Notes under the pieces: generated by a model
Told to the model about the DNA's origin: nothing
Seen by the model: only the letters and a program-made list of their open reading frames with translations
Databases searched by the model: none
Made by a program: the position numbers and the translations under genes
Source: Euglena gracilis
Taxonomy: Eukaryota
DNA length: 64,000 bases
Direction of reading: 5' to 3'
Assembly: GCA_039621445.1 (NCBI GenBank)
Contig: CP154954.1
Span: 42,153,572-42,217,571, forward strand
In this document: one piece after another, positions 1 through 64,000 of the stretch
Numbering within the stretch: position 1 is the first letter of the stretch
Layout: every line of letters starts with the position of its first letter

Positions 1-870
1 GGTTTGAGGCCCAGGGACACCAAGGACGCTGCTGTAGGGGGGGCAGTGGGGTGGCCGGGAGCTGCGCAGGTGGGGGGCAGGCATTTGCTTAAGCACCCCG
101 GGGGGGGGGGGTACTGGCTAGCCAATCGGCTGGACACTGGAAAAAGTGGACTAGCTAGACCCCCCTCCCCCCCCCGGGGGGGGGCTGGGGGGTCTGGGGG
201 GTCTGGGGGGTCCCCTGACTGGAAAAATGAGGCTTTTAACAGGTTTTTGGCTGATTTTGTTCCAAAAATTCCCAAAAATGGCCAAAACCGGGGATTTTTG
301 GCCATTTTTGGGGGTCTCAAAAATAAATTTTGGCGCTTCGCGCCGGTCACTGGAAAAATTTTTTCCACTAGCTAGCCCTGCTAGCAGACCCCCCCCCCCC
401 CGGGGGGGTCTGCTAGAAAACCCACTAGCCAAATTTGGACTAGCTGCAGTCCAGCCCCGCCGGGGAGGGGACGTACTGCAATCCCTTAAGCAAATGCCTG
501 GTGGGGGGTGGGGGGGGGGCGGGGGCAGGGTGGCCAGAGCTGCGGAGGTTGAGGCCCAGGGTGGCCAGAGCTGAGGGGGTGGGCCCAGGGTGGCCAGGGG
601 CTTCGGGGGTTGAGCCAGAGCTGCGGGGGCCGGTGGTTCAGGCGGTGGGGCTCAGGTGGCTGTGCGTAGCACCCCCGTTCCGCGCCGGGAACCCTCGCTC
701 GGCCAGGGCGAACCGAGGCCAAGCGAGGTCATCCGGACACGGCCCGGGGGACGTTGCAGGGATGTGGAGTGGGGTGGCGACGTGGTGTCGTTGCAGGCAG
801 CCTCCTTTGCCACCACCAAAAACCAGGATTGCCAGGAGCAGTGCGGTCAGGGTGGAGTTGAGTTGATGAT
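1..870 (-). CDS. Probable Pro/Ala-rich exon(s), reading frame unresolved; interrupted by the 78-500 element
   Basis: GC-rich, low-homopolymer sequence. The unit ctgggcctcaa occurs on both sides of the insertion. One frame reads PPPAQLPATPTAPPTAASLVSLGLK. No single continuous frame could be established. Confidence 0.35.
78..500. mobile_element. hAT-like MITE / candidate young non-conventional intron (intron 73-503 on minus)
   Basis: Perfect 16-bp TIR CAGGCATTTGCTTAAG (78-93) / CTTAAGCAAATGCCTG (485-500), flanked by an exact 8-bp direct repeat GTGGGGGG (70-77, 501-508). Confidence 0.85.
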
Positions 871-1549
871 CTGCTCAAAACAAAAGAAATTTTTGGTGTT
901 GGAGATATCCTCCTTACCCATTTTTCTCTCTCTCATTCACTTGCGGAATTTACTCAATTTCCCCAAAATCCTTTAAGCAGTTGTATTTTGTGTTCATTTG
1001 CACACCTAACCCGCTGGGAAATTGTCTCCAGACAAATGACAACTCCCTAAAAAGACAGGACAGCGGAAACAGACAATTGCTTGCCGACCCACGGGGTGTC
1101 AAAACGGTCCAAAATAGGCCTTGATGGGGGTTCAAGGAGGTCTCCAAAGCCACAGCATCCTTGGGTTTCCAGTTTGCCGTGGTCTAATGGTAAGGAAAAC
1201 ATGTTGGTTGCAAGAACTGACCACATCTAGATGGGTGCATTCAACCATTTCGGTGGACATGGACCAGGTCCAGACAATTCTTTACTGATCCCCCGGGGGG
1301 GAGGGGGGGTCACTCCAACTTTTTTTTTAAACCCAGTCAGTCATTTTCAAAAAACCAGCTAATCACTACCCCCCACCCGGGGGGGGGGGGTTCGGCCACT
1401 CAGAAAGCCAAAAAAAATTTAGGCCAAAAAAATTTTCCGGCTCCTTCGGCGCCGGGGTCACTCAAGCCACTTTTGCCCACTCCTGGGGGGGGGGGGAGGG
1501 GGGTCCGGGCCAAAAACCAGTCACTCTGAAAAAACCAGTCACCCCACAG

Positions 1550-1672
1550 CTGGGAGGCTGCGGGCGACCTCAGGAGGCTGCATCTGTTGGAGGAGGGTGA
1601 CGTTGGGCGAGGGCGTCGGGGTCGTCGCTGTTGGATCGGCGGCAGCGTTGGTGTGGCGGTGCTGTGGGCTGA
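1550..1672 (-). CDS. Probable exon (PQHRHTNAAADPTATTPTPSPNVTLLQQMQPPEVARS)
   Basis: GC-rich coding-like island between repeat blocks; junctions not resolved. Confidence 0.35.
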
Positions 1673-2897
1673 CTCACAGGCAAGCCAGTTTCCAGTGCAA
1701 GCACACAATTGCCCCCCCCCCCCCCGGGAAACTGTCTCCAGACAAATCAGCGAGCACAGAGGAGGTACCCATGAGGACAGGTCAGCAGGTGGAGAGAAGA
1801 CAGTTTCGGGTCTGGTTCAGAGGAAAAAAGTTTACGGGTGACAAAAAAATACGGGAAGCAATTTTTTCACAAGCCTTGCCACCAGAGCCTGAGGAAAAAA
1901 AGATCGGAATTCTTTGACTCTGGAAATTGCCTCTCTTAAGACAAAAAATTCAATAATTTTGAAAAAAAAATTGAGGAGACAGGTCACTGGATACAAAAGC
2001 AGGAGGCAGGCCCCCTTATGTATGGGTGTAGAGGACGGTTTCTGGGGATGACAGTTTCCTGGAAGGGGGGTAGGCAGCGCCCGAACCCCCTTTGTCCATC
2101 GATTGGGTTCCTACAACCCCCAACCAGGGGGGTGGTCATGCGCGCACCCCCAACCTGCAACCCTCAACCAGGGGGGTGGTCGGTTTACAGGGGTGGTTGG
2201 TGGACGGAGGGGGGGGGGGCGGGCAGGAGGAGGCCAGAATGTCAAATGAGAGGATGGCCAGGTCTGCGGGATAAAAAAACAACAAAAAATAAATTGAAAA
2301 AATGTAATTAAAAATGGAAATTTTTTTTAAAAAAAGTCATGTTCTTGAATGGTTTTTTGAGATAGATGGACAAAAGCACAAGGAGAAGAAAAATTTTGGT
2401 TCTGGCAAAGGACCCCCTTCATCCCAAAGGGGAATCCAAATGAGGGGGGAGGGGTGACCTCTGACGAGGTCACCCCTTTTTTCAGCGGGAAATAGCCTGG
2501 TGGGCGCAGGGACTTTCTTATGAGGGGCTTCAAAAAGTCCATAGAAATCGCTTTTTCAGGCCATTTCTTCAACAAATTGCCAAAAAACCACATGATGAAA
2601 ACAGAAGCTTTCCGGTGCAAAATGCTGGGGAAGAATAAGTTTTGGCTTCAGGGGGCGGTCCAGGACCCCCCTCCAAAACCAGCGTCCATTTCATTCCCAA
2701 CCCATCCGCAAAATCAATGCTCACTTGGAACCCTGGAGGAGATGTGCCAGAGACAAAACAAAAAAAAACTTTGCATACAATCCCTTCACTCTTGTGAGGG
2801 TTCCAACCCCTGCAACCTCCCTCTCCCAAAACTGCATAGCCTAAGCAGAACAAAAAAAAACAGGCCTCGGTGGAACCGGGGACGGGGGGGGGCGTGG

Positions 2898-3290
2898 GTG
2901 GTGGCAGTCGGAGGCGCGTTGACAAACGGATGGTGGGTGGTGGCAGTCGAAGGTGTGCAAGGCGGTGGCAGTCGAAGGCGTGCAAGGCGTCGACAAAAGG
3001 ATGGTGGGTGGTGGCAGTCAAAGGTGTGCAAGGCGGTGGCAGTCGAAGGCGTGCAAGGCGTCGGCAAAAGGATGGTGGGTGGTGGCAGTCGAAGGTGTGC
3101 AAGGCGGTGGCAGGCGAAGGCGTGCAAGGCGTCGACATACGGATGGTGGGTGGTGGCAGTCGGAGGCGTGCAAGACGGTGGCAGTCGAAGGCATGCAAGA
3201 CGGTGGCAGTCGAAGGCGTGCAAGGCGGTGGCAGTCGAAGACGTGCAAGGCGTCGACATATGGATGGTGGGTGGTGGCAGCCGGAGGCGT
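2898..3290. repeat. Compound minisatellite (~25-bp GGTGGCAGTCGAAGGCGTGCAAGGC with interspersed GTCGACA(A/T)A(A/C)GGATGGTGGGT)
   Basis: More than 10 visible copies; unit length is not a multiple of 3. Confidence 0.9.
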
Positions 3291-4733
3291 TGTTGGAACA
3301 AAGGCGTTGATCATCATCCAGCTGGCGCCAATCAGACTGGCCAGCAGGTGCGCAGGTGCGCGAGGGGCCAGCACCACTTGGTGCCCATGGCCCTGGTGGG
3401 GGTGGTTCGGGTGGGTGAGGGCTGGGGGTCTCCCCAATGGGGCTGGTTGGCTGTGATGTGATGCACCCCAACTCATGTCGGTTGCACCCCCCCCCCCGGT
3501 CCAGAGGGGAGGGGGTCGGACCCCCCGCTGAACAGTGCCGGGGTCCGGGCTTTTTTCAGACCCCCCAGGGGGGCCCACCAGCCCGGTGGGGGGGGGTCCC
3601 CCCAAAAAATCGGGCTGTGTGAGACAATTGCCCAAGGATTTTCGGCGCCTCGCGCCAAAACCCATGCCCGGGTCTCTGCTGACTTGTAAAACGGTCCAGG
3701 CCAGTTTTGGGTGCGGCACAAAGCACCGGGCCGAATACTTTTGCCCCCGCCCACCAAAACGGCCAAAATGCCATTTTGCGCACCCAAGGGGGGAGGTTTG
3801 GCCCCAAAAATGCCAAAATTTTGGCACAAAGCGTTGGAAGGAAAAACTTGACTATTATGGGGGGGGTCCCGGGGATTTTTTTGCCAGGCAGTGAAGAGCC
3901 CTCAAAGGGTCAGATTTGCTCCTTTGCTGGGATGGGTCTTGATCCCTCCCCCTTGGGGCGAGGGGTGCCATTGCATCACAGTCAGCCTGAGGCACGGCCA
4001 GGCCAGAATGGGAAACATGAGGATTGGGGAGGTTGGCACCTCCCACCCATCCCTTGCCCACCAACGAGCTTGGAGGGGTTCCTCTTTTTGGGGGGTCAAT
4101 CTTGCTCAAAAAAATTTTCCCAGAAAAATTGGCACTTTGGGTCAACCTTCCAGTGGTGCTGATTTGCCCCCCCCCCCCCCCCCGGTCCATCCGGACCCCC
4201 CAGCCACCCGCCACCAACCTTTGGGGAAAAAACTGCTGTGAGAGACCACTCCATTGGGATTGATTTTTGGAGTCAAAAAATTTTCGTGCCAAAAATGGAG
4301 GGGGAAAATGGGGTACTCGCTCCGTTTGACCCTTGCAAACCACGAAAAGAATCCATGAAGCCCTCCCAACCAAAGCGTTCAGGCCATTTCCATTTTGGCC
4401 TGAGCACAGGGGGGGGGGGAGGTGGCTGGGCAATCCATCATCGAGGGATGAGTTTGCTTCGGTTGCGGATGCAGCGAGGAAAAAAAGCCAGACCCTCCCC
4501 AGATTCCTAGAACCTTTGTTTGTTGGGAAATCTCAAACCCAATGTCGCCACTGGGTGTTCAAGGTGCCATTTTATTTGTTTGCATCTTTTGTGCGATTTT
4601 TCATGGGTCTGACAGCTGTTCTCCCAAAGAAACGCTGACCAATTCTCTTCTTTTTTTTTGTACTAAACTCGGTGAAAAAAATCCAGATTTGAGAGATCAA
4701 AAAAGCACAAACCAAAAAATCCAGACAAAAAAC

Positions 4734-7700
4734 TCAACCCTCCAAGGAATGCCCAGCCAGGGTTTCAACCCTCCCTCTGGGGGTTTGCCATCTCCCCCCA
4801 TTCTGCTTCCCTCCAGGGAATTCCTTGAGCGTCCCCCCCCCCTGGAGGGGGTCAGCTGAAGGAATTCCCTGCCCCAGGCCCATGGGCACCGGGTGCCAGC
4901 CCTGGGCGTGGGCTTGGGCTTGCGTCAAGGATTGTAAAGAAACCACATTTCGACCCAATTATGCTTCATACATACACACCCATGCACACATCTTTGTGCA
5001 AACATGTGATCCGGATAAAACGGCAGGAAACAAAAATGGCGCTATAACTTTGAGGGAAAAATTCCAAGTTTGGAAAATTTTGATGATGGAAATATTCGAC
5101 GTTCTACGGATGGGATGGCAAGGGGCCGATTACAAGTTAAAAGCAGCCCCCCCCCCCCCGCCCCAACTCTTCTCAACATCCCCCCCTCAAATCGACAACC
5201 CTGGGCCATCCCTTTCCAACCATTGACCATTCAAAATGGGATTGCTGCATTTGAAATGAAACCCCGTCCTGGCCAAACAAAGATGGGTCACAGTGTCATG
5301 TGGTGCAAACATGCACAAACAATGCACACACAGACGCCATTAACCCCCCCCCCAAATAATGCCCCCGGGGTATTATTTTTTCACTCAAAATCCCAGCCTG
5401 GGGGGGTATAATTGGGGGGGGGGTGAAAAGCACCCAAATTTTTTTTGAAATTTTTCGAAGTCCCGTGGGACCCAAAGTAGCACCTGAAACCCCCAGGGTT
5501 TGATATAAGGACAGGTGGGGGGGGTGGTCCGGACCCCCCCTGCGGGCCAGGAGGGGGGGGGGTGGGGGGGACATCCCCCGCCCACCTAAACAGTGGCGCG
5601 GTCAGGGTGACCGAAAATTTTTGACCCCCAAAACGACCAAAAGTGCCATTTTGGGCACTTTTTGGGCAAAAAGATGCCAAAAATGCAAAAAATTTCGGCG
5701 CAAAGCACGGAGGAAAAAATTGACCCTTTTGGGGGGGTCCCGTATACCCCCCGAGGGTCTGTCCGGACCCCCCTGGCAGGTGGGGGGGGGTGGTCCGGAC
5801 GCCCCCTGCGGGCCGGGGGGGGGGACCCCACCTAAACCATGTACGCCCTCCTTATATCAAACCCTGAACCCCCCTTTGGGGTCATTTTTTTTTGTACTTT
5901 CTCATGAAATTTAGCATTTTTGGAGGCCAGATGATCCAGAAAAATCGATTTTTTTTGTAATTGGTTCTCAGAGATTGTAATTTCTGCCAACGTTTTCAGG
6001 TCAAAATCCGGGCTGCCGGCCCGAAATTGGGGGGGGGGGTATAAACTCGGTCGCCGAAGTTGGACCACGAGGGGGGGGGGGTAGTATTTGGGGGGGGCAT
6101 CATTTGGGGGGGGGGTATTATTTGGGGGTTTACCATCCTTGGGCATGTCATGTTGGCGATGTTCTCTCTCGCGATCTTCTTCATGTCGTTCACTGCAGCT
6201 TGTTCTTCAGCTTCCTCCACGCCCGGCGTAGGGCATGTGGTCATGTGCAGGGCACAGCACTGGGCTGTGCTGCACAGGGGTGGGGCATTTGAGAAGGCTC
6301 CCCCCATCCCAAGAAAACATGCCTGTCTGATTTCAGAACATACCCCCCCCACCAAACAATCAATTAAACAACAGACTGAAAGTGCTTCAAAAAAGAACAC
6401 AAATTCTGAACAGAAATTTCATTTTTTTGAGCTTCTTCCCCCCCCCAAACCTCGTATTTGTTGCATCTCGTGACATTTTTGTTTGCATTGCAAAATCGTG
6501 GTTTGGAGATTTTTTTCAACAAACTGAAAAAAGGGACCAAAAGAAGCACAAAGCACCGGGGAAGGGATTTTTCTGGGTTTCTGGGTTTCCCCAGACCCCT
6601 GTTCAAAACCAACACTCACTTCTTGCCATGGGGGTCCTGGTTTGCCAGGGCACAGGTGTCTGGGCAACAGGGCAACCCATAAATCTGCCCACCAATTTTC
6701 CTTGAAAAAAAACCACAATTGACCAATGTGGCTTAACAGAATGAGATTCTCCTCAGAAAACAACAAAATAAACAAAAAGGACGAAACAAACGTGCGCAAC
6801 GATAAGTTTCATGTCACTCCAGGATTGCTGGATGCCCACTCATGCTGGCTTTTTAGAACCTGGGGCTGTCCAGACCAACCCACCCTCCCCTGGGGCATGG
6901 GGGGGGGTCCGGGGGGACCGATTTGGGGGAAGTCAATTTTGGGGTCAAAAGAAAAAAATCGCACCGAAAATAGAAGGAAACCCCGCCTCTGGCGGGACAC
7001 CCACTCAGCTGCTGGGGAGGAGGTTCAACCGCCCCCCCCCCCCAACCACAAAACTCTGAACTCATGAACCTCGGGCACTGAACCCTGGCTTGCCCACGGC
7101 TTGCACTGCAGCATTGGCTGGCGGCGCAGCGGGCTCCACCAGCGGCGGCGCTCCAGGCTGCGCCGGCGGTGCGGCAGGCGGTGCGGCGGCAAGCCATTGC
7201 CCTTGATGGGACGGATGGGGTGGCCTGGGTGTCCCATCCCCCCAGCTTTTGTTAAACACAAAGATTGAATTCCTTCGAAACCACCCCTGCGCGGAAGGCG
7301 GGTCCACCGGAGGGTTCTGCCGGGAAGTGCAAGAAAGGGTGCCGAGGGGGGGGTTTGAGGGGGTTAAGCAATGGCCTGCACGGCAGGGGGGTTGCCGAAC
7401 CCGATGGCTTCGAAAAACCAGGCGACCATGCCAGGCGGTGGGGGCGGCTGCCGGTCCCGCCAAACCTGTAGGGGGCTGCGGGTGTTGATGAAGGGGGCGG
7501 GGACTTGGCGGCAGGCTTTTTCCCTTTGAAACTGACATGTGCCTTGTGCCTCGGGGGGGGGGGGGTCAGAGTGCGGCCACCTCCGCCTCCGGGGGTGGGG
7601 GGAGCACTGCACATGGCTTTTGGGCAGGCTTCTTGGTGCCAGGCAAAAAGTATCTGGGCACTCGACCAATGTACATTCAGCTCCAGGGCCGTTTTCAGGC

Positions 7701-10700
7701 AAATTTTAGCCAACGGCCAGGCAGCCACCAGCCCGCCCAGGCACACCTGGCGCAAAGGCAGCACTGCATAAAAAAAAACCTCGACGAAAGAAAATTCTGA
7801 CTGAAAGATCGGCGCCCCGGAAATACGACAAGGCTTGTGAGGTGCGGAATCCACCCTGCCCAGGATGGGGGTAAGGGTGGTCAGGGATCCCCTTCCCTTT
7901 CTCTTTGAGGATTCTTTTCAGCCTTGTCCTGCCCGGGGTGGTGTCGGAAACCATTAGAACACTTTGGGGAGGAGGGAGAGTCATGGCACACCCTGACCAG
8001 GGTTTTTTTTAAGGCCGGGGGGGGGACCACCCACCCACCCACCCCCCCCCCCCCGGAATTCCCTGAAAATGGCCAAAAATTGCGAAAAATGCCAAAATAG
8101 CACCCTTTTCAAAAATTTTCACTGCCGAAAGGTACAACTCACCAGCCCTTGGGGGGTTGTTCGGTGGGACACCCACCCTCCCCGCCCTCCCCGCCCACCC
8201 CCCCCCCAGGGGTCCACGACTAAAAAACACCTCTGACCCCCCTAAAGAAGGGACAAAAAAGAAAAAAATGAGAAAGGAAGCCTGGGTGCAGGACCAGGGC
8301 ATGTAGGCCCAGGTCCCCCAGGCCGCCCGCGGCGATGGCGACCAGGTGGGCCAGCCGCACGCCGTAGTAGGCGGCGTTGTGCCGCCACGCCCAGTCTCAC
8401 TGGCGGGGGGCGGGGGGGGCAGGGAGGGGGCCACACTCCAGCTTCTTTCTACCAACCCCCAGGGCGGTGCCTTGTGCTATGGAGTGCCTGCCCACAACAG
8501 GCACCCGGGGGGGGGGGTTCGGCCCCTGGTGCTTTCCGACCCAGCCTTTTTTGCAAATGGCCATTTTCAGGCCCCCCAGCACCGGTTATGCTGTAGCACC
8601 ACCCCCAGGTGGGGATAAAAATGCCCTCCACCCCACCCCCCAAAACACCTGGAGGGGGAGAGGGGCAGAGTGCGGTGTCACTTTCCTCAATGAGAAGCCT
8701 GGTTACGCTTTCAAATGCAAAGCAAATCAAAACCCATTTCCAGCTGGGGGGGTATTGAGGCAGGGCGTGGCCCACCGTAGCCGTTGCCTTCGACGAGGGG
8801 GCGGAGGCGGGCAGCGGTAGCGTGGACGAGGGCGGCGGCGGCTAGCGGCGGGGGCCCCTTTGCCAAGAGGGGGGGAGGGCGATGCCTTTTCGTTTCAACA
8901 GATGCTGAGAGTCTCGGAAATTGTGAGGAAATGAAATGACCTGAGAGTTGGAAAGCCCCCCCCTTCCGTTTCCACTCTCACCTGAGAATTGAACGTTCCT
9001 TTGAAAATTGACGATCACTCAATTGGCAGGTAGGTGACCGCCCCCCCCCCCAAAGCATACATCAAAACCAAATGAAAATTATTCTGGCTGCCTCTGTAAC
9101 ATATCCAATATCCCATATGTCCCATATATGACAAAATCGATGGACAGACAGCGTAAACTTAAATGGACAGGTGCAAAACATATCTGAATCATGTCCAAAA
9201 GGGGAGTGGGCCAAGAGGGAATGGGTCAGGTGAGTGGCTTTTGGGGGGATCCCAGCCCCCCCCCCGGGTCGGTTCGGACACTCCGGTCCATGGGGGGGAC
9301 GATCCCCCCCCTCTCGCTGAACAATTCGTGAAATCAAACCCTGGTTGAGAGACAATTTGACCAACTACACCCAGGGCAAAAGGCACCCCGACCGCGCTGC
9401 ATGGGTAGCGGCGGGGCACCCACAGCAGCCGTGGGCGGACGTGGTCCACCCACAGCCAGCCGTAGATGCCGGCCACCGCTGCCCATGCCAACGCGTTGGC
9501 CAGGCAGCTGCCGATTGGCGAGATCTGCGGCAGGGGCAGCGCAGATCCTCGGTGGAGCGTGGATCCTTGGTCCTCAGGGGGGTCCCCCCACCCACCCACC
9601 CGCCCCTGGGGGGGGGGGGGTCCCGCGGGACCCCGTCAATTTTCCCCGAAAATGGCCAAAATCGCGAAAAATGCTAAAAATAGCACTTTCTCAAAAAATT
9701 TAGGCGCCGTTGTCGCTGAAAAGTAAATACCACCCCCTCAGGGAGGGGGGGGGGGCGGGCGCACCAACCCTAACCCCCCCCCCAAGACCCCAAGATGCTT
9801 CCCCCACCCACCCAAGACTAAACGGGGCCAAACATGGGTCCGTTAGGGATCGGAACCAATCTGTCAGGGAGGACAAACACCGCAGAGAAGATTTGCCGCT
9901 TTGCCCCGAGAAATGTGTTTGGGGTCGCCACATGTTCACCAACCAGGGTCGGGGGGTTCTTTTGTGAGAAAATCCTCATCGCTCGCCCAGTTTGGGGGGG
10001 GGGGGTGCATTCCTGAAGGGAAACCTGCCTGGTCACCCCCCGACCCAACCATGCGCCGCCCTGCGTGTCCAGCCCGCGGCGCCGATGGCGGTGACGAGGG
10101 GGACGACCCACCACCAGCAGCCGCGGAACTGTGAGACAGGGGGGAAGGGGAATGCAAAGGCACTTTGGGATAATCCCCTGGCTGACAGTGAAAATGCCGG
10201 AAAGAAGCGAAAAACGCCTGGAAATCTGACCAAGAGTTTTTTTTACAAGGCGGGGGTGCCCTGCAGAGGGGGGGTGCCATGCATTCCACCCAAGGGGAAG
10301 GGGAGGTCCGGGGGGGGGGGGGGCATTTTGGAGGGCCAAAACAAACACATCCCAGGTCACAAAAAGTCAAACAATTTTCAGTCCTTCATGCTTAAAATGG
10401 AGGAAAAGTCTGCTCCCAACCTTTCCAAGGTCCAACGATAAAAATCACTCACTTTTTAAAATTTGAAAATCATCATCAAATAATCACCCCCCGTTTTCAT
10501 AAAAACACTCAAGCAGGCCACACACCGAACAGGTCGGCGGCCTGTAATGGCGGGCGGCGTTCTGGGCAGCTTCTCGTGCGGCTACGGCAGGTGCCCACTG
10601 TGAAGGGAAAGGGGATTGGAGCCATTTAAAATAAGAATCATTGGCAGGTGCATCTGGAGTTGAATGCTTCCACAAACCCCAAAGATAACCAAAGCTCAAG

Positions 10701-13700
10701 CGAGAATTATCAGGGGACGGCATCGGAATTGGAAGAAGAATTCTAAATTTTGCAGAAAAAAATTGCCAGATAAAAAAAAATTGAACTATTACACCTAGCG
10801 CCTAAAGTTTTTGCCATGCCTGGCAAAATATTGCCCCAGTGTGACAGAATTTTACTCAAGCCAGCACAAATTTTTGCCCTGTGCCCCAAACGTATTTGCA
10901 CTTGTTCAGAAAAAATTCGCACTCCGTCATATTATCGTTACTACCCGCCCCCCCCCCCAGGGTTCGATATAAGGAGAGGAGGGGGGGGGGGGGTCCGGAC
11001 CCTGCGGGCCAGGAGGGGGGTGGGGGGGACACCCCCCCCCACCTAAACAGTGGCGCGGTCAGGGTGACCGAAAATTTTTGACCCCCAAAACGACCAAAAG
11101 GGCCATTTTGGGCACTTTTTGGGCAAAAATTGGTCAAAAATGCAAAAAAAATTCGGCGCAAAGCGCCGGAGGAAAAAATTGACCCTTTTGGGGGGGGTCA
11201 ATTTTTACCCCCCAGGGTCGGTCCGGACCCCCTTGCAGGTGGGGGGGGGTGGTTCAGACCCCCCCTGCGGGCCAGGAGGGGGGGGGTGGGGGGACACCCC
11301 CCACCTAAACCATGTACGCACTCCTTATATCGAACCCTGGCCCCCCCTTGTCGTACGACCGGGTTCCTGCAACTGATCGGGGGGAGGGGTCGTCACACCC
11401 CCATAACTTGCAACCTGTGACCAGGGGGTGGTCACAAATGAGGGGGGGTTGTAGGTAAGGTGGGGTCGCTGAGCTCTTATCCCTTTATGGGTAAGAGCGA
11501 AGCTTACCACCGTCGAAATCCCCCCCCTCCACCCCCCCCCCCTCCCCCCCCCCCCCCGGGTCGGGGCCACCTGGAGAACCGACGGATTATCACCATGATC
11601 CCGGCCCGGTTCCCGGAATTTTTTTTTTTCAGTCGCGAGCGACTGGATTCCTAGTTTCCGAATCACCTGGGTTTGACCCCCAACTCCCCGCCAGGCCCGA
11701 GTTATTCACGCGCGAAGGGGTCCAAACTCGGTAGGATTTACCCGCCCCCCCTGGATGAGCCCCCCCCCCCTTTGGAGGGCCAAAAAATGTCAATTTTCAA
11801 AATATCTCCAAAATGAAGCCAAATCAAAGGAAATGTCCGGAGACCTAATTTGAAGCCCTTGGAACGCCCCATCCACCGGTATTTTGATTTCCCCGCAACT
11901 CCCCGCCTAGCCCGAGATACGGCCGTTTTCGGCGCAGATGGCCGTTTTGTACACTTTTCCCTCTGTTCGACTTAGCCGTTTTCGGGGGGTGGGGGGTCAA
12001 AAAATCGATGTTTTCAAAATTTCTCGAAAATGATGCAAAATCAAAGGAAATGTCCGGAGACCTAAATTGAAGCCCTTGGAACGCTCTATCTACTGGGATT
12101 TTGGTTTCCCCGCAACTCCCCGCCCAGCCCGAGATACGGGCGTTTTTTTGGCCAATTTGGGCCATTTCAGGCCATTTTGTACACTTTTCCCTTGTTCGAC
12201 TTAGCGTTTTCGGGGGGTGGGGGGTCAAAAAATCGATGTTTTCAAAATTTCTCGAAAATGATGCAAAATCAAAGGAAATGTCCGGAGACCTAAATTGAAG
12301 CCCTTGGAACGCTCTATCTACTGGGATTTTGGTTTCCCCGCAACTCCCCGCCCAGCCCGAGATACGGCCGTTTTTTTTTTGGCCAATTTGGGCCATTTCA
12401 GGCCATTTTGTACACTTTTCCTTCTGTTCGACTTAGCCGTTTTCGGCCAAAAAGTCGAAAAAAATCGCAAAAATTTTTTTTGCCCAAAACGATGTTTTTT
12501 TGGCCTCCCGGACCCAGAAAAACTGTTTTTGAGCCCAAAAAGAACCTTTTTCGACCCGCCAGCCCCCCGTTTTTGGCCCCCCAACCATTTACTTTTGGTC
12601 AAAACCCGGTCAAAAAAAATCAAAAAAAAAAAAAACTGTTAAAAAAAAAAAAACGAGCGTTTTTCGACCCGCCAGCGCCCCGTTTTGGGCCGCCGACCCA
12701 TTGACTTTGGGTCAAAAAAAAAACCGGGTTGAAAAAGTCAAAAAAAATCGAAAAAATTTTTTTTGCCCGAAACGATGTTTTTTGGCCTCCCAAACCCGGA
12801 AAAACTGTTTTTGAGCCGAAAACGAGCGTTTTTCGACCCGCCAGCGCCCCGTTTTGGGCCGCCGACCCATTGACTTTGGGTCAAAACCGGGTCAAAAAAG
12901 TCGAAAAAAAATCGAAAAAAATTTTTTTTTGCCCGAAACGATGTTTTTAAAAAAAACTGTTTTTGAGCCGAAAACGAGCGTTTTTCGACCCGCCAGCGCC
13001 CCGTTTTGGGCCGCCGCCGACCCATTGACTTTGGGTCAAAACCGGGTCAAAAAAAGTCGAAAAAAATCGAAAAAATTTTTTTTTGCCCGAAACGAAACCC
13101 GGAAAAACTGTTTTCGGGCCGAAAACGAGCGTTTTTCGACCCGCCAGCGCCCCGTTTTGGGCCGCCGACCCATTGACTTTGGGTCAAAAACCGGGGTCGA
13201 AAAAGTCGAAAAAAAATCGAAAAATTTTTTTTGCCCGAAACGATGTTTTTTGGCCTCCCCAACGAAAAAAAATGTTTTTGAGCCGAAAAACGTTTTTGCG
13301 CGAGTAAAATCGAAAAGAAAAAAAAAACTATTTTAGAGAAGAAAACGAAAATTTTTCGACACGCCAGCGCCCCGTTTTGGGCCGCAGACCCATTGACTTT
13401 GGGTCAAACCCGGGTCAAAAAAGTCCAAAAAAAACAAAAATTTTTTTTTTGCCCAAAACAATGTTTTTTGACCTCCCGAAACAAAAAAAACTGTTTTTGA
13501 GCCGAAAACGAGCGTTTTTCGACCCGCCAGCGCCCCGTTTTGGGCAGCCGACCCATTGACTTTGGGTCAAAACGGGGCCGAAAAAGTCAAAAAAATCGAA
13601 AAAAATCGAAAATTTTTTTTTTGCCCGAAACGATGTTTTTTGGCCTCCCGGACCCGGAAAAACTGTTTTTGAGCCGAAAACGAGCGTTTTTCGACCCGCC

Positions 13701-16700
13701 AGCGCCCTGTTTTGGGCAGAAGACCCATGGACTTTGGGTCAAAGCCGGCTAGAAAAAGTGGAAAAATCGAAAATTTTTTTGTGCCCGAAACGATGGTTTT
13801 TGGCTCCCCGACCCGGAAGGAAAAAAAAAGAAAAAAAAGAAAAAAAAAGTAAAAAAAAAACTGTTTTTTTTTTTTTTTTTTTGAGCCGAAAACGAGCGTT
13901 TTTCGACCCGCCAGCGCCCTGTTTCTGGCACAAAACACATGGATTTCAGTCAAAAGAGCTCCATGGGGTGTGCCGGTATGTATGGAGGGGTCAATGAAGG
14001 GGTGGTTGCGCGCTTATCAAGAGCTCAGCACTATTCAAAACCTGGTTAAATTTTTCGCAACCTGCAACCTGTGACCGGGGGGGGGGTCGTAACACCCCCA
14101 TGACCTGCAACCTGTGACCGGGGGGGTGTAGTAAATGCGGGATGGTTGTACGACAAGGGGGGGGGGGCGGGTAAATGAAAAAAGTCGCATTGCACCAATG
14201 GAAAAAGATGCATTACGGCTGGAGTTTCGAAGGGTGACTGCAAAACGTGCGAAAATTTCTGAAAAAGTGTGCAAATATGCAAATTGTGCAAATGTTTTTT
14301 TGGCATAATGTGTAGATACTTTTGAGATAAAATGCAAACAAATCCCCCCACTGCCCCAGGACCCAAACTTAAAAAACCCTTGGTCAGCATCCAGTCGCCC
14401 CCAGGGTTGGGTGGGCCTCCACGGGGGGGGGGGTTGCAACCCACTGTGGGGGGGGTTAATATGGAAGCCTGGATATTTTTTGGCACTTTGCGCAAGCAAG
14501 GGAGCAAGCGAACGCCACTTTTAGCAACTCATCGCCACCCCCCCCAGACATTCATTTAGTGTGGTTCACAAAAGACGTGTGAACCACAAATTTTTTTCTG
14601 GTGTCCACAGGTGAACCACAATTTTCTTTTTGGTGTCCACAGGTGAACCACAAAAAAAATTTTGGTGTCCACAGGTGAACCACAAAAATTTTTGTGGTGT
14701 CCACAAAAATAGATTGAGGATCGAAAAAAAATTACACCTAAAGGCGGATTGATCTTTAGACACCTCAGCCACATTGTGAGCCTTGGCCCCGGCTCAATCC
14801 ACGAAGCGTGGCAGTTGAAATTGGACAGATTGCTATCGAAAGTTCTCAAGCAGACCTGCTGTATAGACAACTTACCCAACAAGGATACCATCAAAAAGTT
14901 AAGTACTGGCGTCGATGAAGCGGAATTCTGCTTCATGGAAGCAGAAACACGCGACATTATCGTGGGGGCGTTGGCATGGCTGCGGACATTGGGAGCGTTC
15001 TGGGGCATTGTGGGATGTCAGTTGAGTGCCTCAATGCCTGAAAAAGTGCCTGAAAAATCGGCAATGTGCTTTGTTTTGAGGTAGGACCCGGAAAGCCACT
15101 TCATTGCTGTGGTGTCAGATCTTCAACTTGACCGTTCAATGAAAGACCACATTCAGTATAGTTTTCCATTCAGCAGGGTAAATGTCAGCCTCATTCTGGT
15201 TTTTGCAGTTTGGCACCATGAGATAGTTAAAAAGTATTATGTCAGCTGAGGAAGCGGACAACCGCTTCATATTTGCTCTGTTTTTTTTGGAGGTTTTACA
15301 CCAATGTCATGTCGAAATGTCCTTCCAGGTGAAGCACGGGGAAGTGAACAGAAGGTATGCATTGTTTCGCCTGTTCTACCCTTTGTAGATCGTGCAATTG
15401 TCTCCATGTGGTTTGACGTATTTGCATTATGCACTTTGGATAATGCCATTCAATTTCTGTTCAGTTTGTTCAGTTTCTGTTATCTTCAAAAATTTCATGA
15501 ATGTTAACGTTCTTCGTTGTTATTGGGATTGGAATATCGTTTGGTGATCATTGTTGATCATTTCAATTCATACTATTTCTTTTACGGATTCTTTCAAAGC
15601 GGTTTTCCGCTTCCTTTTTGGTGTGCAAACAATATGCACATTTTTACATTACATTCTGTATGATTCATTGTGTTCAGTTTTTGTTGCACATCTCCTGCTT
15701 TTGAAGCGGAATGCAATATTTACCGCTTCCATTTCTTAATTTTTCTGCTTCGTTCCTTCGGGGCCTACGGCAGTAGAAACAACGCTTGTTTTTGTCGGTT
15801 CCTCCTGTTCATATATTTTTTGATTGGTTTTGTTGATTTTACTAGAATTCGAAACTAAGTTGGACTTTTTAGGTCTGTTTTCGACTGTATAGGTCTCCTT
15901 CACTGTGAGCCAAATGTCCACCAGAGTTGGCCAAAATCAGAACCTTTTCAAAAAAAAATCGAAAAATATGACCCTTTTTTGGAAGTGGTTTTCCGCTTCC
16001 TCTTCTGTTTTTAGAACACCAGAATTTTTGGCCAACTTACGCCGCCTGAGTCAAATATGTTCAAAGAAGATTGCTTCATTGCTGTTAATGAGAAAGAAAA
16101 TGATGCAAATGTCAGCAGGCAGTGGGAAATTTTTTGGTGTCCACATATGAACCACAAATATTACTTTGGTGTCCACAGGTGAACCACAAAAAAAATTTTG
16201 GTGTCCACAAATGAACCACAAAAAATTTTTTGGTGTCCACAGGTGAACCACAAAATTTTTTGTGGTGTCCACAATGAACCACAAAATGACAACCTTGGTG
16301 TACCACACTAAATGAATGTCTGACCCCCCCCCACCGCATGGTGGAGGGGCACAGCCACCCCCCATGCACCAACCAGGGTTTTTTTTTAAGACTGGGGGGG
16401 GAGTGGGATCCCCACCCACCCACCCCCTGGGGGGGGGGGTCCGGGGGACCCACAAAAAATGGCCGAAAATAGAGAAAAGTGCCAAAAATACCATTTTTGT
16501 GCGCCTTTGGCGCCGAAAAGTATATCCCACCCCCCTCCGGGGGGACCCCCCCCCCGGGGGGTGCTCGGCCAGACCCACCCGCCCTACCCCCCCCCCGGGG
16601 GGTCCACGACTAAAAAAAACCCTGGCACCAACCCCAGAGCCCCCATTGAAAGAAAGATATGAGGAGAAAACAGGGGGTGACGAACACACCGGCGCAAACA

Positions 16701-19700
16701 GGCACCACGGGCACAATGGCACGCGGTGCCCGTTCACGTCCGTCTCTTGCAGCCCGAAGCGGTGGTGGTGTGGCCACGCGCTTAATTTGTATATAATTTT
16801 GTTTTATTTTCTGAGTCTCTTTAACTTTTCGAAACTTCAGGCGCGACCGACATCAAGCTTCATAAATTCCTGTGTGAATGGGACTCAGGGGTCTTCCCAG
16901 GTTAAAAGAACCCAAACCAAAACCAAAACAAAATGAGCTTGGGGTGGAAATCCAAACCAGGGGGGCCAGGGCAACACCTTCAGACCCGACTCATTATTTG
17001 GATTTTGTTTAACAAAGCAAATAAGCGCGTGGGCGGCAGCGAGCACAGAGGGAGGAGTCGGCCACCGCGTGCAGCATCTGGATGCGCTTCGCGGTGGCCT
17101 CCTCCTCCGTCTCGACAATCCACCAATACTCACCGGCAGGCTGAGTATTGGTGGAAGGCTGCAATGAAGAGCTGTTCTTTCTCAAAGAGGGTCTTCAACA
17201 GGGACAGCAATGGAGGTGTCCTCCCCCTGCAGCTTTTGTGGATTTGGAAGGCACCCAGGGGGAAAAACCCTCACCATATGAAAACCCTCACACTCGCCAT
17301 ATTTCATCATCTTTGACCCTTTCTTCAAAACTCCAAAATTGTGTCAAATCAAACAACACCCAGCCTGCTCGAGGAGTTGGCGGATTCCACGGTAGGGGGC
17401 GGTGATGGGGCCGAAGAGCCAGTCGATCCAGGTCGGGGCAGGGTGCAGCTGGCGGTGCCCCCAGGACCCACTGGAGCGAAGGGGGCTGGGGCTGGGGTTT
17501 GACATACGGACAGGTGGGAGCTGGGGGTTAGACCGGGGGGGATCCCACCAAACAGTGGCGCGGTCTGGTGAGCGATCCGGCCCGGCGCAAAGCGCCAGGC
17601 TGAAAATGTTGCCCCTTCCCCAAAATCGGCCGAACGTGTTTCTTCCGGCACTTTTGGGCAAAATTTCTCAAACACACCAAAAATTGCCAAAAGTAACCCA
17701 TAGAAATGGAAAATTTTGACTTTGGGGGGACCCCCCCCCCCGGTCGATCCGGACTCCCTTGGCGGTGTCCGAACCCCTGATTCAGCAGGGGCAAGGATGA
17801 GTCTTGGTCTTGTATTCTTGGGGGGGTACCAAGAGTGACCCAAGATTCTTGCCCCCCCACCCAAGACCCAAGATCTTGGGTGCAGGCAATGCGAATGTGA
17901 AGAAACAAGATGCTCAACACCAAGTCTTGGCCCTTGCCATCACATGCATGATTATTTCCAATTGCTTCAATATTTCAAGGGTGTTCAGGCATGGCACACG
18001 GAGGCTCCTCCAAAAATAAGATTTGCCCTCACAACCAATGGATACGTTCAATAATCTCATCCGGTTCAAGGTCCCCCCATCCACCAGGAGGAAAACGTTC
18101 TTACTGCGCAACCTGAAAAGATATTTTTGCATGCACGGTAAAAATGAAAAAAATACCTTCGCAAAAGAACATTCTCTGCATTACTCTTGAGCGTTTCGGT
18201 TGCGGATGCTAATTCATTTCGATCCATCTTCCGTGGGATTTGAACGCCGAAGGCGTCACGGAAGGACTCATCATCCACCAATTGGTAAGGAAGCCCATTT
18301 TGTGCAAACGCAAGGACAACTTTTTCCCTTTGTTGGCGATCAACTTCGTCCTTCATTCCGAAAGCACGAATGTCCATTTGACCTGAACCCTGTTCTTCTG
18401 CAGATCCCTCAACCGAGGCAAACTCCTTGCGGTGCACATCACGGATGTGAATACGCAATCCATTTGTGGAGAAATTGGTTGCCTTGATAATCTGATTACA
18501 AGGAACTTTGGTGAGGGCACCATCAACATTTGCATCAATTTCCAATGTACACTTGTACAACTGGCCTTTCCAAGTCGCAGGTAAATCAGGCAAGGTCGTC
18601 TTATCAACGGCTTTGTAGAACTTCTTGAACACAGCCATGATAATGAGAAACCTTCTGTGACGAAAAAATTTTTCGGCCGGGGTCCCAAGACCCAAGAATC
18701 TTGTCATTCTTGGGTACCCCCCCAAGAAGCAAGATCTTGGGGGGGTACCCAAGACCCAAGACTCATCCTTGGCAGGGGCAGGGGACCCCTCCACCATACC
18801 CCCATACACCCTCTGTATATCAAACTCTGGGCTGGGGCCACACATCACCTTGCGCGGCCCTGGCCCAAAATGTGTGACAAAATGATTCTTCAAAACCCTC
18901 AGGGGCAAGGGGGGGACCCAGTGGAGGTCTCAAAAAAAAAGCCACCCCGCGACTCCCCCCCCTGTTGCAGCCACTGGGCTGCATGGGAGCGACATCCCCA
19001 CCCCATCGCAGTGTGGGGGGGTTCGACCCAACCAGGATTATTTCCCTCCCCCTCCTCTGAGGGTGTGGTTATGTTCCAATTTTTTGGAAAATAATGTGGT
19101 TCTGGTGATGGGTCATGGCATTGCTTGCAACCATAAAGCATTGCTTGGGGGAAACAGGGTCAATTTCCATCCCCCCCCCCCCGGCCGCTCAGGCCCAAAA
19201 ATCAATGTGTTTTGGGCTTTTTTTTGCCATTTTCTGGACCTCTTTTTGACCATTTCTGGCCAACCCACCAGGGGAGGAGGGGCACAAAACCGGGAAAAAA
19301 ACCACTCACTAACTGAGCACCACCCAGTGGGTCCTGTGTGGCGGACGCGCTCCTGCCGGGAGGCCTCCTGGTCCGCCTGCCGAACGGCGTCGGCGGTGAC
19401 GACGTTGGCGGCGATGGGGACCTGCGGAAGAAAAAAAAGAACAAATACTGAGGCTGAGAAACATTTTGAGGAGTTTCAGGGTTTTGGGGGGTTGCCTGAA
19501 ATTCACAAACATGGGGAACCTGGGAGCCAACCCCCCTCTACCCAGCCCAGCACAGGACAGGGGGTTCTTTTTTAAGTTGCAGGAGGGTCCGGCCGAGCCC
19601 CCCGGCCGAGCCCCCCCCCCCCCGGGGAATTATGTCATTGCTGATCGACCGGGGGGGGGAGGGGGTCACTTTCCACTTTCAAAAAACCAGTCAATCATTT

Positions 19701-22700
19701 TTCAAAACCCAGCCACCCACTTCCCCCCCCCCACCTGGCCGGGGTCAGTCACTTTGGCCACTCGGCAATCTGGCCCCGAAAATCACTCCCCCCAGGCCCC
19801 GATTTACACCAAATAAATTGCCAACATTTCACCATTGTGGGTTGTTGACCAGCAGTGGTTCTGAGTGGGGAATTTGGGGGTGGGGAACCCAGCTGACCTG
19901 GTCCCGGGGGCTGGTCGCACTTGGTCGAACCCAGCTGACCTGGGCCAAAAAAAAAGGCCAAAAATCAAATCGAAGAGATTTTGGTCAATTATTTCCAGCA
20001 ATGGACCAAAAAGGCCCGAGAGCATCATTGAGGGGGGTGGGGCATTCTTCAGTGCAAAATGGCTTGCCAGTGGACCCTCCCCCAGAGTCCTTTCGCAATG
20101 GCCTGCCCAGAAAATATCCATTTCAAAATTTTAACATTTGTCAGAAAAGGAAAAGACAAACCAGGGGGGGGAATGCGCTGGACGGCCCTCGGAACAATGC
20201 GCAAAAATGCGCAAAAAAAATGCGCAAAAAATGCGCTGAGTTTGTGACATTCCAAAGGAAAAGGACTTGGAAAAAATTCCAACAATAAACCCAAAGTTAA
20301 ACCAAAATCATCAAAAAGAGCTGAAATGAAGGCAAAAAATGCATGACCAAGGCGTCACTCTCCGTTCACCATAACCAACAACCAAAATGGCAAAATGTGC
20401 AAAATTGGGCAAAAAATGCGCAAAAATGGAAAATGTGCAAAATTGGGCAAAAAATGCGCAAAAAAAACAAAAAGTGGAGAATGTGCAAAAATGGGGGGAA
20501 AATGTGCAAAAAAATGCGCAAAAATGTGCGAATGCGCATTGTTTGAAAAATGACAAAAAATGCGCAAAAAAATGCGGAAAAATGCGCAGCGCATTCCCCC
20601 CCCCCCCTGGACGAACCCAGCCATGCACAAAAATTGACAAATTTTTCATTGATAAAAAATATGGGGCCAAGACTCCTCGAGCCACTACCCCAAGCCAATG
20701 GGGTGAAAGAAAGAGTGGGAATCAGACAAAAAAATGGGGAGAGGGTGGAGATGATGTAAACCCCCCCAAATAACGCCCCCCCCGTTGTGCTATTTGGGCA
20801 CGCGAACTGGGCCCCCAGGGGGGGGGGGTGTTATTTGGGGGGGGTGCTATTTTCACATGGAAAACCAAAGGGAAACAGGGGGGGTGTTACTTGGGCGCTC
20901 GAAATCGGCCCCCGAGGGGGGGGATGTTATTTGGGGGGGTGTTATTTTGGGGGTGGGTACCCTCACCCCCCTCAAACTTTGGGGGGGTGAGGGTAATAAC
21001 CCCCCCCAAATAACACCCCCCCCCCCTCGGGGGCCGATTTCTTATGCAAAAAATGCAAAAAAATGCAAAAAAATGCAAAAAAATGCAAATTTCGGGAAAA
21101 GCTGATTATGCAAAAAAAAATGCAAATTATGCAAGTTGCATTCCCCCCCTCCCGCTCAAAGTGGCCACCCCAAAGTGGCCAAAATTTTTGGCATTGGTTT
21201 CCCCCCCTCAAAGTGGAGGGCAGCCACATTGGGGGAGGGAGGGAGGGGGAAAGAGGGGCAAACCCGGCGGGCGAGGAGGAGCACGACGGCGGCAGAGATG
21301 GCGGCCACGGCCCGCGCTGCCCAGCTGGCTGGGGTGGGGCTGGGGCGTGGAGGCTGTTTGGCTGGGCGGCGGTGCTGGAGGCGTTCCGCTGGGGCTGTGG
21401 GGGCGGCGACGGTGCGTTGTCGGCGGTGATGTTGTCGACGACGTTGGTGTGAGGGGTGACGTTGGGGGGCTGGAAACGGACGGGGATGAAGCTGCTTGGA
21501 ATCAGAGGTTTTTGAGCGCCAGGGGGCACCCTCTGGGCACTGTTGGACCCCAAAATGGCCACTCTGGGGGGTGGGGGGGTCAAATTTTGGACTTCGGCGC
21601 CAAAAGAAAACGGCCCTTCAAGTTGGTGGGTAAACCAAAATTTGCAAAAAAATTGGCCACTTTGAGGGGGGTGAGGGTATGGGGGTATGGGGGCCGCATA
21701 CCCCCCCCCCATCATCCCCCTCCGGTTTACCGGAACCCAACCCACTTTTCCCCTGAAAAGGCCAAGAAAATCGCGAAAATGCTGAAAACAGCATTTCTCA
21801 AAAATTTTCGGCGCCGAAAATGCATCCCCCCCCCCCCGCTGGGGACCCCCCTGGGGGGGTTGGCCGGACCCATCCACCCTTCTCCCAGGCGTCCAAGACT
21901 TAAAAAAAAAAACCACCTGCCCCCCCCCCGTCCTGAACCACCCCCTATGTATTATTGGCACACTCGGTACTGATTTCTTTTGCTGAATTGCTTTTCAGAA
22001 ATCAGCGTTTGACAGGACAAAAACTAATTGCATGAAATGTGCACCCACGGCTGGCAAGAACATTTCAACCCTGTCAATTTTTTTTGGCCAGCACCGCCAA
22101 AAAAAATTGCCCAAAGGTCTCAAAAATAATTGCACTGTGCCCTCAAATATATTTGCACTCTGTCATTTTACATTTGCTCAATGAAAAAAAACCTGATATT
22201 GGACGATGGAAAAATATCCATGCCGGTTGAAGTTTCAAAGGGGGCAAATACTTTGGGGATAAGGTGCAAACATTTTTGAGACAAAATTCAAACAAGTTGG
22301 TGGCGGAAATGCAAAAGTATATGGTCTGAAGTGGAAAAATTCAGTTGTTATTTTCCAACAAAAATTTTTCCAACAAAAAAGAAAGACTGAAACTTGTTCA
22401 GCAACCGCTTAAGGCAGCCTCAGAAGGGGGCAGTGGAAGTGTATAAGAAGCTGGGAGTGCGGAAGGCCATTTGAGGCTCGCTGAGACCACACCATTGCTC
22501 GGCAGGTGGGGGGGTCACTTTCCACCATGAAAGAACCAGTCGGTCACTTTGCCCCCCCCCAAAAACCAGTCACCCATCGGGCATGGGCCACTCTTAAATG
22601 ATGAGGAGCCAATGAAATTTTGCCAAAAAGTCTCAGAAAATCCAAAAAAAAGTTCCCGCAACTTCGGCGCCAGGCCAGCCACTTTTCATTTTCGGGCCTG

Positions 22701-23813
22701 CCCCACCCCGGGGGGGGGGGGCATTCTTGGCCAGAAAACCAGTCAGTCACGGGGGGTGGGGTGGGACAGGTGTTAAGCAATGGTATGGCTGAGGGGCTCT
22801 GGCTGGGGCTCATCGAGGGGCTCTGGCTCGGGCTCGCCGAGGGGCTCGGGCTCGGGCTCGCCGAGGGGCTCTGGCTCGGGCTTGTCGAGGGGCTCTGGCT
22901 CGGGCTCGCCGAGGGGCTCTGGCTCGGGCTTGTCGAGGGGCTCTGGCTCGGGCTTGTCGAGGGGCTCTGGCTCGGGCTTGTCGAGGGGCTCTGGCTCGGG
23001 CTTGTCGAGGGGCTCTGGCTCGGGCTTGTCGAGGGGCTCTGGCTCGGGCTCGCCGAGGGGCTCTGGCTCGGGCTCGCCGAGGGGCTCTGGCTCGGGCTTG
23101 TCGAGGGGCTCTGGCTCGGGCTCGCCGAGGGGCTCTGGCTCGGGCTTGTCGAGGGGCTCTGGCTCGGGCTTGTCGAGGGGCTCTGGCTCGGGCTCGCCGA
23201 GGGGCTCGGGCTCGGGCTCGCCGAGGGGCTCTGGCTCGGGCTTGTCGAGGGGCTCTGGCTCGGGCTTGTCAAGGGGCTCTGGCTCGGGCCCGCCGAGGGG
23301 CTCGGGCTGGGGCTCGCCGAGGGGCTCTGGCTCGGGCTCGCCGAGGGGCTCTGGCTCGGGCTCGCCGAGGGGCTCTGGCTCAGGCTTGTCGAGGGGCTCT
23401 GGCTCGGGCTCGCCGAGGGGCTCTGGCTCCGGCTTGTCAAGGGGCTCTGGCTCGGGCTTGTCAAGGGGCTCTGGCTCGGGGTCAGTGAGGGGCTGTGGCT
23501 GGGGCTCATTGAGGGGCTCGGCCTCAGCAAGAGGCTCTGGCTCCGGCTCGTCTTGGGGCTGTGGCTCAGCTTCGGCCTCATCGAGGGGCTGTGGCTTGGC
23601 CTCGTCGAGGGCCAGGGGCTCATGCTCAGCAAGAGACTCTGGCTCCTGCTCATGGAGGGACTCTGGCTCGGGCTGGGCCTCGTCGAGGTGCTCTGGCTCC
23701 GGCTCGTCGAGGGGTTGGCCGAGGAGCTCTGGCTGCGGCTCGTCGAGGGGCTGGGGCTCCGGCTCAGCAAGAGGCTTTGGCTCCGGCTCGCCGAGGGGCT
23801 CTGGCTGGGCCAC
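4734..23813 (-). CDS. Multi-exon gene: Ser/Pro-rich mucin-like stalk plus multi-pass membrane domain (putative surface receptor/adhesin)
   Basis: Hand-spliced exons: 22791-23813, 22414-22482, 21368-21497, 21264-21317, 19324-19421, 17360-17470, 17157-17226, 17035-17116, 16690-16769, 10526-10597, 10067-10128, ~9379-9525, ~8750-8856, 8288-8386, 7091-7184, 6145-6242, 4875-4919, ~4734-4808. Most junctions join in frame, giving e.g. [128 protein letters not shown]. Start, end and the two junctions around 8.4-9.4 kb are uncertain. Confidence 0.7.
5342..6133. mobile_element. TA-flanked MITE (TAACCCCC..AAATAAT termini) containing a nested insertion
   Basis: Inverted ends ccccaaataat / attatttggggg; a related copy without the nested insert lies at ~26990-27320. 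Confidence 0.7.
5494..5866. mobile_element. hAT-like MITE family A copy
   Basis: TIR CAGGGTTTGATATAAGGA / TCCTTATATCAAACCCTG. Flanks aacccc(cc) resemble a TSD. Near-identical copy at 10958-11339 and a diverged copy at ~17494-17779. Confidence 0.8.
7998..8235. mobile_element. hAT-like MITE family B copy
   Basis: Begins CAGGGTTTTTTTTTAAG and ends CTG; homologous to 16374-16624 and 43066-43332. Confidence 0.65.
9526..10066 (-). other. Non-conventional intron
   Basis: acgCAGGGCGGCGCA ... TGCGCTGCCCCTGccgca; removal joins GW-T|ISPIG in frame. Confidence 0.8.
10958..11339. mobile_element. hAT-like MITE family A copy
   Basis: TIR CAGGGTTCGATATAAGGAG / CTCCTTATATCGAACCCTG; flanks G(C)n on both sides. 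Confidence 0.8.
11780..13950. repeat. Two adjacent tandem arrays: ~220-230-bp unit x~3, then ~115-220-bp unit x~9
   Basis: AAATCAAAGGAAATGTCCGGAGACCT recurs at ~11821, 12038, 12266; the CGACCCGCCAGCGCCCCGTTTTGGG core recurs nine times between 12552 and 13904. Confidence 0.9.
14545..16322. mobile_element. Non-autonomous hAT-type DNA transposon (1778 bp)
   Basis: 21-bp TIR CAGACATTCATTTAGTGTGGT / ACCACACTAAATGAATGTCTG, exact 8-bp TSD ACCCCCCC, and subterminal GGTGTCCACAGGTGAACCAC arrays at both ends. Confidence 0.9.
16374..16624. mobile_element. hAT-like MITE family B copy
   Basis: TIR CAGGGTTTTTTTT / AAAAAAAACCCTG with exact 8-bp TSD GCACCAAC (16366-16373, 16625-16632). Confidence 0.9.
16770..17034 (-). 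other. Non-conventional intron with CAC/GTG stem
   Basis: gccCACGCGCTTA ... TAAGCGCGTGgccac; removal joins LCARC|HHHRFG in frame. Confidence 0.8.
17117..17156 (-). other. 40-nt hairpin mini-intron
   Basis: Perfect 14-bp stem TCCACCAATACTCA / TGAGTATTGGTGGA; removal deletes an in-frame TGA and joins EQLFIAA|VETEEEA. Confidence 0.7.
17792..18771. mobile_element. Internally deleted hAT transposon inside a host GT-AG intron
   Basis: 16-bp TIR CAAGGATGAGTCTTGG / CCAAGACTCATCCTTG, flanking repeat GCAGGGG(C), subterminal ACCCAAGA repeats and a transposase fragment inside. Confidence 0.85.
17914..18638 (-). pseudogene. Truncated hAT-family transposase (BED zinc finger and first catalytic Asp) with a 44-nt GT-AG intron at 18113-18156
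   Basis: YKCT...VPCNQII...[13 protein letters not shown] (BED-like); [22 protein letters not shown] (hAT N-terminal motif); after splicing [18 protein letters not shown] (D-x-W/G-T motif). Stops before the remaining catalytic residues. Confidence 0.8.
20162..20609. mobile_element. CAG...CTG MITE filled with AAAATG(C/T)GC repeats
   Basis: [21 protein letters not shown] / AGCGCATTCCCCCCCCCCCCTG; flanks gacaaac(c) / gacgaacc. Confidence 0.75.
22483..22790 (-). other. Non-conventional intron
   Basis: agcCATACCATTGCT ... AGCAATGGTGTGgtctc; 8-mers outside the stem GCTGAGAC / GCTGAGGG (6/8); in-frame join. Confidence 0.8.
22791..23813 (-). CDS. Exon of 24-bp tandem repeats encoding (SPSQSPS[T/A])n
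   Basis: About 40 copies, degenerating toward 23813. The frame is supported because removing intron 22483-22790 joins SPSQSPS to [10 protein letters not shown] and the downstream exons in frame. Confidence 0.75.
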
Positions 23814-23864
23814 ATGGGCAGGGGTGGCATTGGGGAGTGCCAGCCAAGGGGAAAGGGAAGTGAT

Positions 23865-24492
23865 TAGGTTGGGGAGGGAGAGTCTACAAGGGGGTGGGAG
23901 GGCGTACCCAAGTCTAGGGGGAGGGGAGGGGAGGGCGTAGCGGAGGGGAGGGGAGGGGAGTGCGAGTCTAAGGGGAGGGGAGGGGAGGGCGTAGCGGAGG
24001 GGAGGGGAGGGGAGGGAGAGTCTAAGGGGAGGGGAGGAGAGGGCGTAGCGGAGGGGAGGGGAGGGGAGGGCAAGTCTAGAGGGAGGGGAGGGGAGGGCGT
24101 AGCGGAGGGGAGGGGAGGGGAGGGCGAGTCTAGAGGGAGGGGAGGGGAGGGCGTAGCGGAGGGGAGGGGAGGGGAGGGCGAGTCTAAGGGGAGGGGAGGG
24201 GAGGGCGCAGCGGAGGGGAGGGGAGGGGAGGGCAAGTCGAGAGGGGGGGGCGGGGGGGGCGGAGCGGAGGGGAGGGGAGGGCGAGTCTAAGGGGAGGGGA
24301 GGAGAGGGCGCAGCGGAGGGGAGGGGAGGGGAGGGGAGGGCGAGTCTAGAGGAGGGGAGGGCGTAGCGGAGGGGAGGGGAGGGGAGGGCAAGTCTAGGGG
24401 GAGGGGAGGGGAGTGCGCAGCGGAGGGGAGGGGAGGGGAGGGCAAGTCTAAAGGGAGGGGAGGGGAGGGAGCGTCGAAGAGGGGGGAGGGGG
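23865..24492. repeat. Purine-rich minisatellite (~53-bp unit of GGGGA runs punctuated by AGTCTA and GCGTAGCG)
   Basis: About 11 copies visible; strongly G/A-biased on the plus strand. Confidence 0.9.
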
Positions 24493-26632
24493 AATTTTGG
24501 AGGGGTGAGGAGCACGAATTTTTGTCAGCATGCAATTGCTCCAACAGTCAAAAAATTGTGATGAAAAAAAAATGAAAATGACTCCACTTCAGTCATTCCG
24601 ACAGCCAAAAAAAATGTGATAAAAAACAAAACAAAAAATGAACGATGAAACACCAAGAAATCATCACCAATGCTTTATGGTCACCCAAGGAAAAATTTTC
24701 ATGAAGGAACTGATCCCAATTTTCTGCAAAAGTGAAGCAACTGTGTGGCTGGTTTGCTGGCAAAGTCAGCAGGGGGGTGGGGACTGCCAGGTGGGGGGGC
24801 GCTGCGGGGCTGCGCTGCCACTCCACCTGTGAGACAGGAATGAAACGGAAGCAATGGTGATGTCATTGGTTGCCCTAGATGCCATGCCCCCCAAATTGGT
24901 GGGGGGGGGGGCAAAAAAAGAGTAGACAGTGATATTAGAATTGCCAAAAATGAAAAATTTGCACCAAACTGCCCCAGGGTGCTAGATTGCCCCCCCCCCG
25001 CTTCGCGAATCAGGGACCCCACCGGGAGGACTGGGAGGGAAAAAATGAGGGAAAAATCAGCAGAATGTTGCAAAAAATCACACAAATGGATGAAAGTAAA
25101 AATTGGTGTAGGAAATGCGCCAAATCCCCATTTTTTTAAAAAAGGCCAAAAGAAAGTGTTCAATCTGAAGACGACAAGTCAATCTGTAAGGAATCCAAAG
25201 ACGACAACAAGGTCCAGCACTCCACTACAGCATTGCCACTGTCACCACCACTGTCATTGTCACTGCACTGCCGCTGCCTGCACTGTCATGAAGACGGCTC
25301 CCCATCCCCGATCCAGTACACCACAACCCCCTTTCCAAACGAGCCATTTTGTGAGCCAAAATGACGCCACCCCCAAAACCCAAAACCTCCAACACTCAAA
25401 AGATCAAGAAAGATGTTTTGAATACGTTGAAAAAGAAAGACCAAATTAACACTTTGAAGGCGCATCGAAAACCATCATGGTAAACTGTGTTGTTCTGGTG
25501 AACTTCAAAGAAGAGACAGGTCCACCCCCCAGACTAACCAAGTTGGGTCTGGCTTTTTCGAGACATTCACCTTGGATAATTCGTTCCCATGACTGGGAAC
25601 TGGGCAGAGAAAGTTGCAAGGAAAGTGCTGGAATCCCCCGGTGCCACCCATCGCTGGATTCTGCTTGATGATTTGCCTTAAATCAGTGGCTCTGACTGTT
25701 CAGAGGGTTTCGCAACAAAACTGAAGGGCATCACGCAACTTCAGACATGTGCCACAAAAAGGCCTTCAGGTGGTGATTTATCGATTGTATTTCCTTGACT
25801 GGACGAAATCTATGAAGATTTCAAACTGAGCCGCGCTGCTCTTCTTCCGTTGGGGTGGAACATGTCACAAAATTGTGGAGAGGCAAATCACTATGCGCTG
25901 CAGTAGCAGTGCCGTGCCATGCAGTGGAGCGGGAGTGCCATAACAATGAACTGGCAGCAGCAATGCAGTGGGTTTTCAGTGGTTTTCGTTTCAAAACGAG
26001 GAATGACAGTGGTGGTGCAGCGCAATGGCACTGGCAGTGCAGTGCAGTGGCAATTCAGAATGGACTTGCCAACAACTGGTGGTGTCAGCTGGAAATTCCA
26101 AAATGCAAGTTCTTGCTGTTTCATGCCGGCTTTATGATGGTTGGGGATCTCTTGCGCTGATCAAGGGCAACCAGGACAACCTCAATTTTTTTGCAATAAA
26201 AAATTCACGGAGACAAACAAATTCAAAGTGACAAACAAAGCAAGAGCACACCAGCAGAGTGTTGTTCAAGATGAAGAAGAGGAAAAAATATCCCATGGCT
26301 TGATTGCGTAGTGCCAAATTCTGTTCGCGTAGTAAACGTAGAGCGATCCTCGGGCCTACCCAGAGAGCAGTTCTGATATCAATTCTGATGAATTAGGAAT
26401 ACCGAGATTCGTGTTCCGCGATTTTAGCGAGCCCCCGGCCCGAAACCTACATAAGAGGAGATCCAAGAAAGCATCAAGCAAGAAACAAACAAGCACAGTA
26501 TGAAACAGATCAAGATACAGTGCCGCGGACACTTTGACACTTCTTGAGTCCTCCAGACCACCAACAGTGTCCCTTCATCCAAATATATAACGTCCTCGTA
26601 CCATGACTACCTGAACTATCTTCTATGTTCAC

Positions 26633-26974
26633 TCACAACAGTTAGCTGAATTCGCGGCTTTTGACGCCGCTACACGTCTTGCTGCTCGCTTGGGTTGGAA
26701 TGCTCTGACATATGTCGGGGACAACATGGGCACTTGTTGGCTGGCCACACACCTGAGGCCCGCACTTTCTAACAAACCACTCTCGGACATGGCGCGCAAG
26801 ATCTTAAACCGGTGCTTGTGGTCTCGATTACAGGTACACGTGATTCAATGCCCCACACACATACAGCCCGCCTACCCCCTGTCTCGAACCATCCCCACTT
26901 CCATCGCTCAAGTAATCCAGGCCGTCGCTGCCGCGCACGACCTGTGGGACAAACTATGCCACCAACCGAACTAG
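26633..26974 (+). pseudogene. Retroelement RNase H remnant, DIRS/tyrosine-recombinase type
   Basis: SQQLAEFAAFDAA...TYVGDNMG...VHVIQCPTHIQPAYPLSR matches the AE..A / DN / N-P-A-D-x-L-S-R pattern, with the last Asp replaced by Tyr. Confidence 0.65.
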
Positions 26975-27399
26975 CTCTGGCTCATTGAGTAAACCCCCCA
27001 AATAATACCCCCCGGGGTATTATTTTTTCGCCCGAAGTCCCGGCCCGAGGGGGGGTATTATTTTCCCAAAATTTTCGAAATATTTTGAAGTCCCTTAAAA
27101 CCCAAAATAGCACCCAAAACCGCCCTTTGGGGTCATTTTTTTGCACTTTCTTGTGAAATTTACCTTTTTTTGGAGGTCAGATGAGCCAGAAAAATCCATT
27201 TTTTTCATAATTTGTTGTCAGAAATTGTGATTTTTACCTATATTTTTAGGTCAAAAATCCGGGCCTTCGGCCCGAAACCATGGGGGGGGGGTATTATTTC
27301 GGCGGCCGAATTCGGACCCCAAGGGCCAAAATTGGCTTGTGTAGCTGAACCAAAAAAAAATGCGTCACTTGGGGTCTAGGCATGCACCATCCGGGGAGA

Positions 27400-27960
27400 G
27401 AAGGTCTTCACATTGCCAAAACGAAAGTAGTCCCGTGGAGCCCAGGGAGTGGCATTGTCCTACTTGGAACACCGGCAACATACCCACAAGCCACAAAAAA
27501 TGAATTTTTGAAGACATTCTGGGCAGCCAAACGGCTTGAACTGAGATGTTTGCTGCGCCGAATTTCTGTTCTGGGGCACTCTCAGTATGAACATTGCTTA
27601 CTCAGGTATGTCGCATCATGCACTTGCTCCAAACCACAGATACCACACACGTTCAACAAACACTACGCGACATTAATCATGGCCTATCGGAGGCCGTTGA
27701 GAATATGATCGGATGCTCATTACCTGAAGATCAAGCAGAACAAGTCTTCTTGCCAACAAAACTGGCTGGACTTGGCATCAAGTCACCCCTTCACCATCAG
27801 CATGTGGCGCGACTCTGCTGTATTGCCAGCTATGTGCACAACAAAAACCAATATCACAGCGCATTTCCTGGTAACATGGCAGAAAAGCAATTTCAACATC
27901 ATGTCACAACACTACGGGCATACCTTGGACAAGAAGTACAACCGCTGAAGGATTGGTCAC
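27400..27960 (+). pseudogene. Non-LTR retrotransposon RT thumb / C-terminal remnant (CRE/SLACS-like), frameshifted
   Basis: GIVLLGTP ... HCLLRY /frameshift/ CRIMHLLQT ... QVFLPTKLAGLGIKS (LP..GGLG motif) across ORFs 27382-27708 and 27594-28031. Confidence 0.7.
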
Positions 27961-29636
27961 ACAACCCTGCAATAGTTGGCGGACCGGCCGCTGCAGCTTC
28001 CGTTGCCAATTACTGCTGCTGTTGTATATAGCGGACTACACAGCGCGGATTCACAAATTCAGCATCAAAATAGCGCAAACCGCTCTCTAACTGTTCTGAT
28101 GTTTTCCACTGCAGGCTCCCTCTCTGTACCTATGGTTTCAATTCAAGATTGCGCTTGCTGAACCAAGTCCAAGGTCAAATTGCATCAATTTTCAAGGAAT
28201 TCAAAAAAAGGCGCTGGAACCAAGAAAGTGCAAAAGTCCAAGAATATCAAAAATCCCAAGGGCGGAGCAAGCAAAAGATCAAAAGATTGGCTATCTGCTG
28301 GCGCTGGAGGAGCAGTACAAGCAAAAAAGGTGTTGGTGCTGGGGTACAAGAAGCTCAAGGGACGCCAAGCCGGACTCCCCCCTCCAACCACTCCCAAAAA
28401 AAAGGAGGGCCTTCGGTCCCCGGGAAACAAATCCTGCGTGGGAAGGGGAGTATCCCGAACCTACCCCTCTCCCCAAAGCCCATCGCGCCTACCCCCCACC
28501 CCGCCGGTACCCCCTCACGGACCCCCGGTGGCAGCTTCAAAAATTTTATAAATTAAACTGGGTGTTTCTGGGTTTTTCCCTTGAAATGAGTACCCCCCCC
28601 CAAATAGAGGGGGGGTCACGTTAGGGGGTGGGGAGTCCTCAAGCCCCCCCCCCAATTGTCCACCCCCCATGTCTCACCCCCCTCCACCCTTCAGGCACAA
28701 AAAAAGTGGCCGGCCCAGGGAAGCGGACATTTTGGGGGGGGGGTCAAATTTGCTTTCGGCGCCTTCGGTGTCGCAAATTTCCACTTTCTTTGAGGGGGCA
28801 ATTTTGGCAAACCGTTTTGGTCAATTTGGGGGGGGGGGCACTGAGAGGGGGGTGAGGCATTTCCCCCTGTGCATGTGACGATTCTTTCCGCACCTTCTGC
28901 AGATTCAATTTCAAGAAAAGAGGATTTATTGAGGTTGAGATTTACCAGTGGAACCTGATTTTGAAGATTTGGATGATGATTGCTACGAAGGTGATGTCTC
29001 TTACGAGGTCAAAAATGGCACTATTGAGTGTTTTTTGATTCAGCAAGGGAAAGCACGAGGTTTGACAGAAATTGAAACAATGGCCAATTTTGCTTTTAAT
29101 GGGGGGTGTTCCCCCCGCAACCCCCCCGCAACCCCCCCCGCAACCCCCCCGCAACCCGACTGGAGGCCCAGTTCTGGGAAAATTTCTTTCGGGTGGGAGA
29201 TGCCTAATTTTGGTTAAAATATAGTTGTCGTGCACATTTTTGGCTCCAATCAGGGCAAATGGGTCAAAATTTTGGGTTGGCGATGCCCAATTTGGAACCG
29301 AAATCCTAATTTGATGTGTGGGAATGCCTAATTTTTGGTGGCATCATCCAAATTTTGCGACTTGGTGATTCCTAATTTTGACCTGGAAAAATCGGTTTTT
29401 CCCCCGCAACCCCCCCCGCAACCCCCCCGCAACCCCCCCCGCAACCCGCCTCACCCCCGTGGGGTTTTTTTTGAACCCCACTTTATTTTTTTTGCCAATC
29501 AACGGAACCAAAATCTTGTGGTTACCCAAAGGTAGAAAAGGTGTTGGAGGATGCAAAAGGAAAACGGCAGATCGATGAACATCATAACAGTATGGTATCA
29601 TGTTATGTCTGGTAGCATTCTGTTTGTATGCTATCA

Positions 29637-30230
29637 TACCCCCCCCCCCTTATTGTCCCCCCCCCTTATCATAGTGGGCCGGCCTGTTTTTTTTGACGTT
29701 GTTTTTTTTTTGTTTTTTTTAATTCTAACAATGTTTTTTTAAGAAAAACAAAAAAACGCCCAGTGGGTTTTGCATGGAAAATTTTTTGAATGCACATTTT
29801 CAATGATTTTTGGCAACTTCTGGGTAATTTCTGCCAAAAACATCCTTCCACAAAAATGAAAAAAGTCATAAAGTTCCATTTTTGTTGCATTTTTGGATGT
29901 TTTTGACCATTTTTGGCAGTTTTGAACTTAGTAGGATTCAAAGTATGGTTTGGGAGTTTCATAACGAGTTTTTTCAATGAAATTTTCCTTTTGTTTTTTT
30001 TGATGTTTTTTTTACTGTTTTTTTTTAAGAAAAACACGTTGTTTTGTTTTTTTTAAAAAAAAACAAAAAAAATGCCCACTATGCCCCTTATTGTCCCTGG
30101 GCCCCGGCCGACGGGGGATTTTTTGGCCCGGCCAATGAAAATTCCTTTGGTACCCCCTTATTGTCCCCCCCCCCTTGTTGTCCGGTCGGGCCTCCCGGGG
30201 AGAAGTGGGTGGACAATAAGGGGGGGGGTA
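29637..30230. mobile_element. TA-flanked MITE (TACCCCCCCCTTATTGTCC family)
   Basis: Inverted ends TACCCC..TATTGTCC / GGACAATAAGGGGGGGGGTA; related copy at ~31247-31590. Confidence 0.7.
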
Positions 30231-33220
30231 TTGGATCATTTTTCAGATGTGAGATTGAGGCAAGCGTTCCAGGAAAAGCCGCCCGAAATTTGCACCGGAA
30301 AATTGCCGAAATTTCGCTGTTCGGGGGTGTTGACCAGCAGTTTTTCCAGCAATAATCGGGTTTCTGGGGCCCGGGAGCCCAGCTAACCCGCTCCCGGAGG
30401 CTAGTCGCATTTATTGGCAACCCTCCTTTTCTTGGGATTGAGGCAATCTGGCCCCGAAAATCACGCCCCCACGCCTCGATTTCACAGATAAAAAATTGTT
30501 AAAATTTTGCAATTCGGGGGGGGGGGTTGAGCAGTTGTATTCCCCCTCCCCAAATAGCAAAATTTTGACAATTTTTTGGGCGTCCGTCGGGGAGTGGTGT
30601 GTGCAAGACTGGGCATTCAATTCGCTCGTGAAAATTTTCCATCGTGAAATTTATGGCCGGCCGTTGAAAATTTCACGCATTTTTTTCAAAAATTTCATTC
30701 GTACTTAGTATGGAAGACGTATTTTCCTTCGTTTGCCCTATTGCACGGAACGAAGATTTGATTTTCTGAAAAAATAAAAAATCGTGAAATTTGCCCAGTC
30801 TTGGGTGTGTGCCAAACCGTGTCACCTGCCCCCCGGGACCAGGTCAGTTGGGTTCCCCACCCCCCAAAACCCCAGAGTCACCTGAACCGCTGCTGGTCAA
30901 CATCCCACAATGGCAAAATTATGGCAATTTTTTGGTGTAAATCGGGGCCGATTGTTCGCTGCACGACCACTATCCCCCCAAACGTCAGGGTCAGATTTTT
31001 TTTCGTGAAGGGTCAGGTCCCGGGGGCTGTTCTGGCACCCCACATTTCCTTCAACCTGGCCCTGAAAATCACGTCCCCCGACCCGATCGACAGCCTCAAA
31101 ATTGTCAAAGTTCTGCAATTCGGGGGGTTGAGCAACCGTTTTCCCACCTCGAAAGGCAAAATTTTGATAACCTTTGGGTGTTAATCGGGGCTGGGGGGGG
31201 GGGTCCCGGAAACCCTCCTCCTCATCTGCCTCGTTGAAGTTAGCTTACCCCCCTTATTGGCCCCCCCGCCTATTGTCCCTGGGCCCTGGCCGATGGGGGG
31301 TTTTTTGGCTCGGCCAATGAAATTCCTTTGGTTGTCCCTCGTGGTTCGGGACGCGGGGGGGGACGGGGGGGGGGGGACTGTGGCCCAACTGCCCCCATAT
31401 GTTTTCCTTGGAGTCGCCCAAATTTGCATGTAATTTTCCTTTGGTTGACCAAAAAATGTGCCTGGCCAGAGTCCGGGACGTGGGGGGGACGCGGGGGGGG
31501 GGGACGCGGGGGGGACACAGGGGGAACACCCCCTTATTGTCCGATCGGGCCTCCCGGGGGCAGGTCAGTGGGACAAAAAGGGGGGGGGTAACTAACTTTA
31601 TTTCACCACCTCACCCCCCCCCCCCTCAAGGTGGCCACCCTCCAGGCATCGTGGGACCCAAATGGCCACTCCGGGGGGGGGGACACTTTGGAGTGAAGTT
31701 ACCTTAACTTCACTTGTGAAGTTGACTTCGCTGGTGAAGTTACACCTAACACTCACAATTTTGGGACGTCCCGCCAAAATTGTTGGCCACTTTTGCCACA
31801 ATTTTGGGCTCTTTTGCCAAAACGCCTGGGACCTTTCGCCAAAATTTTTGGGACCGTTGCCGAATTTTTGGGATTCCATTGCAGGGATTTTGGTACTCGG
31901 CGGTCAAAATTTTTGGGACTTTTTGCAAAAGCTCTCTGAATCCAACAAATCACTCTCCGAACAAACCATTGCAACCCCACGGCTCTTCCAAGCAACACAG
32001 CTGATGTAAATCATACCCAGTGTTCGGGGGAACACCACATTTTTTTCACCGAACCCAAGATATGGAACTTATTTTCCATATCTTGGACACCATCTTGGAC
32101 ACCAAATTAGGAACTGGCCGAGAAAGAGGTGCTGCCTGGACCCCCCCCCCCAGGGGGTGGCAGGGATGATCAATTGACCGCCAGCGCAGGGAAGTGAATT
32201 ACCGCGGTCAACTGGGCCTCAGGTTGATTACCTTTTCGGGGCCAGACTGCCTCAATGCCAGGAAATGGGGGGGGGGGTGCCAAAAAGTACGACCAGCAAA
32301 TATGGTCGCACTGGTGAGATGACGGTCTTCATCGCAAAGTCCCCGTGACTCGGCACCTGACACACAAAGTACACGAGCTCCGACTGCGGAACAAGGCGCA
32401 GCTGCGTCCAGTTCCACAGTCACGCCAGCAGTGGTTCCGGGTATAATGGATTTTGGGGGGAGCAGACAATATCACATGTGTCGGTGTGTGTACAACGACA
32501 TGACTTGTTGCAGGTGGTGGTGCTGCTTCGACCACAGTCGATTTGGGTGTTGTCACCACTTCAGGTGTTTGTACAGGTAGTTGTTTCCGTGAAGACCCCC
32601 CGAATTACGAAACATTGGCAATTTTCCGGTGTAAACCGGGGTGGGCGGGGGGGGGGGAGTGGGGCGTGATTTTCAGGGCCAGATTGCCTCAATGCCAGGA
32701 AATAGGTGGTGCCAAAGAGCGCAACCAGCCCTTGGTACCAGATCGGCTTGATTCCCCGCTCTCAGAAACCGCATTAATGCCAGGACACTTGCGACTTCAA
32801 CTTCCCACAATAACGAAATTTTTGGCAATTTTTCGGTGCCAATTGCGGCAACCAAACCGGATCTTATAAACCCCGGGGGTTTACAAATAGGGGTGGGGTA
32901 TACCTTAGGGAGTGGGGGGATGATACTCAGAAAATGTATATCTCAGGTAGGCTATTACCCTACAGAACAATCCTCGCAGGTCGCATGTCAATAAAATTTC
33001 AAAAAAAAACAAACCACGGGCTGTGACAGCTTTGGGGTTTCTGCCCTGTTACTGGCCAATTGTTGTGGCCCAAGGGGTGGTTATAAGATTGGGGGGGGGG
33101 GGCAGGTGTCACTCCCAAAATGGTGAGAGTTCTGCACAGAAAGGGAAAACAAAACGCAGCCGAAGGGGGGAAATGCCTGTGTCTGGGGAGAATGGATGAA
33201 GACCAGTGCCTCCGGGATCT

Positions 33221-33565
33221 GTTAAAAACGTGTTCAGCCCGCCAAATGCCTGCCCTGAAATTCGTGGTCATGAACACGTTTTCTATGAGGGCATTTGTGG
33301 CAATGACACGTTTTCAGTGAAGGCATCTGTGTTCAGGCACGTTTTCAATGAGGACGCAGTTTTTTGGGTCCGAATTTCACAAAATCGCGTTTTTGACCCC
33401 TTGCGTGAATCATGACCACGAATTTCAGGGCAGGCATTTGGCGGGCTCTGAACACGTTTTTAAACAAATTGTGGCTGAGCCCAGATTTCCGCCTGAAAAC
33501 GTGTTCAGGGGGCCCCCTGGCTGAACACGTTTTCAGGCTGAAATCTGGGCTCAGCCACAATTTGT
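33221..33565. repeat. Two adjacent foldback inverted repeats
   Basis: ~50-bp arms at 33221-33273 / 33410-33464, plus a ~100-bp hairpin at 33463-33565, built around AACACGTTTTC motifs. Confidence 0.85.
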
Positions 33566-34305
33566 GTATAGAAAGACATCAGGTGCCACTTCCACATTGT
33601 TGACAAATCCCTGAGAGAAACAGGCAAAAACGGCAGTTGAACCTCCAAAGCAACTGTCACCTGGCACGTCGACTGCCCTGGCAACTTCCCACAAAGGCGC
33701 AGTTCCAAAAAAAAACTACAATTATGCCAAAGAATAGATTTTTTGACCCCGAAACCCCCCAAAAAACACAAAAACAGCAACGTGCATCTGCGTCGGGAAA
33801 GAAAAATTTTCTGGTAATTTTGAGGGGGGTTCTGGACCTCCCCCCCACCCACCCTGAGAAGGGGTTGGGGCTGGTTGCCCCTTAACGCTCGCTTAGTACC
33901 ATGGGGTTGGCTGGATGCAGGAACTGCATCGACTTTCGGCAGGCCACACTGTCACGTCTTCTGGCGGGGGCACCGCAGCAGCACGGCGGGATCCTTCGCC
34001 CGCTGCGCTGCGCTGCGTCCCGCTGCGCGGCGGCCCTGAGCTGCGGCCGGGGCCCGCTTCGGCCGCTCCGGCAGCCGGCGGTGGCGCCGCTGCCGCCTGG
34101 CAACCCCAATGGATGTCCCATGGAACACAACACCGCACAAAAGTAACACAAAACGGGGTAATGAAACCCGGCAAACCTGCCTAACCTTCAGGGGGGGAGC
34201 GGTTGCTCCAACGCACAAACCACCATGCGACCGGCATCAGCAGGGTCATCAGGATGGGTCGGTTCGCAGTGTTTTGGCCGCACCGGCCATTTGCTCGTTT
34301 CAGAT

Positions 34306-34490
34306 GCACTAGCAGCCATTTGCTGCACTAGCAGCCATTTGCTGCACTAGCAGCCATTTGCTGCACCAGCAGCCATTTGCTTGCTTCGGCCTCGCCGGCG
34401 GCCATTTGCTTGCTTCAACCTCGCCGACGGCCATTTGCTTGCTTCGGCCGCACTAGCAGCCATTTGCTCCACCGGTGGCCATTTGCTCGC
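34306..34490. repeat. 19-bp tandem repeat GCACTAGCAGCCATTTGCT (4 copies) decaying into longer variants
   Basis: Directly visible. Confidence 0.85.
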
Positions 34491-37032
34491 TTCGGCAACA
34501 CTGGGCCACGTCACTTCAGTCACCTTGAGCCAAGTTACAAGTGCCTGGCCGGGACATCATACGCCTGGTGGTGGCAGTATGTGGGCCCATTGGCACCCTG
34601 GCAGAAAAACCCCAGGCTGAAACTCTGGGAAATACCGGAACGGCAGTGCCAAAATTTGGGGGAAAACAAACAGTGCCAGAAAAATGCAGAAACCACAAAG
34701 CAAAATTGCTGGAGGGCACCCTCCCCGCCAGCCAGCTCAAATCCAGCCAGCAGCCCAAATTCGGGCTGGGAGCCCCCTCAGGGGGGGGTCGAGTGAAATA
34801 AAGTTGGGTCCAGCCCGGCCTCTGGCCGGGCTAGCCGCCCGCTAGCTGGCCAGCCAACTGGGCTGCCCAGCTCACCTATCTATGCATCTCCCCCCCCCAT
34901 CACAGCTTCCTCCATCTCAGCCCCCAGCCTTGATCCAGGTCCATCCATCCAAAAATGTGTTAAAAAAATTTGGTTTTCAGCGACCCAGCCCAGCCAGCCC
35001 GCTCCAGCCCCGGACCCCCCTGGATCACAAAATTGTTATTTATACACATGTATGTTATTCTTAATAGTATGGGGGTGTCCCCCCCGCGTCCCCCCCGCGT
35101 CCCCCCCCCGCGTCCCCCCCGCGTCCCGGATTTTGGCCGGGCATGTTTTTTTGGTTGACCAAAGGAAAATTACATGCAAATTTGGGTGACGCCAAAGAAA
35201 ACGTGTGGGGTGGTTGGGCCATGGTTCCCCCCCGCGTCCCCCCCGCGTCCCCCCCCCGCGTCCCCCCCCGCGTCCCGAACCACCCCCTATAAAACTTTTA
35301 TATAATACACATAATATTTTAATTAAATTAATAATTACAATTGGGGGTGCTGGGAGGGAGTACCAGGGGTGGGGGGTTGGTGCTTGAAAAAAAACTTGCG
35401 AAAAATTTCTATTATGTTGGCGGGATTTTTTGGAGGGGGTTATGAAAACGGTTACCTTCGCCGTTTGCATGTGTTGCCGGGGTGCTGGGAGGGAATATCA
35501 GGGATGGGAGAGGACGGTGCTCAAAAAAACCTTGAAAAAAGGAAATTTTTGGCGGGCGACCATTAAGGGGGGGTGACCCATGGACCATTGTAAATGCAGG
35601 GTAAATTGAGTACCCCCCCCCCCCCTAATTGTCACCCCTCCCTAACAGTCGCCAGGGGGGGTCAAAACGTTCCCGGGGGGGTGCCAAGGGGGGGTCACGT
35701 TATTTCCATGGCCCGAAGCCCTTCTTGAAAATCGACTGATATTACCATCCCCCCCCCCCCGAGTTAGTCACCCCCCCCCCTGTTGGTCACCTTTGGGCCC
35801 CCGGGCAAAAGGTTTTTTTTGAAGGGATATATTTTTCTTTGAAAAAAAAGCCGAATTCGGCCGTCGCAATTTTTTTTTTTTGCAGGTTGCCATCCATGAA
35901 ATGGGCCCTGGAATGCCAAAAACAACCTTGAAACCCCCTAGGGTTTGGGTGGGGGAGGGCAAAATTTGGGCATAAATTGCCCCCACCCCCCGAGTTAGTC
36001 ACCCCCCCCCCCTATTGGTCACTCTGGCCGAATTTCCCTTCCAGGGGGGTGACTAACTCGGGGGGGGGGGGGAGGGCACGGTGATAGATTTTAGCAGGGG
36101 CGCCCGTGACAATGACAATTTTCAAGCCAGGCGTTCTTATTATAAAACGATTTTTGAAGAGGCTCAGTTTTCTTGCAGTTGGGAGATAGGCAGCTGGTAA
36201 ACTGATGGAATAGATTACTACCCCCCTCACCCCCCTCAGAGTGGCCAAGAATTTTTGGCAAATTTGGTGCCCCCCCCCAAAGTGGTTATTTTCTTCTGGC
36301 GCCGAAGGCGCCAAAGCCCAAAAACTGACCCCCCTCCCAAAGTGTCCCCTCCCCCAGAGTGGCCGTTTTGGGGTGCCGTGGTGCCCAGAGGGGCGGGTGA
36401 GGGTATGTGAATCAGAACTTGTAGATGCATTTGTACGCACAGTGTGTGTAGGGATTAGCGTCCCAAAGCTCAACAAGAGCTAGGAAAAGAACCTCCGCAC
36501 GCAACCCAGTTTGAAACACAAAAATGAGGAGGTTCCAATGCTGGTTTTCCAACGGATTCTTGGAATTGAATTGTGTCGACAATGACAACAATTCACACAA
36601 AATCCCAGAGCCCTCTTTTTGAGTAGATGATCACCTTGTGAGCGTTCTCTTCAAAGCGGGTGGGATGAATTCATTCAGCAAAGGAAATTGCCTGGGTGCT
36701 GAGGCCACAAGGGCAACATCCGGGACCCTTTGGTTGCACACTCGCATCAAGGCGTTTACATAATTTCGCCAAGAGCCGACGTCTCTCGCACTGACACATT
36801 TTGTTCCTCATGTTGTTTGTTGCAAGCCTCAGGCTTCCTGCTCATCAAACAAAAAAAACTGCCTGAATGCAACGACGTCCCCACGCATGCAAAAACTCAT
36901 CAATTGATGCATATTTCACACCCAGTTGGTCGCAAAGATCAACGAAGGACAAAAAAAATGAGCCAAACTGGCTGGCTGCACGTTCTGAGAACCTAGAGTT
37001 TTGGGAGGGGGTCAGGTCATGGGGACACAGGG

Positions 37033-37083
37033 GGGTTAGGGTTAGGGTTACCCTAACCCTAACCCTAACCCAAACCCTAACCC
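37033..37083. repeat. Interstitial telomere-type repeats in head-to-head orientation
   Basis: (GGGTTA)3 directly followed by ~5 CCCTAA units. Confidence 0.85.
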
Positions 37084-38084
37084 ATAGCCCTTGAAAAAAT
37101 CCCTGTTTGGAGGCCAGGAAAAGTGCACTAAGTCCATGGTCTTAGTGGTCAGGTTCCACCCGTTGGGTACTGAAGCAGGGTTGACGTTTTTTTGTTTTTT
37201 TCAAAAAAAACGTGTGTTTTTATTAAAGAAACGCCAAAAACCATGTTTTTTTAAAAAAAAAAAGCAAAAATTGACCTTTTTCTTTGGGAAATGGCCATTT
37301 TTTGAGGAAAATTTTTTCGGGGGTGGTTCAGGTCACGGGAAGGGGGTCACGGGGATACTTTCACACATAGAAAAACCTTTAGAGGGGGTGTTCCCCCGTG
37401 ACCCACCCCCCGACCCGACCTAAGACCCTTTTCGGCCAATTTTGAAAAAAAAATTTTGGCCGGTGATGCCTAATTTGACAAAATATTCAGGTAGATTCCC
37501 AATTTTGAGGCATAAATTTTGCAAATTTTGGAATGTGATGCCTAATCTGGTGTCAAAGTACCAATTTAGGTTGGGGGATTCCTAATTTGGCGCCTAAAAA
37601 GGATTTTTTTCCCAAAAATTTGTTTTCGGTGATTCCTGGTTTGGCCACCGAAAAAATCTGTGTTTTTTGGGCAAAAAATCATGCTTTCAACCCCCCCCAA
37701 AAAAACAAAAAAATGAATCCTGCAGGGATAAAAAATGCACTTTATTCTAAAAAAAACATTTTTTCACCCAAACCCTCCATGATGCTTTTTTTTTTACTTT
37801 TTCAGAAAAACAAACCGTCAACCTTGTACTTGAGGGGACCAAAAGGAGATTTTTGACTCTTTTGTGGCCACTTTTGGCCTTTTGTTGGCTCACAATTTCT
37901 TCGGACATCGAAACCACCTTTAAGGAACCCCTTGGGACATTTTTTTGGAAACCCAACTATAAGAAACGGGTCTCTCACAGGTGGGGTGGGTCATCTCACA
38001 GTCTGTTGCATTTGTGAGGCATGTTCTCAAAATTTTTTTTGATGTTTTAGGACTTCAAACATAACAAAAACAAACAAAGGAATA

Positions 38085-38790
38085 TGTGTTTCTATATATA
38101 CATATATAACATATATATACATATATAATATATGTATGAACCATGCCCCCCCCTTTACTGTTCCCCCCTTACTGTTTTCATTGGGGGGACGGGAACAGTA
38201 CAGTGTCATAGCACTTTTGTAAAGGATTCTTGGCACAAGGCAAAAAGGGGAATCTTTTGGTCGGTTTTAGGTGCTTTCCATCCCACCAAAATCCAACTTT
38301 ATGCCAAAACTTTATGCCGGACGTTGTGGAGGTGCAATTTTCAAGCATGTAAACCATTTTGGCATTTTGGGTAACCTTTTGGGTCAAACTTGGGACTCAA
38401 AAGGGGGCACGGGAGGGGGGGGCATGGTATATATATTTATATAAAGGAATATATACATACATGTGTGTGTGCGTGTCTACACAGACATGCATACATGAAT
38501 ATTTTCATTTGTATGTGTTTATGTGCACCCCCCATTACGTACCCCCATTATGTACCCCTTGGGGGGGAGGTACAATAATGGGGGGGGGGCAGTCCCAAGA
38601 GGAATGCACCTCGCCCGGCCATCCGCAGGCATGTTCCGCCCATTGTGAACCCCCCCCATTGTACCTCCCCCCCAGTTTCGGCCTCCCGGAGGAGGTATAT
38701 AATGGGGGGGGATGGTATATATGTATATATGCACACACATATACATATATATACATATATATACATATATGCATGCATATATGTACATAT

Positions 38791-38821
<31 letters not shown>

Positions 38822-38825
38822 CATT
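38085..38825. repeat. TA/CA-rich microsatellite tracts interrupted by small MITE-like blocks
   Basis: Alternating purine-pyrimidine tracts at ~38085-38140, 38425-38525, 38715-38825. Confidence 0.8.
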
Positions 38826-39500
38826 CGGAAACAATAAACAAGGGATTTGCCCCCCAAAACGGGGTGGAAACACAAGGGATTTTGTTATTTTGGGGCCCTC
38901 AGACAGACTCAGTTGCGGGTCGGGCCAGGCCGGGTCGGGCTACTGGGCTGAGGGCAGGCCGGGCTGGACTGCTGGGCCATCAGGCCCCGGTGGGGGAATG
39001 CGTGCGTGGGCAGGCACCCCAAGGCACCCAGATCCGACCCCCCCAGGGCCAGGGGATTTCAAGACTCCCTATCCCTGGGCCGCCACACTGCAACCCGGCT
39101 CTGGGCTATATTTAAGGGCTTCTGAGAGTTGCTGGTTGGTTTTGCCCCCCAAGGATAGGGAAGTAACCCCTCCCCCCAGACGTTGGGAGGGGGTCCGGCC
39201 CTCCCACTCCTCCTCCTTGAAAGGTTCCAATGGCAGTGAAATTTTTTCTTCCAGTACTGCGCGCCGGAAAATGAGCAAAACAACACCCTTCTTCCTCACT
39301 TTGGACATATTGCCCGTTTTTTTTTGATGTTTTGGTGGTCTCCACATGAAAAATGTGAAATAATTCAAAAAAATGAGTGTTTTCGGGTTCAAAAAAAATT
39401 GGGTATTTTCACCAAATTTGGCCCGATTTCTGGCCGGGCGGCGGCCACGATGGGCCCCTCCTCCTCCGCACCCCTGGTCCTTTGCCCCGCCTTCCCCCAG

Positions 39501-42500
39501 GTTTGATACTGCCGTTGCTGCATGTCACCCTGAACCGCCTGCTCTTCCCTGGGCTGCTGGCCGCCCACCATGCCCGGGCCAAACACCGGCAGTGCGCCGC
39601 GGATGAGGTTGCATTGACGAGTTTGTGGTGTCCGCGGTTTATCGTGTTGTATGTGTGTTGTGTGAGCTTTCCAAGAGTCAATTGACATCCGCATTTCACT
39701 GGAATCACTGTCCGGAAGTGACCACAGTCGTGCCCAAATTGTTTGAATTTGTGCACCATAAGAATGATGGTATGGAGTCCCAGGAAAAGATGCTCAGGCT
39801 TGAAGCCTCCTGAATGTGCAAGGGAGGACATACGAAGAGGTTTGGTCCCTAGTTTTGAGTCCACTGCACAACCACGTGTGTTGTACTGGTCCATCTTCTC
39901 TTGCCTCATTGTCTAAGGCAGACCTGGGAGCAGGACAACTAGGTAGCGGCGCTCGCCTGTGCACGTATGTCCACGGTTGCACAGCCGCCGCCCCGACCAG
40001 CCCCCGCCAATGGGGTTGTCCTCACCAGCGGCCATCTCCGGTGGAAGGGACCCCTCCTCTTTCGAAGACGTTAGTCCCTAGTTTTGAGTCCCCCTCGAAC
40101 CAACACGTGTTCCCTCTCCCTGGCGCTGGACATACCTGGCGGGGGCCCCTATTTGCCCCTGACAGAGCGCATTACTCGCTGTGCACGTCAACGCGTGTGC
40201 ACAGCCCGCTTTTCGCCGACCAGCCCCGCCAGGGGTTGTGTTCCCTCCCAGCCGCAACCGTATGTTCGCGTCCATCTCCGGTGTTTTTAGTTGAGTTTTT
40301 TCGCCCGGCGGGGCTCCAAGTCCAGCAGCCTCGCCAGCACCAACATTTCCCCGTCCCTCCTCTCCAACAGCTTTGTGTGTATCCTGCGCAGGGGCAGGCT
40401 CGGGCTCGGGGCCGTGTGGCCTCCGAAAGACACAGCACAAAGAGGGTGCGGCGCAGACATTCAGCCCAAAAAGGATTGCTCTGACTCTCCTTCGGCCCAG
40501 TCCTCCATCTTTTAACCACTCCAACCGATCACCTGCTGGACATGATTTGTTTTGTTTTCCACCTGTTTCATGCCAACGTACCGCAACTGGTGCCCCCAAG
40601 GAGTTTGGTCATGAATGCAAATTTGAACCCCTCCAAGTTTGCTTTTTTGCAACAACTGACGATTTCACCCCCCATCTTTTTCAGTGTTTCAACCTTTTTT
40701 GCATTGCCTAGAATTCATAAAAAGGCAAATTTGCCCCCAAATGTGCCCCGACGTTTGCCCCCAGCCTGACTCCCGCGATGAGGGTCTAGCTGAACCTCAC
40801 GGCTCATGTCCTTCACTGCATAGGCATTGACCTCCTCTGGCACGGCGCTGCCCACACAAAAACAGCTTCTTTTTTGAGTTTCCGCTTTGATTTTTTTTGA
40901 GAGGGCGGCCCGCTGGGGTGGCCATGGCCCTGACCCCTGAGCCCACCCCCCATGCAACGCCCGGTGACTGACCCGCCCGCCCTCCCGCCCCCTCACGACG
41001 AGCAGCTGTTCGAGATCTTCCAAACGTTTGCGACAGACCCAGGGCGGCTGCACTGCCTCCCCCGACCCAGGGGAGGGGCACCGGCAAGATCCTGCCTTTG
41101 GACCTCGAAATGTCGGAAGTCAGTGAGCGCAAGGCTGAGGCCCGCAGGATGTGGGGGCTTCTCTGGTTTGAAGGCAGAACACCCCCGCTCTCAACCTGCT
41201 GCCTGAATGCGACAATGCGGCAGGTTTTGCAATCTCAAATCAAATGTTCAGCCTTCAACCATCCCCCCAAAAATTGGGGGCGTGATCCCCTGAGCCCACC
41301 CCCCATGTGACTGGAGGGTATCCGGCATCCCGATGGGACTGAGATGGCACCTTGATTATGAATTTGTACCCATCTTAGGAATCAAAACTGCCAAAAATGT
41401 GTCTTGGATTTCTAATTGGACCTATTTTTTTCGAAGAAAAGAGTCTCAAAATGGGCACATGCAAATTGGATGTGACGTCACGGTCAAATTTCCACATTCC
41501 CACCCCGCAACCCCTGCAGCCCCCCCCCCCATTGAACCCCTGCAGCGACCCACACACCCCCATTAAAAAACAATATTTTGCTGTCTTGTGTGTCCTTTTT
41601 ACCCCTGTCCAGTCCTCCAAACATCAGAAATCAGGGGGGGGGGAAGGGCAAAAACACATTTTTGTGTATTTTTTTGTTCTTTGTTCCAGTGTTGTTTCTT
41701 CAGTGTTTTTGCTGGGAATTTTTTTGACAATGAAACGTTTCTCATTTTGGCCCCAACTTTTCCCCAAGGCCAAAAATTTTTTCTGTCAATCTTTTGTCAT
41801 TTTTGCATTTCTTGGTTGAAGAAAATGCTTATTATCCTGCGAAATGAAAAAGTTTCCCAGAGCCAATTTTTTTCAAGTCCTCTCCAGCAGAAAGTGTTTA
41901 TCCCGGGGAAGCTCCAAAAGGAATTTCCATTCAATTTGCTTTTGTGTTGATTTTTTTGTTTATTTATGTTTTTCTTGCGTTTTTTTTTTGTGTGTATTTT
42001 TGTGCGTCACGGTTTTCGCTGGCCCATGCTGTGCCCCCCCCCCCCCCACACAGAAATTGGTGCAAGAAGCAGGAACTGAACGAAGGACACTCACAAAGTT
42101 CAGGAGTGCTGGGGAATTGTCAAAGGGCATTCCACCCCATGGAGGGGGAGGTCAAGAAGCCTGCCTGCTGCCAGCAGCCCCCCCGCCCCAAGGCCGTCCC
42201 CCCCCCCCCCCCGCTGGGCCCAGCTCAGCTGAGCTCAGAATTCGTCTGCGGAAAGCGTCGTTTTTTTCTTTATTTAGAAAACAAGCAACAAAGATCAAAT
42301 GTGGTGTTTTGAGGGCCCTTAACACCGTCGGTTGTGGTTGAGGTTTCTTGTGAGTTTGGGAACGCCCAGCCTGCAACCAGCACCTCCCCCCCCCAAAGAA
42401 GCTTTGCCCCCTGAAACCCCCAGGGAGGGGGTCCAGCCCGCACCTTTTTCCAGCCAGCATCCCCCTTCATCTCTGGCATCTCTTTGGCAACTGCCTCAAT

Positions 42501-45500
42501 TTCTGCAGCAACCCCCCCCCCCCCCGGAAAGGCCGGGCCAGAGGTGTGGGCAGTGCAGGCGGCCTGGGACAGATGGGCTGGTCCATGTGGATCAGATCCC
42601 GACCATCCTGACCCTCCGGGATGAGAAATACTCCGCTGCCGAGTCCAGGGCTGGAAGCTTCTGTTGGGATGCCCTCCGTTGTTTTGAATTCTGGGAAGGC
42701 AGTGTTCGATGCCTGGCTCAAATGAGGACTAATGCGGCACAATTTTGCCAAAAGAGTTTGCACTTCTTCCCCCAGGATGGCCATATGATGGTCAGACGGT
42801 GGTGATTGCCACCAACTGTTTTTGGTGCATTTTCTCCAGTCACAAGGTGCAGAGCATGTGTAAATCATTGCTGGAAGTGCAGACATGATGCGCGTGTGTG
42901 CGTGTTGTGCGTAACTGTGTAAGTGTGTGCGTGCGTGTGTGGGTGGGTGGGTGTTTTGGGAGCGTGTGGGCAGGTGCGAGTGAGTGTGAACGTGTGCAAC
43001 TGCTTACGTGCTCTCTCTCAATTCTCTCTTTCTCTTTGTGTGTGTTTGTGTGCGTGCATTTGTATCAGGAGTCTTGGACTCCCAGGGGAGGGGGGTAGGA
43101 CAGGTGGGTCCGGCCGAGCCCCCACGGGGGGTGTCCCCCCAGGGGCCGGTGGGATATACTTTTTGGCGCCGAATGCGCCGAAATTTTTCAAAAGGTGTTA
43201 TTTTTAGCATTTTTCGCAATTCTTTTGGCCATTTTCAGGGAAAATTGAGTGGGCCCCGGGACCCCCCGTCCCCCACAGGGGGGGGGGGTGGGTGGGGGAC
43301 CCCTCCCCCGGTCTTAAAAAAAAAGCACCCTGATTTGCATACGGATGAGTGAGTAAGTGAGTGTGTGCTTGCATGTGTTTCCCTGTGCCAATGTAGAGCG
43401 TCTGTGTATGTTTGCACCAGCCTTGCCCCTGATCGACCGGGCTGTCCATGCCACGACCCTCTCCGTCGGGGGAGGGGGCTGCCTACTGCCGTACGACCAG
43501 GTGCTGGCGGTGTGGCAAACCCTGAGCGTCCCCGGCAGCGAGGACACCACCCCCCGCTGCGACCAGAAGACGCCTGTGCCGCCGAGCTGGTGGCCGGGGT
43601 ATGGATGCCTGCGCACCAGACGGCAGCACTCCCTGACGCTGGGCGTGCGCTCCAAGCCGACCAACTGGCTGCTGTGTGTGACCCTTGTCATGGTGAGGCG
43701 CACCCCGGGCCATTGAAATGCCATTTGCCTCGAAATGGATCATCTGCACCTGAAGTTTGTCAGGTTGAACTCCCATGGTATGGTTGGGTTTTACTGAGTG
43801 TACCTATGGCGGACGTTACGCCTTGTCAAATCCCCATGGGGTTGTTTGCTACCAGAGATGGGTTCGGCCCTTCTTCGGACATTTGTTGGGGGGCGTGCTA
43901 AATCCCAAAAACTCATGCCTGTGCCACTCCCACTTTTTGGACTTGGTATCTTTTAATAAACCAGTGCCTGGGTGTCATTGAGTACTCATCATTCTTGCAC
44001 GAGCACACAGTACCCACCAGGAATACTGAAAAAAATGAGTGACCTTCTGACCAAGAACTGGTTACAGATTTGATTTGGATTTGAAATGGCTGGATGAAGA
44101 GTGAGGATGCTGAAAGGATGGAGGGGGGCTGGGATCGCAGCAACCCCCAGCCTCTGTTCTCTCTTGCCAGCAGAGTCCGCCTCCCGTTGACCGTTGTGGT
44201 GGCGGCGATCATCACCGGCCTCGCCACTGCCTTTCTGTGGCGGTTCTCACCCATGGCTGGCCCATCCCGTGCCCCGTGGCTTTGGGTGGCTTTGGGCGGT
44301 GGAGGGGGGGGGGATGGTCACCTGACTGGCTTGATGTGGGGCCGAGGGGGCAGGTGGGGGCCCGGCCATGCGGGCGATCGAGCAGGAGATCCAGACGCTG
44401 CAGCGGGAGATGAACATTGTGCGGGACGCGGTGGAGTCCATCGGCGTCCGGCTCAACGAAGACTCCCACAGCTGGAAAATCCTCTTTGCCACAACCAAGC
44501 TGTGGCTGGGTGTTTGATTACAAGCTTCTTTTTCATTCGGAAACGACGCATGCGTCGATGAATTCGGAGCCGATTTTGAGGGGCCTGCACCAAATGATTT
44601 GTGGGGATCCGAAAACCTCCGACGCAAAGTGCTCGCAAACGTTGATAAATGACCAAAGATGAAGGAACCTGGCCATTTGAAGTGAACCAAATCAGTTTTG
44701 TCCCAAACTCCCAGGTTTTTTTTTTCAGAGCAATCAGCAGGGAATTGAGATTGTTCTGGTGTATTTTTTTGTGACGATGCGGACCTGGGCCAGGGGGATC
44801 CCAACTGGGGGTCTTGGCAGTTCCTTCTTGCCCAGCCATTTTCCCGAGGCTGGTTTGAAGCCAACCAAATCTCTGCCACATCCTTGTCTGGCTCTGGTGG
44901 CTGATGCTGAGCCTTTTATGTTGTTTATTGATTACACTGCGTCCATTAATTATTGGTGCATTTTTATTATTATTGTATTGTAATTAATCCTTTCAATTCA
45001 GATTATCATTTGATTATTTAATTGTTAATTATTTGATTGTTATTTAATTTTTATTTATGCATTTCATTTTGGTTGAGACTCCATATTTTTGTCATGTCCT
45101 CTTCTATGCCATTTCTGTTCTGTGGCCGGAGCTTGGGCATGAGACTGATGCAAGGCAACATCATTGGTGTCGCATATGTCAGGGACCCTGCAGCAACGTA
45201 ATGTTTTAAGGAGGAGAATCATGTTCGGCAACTGAATATATTATTATATTATAGGTCTGGAGAGTTTCTCAGACGAAAAAATACAATATTTGGCTGGGTG
45301 CATTGCATCACGATATTGAATTTGAGATTTTGATATTCATCTGATCTGATCGGATTTGATTCCCTTTCAGGCATCAGTGTGTGTTTTGTGATATTTTTTT
45401 TGTGCATCATGCGTATCACAACGAAAATTTTGTGCATCCCCAGTGTATCGCCAAAGTTTTGTGTTTCATTGTATATCACCAATGGCCCAGGCACTTTTGT

Positions 45501-48500
45501 GTATCACATATGTATCACCAAGAATTTACAGGAGAAGTCCAAATTGAAGGCGTTTTTTTAAATCTGTCAGGGGCTGAATAATCAAACACCTCACTGTTTT
45601 TGTAGACAGCATTCATCTCCTGACCCCGAAACCTCTCCCAGTCCATGGGCTGTGGTGATCGTATGTGCGCACTGTACAATTGAGCCCAGTCCTGTGAGAG
45701 CAAAACCTTTGCCTTCCCTTACACCTTGCTGGGCTGGTGCTGCCCTCCTGTAAAGTGCACACTGCGTGATGCTGCCCCTCAGGCTGGGTTGATCAGCCCC
45801 TCCCGGGTGGGGCTCGTGGAGTGCCCCAAAGTGTAGGAATGTGCTCAAAATGGGCCTGTTCCGGCCTTCCGGGCCTTCGCCGCCCAAACCCCCCTGGGCG
45901 AGGCCTTACACACGCCTTGGCCTGGATGGGGGCAGCGGGGACCCTCGGCCAACGCCACAGCGAACCGGTTCCTGGACGGCGTGGGGATGGCGCAGCAGGT
46001 GGTGCGGGGCCAGCTGGAGGAGGAGTGGCGGCAGCTGGTCCGGCAGGACCTTACGCTGGGCGTGCAGGACACCGTCGCCCAGGCCACCAACGAGGGGCAG
46101 CCGCCTCGGCTGGGTTCGACCAGCGGGAGACTGCAAATGCGTTTTCTGTGTTGTGTGTGATGTGTGTGTTCGATTTCGAACAAAATTTAGGTTTTTTTTT
46201 ATTTGTTTGTTTGTTTTTCTCGGGACACTTTTCCATTTTCGCCAACAATGAATTTGGCATGGAAAAAGAAACTTCATTTTTTGATTTTTTTTTCACCTGA
46301 TCTTTTGTGGGTCATTGTCGTGTTCCTTTAGGGGGTGCTGCAATCAGCAGCTGTGCTTCAAGCAAGGGCCCGTTCCTCCTCTGCTCCATTTCGGGTGTCA
46401 CCGTCCGAGCGATGCCCAACACAGCATCTGCCCCGCCACATTGGGCCACGTTGGGGCGGGGTTGCGGGCCTGGCGGGAACTGGCTGGCGGCGCTCAACGC
46501 CAGCGCGGCGCCGCTCGTCGACGCCCTCAACCAGCAGTCCGCCGCCCGGGACATCACGCTGGGGCGGTGGGCGGACGCGAGGCGCACTGCGATCACAGTG
46601 CTCACCGCCCACAACGTCTCCGGCCCCCCAGCGCGGCGTTGGTGCACAACCGCTGGGGTAAACGAGGGCGGGGTGGCAGGGGGGGGATGGAAGGTGTGAA
46701 GCAGCGCAGCCTCCACCTGTACTCCGCTGCATGCTTTTGACCCCCCGCGTATTAAGCCCGGAGGGCGGCCACGTTGGCCTGTGGCAGCGTTTCACGCCTC
46801 GTACACCTCTCAAGCACCTTCACCTCCGGGGGACACTGACTGAGTCACACGCGGCGCTGCTGCCAGTGTGCCGACGCCACCGCCTGGCCCTGTGGCCTCG
46901 CCCGGCACCGCCTGGCACTGCTGCGGGGCGCACTGGAGGCCTCGACCGGCAGCGCCAGCACGACCGACCCAGCCCTCACGGCACCACAGGGGTACGTGGC
47001 GGCTTGGGGGCGGCTGCCAGATGGCACAGCGCTCGTGTACGCGCTGAGCGCTGCGGCGGTGCAGGCCAAACAGGGGTGGGCAGGGCAGGGAGGGGCGGCG
47101 ATTCACTTTACACTGTGTGACACCGGTTTTCCAGAGTGGATGGGTGGGTTGGGGCCCAGGACCCACCCCCGGGGTTGGGGTGCAGCCACGGGTTAGGTTT
47201 TTGCCCGGCCGAAGGGCAGACCGGAAGATTCTTTCACTGTTTTCGGCCGGTTTTGGCTGGATTTTTCGGTGGGTGGGCGGGTGGTTGACCCCCCCCCCCC
47301 CGGGGAGGTAGGGGGTTGCGTGTCTTTAAGTGTGATGGGTGATGATGCACACTCACTTCTGCCTCAACTTGTTGAATCTCAGCAACCCCACCCCCAAATC
47401 ATTATTTGGGAGGGGATGCAAAAGATGATTCAAGTCATTCCAGTTCAATATCAAATGGCAAGATTTGAAAGCATGGGAGGAAACTTGGTTGATCAAAAAA
47501 CGAGAGAGGGTTTGGGTGCCTTTTTGGGGACCTTTCCCAACGTTGGGAATCTTGAAGATCGCTGTACAATTCGGGGCCAGTTTCCCGTCCTGGCACCGCT
47601 CCAGTGGGGAGGACCATTGCTTCATTACCCCCCTGTGTCCAATGACCGAAAACCTCTGTCCTCCGTCTGGGGGGGGGTCGTTGGACACAGGGGAGTCATT
47701 GGACATCCTTGGGGGGGGGCACTTTTTACCAGCCCCAAACCAACCCACCCAATTTTTTTTAAACCCACCGAAGCACAACCCCCCACCCACCCTGATCTGG
47801 CTTCATCTCACGTGTGTAAATGCAGAATTAAGTTAGAATTAAGAATAAATAATTAATACTAGAGTCTTCTGGCCCTTTGAGATGTGATACATGCGTTAAC
47901 ATGAACTGATAACATAAATACAATAAATGCCAAGGTGAATTTCCTGAGTGCCAAGGGGCACGGATGCCCGTGCCGAAGAATGCCCAATCCACGCCCGTCA
48001 TCCTTTTCTGTGAAGAAATCAGCTGGTGCCGGCGCCTCAAACAATGGCTGGGGGGACCTCCTTAATAATTGCCCCCACAGACCGCGGCCGACAACCGCCA
48101 TCCCCCCCCCCCCCCCGCTGTCCGCGGCCCCACCCCTGAGCCCAGGTTCGCGGAGCAGCAAACAACGGCCACCGCGGCGGGCTTTGCCGCCCTCAACGGC
48201 ACGCTGCGGGTCTTGCTGACCCGCCTCGACGCCAACGGCACCCTCCAGGTCACGGGCAGGTCCCGGTGTGGCGGCCCCCAGTGCACCGAGGGCGAAGGGG
48301 GAGGGGAGCTGGTCCCGGCTGGACCCAACCCTTGAACAGCCAATTCCCCATCAGCAACACACTGCGACAAAGCAGTGCATCGGACAGGAGCCATTCCGAA
48401 GGGATATATCTGTCCCAGAATAATTCCTCTGAAATGTGAGGGCGGCCAATGGCTGTGCTTGGACAAACACCGGACCCCGTTGAGGCCCCAGCTGCCCCCA

Positions 48501-51500
48501 TGGGTACCTGCTGTGGGAGGGCTGCCATGCCTGTTCGGAACCGACGACCAGTCCGGTAACCCAACGGCGACACCAGATGTTTCCCAGCGTTTGTTGTCCC
48601 CAAAACCTTCGGGGCGTTGCTTGCGCCCGGCAACAAGCCCCGGGGCTCCGCCGATGCCCCCGTTCAACCCCCAGAAACGGAGTGGCACGTCTGTCCCTGC
48701 CCCCGCGCCACTGGGGCCTGGCGGGGGGCCCCAGCGTCCCTGGCTGTCCCGGCTGGCAGTCCTGGCCGGGCCCCCACTCCCCCTGCCCCCTCCTCCCCCA
48801 CTCACCGGTCAGCGTGGGGGCCCGCCGCCGGCCCCCGCTGACGCGGGCGCTGAACGAGACGGCCCAGCAGTGGGGGGTGGACCCCTGCGGGGCGGACGAG
48901 GTCTTGGCCCGGCGGCCCCGGCGAGGGGTCCACTGTTTACTGTTTGCCAAACGTTTTTCCGTATGGGGGGGGGGCAGTGGCTGGGGTTGGGCGGGACTGG
49001 GCCCGCCGGCGGTCGGTGGCGTACGGCCCCGTCCCCAGCCTCGGCCTAGGGCTGGTCGTGTACCGCAACGCCTCCGCCGGGCGGGCGGCGGTGACGGCGG
49101 CGCTGGCGGGGACGTTTGAGCAGCTGAACCAGGACCCGACCCGCGAGGAGAAGCTGTTCCTCGTGGAACCTGCAGGGGCCTCCCTTTGTTCGCAGCTATC
49201 ATCGTATTGTGGATATAGGGCATTGGGGGCAGTGCCTTTTTGTATTGCTTTGTTGCCAGGGGATTTCTTACCCCCCCCCCCCCCGGGCAATTGACGCCCC
49301 CGGGCAATTGTCACCCCCCTCTGTGCCGGCCAAATTGTCACCCCGGGAAATTGTCACCCCCCTCAGTGCTGCCCGATTTGTCACGCAACAATTGCCCGGG
49401 GGGGGGGGGGTGAGCCGGAGGGGTCCAGACACAGAGCCAGCCAAGCCACCCAGCTCAAATCCAGCCAGCAGCCCAAATTCGGGCTGGAATCCCCGGGGGG
49501 GGGGGGGGGCGAGTGAAATAAAGCCGGGTCCAGCCCGGCCAGAGTCCGGGCCAGCCGGCTGCAGGCTGGCCAGCCAACTGGGCTGCCCAGATAGGTCACC
49601 TATCCCTGCATTCCCCCCCCCCCCCCTCACCACAGCTTCCTCCACCACAGCCCCCCAGCCTTGATCTAGCTCCATCCACCAAAATGTCGAAAATGGCAAA
49701 AAATTTAGAAAATTTTGTTTTTCACTGACCCAGCCCAGCCTCCTCCAGTCCCGGACCCCCCCCCCCCCGGGAGGTCCAGCCAGCCAGCTCAAATCCAGCT
49801 AGCAGCCTTTTTGCCAGCCGGAGGCTGGACCCCCCCCCCCCCGGGGGTGCTTAAGAAATCCCCTGTTTTTGTTGCTTTAAAATTTTGTTTTTGTCCTTTT
49901 CTCTTTCACCCACCAATTTTCTGTGTTGTGCTGGGAAGGAAAATTACAAATACTTCACATCCCCTCATTTTTTTTTTTAAGTTGAAGCCAATTTTGTCAT
50001 GGTTGGCCCCCCTAAAAAAGAAGGTTTCCAATTCGGTTCGCTGTTTTGGTTGTTTTTTTTTGCCACTGCCCTTTTCAAGGTCTGCTGAGGTGCTCAAAGC
50101 AGAACGATGCGGCCCCGGTTCAACTCTCCCAGGGATGGATGTGTCCGCTGCCTGACCCCAGCCAGCGCCGCCTTTTCAGTGTTGCGAACTCGCTGCAGGG
50201 TATTGATTCCCTGATACCTTTTCACCCAATCCCGGTGGAGGACACAACTTTCATGCTTCCTCTGGCGATCTGCCAAGGTTTAGACCGTGCTTTCCTCTTC
50301 CTTCCAACCAAAGGTATTGGAAACAGCCCTTGCTCTGTAAAGGGTTCAGGAGAGTATTGGGAGACATACATATGTGCCTGTCCGAGAGGACACCGTCGCT
50401 GTTGTCGTCGGTGTGCGTGGACGAATGCGATGGCGACCCACCGAATGGCTCGGCTCCCAACCGGGGCTTGAAGCAGGCGCTTTCCCGCTCGCAACACAAA
50501 ATGGGGTGGGTTGGGCCGGCCCGCTGGGCCCACTGGGGTATGGGCCAGGTGAGGGGGATTTGCTTCAAAAACAGATTTTGTGGTTGCGTTTTTTTGCACA
50601 GGTCGTTCAAGCCCCAGTGCGGGGTGGGGTGGGAGCCGCCAACCAGCCCCCCCCCCCCCCCAGCGGTTTCCAACGGCTTTGGTGGGGGATGGAAACATGT
50701 GATGGGCCGTTAAAGAGACCTGTTTTGGATAATCCCATGGGTCCCATGAATCCCCTCAGCTTAATTTCAAATCTGTTTGCAGATCGTTGTTTTGACGGTT
50801 TTTGCAACACCTCATCCCTGCATTTCTCAGCGTTGCTGCATTTCATGTGGACAGCACATCCTCGAAAACATTGTGTCAGGTCTTGAGCTTCTCGGAGGGA
50901 AGTGAGTTTTTTGAAGAAAAAAAATGCACACAGAGCCCAAAGTGGAATTTTGAATCCCATTCGCAAACAGAGGTTTTGTGTGTTGTTTGTTTTGATTTCA
51001 TTTTTTTGTGTTTTTTTTTTAATTTGGGGAATCAACCCCCCGCCAGTCATGCAGATGCTCTTTCAACTTGAAAAAGAGTACATACGATGAAGTTGTGGCT
51101 GTTTATTTATTCCAGGGGATTGTTTGGGTGCAAACAACAGCTGTGCCCACAACACCAGCAGAACGTCACCTGAGAAATGAAGAAGAGTTTGTGGAATTGC
51201 ACGGTGATTTTCCAGAAGGACGGAAAAAAGGGATTTTCCAGAAGGAAGGGGGGGAGTGTGGGGTGACAGTGGGGGGGAGTGTGGGGGGTAAGTGTGGGGT
51301 GACAGTGGGGGGGAGTGTGGGGGGGAGTGTGGGGTGACAGTGGGGGGGGGAGTGGGGGGGAGTGTGGGGTGACAGTGGGGGGGAGTGTGGGGGGTAAGTG
51401 TGGGTGGGTTGGTGGGTCTGCTGGATCCCTCCCCCCTGGGGGGAGGTTGACTGGGCAGCCTGCCAGAGTTTTCCTCCATTCTCGGCAGGAAAGTGCCGAG

Positions 51501-54500
51501 TTTTCTCAAACCCCAAAATGTGGGTCCTTCCCAGCTGGGGCAGCCCCCATCCCACCCCCCAACCGGCCAATGGGCACCCTCTGCCCAGCCCCGGCCTCAG
51601 CGTCGCCCTCCAGATCGCCCTGATGCCGGAGGAGGGCCTCGTGACGGGCAGCGACCGTTACGGGGTGCTCTACACCGCTGGCCACGACCGCCTGCCGGCA
51701 CTCGGGCTGTGCTTTGCGGTGGGGCTCGGCCGCCCTCCTCCTTCGGACTCCGACAAGGGGAGGCGTCGGGGGGCTGCTTCCACTCTTGCATAAGGTCACC
51801 ATTCGTATTCGGGCTTTCAATCCTGTTACAAGAGTGGTGCGCCCTTTTCATGGTCATCCCTCTGACCGCCCCCTGTGGGTGTTGTCAGTCTATGGTATGA
51901 GGCTGCCTCCTTCCCGGTTGGGAAGTTGCAGTTGCGGGAGGTCGGCCGGCCGCGATATCGGAGGAGGACACCCAGGCAGAGGGGCTGCGGCTGGTGCTGA
52001 CCTACATCGAGCGGCAAAACAATTTGACAAACACCTCGCAGGAAATCTTGGGCAGGCCTTGCCTTGTGCAACATTGTACACACCGTCACCCTTTTTGCCT
52101 TGCGGTCAGGTTCAATGGCGCAGTCCTATTTTTGTGTTCATTTTCTATGCATGTCCACTTGGTGGGTCAAAAATTAAAGCAAGTGATTCAGTGGGTTGTC
52201 CTTTTTTTTATAATTTCCAACTGCTTTTTATGGCCACATTCACAATGACCTGACAGGAAATGCCAAATGGACGAGGGAAAAGTACAATCGGGGGTAGACA
52301 GCATTAAATAAAAGGGTTTTTTTGTGGACATTGGGGAATGGAAATAATTCTCTCCCACTTGTGAAATTTGGCCTTTACACTTAATTTTGATGTAGGGTGC
52401 CCTACCCAAAACACTTGTGGTCATTTGACTTGTGCCAAATCTGAGGATCTGTACAAACCGAGAATCCGTGAGCAAAGAATAAGCTGTGTACTCAATGTAC
52501 AAATATCAGTGGGCATAGGCGTCTTGGCCAGCCCCAGGAGGATTGGGAGTGGATCCAAAATGCCCCATACTTCTCCAGGTTTTGGTTCCAAAGCCTCTTG
52601 TATGGGGACAGTAGGGTGTGGAACCTCAGTCCACCAAACCCAGGAATCAAAAGCATAGCACTGCAAGCATTACGGGCCTGGGGCTTGGAAAATCAAAACA
52701 ATTGGATTAAGGCGTCAGCCACTTGGTCTGTGGTGGCTTCGTGGGGGGGGACCCCCATTTACTCCAAAATTACCCACAGAAGCGTAAACACATTCTGGTA
52801 ACGCTTCAAACTGGGGTTTCTTCCCAGGAAATCGTTAATGGTTTGAATCTGTGCTTGTTTCCCCTCCAAAATTTGCCTGAGCAAATTTTCCTATAATCCT
52901 AAAATCCTTTGTCCAATACACCTTTCTCACCCTCGGGGTGAGCCACTCTCAAGGGGTAGTTGTTCCACACACAAAAGACAGGCGATGGAATATGGTCATT
53001 TTTGGGTCTGTTTTGCAATGAAAGATCACAAAAAATGACTGCCAGAAGACCAAAAATATTGAGATTTACCATCATTTTCTTTGAGATGTTTGATTTCCCC
53101 ATTCTTTTTTCAGAGAACCAAAATTTTTTGTTATTTGCTTTTTCTGTATTTCTTTCTGTATATTCCATTTGTCTCCAAAGTTTTTTTGTCTTCTTGTGTT
53201 TTGAACGGGGATTAAATATTTTTTTCCCATCTGTGGTAGCAACTGCTTGCTCAAGGTGCTGAAAATTGAAGTCTTTTCTGAAGAAAAATAAAATGCACAA
53301 GAGATAAAACGAAAAAATTGTAAAATAGTTGAATGATTGTCCCATTGAACTGCCCCAACTTCTGTCAGTTCCCTCCAGCAATCTGGCAGGACCCTTGCCA
53401 CCTGAATGGAAGTTGTTAGGGTCCCCACGTCGGCAGTCATGGCGTGGCTGGTCCACCTGCCACTTGGGTGCCCGTCACACCCCCATTCCTCGGAGGCAAC
53501 GGCGTGCCGCGGATGGCGAAGGCCGTGGCGGGGGTGCGGCAGGCGGACATCGATGGGCCGGAGGACTTCCGGTACCTGACGAGCCTGCGGTTCTCCAGCC
53601 AGTGCCGCCCGCCACCACTGCCCCCCCCCCCAAAGAAAGACAACCTAAAATTGTCGGAGTTCTGAAAGGGATTGGGGTTAGGGTTTGACGAATAGGATGA
53701 AATGGACCAGAATTCATGCCTAAAGTCGGACCACTGTTACACTTAACTGCCTAATTTGGCCTAAATCTTTTCCCTGATCCTTTTCCCAACGCCAACCATA
53801 ACCCTGACCCTATCCCTGCGTGTTTGAAAAGTGGACCCCCATTTAATTTGAATCCCATCCATAAAAGGGGTTATTGTTATTTTTTATTTGTGCGTTTTAT
53901 AATTTGGGAATTCATCCCCCGCCAGTCGGGCAGATGCTGATGAGAGAGAGATGCTCTTTCAGCTTGAAAGAGAGCACATACCATACAGGTGTGGGTGTTT
54001 TTATTCCAAGAGGATTGTTTGGGTACAAACAACAGTTGTACCCACGACACCAGCAGAATATCACATGAGAAATGAATCAACGGCCAACAAAAATAATTAC
54101 ATGCATATCATATGTGTAGATGGCAGCTCCCGCATATATATCTACATATAACATGCATAATCCTTTAATCCCATAATCCATTAATCCATGCATGATCCGA
54201 TAATCCTTTAATATATAACTGCACATATCCTTTATAAATGAATTCACCAATCGTTCGTTTTTTTTATGTATGTTTTTCCCCATATTTTTTCTTCCCATGA
54301 TTTTTGCACCGACTGCAACAGCCCCATGCCCATTGTTGCTGTGCTGTGGCCCGGAGCACCCCCCCCCCCCCCCGACCCCCACTGGGCAGGGCGGCGCCCG
54401 CAAAGTCTGCGGTGCGGGGAGGGGCTTGACGCCGCCGCCCCCATCCTCCGTGCCCTGCAGGGGGAGTCGGGCGTCACGCTGGGCGACGACTACCGCCCCG

Positions 54501-57500
54501 TCCTGGTCATCTCGGCGTACACGTACCTCCCGGCCCTCCAGGCGGCGCTGGAGCTGAAGGTCGCCCACGGGGCTGCACGTTGGCTCTGCAACAGGTGGGA
54601 AGCACTCCCCAGCCTCCAGCACTGTGACAATGCACACTACACGAGGTCTAAAGCACACCCCCAGGGTTGACGTTTTCTTTAAAAAAAAACACAAAAAAAC
54701 ACGTTTTCTAAAATCAACTAAATTTTTCCCCTTTTTTTTAAAACTGCAAAATGCACATTTTTGGTTCAAAAACACCTTAGGCGGTCGACTTCGCACTTAA
54801 GCTGTTCAGAAGTTCTTTGCGCAATCGCACCAGTTCAGAAAATAATTTTTGTGCTCCATCCTTCGCTAGCAAAACGAGGTTCATCCCCTTTTTGTGCTTT
54901 CGACTGGGCTGACTCCGGCTGGTTTTTAAGTGGCCTCTGGGAGATGCCCAGCCCCAACCCCCCCCCCCTTCTTTGGCTAGTGGCACGTTTTTGGCGATCG
55001 ACAGAGACGATGTCTAGCAACCTGAGAATGGGGGAAAACACACAAAAACACTTTTTCCCCTTGGTGCTGGCACAAAAGCCTTGTGGAAAAAAGGCCCCCT
55101 TTTCGTTTAAATCGGCGAAAACCCCGTGAAAGAGGTTTCTGAAAAGCTTCTTTCCCCCCATTTCCTCCCAATAGAAGAGCGGGGCCGCTGTAAGCGCAGG
55201 GTCCAAATAAGGCGCTCCCCCGCGACGGTCCGCTACAAGTCTCAAGTCCGCTACAAGCCCCCCATTTTGATGGAATTTCTAAAGGAAATCAACAAAAATC
55301 ACGCGGCTAGGGTCCAAATGAAAACGTAACCCCCCGCTGTAAGTGCGCCAGCGCTTGTGCTAGGGGGGGGGTCGACTTTGGGATCAGGGGATGTGGACCA
55401 GTGAAGAAAAGCCACGGAGCACCAGTTTGGGAAGGTTGAGAGGTCTGGAATGTGGGGAGAGAGTTATTGATGTTTTCAGGGTGTCGGCAGGCGTGAGTGG
55501 TGAGGGCACCGGTTACAGCCCACAACCGGCCAACGGGGAAGGGCTCTGGGAGCCAGGGTTGGAAGATGTGCTAAAGGACGTTTTCCCTGGTTTTAGAGGA
55601 TGGAAGTTGGCGCCGCGTCTTTATTGTGAAGTGGAAGGGGACATTGCCACTGAATGGGATGTTGAAACAATGGAAGCTCTTGCACAATGCGCAAAAGAGT
55701 TGGTGTGCCGAGTTGTTTGTTTCAAACTGAGTCATGCACCCCCTGATTTTCATGGGGAAATGAAGCTGCTCGGAAAGGCCGACAGGATCCACTGCTACAG
55801 ATGCCTTGGGGACAGGCGTGGCAAAACACAGTAGGAGATAAATTCTGTCAATCTGTCAACAGTATCAGAAGCCCTTGTTTTCACCGATATGTAGAGTCCA
55901 TAGAGTAAAGACTTTTTTTTTCAGCACCCCGTGGGAATGGGAAGTGAAGAATTGTATTTATTTTTGAAACTCAGTTGCGCAATTGCGCAAGTGTTTGAAA
56001 TTTACACGCCTTTGCGCAATTACGCAAGCAGCTTTTTGGTTTTTGTTTGCGCGGTTGTGCAACGAAAGGGCGATAGGACTCTGGACATCCCGAACCCGTC
56101 ATTTTTGTCCCAAACGGCAGCCATTCTGGCAGCAGTTGTTGCCAGGCAGATACTCTTCGGAGCTTGTGAACTTGTCGATCAGCTCCCAGGTTCTTATCTG
56201 TGAAATTTGACTGCGTCTGAATGCGGCTCTCCCAAAAGGGCGAAAGGGGGAAAAGATACGGAGGAAAAAATGATGGGAAAAAGAACGATGGGAATAATTG
56301 GGGCACCCAATCATTTATGTTTCCCATCATTTTGCCTGGACCGTAAAATTAGGATTTCCAACATCAGATTAGGATTTTGGCTCCAAAAATTAGGAATATC
56401 TGGTGGTTTTCCAAAGAAACCTTTTAAGTCCACTTCACCCGAAATGGATTTGGCCAAGTCCACTTTACCCCAAAATGGACTTGGCCAAGTCCACCTTACC
56501 CCAAATGGACTTGGCCAACTCCATTTTACCCCAAAAGGACATTGCCAAGTCCACTTTACCTCAAATGGACTTGGCCAAATCCACTTTACCGCAAATGGAC
56601 TTGGCCAAGTCCACTTTTCCCCAAACGGACAAAATATTTTCTTAGAACCCTAGATGACAAATTAAAACAACAACAACAATAGTTATTTTTTGAAAAATAA
56701 CGTTTTTTTTAGTAAAAAAACTATCAACTTTGGCAAAAGGCCAAGCCATTTGCAAAAGAAATGCTGACAAACTGGACCAGACAGATGGCTGATTGTTGGT
56801 CATCATTCTCAATTTTTTTTCAAGAAAATCGCCCAGTCAAATTGAAGGCACAGTGACCTTGCAAGAGGAAGCGAAGCACTGCTTGGTCACTTGGCGTGAG
56901 CGATCGCAAGCAACCCCTGTACTCGTGGTCACGCTGCCCAAAGAAATGCTCCAACAGGGTGCCTTTCTGTTTGCTCTCCAAACCAGGACGTCCTCGGCGA
57001 TCCCCGCCGCCCTGTGTGGGGGATGCCTCCGAGGCCGAACAGCCCTCCATCACCGTGGCCAGCCGCCCAGGCTGGGGTGCCCCCCCAGTTGCACTGAGGC
57101 TTCTTGTCCGTTTATGACTTAACTTCGCTTCTGGCCCAGTTTGTGTGGTGTGTCTGGGGTGCCCCCCCCCCCTCCAGCAGGACGGCTGTGGTGGGTGGGG
57201 CGGGGGGGGGGCACCTCGTGAGACAGGGCTGGGCCGGGCCACCCCCCCCCGCCGCCCACCCCGGCGCTGCGGGCCGCCTGGCGCTGCTCTGTGTGGAGGC
57301 GGCGGCGTGCTGCCTGGTCGCCCTCGCCTTCATCATCAAGGCCATTGTGGCGTGGATCGAGAAGGTGTGGGCGGAGGGCCAGCGCACGGTGCGGGACCAG
57401 CGCCGAGGCCGGCCCCCGCTTTTTTTTTTTTTCTTTTTTTTTTTTATTTTTTTGTTTTTTTTTCCTTTTTTTTTTTGCCTTTTTTTTCTTGTTTATTTTT

Positions 57501-57607
57501 TTTGTTTAATTAGTTTTTTGGTTTTTTTTTTTCTTTTTTTTTTTTTTTTCTTTCTTTTTTTTTTTTTATTTTTCTTTTTTTTTTGTTTTCTTTTGTCTTT
57601 TTTTTTT

Positions 57608-57658
<51 letters not shown>

Positions 57659-58330
57659 TTTTTCTTTTTTTTTTTTTTTTTTGCCTTGCCCCTTGCCCTG
57701 GGCCCGTGGACACCGCCGGGTGGGGGACTGGGTGGGGGGAGGGCAGCCCCTGTCTCAGCATCATTTTCCCCTTTGGGGGGCGCTTTGGGGGGGCGTTGGG
57801 GCCGCTGTTTCCGCCGCCCGTGTCCCCCTGGGGGCGGCGGGGGCGTTGTGGGGGGCGGCCTCCCGCCGGCAGCAGCTGCTGACCTTCCTGGACCGGATGT
57901 ACCCGGCGTCCGTTGGCCAGCCTGCCGGTCACAAGCCAGCCCTCCTCAGCCGCAAAATCCACCCCTACCCCTTTCCCCAGGCCAATGATCAAACCTGTGT
58001 TTGCAGGAAGAGGATGATCAACGGATGAAGTGTGCCAAAAATGTCCTACAGCAAACGGGCAGCACCGCACCGCACAACAGCGTCGCCCACACTGCCCCCG
58101 TGACCGGCCGCCTGCCGTTGCCCGGGACCTCATCCTGACGCGGCCGCGGTGCGGTGGTATGATCAGCTTCATGGTGGCGGTGCCCCACGCCTCCGTCGTG
58201 TTCGCGGACATCCACGGCTTCACCAGCACCTGCCACCGCCTCACCGCGCAGCAGCTGATGGCCGGGGCTGCCCCAGTTCCAATGCGCTTTTCGTTCTCTG
58301 GCCTCCATCTGGCCCAAAGCCTTCCTGATG

Positions 58331-58396
<66 letters not shown>

Positions 58397-60688
58397 AAGA
58401 ATGGTTCATGCGTGCGGGTGTGTGTGCACTTGTCCTTCATGTGCATGCAGGTTGACCAAAGATTCTCAAACAAAATTTTTGGTAAGGACACAAATTTTGC
58501 TGCATTTTTTTTAACTGTAATTTCCAACCGGTTTCCCAACCAGGCGTCCGTTCAAGGGCTCCCAGCCAGCACCTGCCCGTGGGTTGGGCCAGATCCCGAG
58601 GCAGACCTTCCTCGGGTACACGTTCAGTGTGATGGACGTCGTGGCCAGCCGGGCCGGGATGTGCCGCGTGAAGCTGGTCGGGGACTGCTACATGGCGGTG
58701 GCTGGGCTGCCGGGCAGCGCTGACACGCCGTGCCGCAGCGCCGTCTTCTTCGCCACGTGGTGTGCCCAGGTCTTCAGCGACCGGCCTGCCCGCTGTGCAT
58801 GAACCCGAGCTGAGTCGTGTGGGGAATCTCACTGTCTTGACGCCAAACCCCACTGGTGTTTGTTTTCACCTGGCCCCTCCCCATGCCTGACAGGAATGGT
58901 GGCATGGTTGGTGTGATTGATCCCCGGGCCACGCATAATCCCTCTTTGATTTGACAAATGGATGATTGGAAACGAAGGAGGGGTGCCCGCCTGGGCAGGC
59001 ACTCCAAGGCACTCCTGATCCGACCTCCCCCCCGTGGGGGGTAGCGCACACGGCCAAAAGTGCCCTAGCACAGACCCCAGCGCCGAAGGCGCAGGGGAGC
59101 CAAGAATGGCCTATTTTCAAAAGAATGTGCCTGGGCACATGCCGAAATCAGACCCCATTAGTTGCACTAAGGCTTCTTGTCTGTTTATGGCTGGCGCCAA
59201 CTCCGCTTCTGGCCCAGTTTGCTGTGTAGTGGAGAAAGTTGTCAGACAGTCATGGTCCTCGCCGAAGTTTCCTGGGAGGGGCAAAGAAAGGGAACATGAC
59301 AGCTTGACATCGACCACCCCAGCACACCTTTTTGCCAGGAAGAGGTTCAAAGTATCATGCAAGCGTCATTCTTCCTAGCACAGGTATTTGCTTTTTGTGG
59401 TGTGTTCATTTCATTTTTTTTTGGTCATCAGTTTAGCTGTCTCAAAGCGTGGTGAGGGGGGTCGTCAGAAGGCAATGTGCAACAGCAGTCTTAGCGAGCC
59501 TTTTTGCTTTGTTCTGTCTCTTCCCTGTTTCGGGGGGGGGGGGTGGGCATGGAAGGCCATTGCGGCACAGGGGGGCAGCGGGCGCTACACCCACCCGCTG
59601 CAGAACCAGGCCACCATGGACGGATTGGCCGCCTTGGCTTGCAACAAGGGGCCCTGGCCGGACCCGTGGCGCACCGATTCCACCACCACCAGTGAGATCG
59701 GGGCCGGGCTCTATGGCTTCGCGTATGTGTGTACGTGCGTTCGTGCGTGTGTCCATTTGTGCATTTGTGCATTTGTGCATTTGTGCGGTGCGGTGCGTGT
59801 TTGCGTGTGTGTGTTTGCGTGTGTGTGCGTGTGCGCGCGCGCGTGTGTGTGTGTGTGTGTGTGCATGTGTGTTCCGTGTGTGCCCCAAGTGATCGGTGTG
59901 TTTGCCATTAAGAAAGGCTTGCGCCGCTGCCTTGATGCCTGCCTCCGCCCTCAGTGGCGCTGGGCGAAGTGAAGTGCCGTCCCTGGTGGAACCCGCAGGC
60001 CATGACGCTGGCCGGCCACGGCACGCCGTGCGTCCTGCGGTACGGCATCGCCACAGGCCGCGTCACGGCGGGCGTCCTCCCCGGCAACACCCCGCCCGCC
60101 CCGGCGCTGCTCCCCCCCCTACGACCCACCCCCCTGGTCGGAGGAGAGATTATCATTGGAGGGGACAGTCCTGTGTTTCTGCATTCTTGTGGACACTGCC
60201 GCTGCTGTTTTCGCCCCTGGGTGTTGCTAACCGTCAAAAGCCAAGAGCAGGCATCAACTCAAACCCGCCAATGCAGCCAAGTCTGCCCCGAAGATGTTCA
60301 GCGGGTAGTTTTGTTGCCCCAAAGTGGTTGACTTTTGCTTTCCACCGCGGCGCTGCTTTGCCGCTGTTGTGTGATGCCGGGGGTTCCGCCTGCCTGGCCT
60401 CTTCCAACCCCCCCCCCCCCATGCCTCGTCCCTCCGGCCACGCGGGGGCCGCCGGGATCCTGGACGTGTGGGGCAAGGTGGTCACCTTCGCCAACCAGAT
60501 GGAGCGCCTCAGCCAGCCGGGGCGGGTCCTCCTCTGCTCCCAGACGTACAAGTCTGTCACGCCCAGGGCGGCGGGCAGCCTGCCCGCCCGGCAATGACGT
60601 ACTCCTTTAGGGGGCGGCGACCTCTGGAAGGGGGGACAGGTGTCCTTGCCACCAGGTAAAGGTCAGACAGGGAGACAGACACATACAC

Positions 60689-60730
<42 letters not shown>

Positions 60731-62700
60731 GGACTTGCATGCATTGATGCATGCGTGCATATATGTATGTATGCATGCATGATGCACACATCATTCATGC
60801 ATACCAGGGCGTTGCTTACCTCCCCCCCCTTGTCCAACGACTGGCCTTGTCCCCCGGTCAGTAGCGATCTTTTTCCAGGTAATCTTTTTTTCAGACGTTC
60901 GCGTTCTTTTTCTTACAACTTTCATGGCAGATTTTGTACCGAGTTAGCCAGCACATACGGGAGCCTATGTGTTGGTGCCTTGTTGATTGCCGCACGTTTC
61001 TCCCTTTTTTTCATCATGAATCTGAGAGTTGTGGCCATGTCAGGCAAAGGAAACTTTTTTTCTTCACCTTGGGGCAAAGCAGGAGGAAAAAATTTTGACC
61101 CGGTCTTGTCTAACGGCCACCCCCCCGGTCAGTAGCGAAAATAGCGACCCCCCCCCCCCACGGTCAGTAGCCATGTTCAGCGGTCGTTGGACAAGGGGGG
61201 GGGGGGTAAGAAAAATTTGATCCCCCCAGGGGGGACCCTGCCAGCCAAGCCTTTTTCCAGCTGGCAGCCCTTTTCCAGCCCCGGACCCCCTCCCCCCATC
61301 AACGAGATTGATTTATTTCCGGCCGCCCGAAGGGTGGCTAGACGGCAACAGATTTTTCACTTCCAGGAGGTACAGAAATGGGCCAAAAATGGGCCAAAAA
61401 TGGCTTAGAAAAGGGTTGGCAAGGGCAAGGAAATCGTTGTTTTTTTTTAATTGGCAGTTTTTTGGACATTTTTGTGACTTCATTTTTTTGAACCCGGTTC
61501 GACCCCAAGTCGGGCCCAGCTCCAGCCTGGGACACCTATGGGGCGGGGAGGGAGGGGGTCAGCCAGCAGCCTTTTTCCAGCCAGCTCACGTTTTCCAGCC
61601 CCTGAGCTGGACCCCCCGGGAGTCCTAAGCAACTCCCTGATGCATACATACAGACATGCATTCATACATACAGAAAGAGAAATGGACAGACAGACAGACG
61701 GACGGACGGACGGACAGATGGACATACACAGGGATAAAAGTGAATTTATTCACCTTATCTATTCTCCTCTGAGTTGCATGTCAAACAAAACAAACACATG
61801 AAAGCTTTGCTTTTGCAGTTTGATTTTTTTCTTCTGCTTTTTTAAAAAAGGAGGAACCAATTGTTGTTTTTTTTGCCCCGGTTTGGCCCTGCGGGGTCCT
61901 GGAACGGCGCCGGATCTGGGCAAACTCGGTCGACTGGGGGAGATTCGGCACTTAATTAGAAGGATAGGGCTAGGGTTGGGATTGGCGCGCCGAAAATTGG
62001 CACTTTTGAGGGACCCAGTTGGGCCGGACAGTGGGTTCCGTTTTGGGAAGATCCTGAATCGCCCGTTTTTCCCAAAAATGCCCGAATTCGACCCAAATTC
62101 CCCCAAAATTCGCCCGCTGTGCAGCCGAACTCCTCCCTGAATTCCGAAACGAGGGGGCCTCCGGGAATCCGGCCGCGACCCTAACCCCATCCCTAAAAAT
62201 AGCCCGACTTTCGCCTGAGGGTCGGACGGGGGGATGCTACATGGACCACTCCCCTGGAGCTACTATTTGGCCCGCGGGCCAAGTTGTAGCTTGCTGCGAT
62301 TTCTTCCATCAACTTTTTGCAGCTGTCTTCATTTTTGGCTGCCGAGAGCTTTCGCCCCTCCTCGTCCCCATGGGGGTGGGGACCCGCTCTCGGCTTCCAA
62401 AAAGTCTATGCGGCCGAGCGAGAGGCCCCGGTGCCCGGCCTCCCCGAAGCCCGGACCACATCCTGGGCCGCAACCTTGATGCCTCCCGGGGACCCCCTCC
62501 CCCCGGCCCTCCCCGGGGTGGGGCCCTCCGCCCTGGCCCCGGCGGACGACGTCGCCAGCCACGCCTTCACGTTCGAGGACGGCCCGCCGCTGCCAGCCCG
62601 CCCCTCGCCCAGCGCCGCCGCCACCAGCCACTTCGTCCGCTCCGCCCGCGGCCTCCCGCCCTGCCTCGTGCCTGGGGGGGCCCCGGCCGACGTCCCCGAC
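39501..62700 (+). CDS. Multi-exon gene: membrane receptor-type class III adenylate/guanylate cyclase-like protein (EF-hand-like N-terminus, TM, three Cache-like repeats, TM, cyclase domain)
   Basis: Hand-spliced exons: 39501-39607(?), 40291-40385, 40945-41036, 42573-42642, 43431-43691, 44189-44248, 44376-44461, 45946-46076, 46478-46625, 46865-47067, 48144-~48275, ~48823-48907, ~49014-49169, ~50385-50458, ~51599-51723, 51954-52049, 53533-~53605, ~54397-54562, 57022-~57064, ~57275-57401, 57868-57914, 58120-58259, 58604-58782, 59584-59680, 59968-60094, 60457-60560, 62541-~62700. Motifs: VVFADIHGFT, VKLVGDCYMAVAG, LRYGIATGRVTAGVL, ILDVWG, MERLSQPGRV. Start codon and last exon (possibly ~63575-63852) not resolved. 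Confidence 0.85.
41037..42572 (+). other. Non-conventional (intermediate, AG-ending) intron
   Basis: 18/20 inverted repeat CCCAGGGCGGCTGCACTGCC / GGCAGTGCAGGCGGCCTGGG; direct repeat GACAGA at both junctions; joins QTFAT|DGLVHVDQ. Confidence 0.8.
43066..43332. mobile_element. hAT-like MITE family B copy (reverse orientation)
   Basis: CAG...CTG ends; TSD ATTTGTAT / ATTTGCAT (7/8). Confidence 0.75.
47068..48143 (+). other. Non-conventional intron
   Basis: aaaCAGGGGTGGG ... CCCACCCCTGagccc; joins AVQA|RFAEQQ in frame. Confidence 0.8.
49257..49865. mobile_element. hAT-like MITE with a nested TA-type MITE (49271-49410)
   Basis: TIR CAGGGGATTTCTTA / TAAGAAATCCCCTG; flanks TTTGTTGC / (TT)TTTGTTGC; internal part homologous to ~34725-35020. 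Confidence 0.8.
51248..51402. repeat. G-rich minisatellite (GGGGAGTGTGGGG(GTAA/TGACA))n
   Basis: Directly visible. Confidence 0.85.
54397..54562 (+). CDS. Exon encoding the best-preserved Cache-like repeat
   Basis: PILRALQGESGVTLGDDYRPVLVISAYTYLPALQAALELKV resembles the G..G...DYRG..V..AY..L pattern of Cache sensor domains. Confidence 0.75.
56425..56630. repeat. 30-bp tandem repeat CCAAGTCCACTTTACCCCAAATGGACTTGG x~6.5, each unit a hairpin
   Basis: The unit contains CCAAGTCCA...TGGACTTGG inverted arms. Confidence 0.9.
57420..57682. repeat. ~260-bp poly-T-like low-complexity tract inside an intron
   Basis: Almost pure T. Confidence 0.9.
57915..58119 (+). other. Non-conventional intron retaining a near-perfect 8-bp TSD
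   Basis: Stem CAGCCTGCCGGTCAC / GTGACCGGCCGCCTG; flanks CCGTTGGC / CCGTTGCC; joins MYPASV|ARDLIL. Confidence 0.85.
58120..58259 (+). CDS. Cyclase domain exon with first metal-binding Asp
   Basis: ASVVFADIHGFTSTCHRLTAQQLM. Confidence 0.9.
58333..58395. repeat. (TG)n microsatellite
   Basis: About 31 perfect units. Confidence 0.95.
58604..58782 (+). CDS. Cyclase domain exon with K-x-x-G-D motif
   Basis: TFLGYTFSVMDVVASRAGMCRVKLVGDCYMAVAGLP. Confidence 0.9.
59968..60094 (+). CDS. Cyclase domain exon
   Basis: CVLRYGIATGRVTAGVLPGNTP. Confidence 0.9.
60457..60560 (+). CDS. Cyclase domain exon
   Basis: ILDVWGKVVTFANQMERLSQPGRVLLCSQTYKSV. Confidence 0.9.
60561..62540 (+). other. Non-conventional intron containing nested MITEs
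   Basis: gccCAGGGCGGCGGGC ... GCCCTCCGCCCTGgcccc; removal skips the TGA at 60595 and joins YKSVT|ADDVASH. Confidence 0.8.
60805..61639. mobile_element. hAT-like MITE with a nested TA-flanked MITE (60819-61206)
   Basis: TIR CAGGGCGTTGCTTA / TAAGCAACTCCCTG with exact 8-bp TSD ATGCATAC. The inner element has TIR CC(T)CCCCCCCTTGTCCAACGAC and a TA duplication. Confidence 0.9.
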
Positions 62701-64000
62701 ACGGGGGGGGGGGCGGGGGGAGGGGGCAGCTGTTGATTGCAAAGGCAGTGGTGGAGCGCAGAGCTTGCGTTGCATGTCTGCCTGAACACTCACCTGCACC
62801 ACAGGCACAGTTTTCTTTCCGAGCTCTATAGCCCTGATGTTGTTGCCAGAAACGCGAGATAAAAATTCAAACTCAACCATCCAAAAGGAGAGGTCAAATC
62901 CTTTTCTGGAGTGCAAGGGAACTCACTGTGCCAGCAACACTGTTAGAGTGAAAATCAGATCATTTATTTCAAATCAGATCTAAAATCAGATCCAGAAATG
63001 AAAAATTCCTGGAATTATTATGAATTTTACCCGGTGATTATGGTTTTTACCTGGTGAGACTTATTTGAGCCGAGAATCTATGGATTTCGCATGACCTATT
63101 TGTTTTTGGGGGCTCATGCCAGCTTCCATCTCTTATTGGCCACACTAATCACGAACTGTACAGAGAGTTAATTTCATTCTTTGTATCAAGCAATTTCACT
63201 GAAATCAAACACCCGTGGATGGGTCGCGGTCGGGCTGTACAGGATTCCCCGAAACCCAATGGGTGGTCGGTGGAGGGGGTCCAACCCCCCCCCCACCCCT
63301 TCCGTATTTCTGGTGGGATTATTCGGCCAAAGTTTTCTTTACGCGACTGCCATGGTGGGTGGGGGTCGACCCCTCCCTGGGTGGGGTGCCAACCCCCCCA
63401 CCAGGCCTTCCCGTACAGCCCTGGGGTGGATGGATATGAAAATAATGTGTGTGTGTGTGTATGCGTGTGTGTGCACATGCGTGCGTGCGTGCATGTGTGG
63501 GTGGGTGGGTGGATGTGTAGGAGGGTGGGTGGGTTGGTGTTGAGATGTGGGGGTGTTGGCAGGATGGCAGTGATCTTTGCCCCCCCATGCCGCGTCGCCG
63601 GGCGCCTCGCCGGTGGAAGCGGATCGTTGGTTTGGCTGTCGGACGAACCCCGGTTGGCCACTCCCCCCCCCCCGCTTCTGTGAGGGCCGCCCCACCGACG
63701 GCGGAGCTGGGGCTCTCCCCCGTCGCATACGACGCTGCCGGTCCTCCGCCCCCGGACCCCACAACCTCTGCAGACCCCAGCTCCCCAGCCAGGCAGGGAC
63801 TGCTGTGCGGGCTGCCCCCCTCCCATGGAGCGCACTGCTGCGCGCTGTTTAGGCCAGAGTTCCGAGGTTCAGGGGCACAGGGCAAGAACCAGGGAGGCCC
63901 AGGAATGTGTCGAACGGGGGCCTTTTTTTGCATCAATTCCCAACTGCTCAACCTTTCATTGCGTTTTCGACAACGTTCAAATGGATATTTTCCCTCTGCA

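Follow-up and report, generated by a model that had tools for sequence, protein, structure and literature searches.

Close to the left end of the 64-kb stretch of DNA analysed here (the window) lies a discrete element of 423 bp and 57% G+C (positions 78–500), which a scan for terminal inverted repeats (TIRs) and target site duplications (TSDs), a fold prediction and DNA word depth mark as a non-autonomous MITE. Its ends are a perfect 16-bp TIR: the left arm CAGGCATTTGCTTAAG (78–93, plus strand) and its exact reverse complement (485–500, minus strand) were recovered as an inverted-repeat pair without mismatch, the arms agreeing at 16/16 positions across a spacing of 391 nt, with pairing ending beyond 16 bp. 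Immediately outside stand two identical copies of the 8-bp TSD GTGGGGGG (70–77 and 501–508; 8/8 as a direct repeat). Identical 8-mers shared by the left and the right flank make up no more than 18 of 9310 pairs (0.19%) in this G-rich setting, and GTGGGGGG is therefore unlikely to be a chance duplication even locally. The perfect TIR and TSD on which the preliminary description had built its transposon insertion were thus recovered in full, and with them the insertion itself. A G-rich minisatellite surrounds the element on both sides. The one gene with a recognizable protein family lies at the far end of the window: among 318 ORF queries (14 + 4 + 300), Pfam returned only Guanylate_cyc, at 58521–58799 and 59893–60597, which identifies a class III adenylate/guanylate cyclase gene of at least four exons on the plus strand (58120–60597). 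An Rfam search of the whole window gave no match.

The element is non-coding and shorter than 1 kb, the ORFs that cross it being translated C and G runs. Its interior consists of C-run/G-run palindromes together with a perfect 17-bp hairpin (271–287/296–312). C-run/G-run palindromes of this kind (C8–14 followed by G7–14) are encountered throughout the window, mostly within MITE-like repeats. In the predicted RNA fold the paired ends close the element (ΔG −241 kcal/mol; z −4.9 relative to 100 shuffles), and the MFE and the centroid structure both contain the terminal stem. A second full copy of the 423-bp element was not found in the 64-kb window. Its abundance is evident from the contigs of the DNA run X1 placed on positions 1–2400, where word depth amounts to 0.6–2.3 million over 81–480 and to about 120–250 on unique stretches (e.g., 881–1040 and 1841–2080). 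The element interior is thus 10^3 to 10^4 times deeper than unique flanking sequence, a ratio that is not itself a copy number but points to a family of thousands of copy-equivalents at a likeness of at least 93%. One X1 contig spans 1–105 and enters the element by 28 nt, the bridging threshold being 31 nt. The copy at 78–500 differs from the majority letter of the X1 depth at 13 or more positions (13 of the 17 variant positions listed), and since the majority depth carries other letters at those positions, this copy is not identical to the dominant form of the family. The age that had been assigned to the insertion, ‘very young’, had nothing but the intact TIR and TSD behind it, and it is not supported further.

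Several further sequences in the window carry ends of the same type. Positions 80–111 of the element are 29/32 identical to 49862–49832, at the end of a related element of 609 bp (49257–49865) that bears the TIR CAGGGGATTTCTTA on both arms and has TTTGTTGC in common between its flanks, the right one offset by 2 nt. The 22-mer that forms the end at 49865 is found exactly at 49844–49865 (minus strand) and with three mismatches at 49257–49278 (plus strand); it had no match among the metagenome contigs scanned. Another relative, of 835 bp (60805–61639), combines a TIR of 11/12 with the TSD ATGCATAC (8/8), and its right arm agrees with CAGGCATTTGCTTAAG at 13/16 positions. By these end and arm matches, the kinship with the 49865 end and the 60805 TIR noticed at the outset stands. 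Scanning the window for CAG...CTG pairs at a TIR threshold of at least 11/12 yielded 23 pairs, four of them with a TSD of 8/8 (78–500, 14545–16322, 16374–16624 and 60805–61639) and one with 7/8 (10958–11339); the TIRs of 10958–11339, 14545–16322 and 16374–16624 match at 12/12 positions. The interiors of these last three are unrelated to that of 78–500, and two of the three sit in C runs. At a TIR threshold of at least 10/12, a TSD of at least 7/8 accompanied 6 of 615 pairs, while 20 Markov-shuffled windows gave 0–2 such cases, and displacing the compared 8-mers outward by 20 nt as a control left 0 matches among the 615. Apart from 78–500, the 64 kb contain another five CAG...CTG elements that carry duplications of 8 bp, and C or G runs served as target sites in three of these six elements.

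CAG...CTG ends combined with 8-bp duplications are the signature of hAT-like MITEs. Elements of the hAT superfamily duplicate 8 bp of their target, and their TIRs conform to YARNG. The TIR of the 78–500 element starts with CAGGC, the first four bases of which fit this form and the fifth of which (C, not G) does not. An autonomous partner with matching TIRs was not found in the window. An ORF of 287 aa on the minus strand (18069–18929) displays a Cys/His pattern resembling that of a BED finger, and gave Atlas leads to zf-BED, DBD_Tnp_Hermes and ZBED1 clusters with scores of 0.86–0.90; it gave no Pfam match even at E 10, no PDB match and no flanking TIR pair. This ORF may represent the relic of a hAT transposase. 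That the element at 78–500 belongs to the hAT superfamily is therefore inferred.

A separate matter is the sequence that received the element. The preliminary description had taken the flanks to be exon-like and the element to be a putative whole intron, and the main alternative to a plain insertion is indeed that 78–500 is a genuine, recent nonconventional intron. The minisatellite would then be part of a coding or UTR exon, its gene having very weak or no expression in the RNA sampled, and the element would be removed from the pre-mRNA together with one TSD copy. Judged from shared motifs, the left flank (1–69, 53% G) represents a divergent repeat unit of the G-rich minisatellite, and the right flank (509–640, 58% G) is that minisatellite proper, with a period of ~31 bp and several genomic copies according to TRF and DNA depth. 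TRF delimited an array at 515–614 (period 31, 2.8–2.9 copies), and TTGAGGCCCAGGG occurs at 4–16 and again at 549–561, the two flanks together being a degenerate tandem repeat. Since the period of 31 bp is not a multiple of 3, no reading frame is kept along the array. X1 DNA depth on 561–800 is 1000–1900, some tenfold the value on unique stretches. Pfam recognized no family in the ORFs at 614–973 (plus strand) and 641–874 (minus strand), and a comparison with 5.8 billion proteins gave no relative of the plus-strand ORF at 444–863. When the minus-strand ORF at 641–874 (78 aa) was run through a complete HMMER search, only two matches were returned, a low-complexity repeat protein (P0003) and a 99-aa ORF from a different contig with similar sequence (P0002). 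The latter aligns to 732–544 at 94% in one frame, with a Cys at the stop codon of the window, and then to 757–641 in another frame; given this alignment in two frames, the P0002 contig must hold the 544–757 block twice in tandem. The tandem arrangement on another contig and the tenfold depth together identify the ‘exon-like’ flank as a low-copy repeat. The sole gene-like feature is a TM-like stretch in the minus-strand ORF at 641–874, following a pyrimidine tract and a CAG at ~870, and this ORF stops at 638–640, upstream of the element. When the element was removed in silico, plus-strand frame 0 (1–863) and all three minus-strand frames were open across the restored junction, in favor of an intron; we estimate that open frames at such a junction are to be expected by chance in DNA of 68% G+C, at ~0.08 per frame. 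Exon status of the flanks is thus not supported; they are a multicopy 31-bp minisatellite that belongs to no protein family and has no homologue outside the same genome.

Tandem repetition is seen at other places of the window as well. An array of four copies of a 71-bp unit with 93% matches extends over 2916–3252 and is overlapped by a looser array with a 25-bp period (2939–3252). At 22544–24524, several frames of both strands stay open along ~2 kb of tandem repeats, and the ORFs reach 583 aa, with PSQSPS and PEPEPL repeats among others; this stretch could either encode a repeat protein or be satellite DNA.

RNA sequencing data speak to the same alternative. Reads from X21 and X22 (12.9 million each) and X24 (8.3 million), ~5–6% of each run, were mapped to positions 1–2400; species label alone guided the choice of runs, with growth conditions unspecified, and the left flank measures only 69 nt. 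With this sample, and on 2.4 kb that include no expressed control locus, depth was 0 in all nine 80-nt bins of 561–1280 for X21 and X22; in X24 it did not exceed 0.61 over the same interval. The reads on 1–2400 numbered 678, 372 and 231, of which 677, 371 and 224 lay only partly on the stretch, and 92–99% of the reads ran on into unlike sequence. RNA peaks at 481–560 and 1441–1520 (503–525 and 1485–1503) coincide with poly-G runs and consist of reads with long poly-G loose ends; they most likely represent a sequencing artefact rather than expression. A joint skipping the element was absent from the 15 joints listed, 266 further joints existing. The expectation of transcribed flanks from which the element is removed in RNA-seq has thus failed within the sampled data, in which no transcription of the flanks was detected. 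The near-absence of reads weighs the more against an intron as there are about ten similar copies of the flank, and expression of any of them at a likeness of at least 93% would have shown. On the other hand, sampling of the three runs was thin and leaves room for a rarely expressed gene.

What keeps the intron alternative alive is the geometry of the element ends. Knock-in genetics has defined the code of Euglena nonconventional introns as 5’-N3CDG-/-CH’GN5-6 before R, with D and H’ complementary (PMC12501133). According to the same study, the 5’ spacer is fixed at 3 nt and the 3’ spacer is 5–6 nt long, the exon preferably begins with a purine, C in that place having given an unstable transcript, and pairing adjoining CAG and CTG is required for splicing. 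Two reviews likewise describe euglenid nonconventional introns with CAG at +4 to +6, CTG at −8 to −6, paired ends and TSD-like repeats at the junctions (PMC11282704, PMC3935182). Applied to the plus strand, the code predicts a nonconventional intron at 75–505 (GGG-CAG...CTG-GTGGG) followed by G at 506, with all sequence features of the code in place, and the stem of 78–500 provides 13 further perfect pairs beyond CAG/CTG. The removal span proposed earlier, 73–503 on the minus strand (CAC-CAG...CTG-CCCCC), likewise comprises 3 nt, the element and 5 nt, i.e., the element plus one TSD copy. This 3-nt/5-nt geometry agrees with the Euglena code, and that part of the proposal stands; the strand is less fortunate, as the next base is C, a disfavored pyrimidine, at the exon start on the minus strand and G on the plus strand. 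Reading the minus strand with an N6 spacer would place A at the exon start but remove 432 instead of 431 nt. On paper, then, the copy at 78–500 would be splice-competent, and nothing in its plus-strand sequence forbids splicing.

A candidate of the same build is found in the cyclase gene, and it lends the intron alternative further support. The sequence 57918–58114 starts with CAG, ends with CTG and is flanked by direct repeats that agree at 7/8 positions (CCGTTGGC and CCGTTGCC); extended by the spacers it becomes a candidate nonconventional intron of 205 nt on the plus strand (57915–58119; GGC-CAG...CTG-CCGTT, followed by G) with 10/12 pairing beyond CAG/CTG. Of 14 in-frame boundary pairs resembling the code, it is the only one in which CAG and CTG are complementary, the spacer is N5, a purine follows and pairing reaches 10/12. 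Once it is taken out, the open frame ending at 57914 continues in phase into the frame starting at 58120; the unspliced frame meets a stop 34 codons upstream of 58120. A P-x-x-V-A motif usually precedes cyclase catalytic domains of this class. Here the motif is present in both readings, and for this reason it does not discriminate between the spliced and the unspliced form. Taken together, 57915–58119 likely is a working nonconventional intron of the same build as 78–500, as far as can be judged from boundaries, pairing and reading frame. Elsewhere in the gene, we read a GC-AG intron at 58261–58604 and a GT-AG intron at 58770–59998 (both plus strand) from the sequence. Exon 3 is read in another frame than exon 4, and no AG occurs in the ~130 nt before exon 4, which is why the intron between them is probably non-canonical; no code-conforming boundary pair with pairing above 7/12 could be enumerated between these two exons. 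Together with the GC-AG intron and the code-conforming candidate, this exon pair would fit a euglenid as the host or, with lower probability, a diplonemid (PMC12621601). Exon 1 aligned weakly with the C1 domain of adenylyl cyclase V in the PDB (E 0.1), and the frame upstream of it gave chance matches only in the PDB. In protein searches exon 1 had no match, and the only match to the cyclase exon was an unspliced genomic ORF (P0001).

Weighing these lines of evidence, we regard it as quite probable that 78–500 is a hAT-like MITE residing in a non-exonic minisatellite, intergenic or at most deep in an intron or UTR, and hence an ordinary insertion and not a working intron. The target being a minisatellite and not an exon is what makes the element an ordinary insertion at this locus, and as an intron it probably does not function. 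We accordingly consider a genuine recent intron improbable: the exact N3-CAG...CTG-N5 geometry with a plus-strand purine and a 16-bp stem (PMC12501133), the open junction frames, the cyclase candidate and the MITE origin proposed for such introns in reviews (PMC3935182, PMC11282704) all speak for it, but they are set against RNA depth of zero or close to it with no skipping joint among those listed, a 31-bp-period flank devoid of protein family and homologue, and a minus-strand exon that would begin with C.

A further alternative is an introner, as the term is applied to green algae and dinoflagellates, in which the spliceosome would remove the transposon via GT...AG sites provided by element and TSD. 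The TIR and TSD build does resemble that of introners as described in PMC11282704, and by our reading the minus strand offers a GT at 476–475 and an AG at 89–88 within the element, the use of which would leave 42 extra nt. The boundaries themselves, CA..CC for 73–503 and GG..GG for 75–505, are neither GT...AG nor GC...AG, internal sites would leave 42–51 nt of the element in the RNA, and spliced reads were lacking among the joints listed. The TSD of 8 bp also exceeds the 3 bp of Micromonas introners and the 3–5 nt of Amoebophrya elements reported there (PMC11282704). With such boundaries, and with internal sites that retain element sequence, we rejected a spliceosomal GT-AG reading of 78–500, and the introner explanation appears highly improbable. 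Hardly more credible is the notion that nothing mobile is involved and that both kinds of repeat, inverted and direct, arose by chance in G/C-rich DNA of low complexity: although G/C runs yielded 58 inverted-repeat pairs in 1.6 kb, the TIR is a 16-mer of mixed composition for which the window should contain 0.72 matches with up to three mismatches by expectation, the TSD has a local chance of 0.19%, the terminus is shared with relatives, the interior has very high DNA depth, and the Markov controls gave 0–2 cases versus the 6 observed.

Returning to the ordinary MITE insertion, the sequence of events might have been as follows. The MITE would have inserted by a cut-and-paste mechanism into a G run of the 31-bp-period minisatellite, and the two TSD copies would now supply both spacers of the splicing code (3 + 5 = 8). 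Were the plus strand transcribed, the splicing machinery would remove the element together with one TSD copy, restoring the RNA to its state before insertion. Although tentative, and in our estimation somewhat more apt to be wrong than right, a broader notion may be formulated on this basis: CAG...CTG MITEs with 8-bp duplications could be a living source of nonconventional introns, the 3- and 5-nt spacers being the footprint of the TSD, with 78–500 as a latent intron, excised upon any transcription of its plus strand, and 57915–58119 as an older, working example. If this were true, any copy landing in transcribed sequence would constitute a removable intron from the outset.

Insertion of MITEs has been put forward as the source of nonconventional introns in PMC3935182 and PMC11282704, the former stating in 2013 that no transposon had yet been identified in any euglenid genome. 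In 2025, the origin of these introns was still called unclear and MITE-like elements were suspected, according to PMC12501133. Within the collection of papers searched, we found no publication joining Euglena, hAT, transposon and intron, and the link of the 3- and 5-nt spacers to an 8-bp duplication was likewise not found in the text examined. In print since 2013, the hypothesis of a MITE origin becomes concretely testable, because the window holds intact, free-standing elements with exactly the end geometry of the code. To this, the copy at 78–500 contributes an example at the sequence level and not a demonstrated intron.

With respect to known systems, MITEs of the hAT superfamily are similar to the element at 78–500 in their 8-bp TSD, short TIRs starting with CAG, length below 1 kb, absence of coding capacity and very high copy number. 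The element deviates from them in the fifth TIR base (C), in an interior made mostly of C-run/G-run palindromes and in target sites that are C or G runs in three of the six elements. The introners of Micromonas, Aureococcus and dinoflagellates are, according to PMC11282704, also transposons that bear a TIR and a TSD and may give rise to an intron upon insertion; unlike 78–500, with its non-GT/AG boundaries and 8-bp TSD, they use spliceosomal GT-AG sites built in part from a short TSD. Euglenid nonconventional introns differ from 78–500 in being seen in transcribed genes and removed from RNA, and a minus-strand exon at 78–500 would start with C; they share with it the positions of CAG and CTG, the paired stem, the junctional direct repeats and, on the plus strand, the purine at the exon start.

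Follow-up and report, generated by a model that had tools for sequence, protein, structure and literature searches.

In a 64,000-nt window of Euglena gracilis DNA, the introns of a class III cyclase gene are, in RNA, cut 3 nt to the 5' side and 5 nt to the 3' side of a terminal helix, elements flanked by 8-bp target site duplications (TSDs) lie in the same window, and one intron is both. We consider it probable, at roughly 60%, that nonconventional introns, or at least the younger among them, are insertions of such elements and that older ones are degraded; that the whole intron class arose by element insertion is our inference. An 8-bp TSD would be split by the 3/5 cuts, and an element in an exon, if excised in this way, would leave the message exactly restored.

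Splice junctions of the cyclase gene

Collinear parts of PF00211 (Pfam) were matched by three successive exons of the plus-strand gene, which is a receptor-type class III cyclase gene split by many nonconventional introns (Table 1). Sixteen introns are defined by the 15 RNA joints listed, beyond which there were 238 more, and by one joint from contig arithmetic. The RNA joints were found in raw RNA reads X21 (15/15), in X1 contigs (15/15) and in X2 (14/15); none of the 15 was present in X20, a run whose coverage of the introns resembles that of genomic DNA. Intron 57402-57867 must be 466 nt long because the contig coordinates require 171 nt of exon, and the stem rule independently gives exactly this length. 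The intron ends at the 15 RNA joints were GT..CT, AA..AT, GT..CC, GC..TC, AG..CG, CA..CT, GC..GC, GG..CG, CG..CG, GC..GG (three times), CC..TG, GG..CA and CG..GG; GT..AG borders were found at 0 of the 15, and removal from mature RNA is thus independent of GT-AG. Back-joints for these introns did not occur among the joints listed. Candidate introns 44249-44375 and 46077-46477, which are absent among the 15 joints listed, would give a clean protein-like ORF and satisfy a 486-nt contig constraint, non-uniquely (1430 solutions). Intron 40386-40944, the introns of the minus gene and 78-500 fall outside the stretch used for RNA joints, which ended at 62543, and are candidates as well.

Table 1. Introns and terminal inverted repeat (TIR) elements in the window.
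Positions	Strand	Feature	Evidence
42643-60455	+	class III (adenylate/guanylate) cyclase gene, RNA-supported part	16 introns bound exons
42643-43430	+	intron	RNA joint
44493-45140	+	intron	RNA joint
45178-45950	+	intron	RNA joint
49172-50121	+	intron	RNA joint
50160-50410	+	intron	RNA joint
50458-51597 (+1)	+	intron	RNA joint
51724-51953	+	intron	RNA joint
52050-53511	+	intron	RNA joint
53606-54400 (+1)	+	intron	RNA joint
54563-57021	+	intron	RNA joint
57062-57272, slides up to 6	+	intron	RNA joint
57402-57867	+	intron	contig record arithmetic
57910-58114, slides up to 6; 57915-58119 by the 3/5 rule	+	nonconventional intron and TIR element	RNA joint 57909>58115, 6-nt ambiguity; TIR, TSD
58260-58603	+	intron	RNA joint
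58782-59582 (+1)	+	intron	RNA joint
60094-60455	+	intron	RNA joint
78-500		non-autonomous TIR element, 423 bp	16-bp perfect TIR CAGGCATTTGCTTAAG; TSD GTGGGGGG 8/8
5494-5866		element, 373 bp	TIR CAGGGTTTGATATAAGGA 18/18; TSD ambiguous, poly-C flank
10958-11339		element, 382 bp	TIR CAGGGTTCGATATAAGGA 18/18; TSD 7/8, low-complexity C run
14545-16322		non-autonomous element, 1778 bp	28-bp TIR CAGACATTCATTTAGTGTGG...; TSD ACCCCCCC 8/8
16374-16624		MITE, 251 bp	CAGGGTTTTTTTTTAAG... termini; TSD GCACCAAC 8/8
22488-22787	-	TIR element, 300 bp	CA[CT]ACCATTGCT, 12 bp, one G.U; flanks GCTGAGAC / GCTGAGGG 6/8
30604-30803		element, 200 bp	CAAGACTGGGCA...TTG termini, 12 bp; TSD GGTGTGTG 8/8
37176-37826		element, 651 bp	CAGGGTTGACG / CAAGGTTGACG termini 15/18; TSD TACTGAAG / TACTTGAG 6/8
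43066-43332	-	copy of MITE 16374-16624 family, 267 bp	TSD ATTTGTAT / ATTTGCAT 7/8
60805-61639		element, 835 bp	CAGGGCGTTGCTTA / CAGGGAGTTGCTTA termini; TSD ATGCATAC 8/8

The initial annotation had set the cuts 3 nt outside the terminal helix at its 5' end and 5 nt outside it at its 3' end, and in most introns the junctions fall there. A helix of at least four contiguous pairs, spanning precisely +4 to -6, was present in 12 of the 16 introns, against 0-4 for unrelated offset pairs; introns 51724-51953 and 54563-57021 matched the RNA joints exactly, and 57915-58119 lay within the ambiguity of its joint. Intron 57065-57275 (CAG...CTG) fits 3+6 instead, which is within the N5-6 tolerance published for the 3' side of the helix (PMC12501133; here and below, papers are cited for extracts of their text). 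Introns 52050-53511 (third pair mismatched) and 60094-60455 (first pair unpaired) keep the register with an imperfect outer helix, and in the remaining one of the 16 the register of the terminal helix is unclear.

The euglenid noncanonical splicing code has been given as 5'-N3CDG-/-CH'GN5-6|R (PMC12501133). Unlike this strict code, 10 of the 16 introns use other triplets, for example CAA/TTG, GAG/CTC, GGG/CCC and AGG/CCT, and strict CDG/CH'G triplets were seen in only six (CAG/CTG in two, CGG/CCG in three and CTG/CAG in one). At the 5' junction of the 16 introns, exon -1 is a pyrimidine in 14 and intron +1 a purine in all; at the 3' junction, intron -1 is a pyrimidine in 11 and exon +1 a purine in all (G in 12, A in 4). 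This pyrimidine-purine context, common to both junctions, is as expected if both cuts hit the same position of a TSD, although the purine at intron +1 could instead be an enzyme requirement. Chance stems are very common at the 3/5 offsets, with 28,588 candidates of at least 5 pairs in 3.3 kb of G+C-rich DNA, and short helices alone therefore prove little.

Elements with 8-bp duplications

The window contains about ten TIR elements that end in CAG...CTG or CAA...TTG and are flanked by 8-bp TSDs. When terminal pairs of the form CA[AG]...[CT]TG with at least 11/14 complementarity were screened, 684 were found in the window, nine of them with flanks matching at 7/8 or better, while 40 block-wise dinucleotide shuffles gave a mean of 0.375 and a maximum of 2. 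In the non-low-complexity cases no duplication length other than 8 fits, and the TSD match was 8/8 in five elements, 7/8 in three and 6/8 in two. The exact 8/8 TSDs and CAG...CTG inverted termini previously described for 14545-16322, 16374-16624 and 60805-61639 were all recovered, as were the CAG...CTG inverted termini and 8/8 flanking repeat of candidate intron 78-500.

Elements 5494-5866 and 10958-11339 belong to the same family (86% over 407 nt). The 1778-bp element carries a 32-bp unit in subterminal arrays (four copies at 14579-14705 and five at 16127-16286) and no Pfam-recognisable ORF. Relatives of MITE 16374-16624 are the copy at 43066-43332 and partial copies at 8059-8119 and 9579-9734; since the former, with its own 8-bp TSD, is nested inside RNA-supported intron 42643-43430, such elements insert within the cyclase gene. 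Element 22488-22787 is surrounded by candidate intron 22483-22790, within a minus-strand PEPEPL-repeat ORF, and element 60805-61639 sits inside the putative last intron 60561-62540, which has a stem CAGGGCGG/CCGCCCTG at 3/5, an in-frame join and flanks matching at 5/8.

By their 8-bp TSDs and CAG termini, and solely by these, the elements would be of hAT type, an assignment that is unproven. The hAT terminal consensus is YARNG; its first three bases fit 10 of 11 elements and all five fit 5 of 11. As in typical hAT elements, for example Ac, hobo, Hermes and Tol2, 10 of the 11 start with CA[AG]; none starts with GG. A hAT transposase fragment had also been reported in a CAA...TTG element; Pfam scans and motif searches of the window ORFs did not find it. 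After a complexity/GPAR filter had set aside 410 of the 662 ORFs of at least 60 aa, the 252 scanned contained no hAT-family Pfam match, no transposase of any DNA-transposon superfamily, no hAT dimerisation, BED or RNase-H-like domain and no match to DDE_Tnp_IS1595, and single-ORF Pfam scans and motif searches for a hAT transposase in the window were likewise negative. The CAA...TTG pair 31419/35184 was rejected as element ends, being part of a 190-bp inverted duplication with no TSD terminus.

That the origin model is right and the superfamily is another with 8-bp TSDs, for example Merlin, P-like or an undescribed family, is a realistic if somewhat unlikely alternative. The fit to the fifth consensus position in only 5 of 11 elements and the outcome of the ORF scans in the window speak for it, as does a literature search that turned up no paper joining Euglena and hAT elements. 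Moreover, two Merlin families of E. gracilis have been described, DNA transposons with 8-bp TSDs and near-perfect TIRs (PMC8101967). Our elements resemble Merlin (8-9-bp TSD) in both respects but start with CAG or CAA, whereas the Merlin TIRs of all families described there start with 5'-GG, a terminus that does not fit our elements; the CA[AG] start argues more generally against a superfamily other than hAT.

An intron with the borders of an element

Intron 57915-58119 has a core at 57918-58114 bounded by the TIRs CAGCCTGCCGGTCAC / CAGGCGGCCGGTCAC (13/15) and flanked by CCGTTGGC / CCGTTGCC, a TSD match of 7/8; in a cross-paired null for intron 8-mers, 7/8 or better occurred in 1 of 240 pairs. 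Its MFE fold contains the terminal helix at an unexceptional energy (z 0.74). The bin holding this intron had a word depth of 33.9 in the DNA-like run, which is single-copy-like, and the intron is therefore outside any abundant recent family. Borders of the introner type, in which the intron equals an element with TIR and TSD plus TSD-derived sequence, were found in this one RNA-supported intron.

The TSD-like 8-mers noted earlier beside introns were confirmed at 78-500 (8/8), 57915-58119 (7/8), 22483-22790 (6/8) and 57402 and 60561 (5/8 each). The initial annotation had further looked for 8-mer identity above controls and rising with stem perfection, and neither expectation was borne out in the 16 introns: the identities summed to 51 where the null gives about 45 (permutation p=0.16, not significant), the number of introns with at least 6/8 was not significant (p=0.115), and TIR or stem quality correlated weakly with TSD identity (rho 0.39, p=0.13). 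Because the identity is not above the cross-paired null, the TSD link is shown for one intron and not for the class. No full-length match between two intron cores, or between an intron core and a free element, was found within the window, and most intron termini are unlike the free elements beyond CAGG.

Origin of the introns

We propose the following model. In this stretch, taken as euglenid nuclear DNA with nonconventional introns in its plus-strand cyclase gene, excision would follow the published, spliceosome-unlike Euglena rule, by which the intron ends pair with each other, the 5' cut is made 3 nt ahead of the helix and the 3' cut 5 (sometimes 6) nt past it, and a purine opens the following exon. 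Non-autonomous DNA transposons in the same DNA carry inverted termini that begin with CAG (or CAA) directly beside an 8-bp TSD, and one inserted into an exon, in either orientation, would be transcribed and then excised by the nonconventional machinery. Because CAG directly follows the TSD and introns are cut 3/5, and because 3 + 5 = 8, the splice would take out the element together with exactly one copy of the TSD and so restore the pre-insertion reading frame. Younger nonconventional introns would be such insertions, and in older ones TSD identity and most of the TIR would be gone. From the earlier proposal of hAT insertion the geometry and one intron (TIR 13/15, TSD 7/8) stand; the hAT label is unproven and a class-wide TSD signal is not significant (p=0.16).

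Reportedly, Giroux et al. in 1994 observed maize Ds, a hAT element, acting as a de novo intron that is spliced out of transcripts. Ds is removed at cryptic spliceosomal sites, in most cases imprecisely. Here, likewise, a non-autonomous 8-bp-TSD element in an exon would behave as an intron, the hAT type being a feature of Ds, but its removal would be exact by construction. Introners (Micromonas, dinoflagellates, others) are spliceosomal introns derived from DNA transposons, with splice sites from the element or the TSD and TSDs of 3-8 bp (PMC11282704). Their likeness to our model lies in a TIR and TSD element in an exon, a restored message and an intron made of element plus TSD-derived sequence, the last shown here for one intron; unlike them, excision here would measure a helix, with the duplication split 5/3 by both cuts.

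Published euglenid nonconventional introns share with ours the lack of a GT-AG need, the terminal helix, the 3-nt/5-nt spacers and the acceptor-exon purine (PMC12501133, PMC3935182, PMC11282704, PMC11170887). Synthetic 50-bp hairpins with N3/N5 spacers were spliced precisely after exon knock-in (PMC12501133), a MITE origin has been hypothesised at a time when no euglenid transposable elements were known (PMC3935182), and TIR and TSD-like repeats have been suggested at the intron borders (PMC11282704). In contrast to the introns of these reports, ours are adjoined by free elements whose 8-bp TSDs are exact and whose termini are the same. A TSD length or a transposon superfamily is named nowhere in the extracts of the prior papers: the text of PMC12501133 lacks the words hAT, TSD and target site duplication, and that of PMC11282704 lacks hAT. 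Neither the equality of 3+5 with the 8-bp TSD of co-resident elements nor the hAT label was found in the literature searched. The 8-bp/hAT correspondence thus appears to be the only new part, the splicing rule, knock-in test, MITE origin and TSD-like repeats being already published.

It is also conceivable, though we think it unlikely, that the correspondence is a coincidence, the 3/5 geometry being set by the architecture of the splicing enzyme, the 8-bp-TSD elements being ordinary transposons located between genes and within introns that already existed, and the introns having other origins, such as de novo hairpins or conversion of old spliceosomal introns; conversion between intron types has also been proposed (PMC3935182). 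The non-significant TSD remnants and the ease with which short G+C-rich helices arise by chance are in keeping with this, as is the absence from exons of most free elements and of the nested copy. However, intron 57915-58119 joins its TIR and flank matches in exact register, the sequence contexts of the two junctions match, and the free-element termini are the CAG...CTG demanded by the published code (PMC12501133), all of which favour insertion.

The reverse direction, in which introns cut out as circular RNAs (3 nt + core + 5 nt) were reverse-transcribed and integrated to give the free elements, is very improbable: nonconventional introns are indeed released as full-length circles (PMC11282704, PMC12501133) and ORFs at 26615-28028 give weak reverse-transcriptase-like leads, but a circle-derived copy would hold the 8 spacer nt internally rather than as a direct repeat made from the new target, whereas the 8-mers differ among the sites of the free copies and are identical on both sides of each, which is the signature of staggered-cut DNA integration, and the subterminal repeat arrays of the 1778-bp element are typical of transposase binding regions.

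RNA joints and geometry of the nonconventional introns

We mapped the stretch 42544-62543 with two sets of probable RNA contigs (X1 and X2), a run of raw RNA reads (X21) and a DNA-like run (X20); statements on splice joints cover the 15 joints listed, alongside which there were 238 further ones. All 15 were found in X1 and in X21 (each with 2-9 reads) and 14 of them in X2, while X20 contained none of the 15 and covered the spliced-out parts. The introns at 51724-51953 and 54563-57021, proposed in the initial annotation from the sequence, agreed with RNA joints to the base, and that at 57915-58119 fell inside the 6-nt ambiguity of RNA joint 57909>58115. The exon between 57273 and 57909 is limited to 171 nt by the contig coordinates, which gives an intron of 466 nt; the intron that the stem rule predicts here, 57402-57867 with GAGGCCG/CGGCCTC, has precisely this length, and we counted it as the 16th RNA-supported intron. 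The 15 joints listed include neither of two further proposed introns, 44249-44375 and 46077-46477; these satisfy a 486-nt contig constraint with a protein-like frame, as one option among many in the 1430 open solutions for gene models of 43431-47065. The fit lends this pair support and is not proof.

With the reported sliding allowed, each of the 16 introns was scored at offset pairs (a,b) from 0 to 9 and taken to fit if it had 4 or more consecutive base pairs, the outermost lying a nt inside the 5' end and b nt short of the 3' end. It can be seen that offset (3,5) was found in 12/16 introns and unrelated offsets in 0-4, in agreement with the proposal that cuts lie 3 nt before the terminal helix and 5 nt after it. 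The other high cells were (4,6) with 11, which is the same helix one step in, further register steps, and cells made by sliding only. Introns that deviate are listed in the table. A purine was present at exon +1 and at intron +1 in 16/16 cases, and a pyrimidine at exon -1 in 14/16 and at intron -1 in 11/16. Prediction of introns from stems was dropped because stems of at least 5 pairs are too common, numbering 28,588 in 3.3 kb.

The accessible part of PMC12501133 reports that the code 5'-N3CDG-/-CH'GN5-6|R was established by knock-ins, and that wholly synthetic 50-bp hairpin introns were precisely spliced out of an exon. Strict CDG/CH'G triplets were found in 6/16 introns only; CAA/TTG, GAG/CTC, GGG/CCC, AGG/CCT, CAC/GTG and others also occurred. 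The RNA-supported introns 44493-45140 (CAA/TTG), 57402-57867 (GAG/CTC), 49172-50121 (GGG/CCC) and 45178-45950 (AGG/CCT) fall outside the code as given in that part of the article, yet keep the 3/5 register.

Elements with 8-bp target-site duplications

The four free elements of the initial annotation (78-500, 14545-16322, 16374-16624 and 60805-61639) were all found to have CAG...CTG termini and 8/8 flanking repeats. A scan of the window for CA[AG]...[CT]TG termini that are complementary at 11 or more of 14 positions gave 684 pairs, whose flank identity showed a separate tail of 9 pairs at 7/8 or better; in 40 block-wise dinucleotide shuffles the mean number of such pairs was 0.375 and the maximum 2. 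Among duplication lengths of 2-12, 8 was the sole fitting register for the cases that were not of low complexity. The 32-bp unit arrays of the 1778-bp element, in which no recognisable ORF was found, look like the transposase-binding repeats of a non-autonomous element.

Elements, deviating introns and a repeat ORF in the window (TSD, target-site duplication)
Feature	Position	Strand	Observation
Element	5494-5866		One family with 10958-11339, 86% identity
Element	10958-11339		One family with 5494-5866, 86% identity
Element, 1778 bp	14545-16322		32-bp unit arrays just inside both TIRs: 14579-14705 (4 copies), 16127-16286 (5 copies)
Element	22488-22787		TSD 6/8
Element	30604-30803		CAA...TTG ends, TSD 8/8
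Element	37176-37826		TSD 6/8
Element	43066-43332		Copy of the 16374-16624 family, own TSD 7/8, nested in RNA-supported intron 42643-43430
Element	60805-61639		Within putative last intron 60561-62540
Intron	50160-50410		Deviates from exact 3/5; 4 extra letters at joint in one contig set
Intron	52050-53511		Deviates: third pair mismatched
Intron	57062-57272		Deviates: CAG...CTG with 3+6, tolerated N6 case
Intron	60094-60455		Deviates: first pair open, then 5 pairs in register
Long PEPEPL(D/G)(K/E)-repeat ORF	22773-24524	-	Low-complexity match to Trypan_PARP

The initial annotation labelled the elements hAT and named a hAT transposase fragment on a related CAA...TTG element; this fragment we did not find in Pfam, targeted or motif scans of the window. 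Pfam gave no transposase family in the 252 ORFs scanned out of 662 with 60 aa or more (the rest having been pre-excluded as low-complexity or G/P/A/R-rich), targeted ORF scans for hAT were negative, and hAT motif expressions run on six-frame translations gave nothing convincing. The label therefore rests on the 8-bp duplication and the CA[AG] termini, and the hAT assignment is unproven. Merlin elements, described for E. gracilis in the accessible part of PMC8101967, likewise have 8-bp duplications, but their termini start with GG, a start seen in 0/11 of the elements here. We do not regard the CAA...TTG pair at 31419/35184 as the termini of an element: the sequences flanking it are not direct repeats, and the pair belongs to a 190-bp inverted duplication (31348-31536 and 35068-35251, 84% identity, about 3.5 kb between), the inner part of which mimics a CAA...TTG TIR.

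Proposed correspondence between insertion and intron removal

In the elements CAG directly adjoins the duplication, and in the introns the cuts lie 3 nt ahead of the helix and 5 nt beyond it. Intron removal would therefore take out the element plus one copy of the duplication, in either orientation; this is arithmetic and not a measurement. On this reckoning an element inserted into an exon, either way round, would be erased exactly at the RNA level if position 6 of the duplication is a purine. The sole direct case of an intron being such an element is 57915-58119, which has core termini CAGCCTGCCGGTCAC / CAGGCGGCCGGTCAC matching at 13/15 and flanks CCGTTGGC / CCGTTGCC at 7/8. The variant retained in its mRNA is the one expected if the cut falls at position 6 of the duplication or earlier; its terminal helix is present in the MFE fold, the energy of which is ordinary for its composition.

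Over the 16 introns together, duplication-like 8-mers at the flanks gave a weak signal that did not reach significance: summed identity was 51 vs a mean of 2.83 per intron when 8-mers were paired between different introns (p=0.16), and 2/16 introns had flank identity of at least 6/8 (p=0.115). Flank identity correlated weakly with TIR quality in the same 16 introns (rho 0.39, p=0.13). A minority of young introns among many old ones would give such a weak signal, and so would one chance case plus noise; since both patterns would yield it, we have moderate confidence in the origin reading. The proposed class-wide transposon origin of nonconventional introns rests here on one clear intron. That the two junctions have a matching pyrimidine|purine context agrees with both cuts falling at the same position of the duplication, and could equally reflect an enzyme preference.

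The anatomy, 3/5 introns together with elements that have 8-bp duplications, is real. We put at slightly under even odds (about 0.45) the reading that there is a reason for the 3-nt/5-nt asymmetry of the Euglena code: it would correspond to the 8-bp staggered cut made by a single resident superfamily of DNA transposons, one that has CAG termini and is probably hAT, whose insertions would then be erased exactly in RNA. If true, this would account for the share of about 70% that nonconventional introns have come to hold among all introns of a Euglena genome (71.8% in E. agilis according to the accessible part of PMC12501133), for the pyrimidine|purine context common to both junctions and for the many 'slidable' introns.

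A MITE origin was proposed in 2013, with direct repeats recorded at junctions (PMC3935182). In the accessible part of PMC11282704 euglenid introns are drawn with TIRs and "TSD" repeats, with no length or superfamily given. The discussion of PMC12501133, as far as accessible, says of the introns that their origins "remain unclear" and names only MITE-like elements, in general terms, as a possible source, and the words hAT, TSD and target site duplication are absent from the accessible text. A literature search, made without subscription-only papers and supplements, found no statement of the 8-bp correspondence in Euglena. We conclude that the 3+5=8 match between the introns and the elements beside them refines a hypothesis already in print and does not amount to a system of a new kind. 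Where euglenid nonconventional introns came from, and why their spacers measure 3 and 5 nt, is not settled in the field. Were the spacers the two halves of an 8-bp duplication, available genomes and RNA-seq data would suffice for a direct test of the origin hypothesis, the transposase class to seek would be narrower, and host RNA excision would fit transposon integration geometry, so that transposons could flood coding sequence harmlessly.

The cyclase gene and its surroundings

The window is G+C-rich eukaryotic DNA with many repeats. Pfam matched plus-strand exons 58117-58257, 58605-58781 and 60457-60558 to positions 8-30, 35-69 and 124-153 of PF00211, the class III cyclase catalytic domain; since the three matches are collinear, the plus gene is, by this profile evidence, a receptor-type adenylate/guanylate cyclase. 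A transmembrane helix and a coiled segment are encoded by exons further upstream, and a protein search gave no homologue of exon 54401-54562. No Rfam match and no copy of a 30-nt loose-end consensus from the RNA mapping were found within the window.

Four micro-exons of 37, 38, 40 and 47 nt (45141-45177, 50122-50159, 57022-57061 and 50411-50457) are all flanked by nonconventional introns, with RNA joints on each side. Both intron types seem to be mixed in the gene, as probable conventional introns lie at 43693-44170 (GTGAGG...pyrimidine tract-CAG) and at about 59694 (starting GTGAGA), neither among the 15 joints listed. In 49214-49880, 51882-52548, 52549-53215 and 58552-59218, X20 word depth exceeded the depth over exon bins thousands-fold; the long introns of this gene contain very high-copy repeats. 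At 58655-58755 and elsewhere in the exons, the RNA contigs and X20 differ from the window by several substitutions common to both, an indication that the strain or allele behind the public runs is slightly different.

On the minus strand, removal of candidate intron 22483-22790 would extend the PEPEPL ORF by 20 residues before a stop. An A+T-richer block at 12449-13818 holds tandem or dispersed repeats, with many self-matches of 80-90% over 120-500 nt. Two plus-strand ORFs at 26615-28028, which have no Pfam match, gave no hAT in look-ups; the language-model leads obtained were weak and pointed to clusters resembling reverse transcriptase or RNase H. For one of these ORFs the closest cluster consists mostly of Euglenozoa, and the region is possibly a decayed retroelement.
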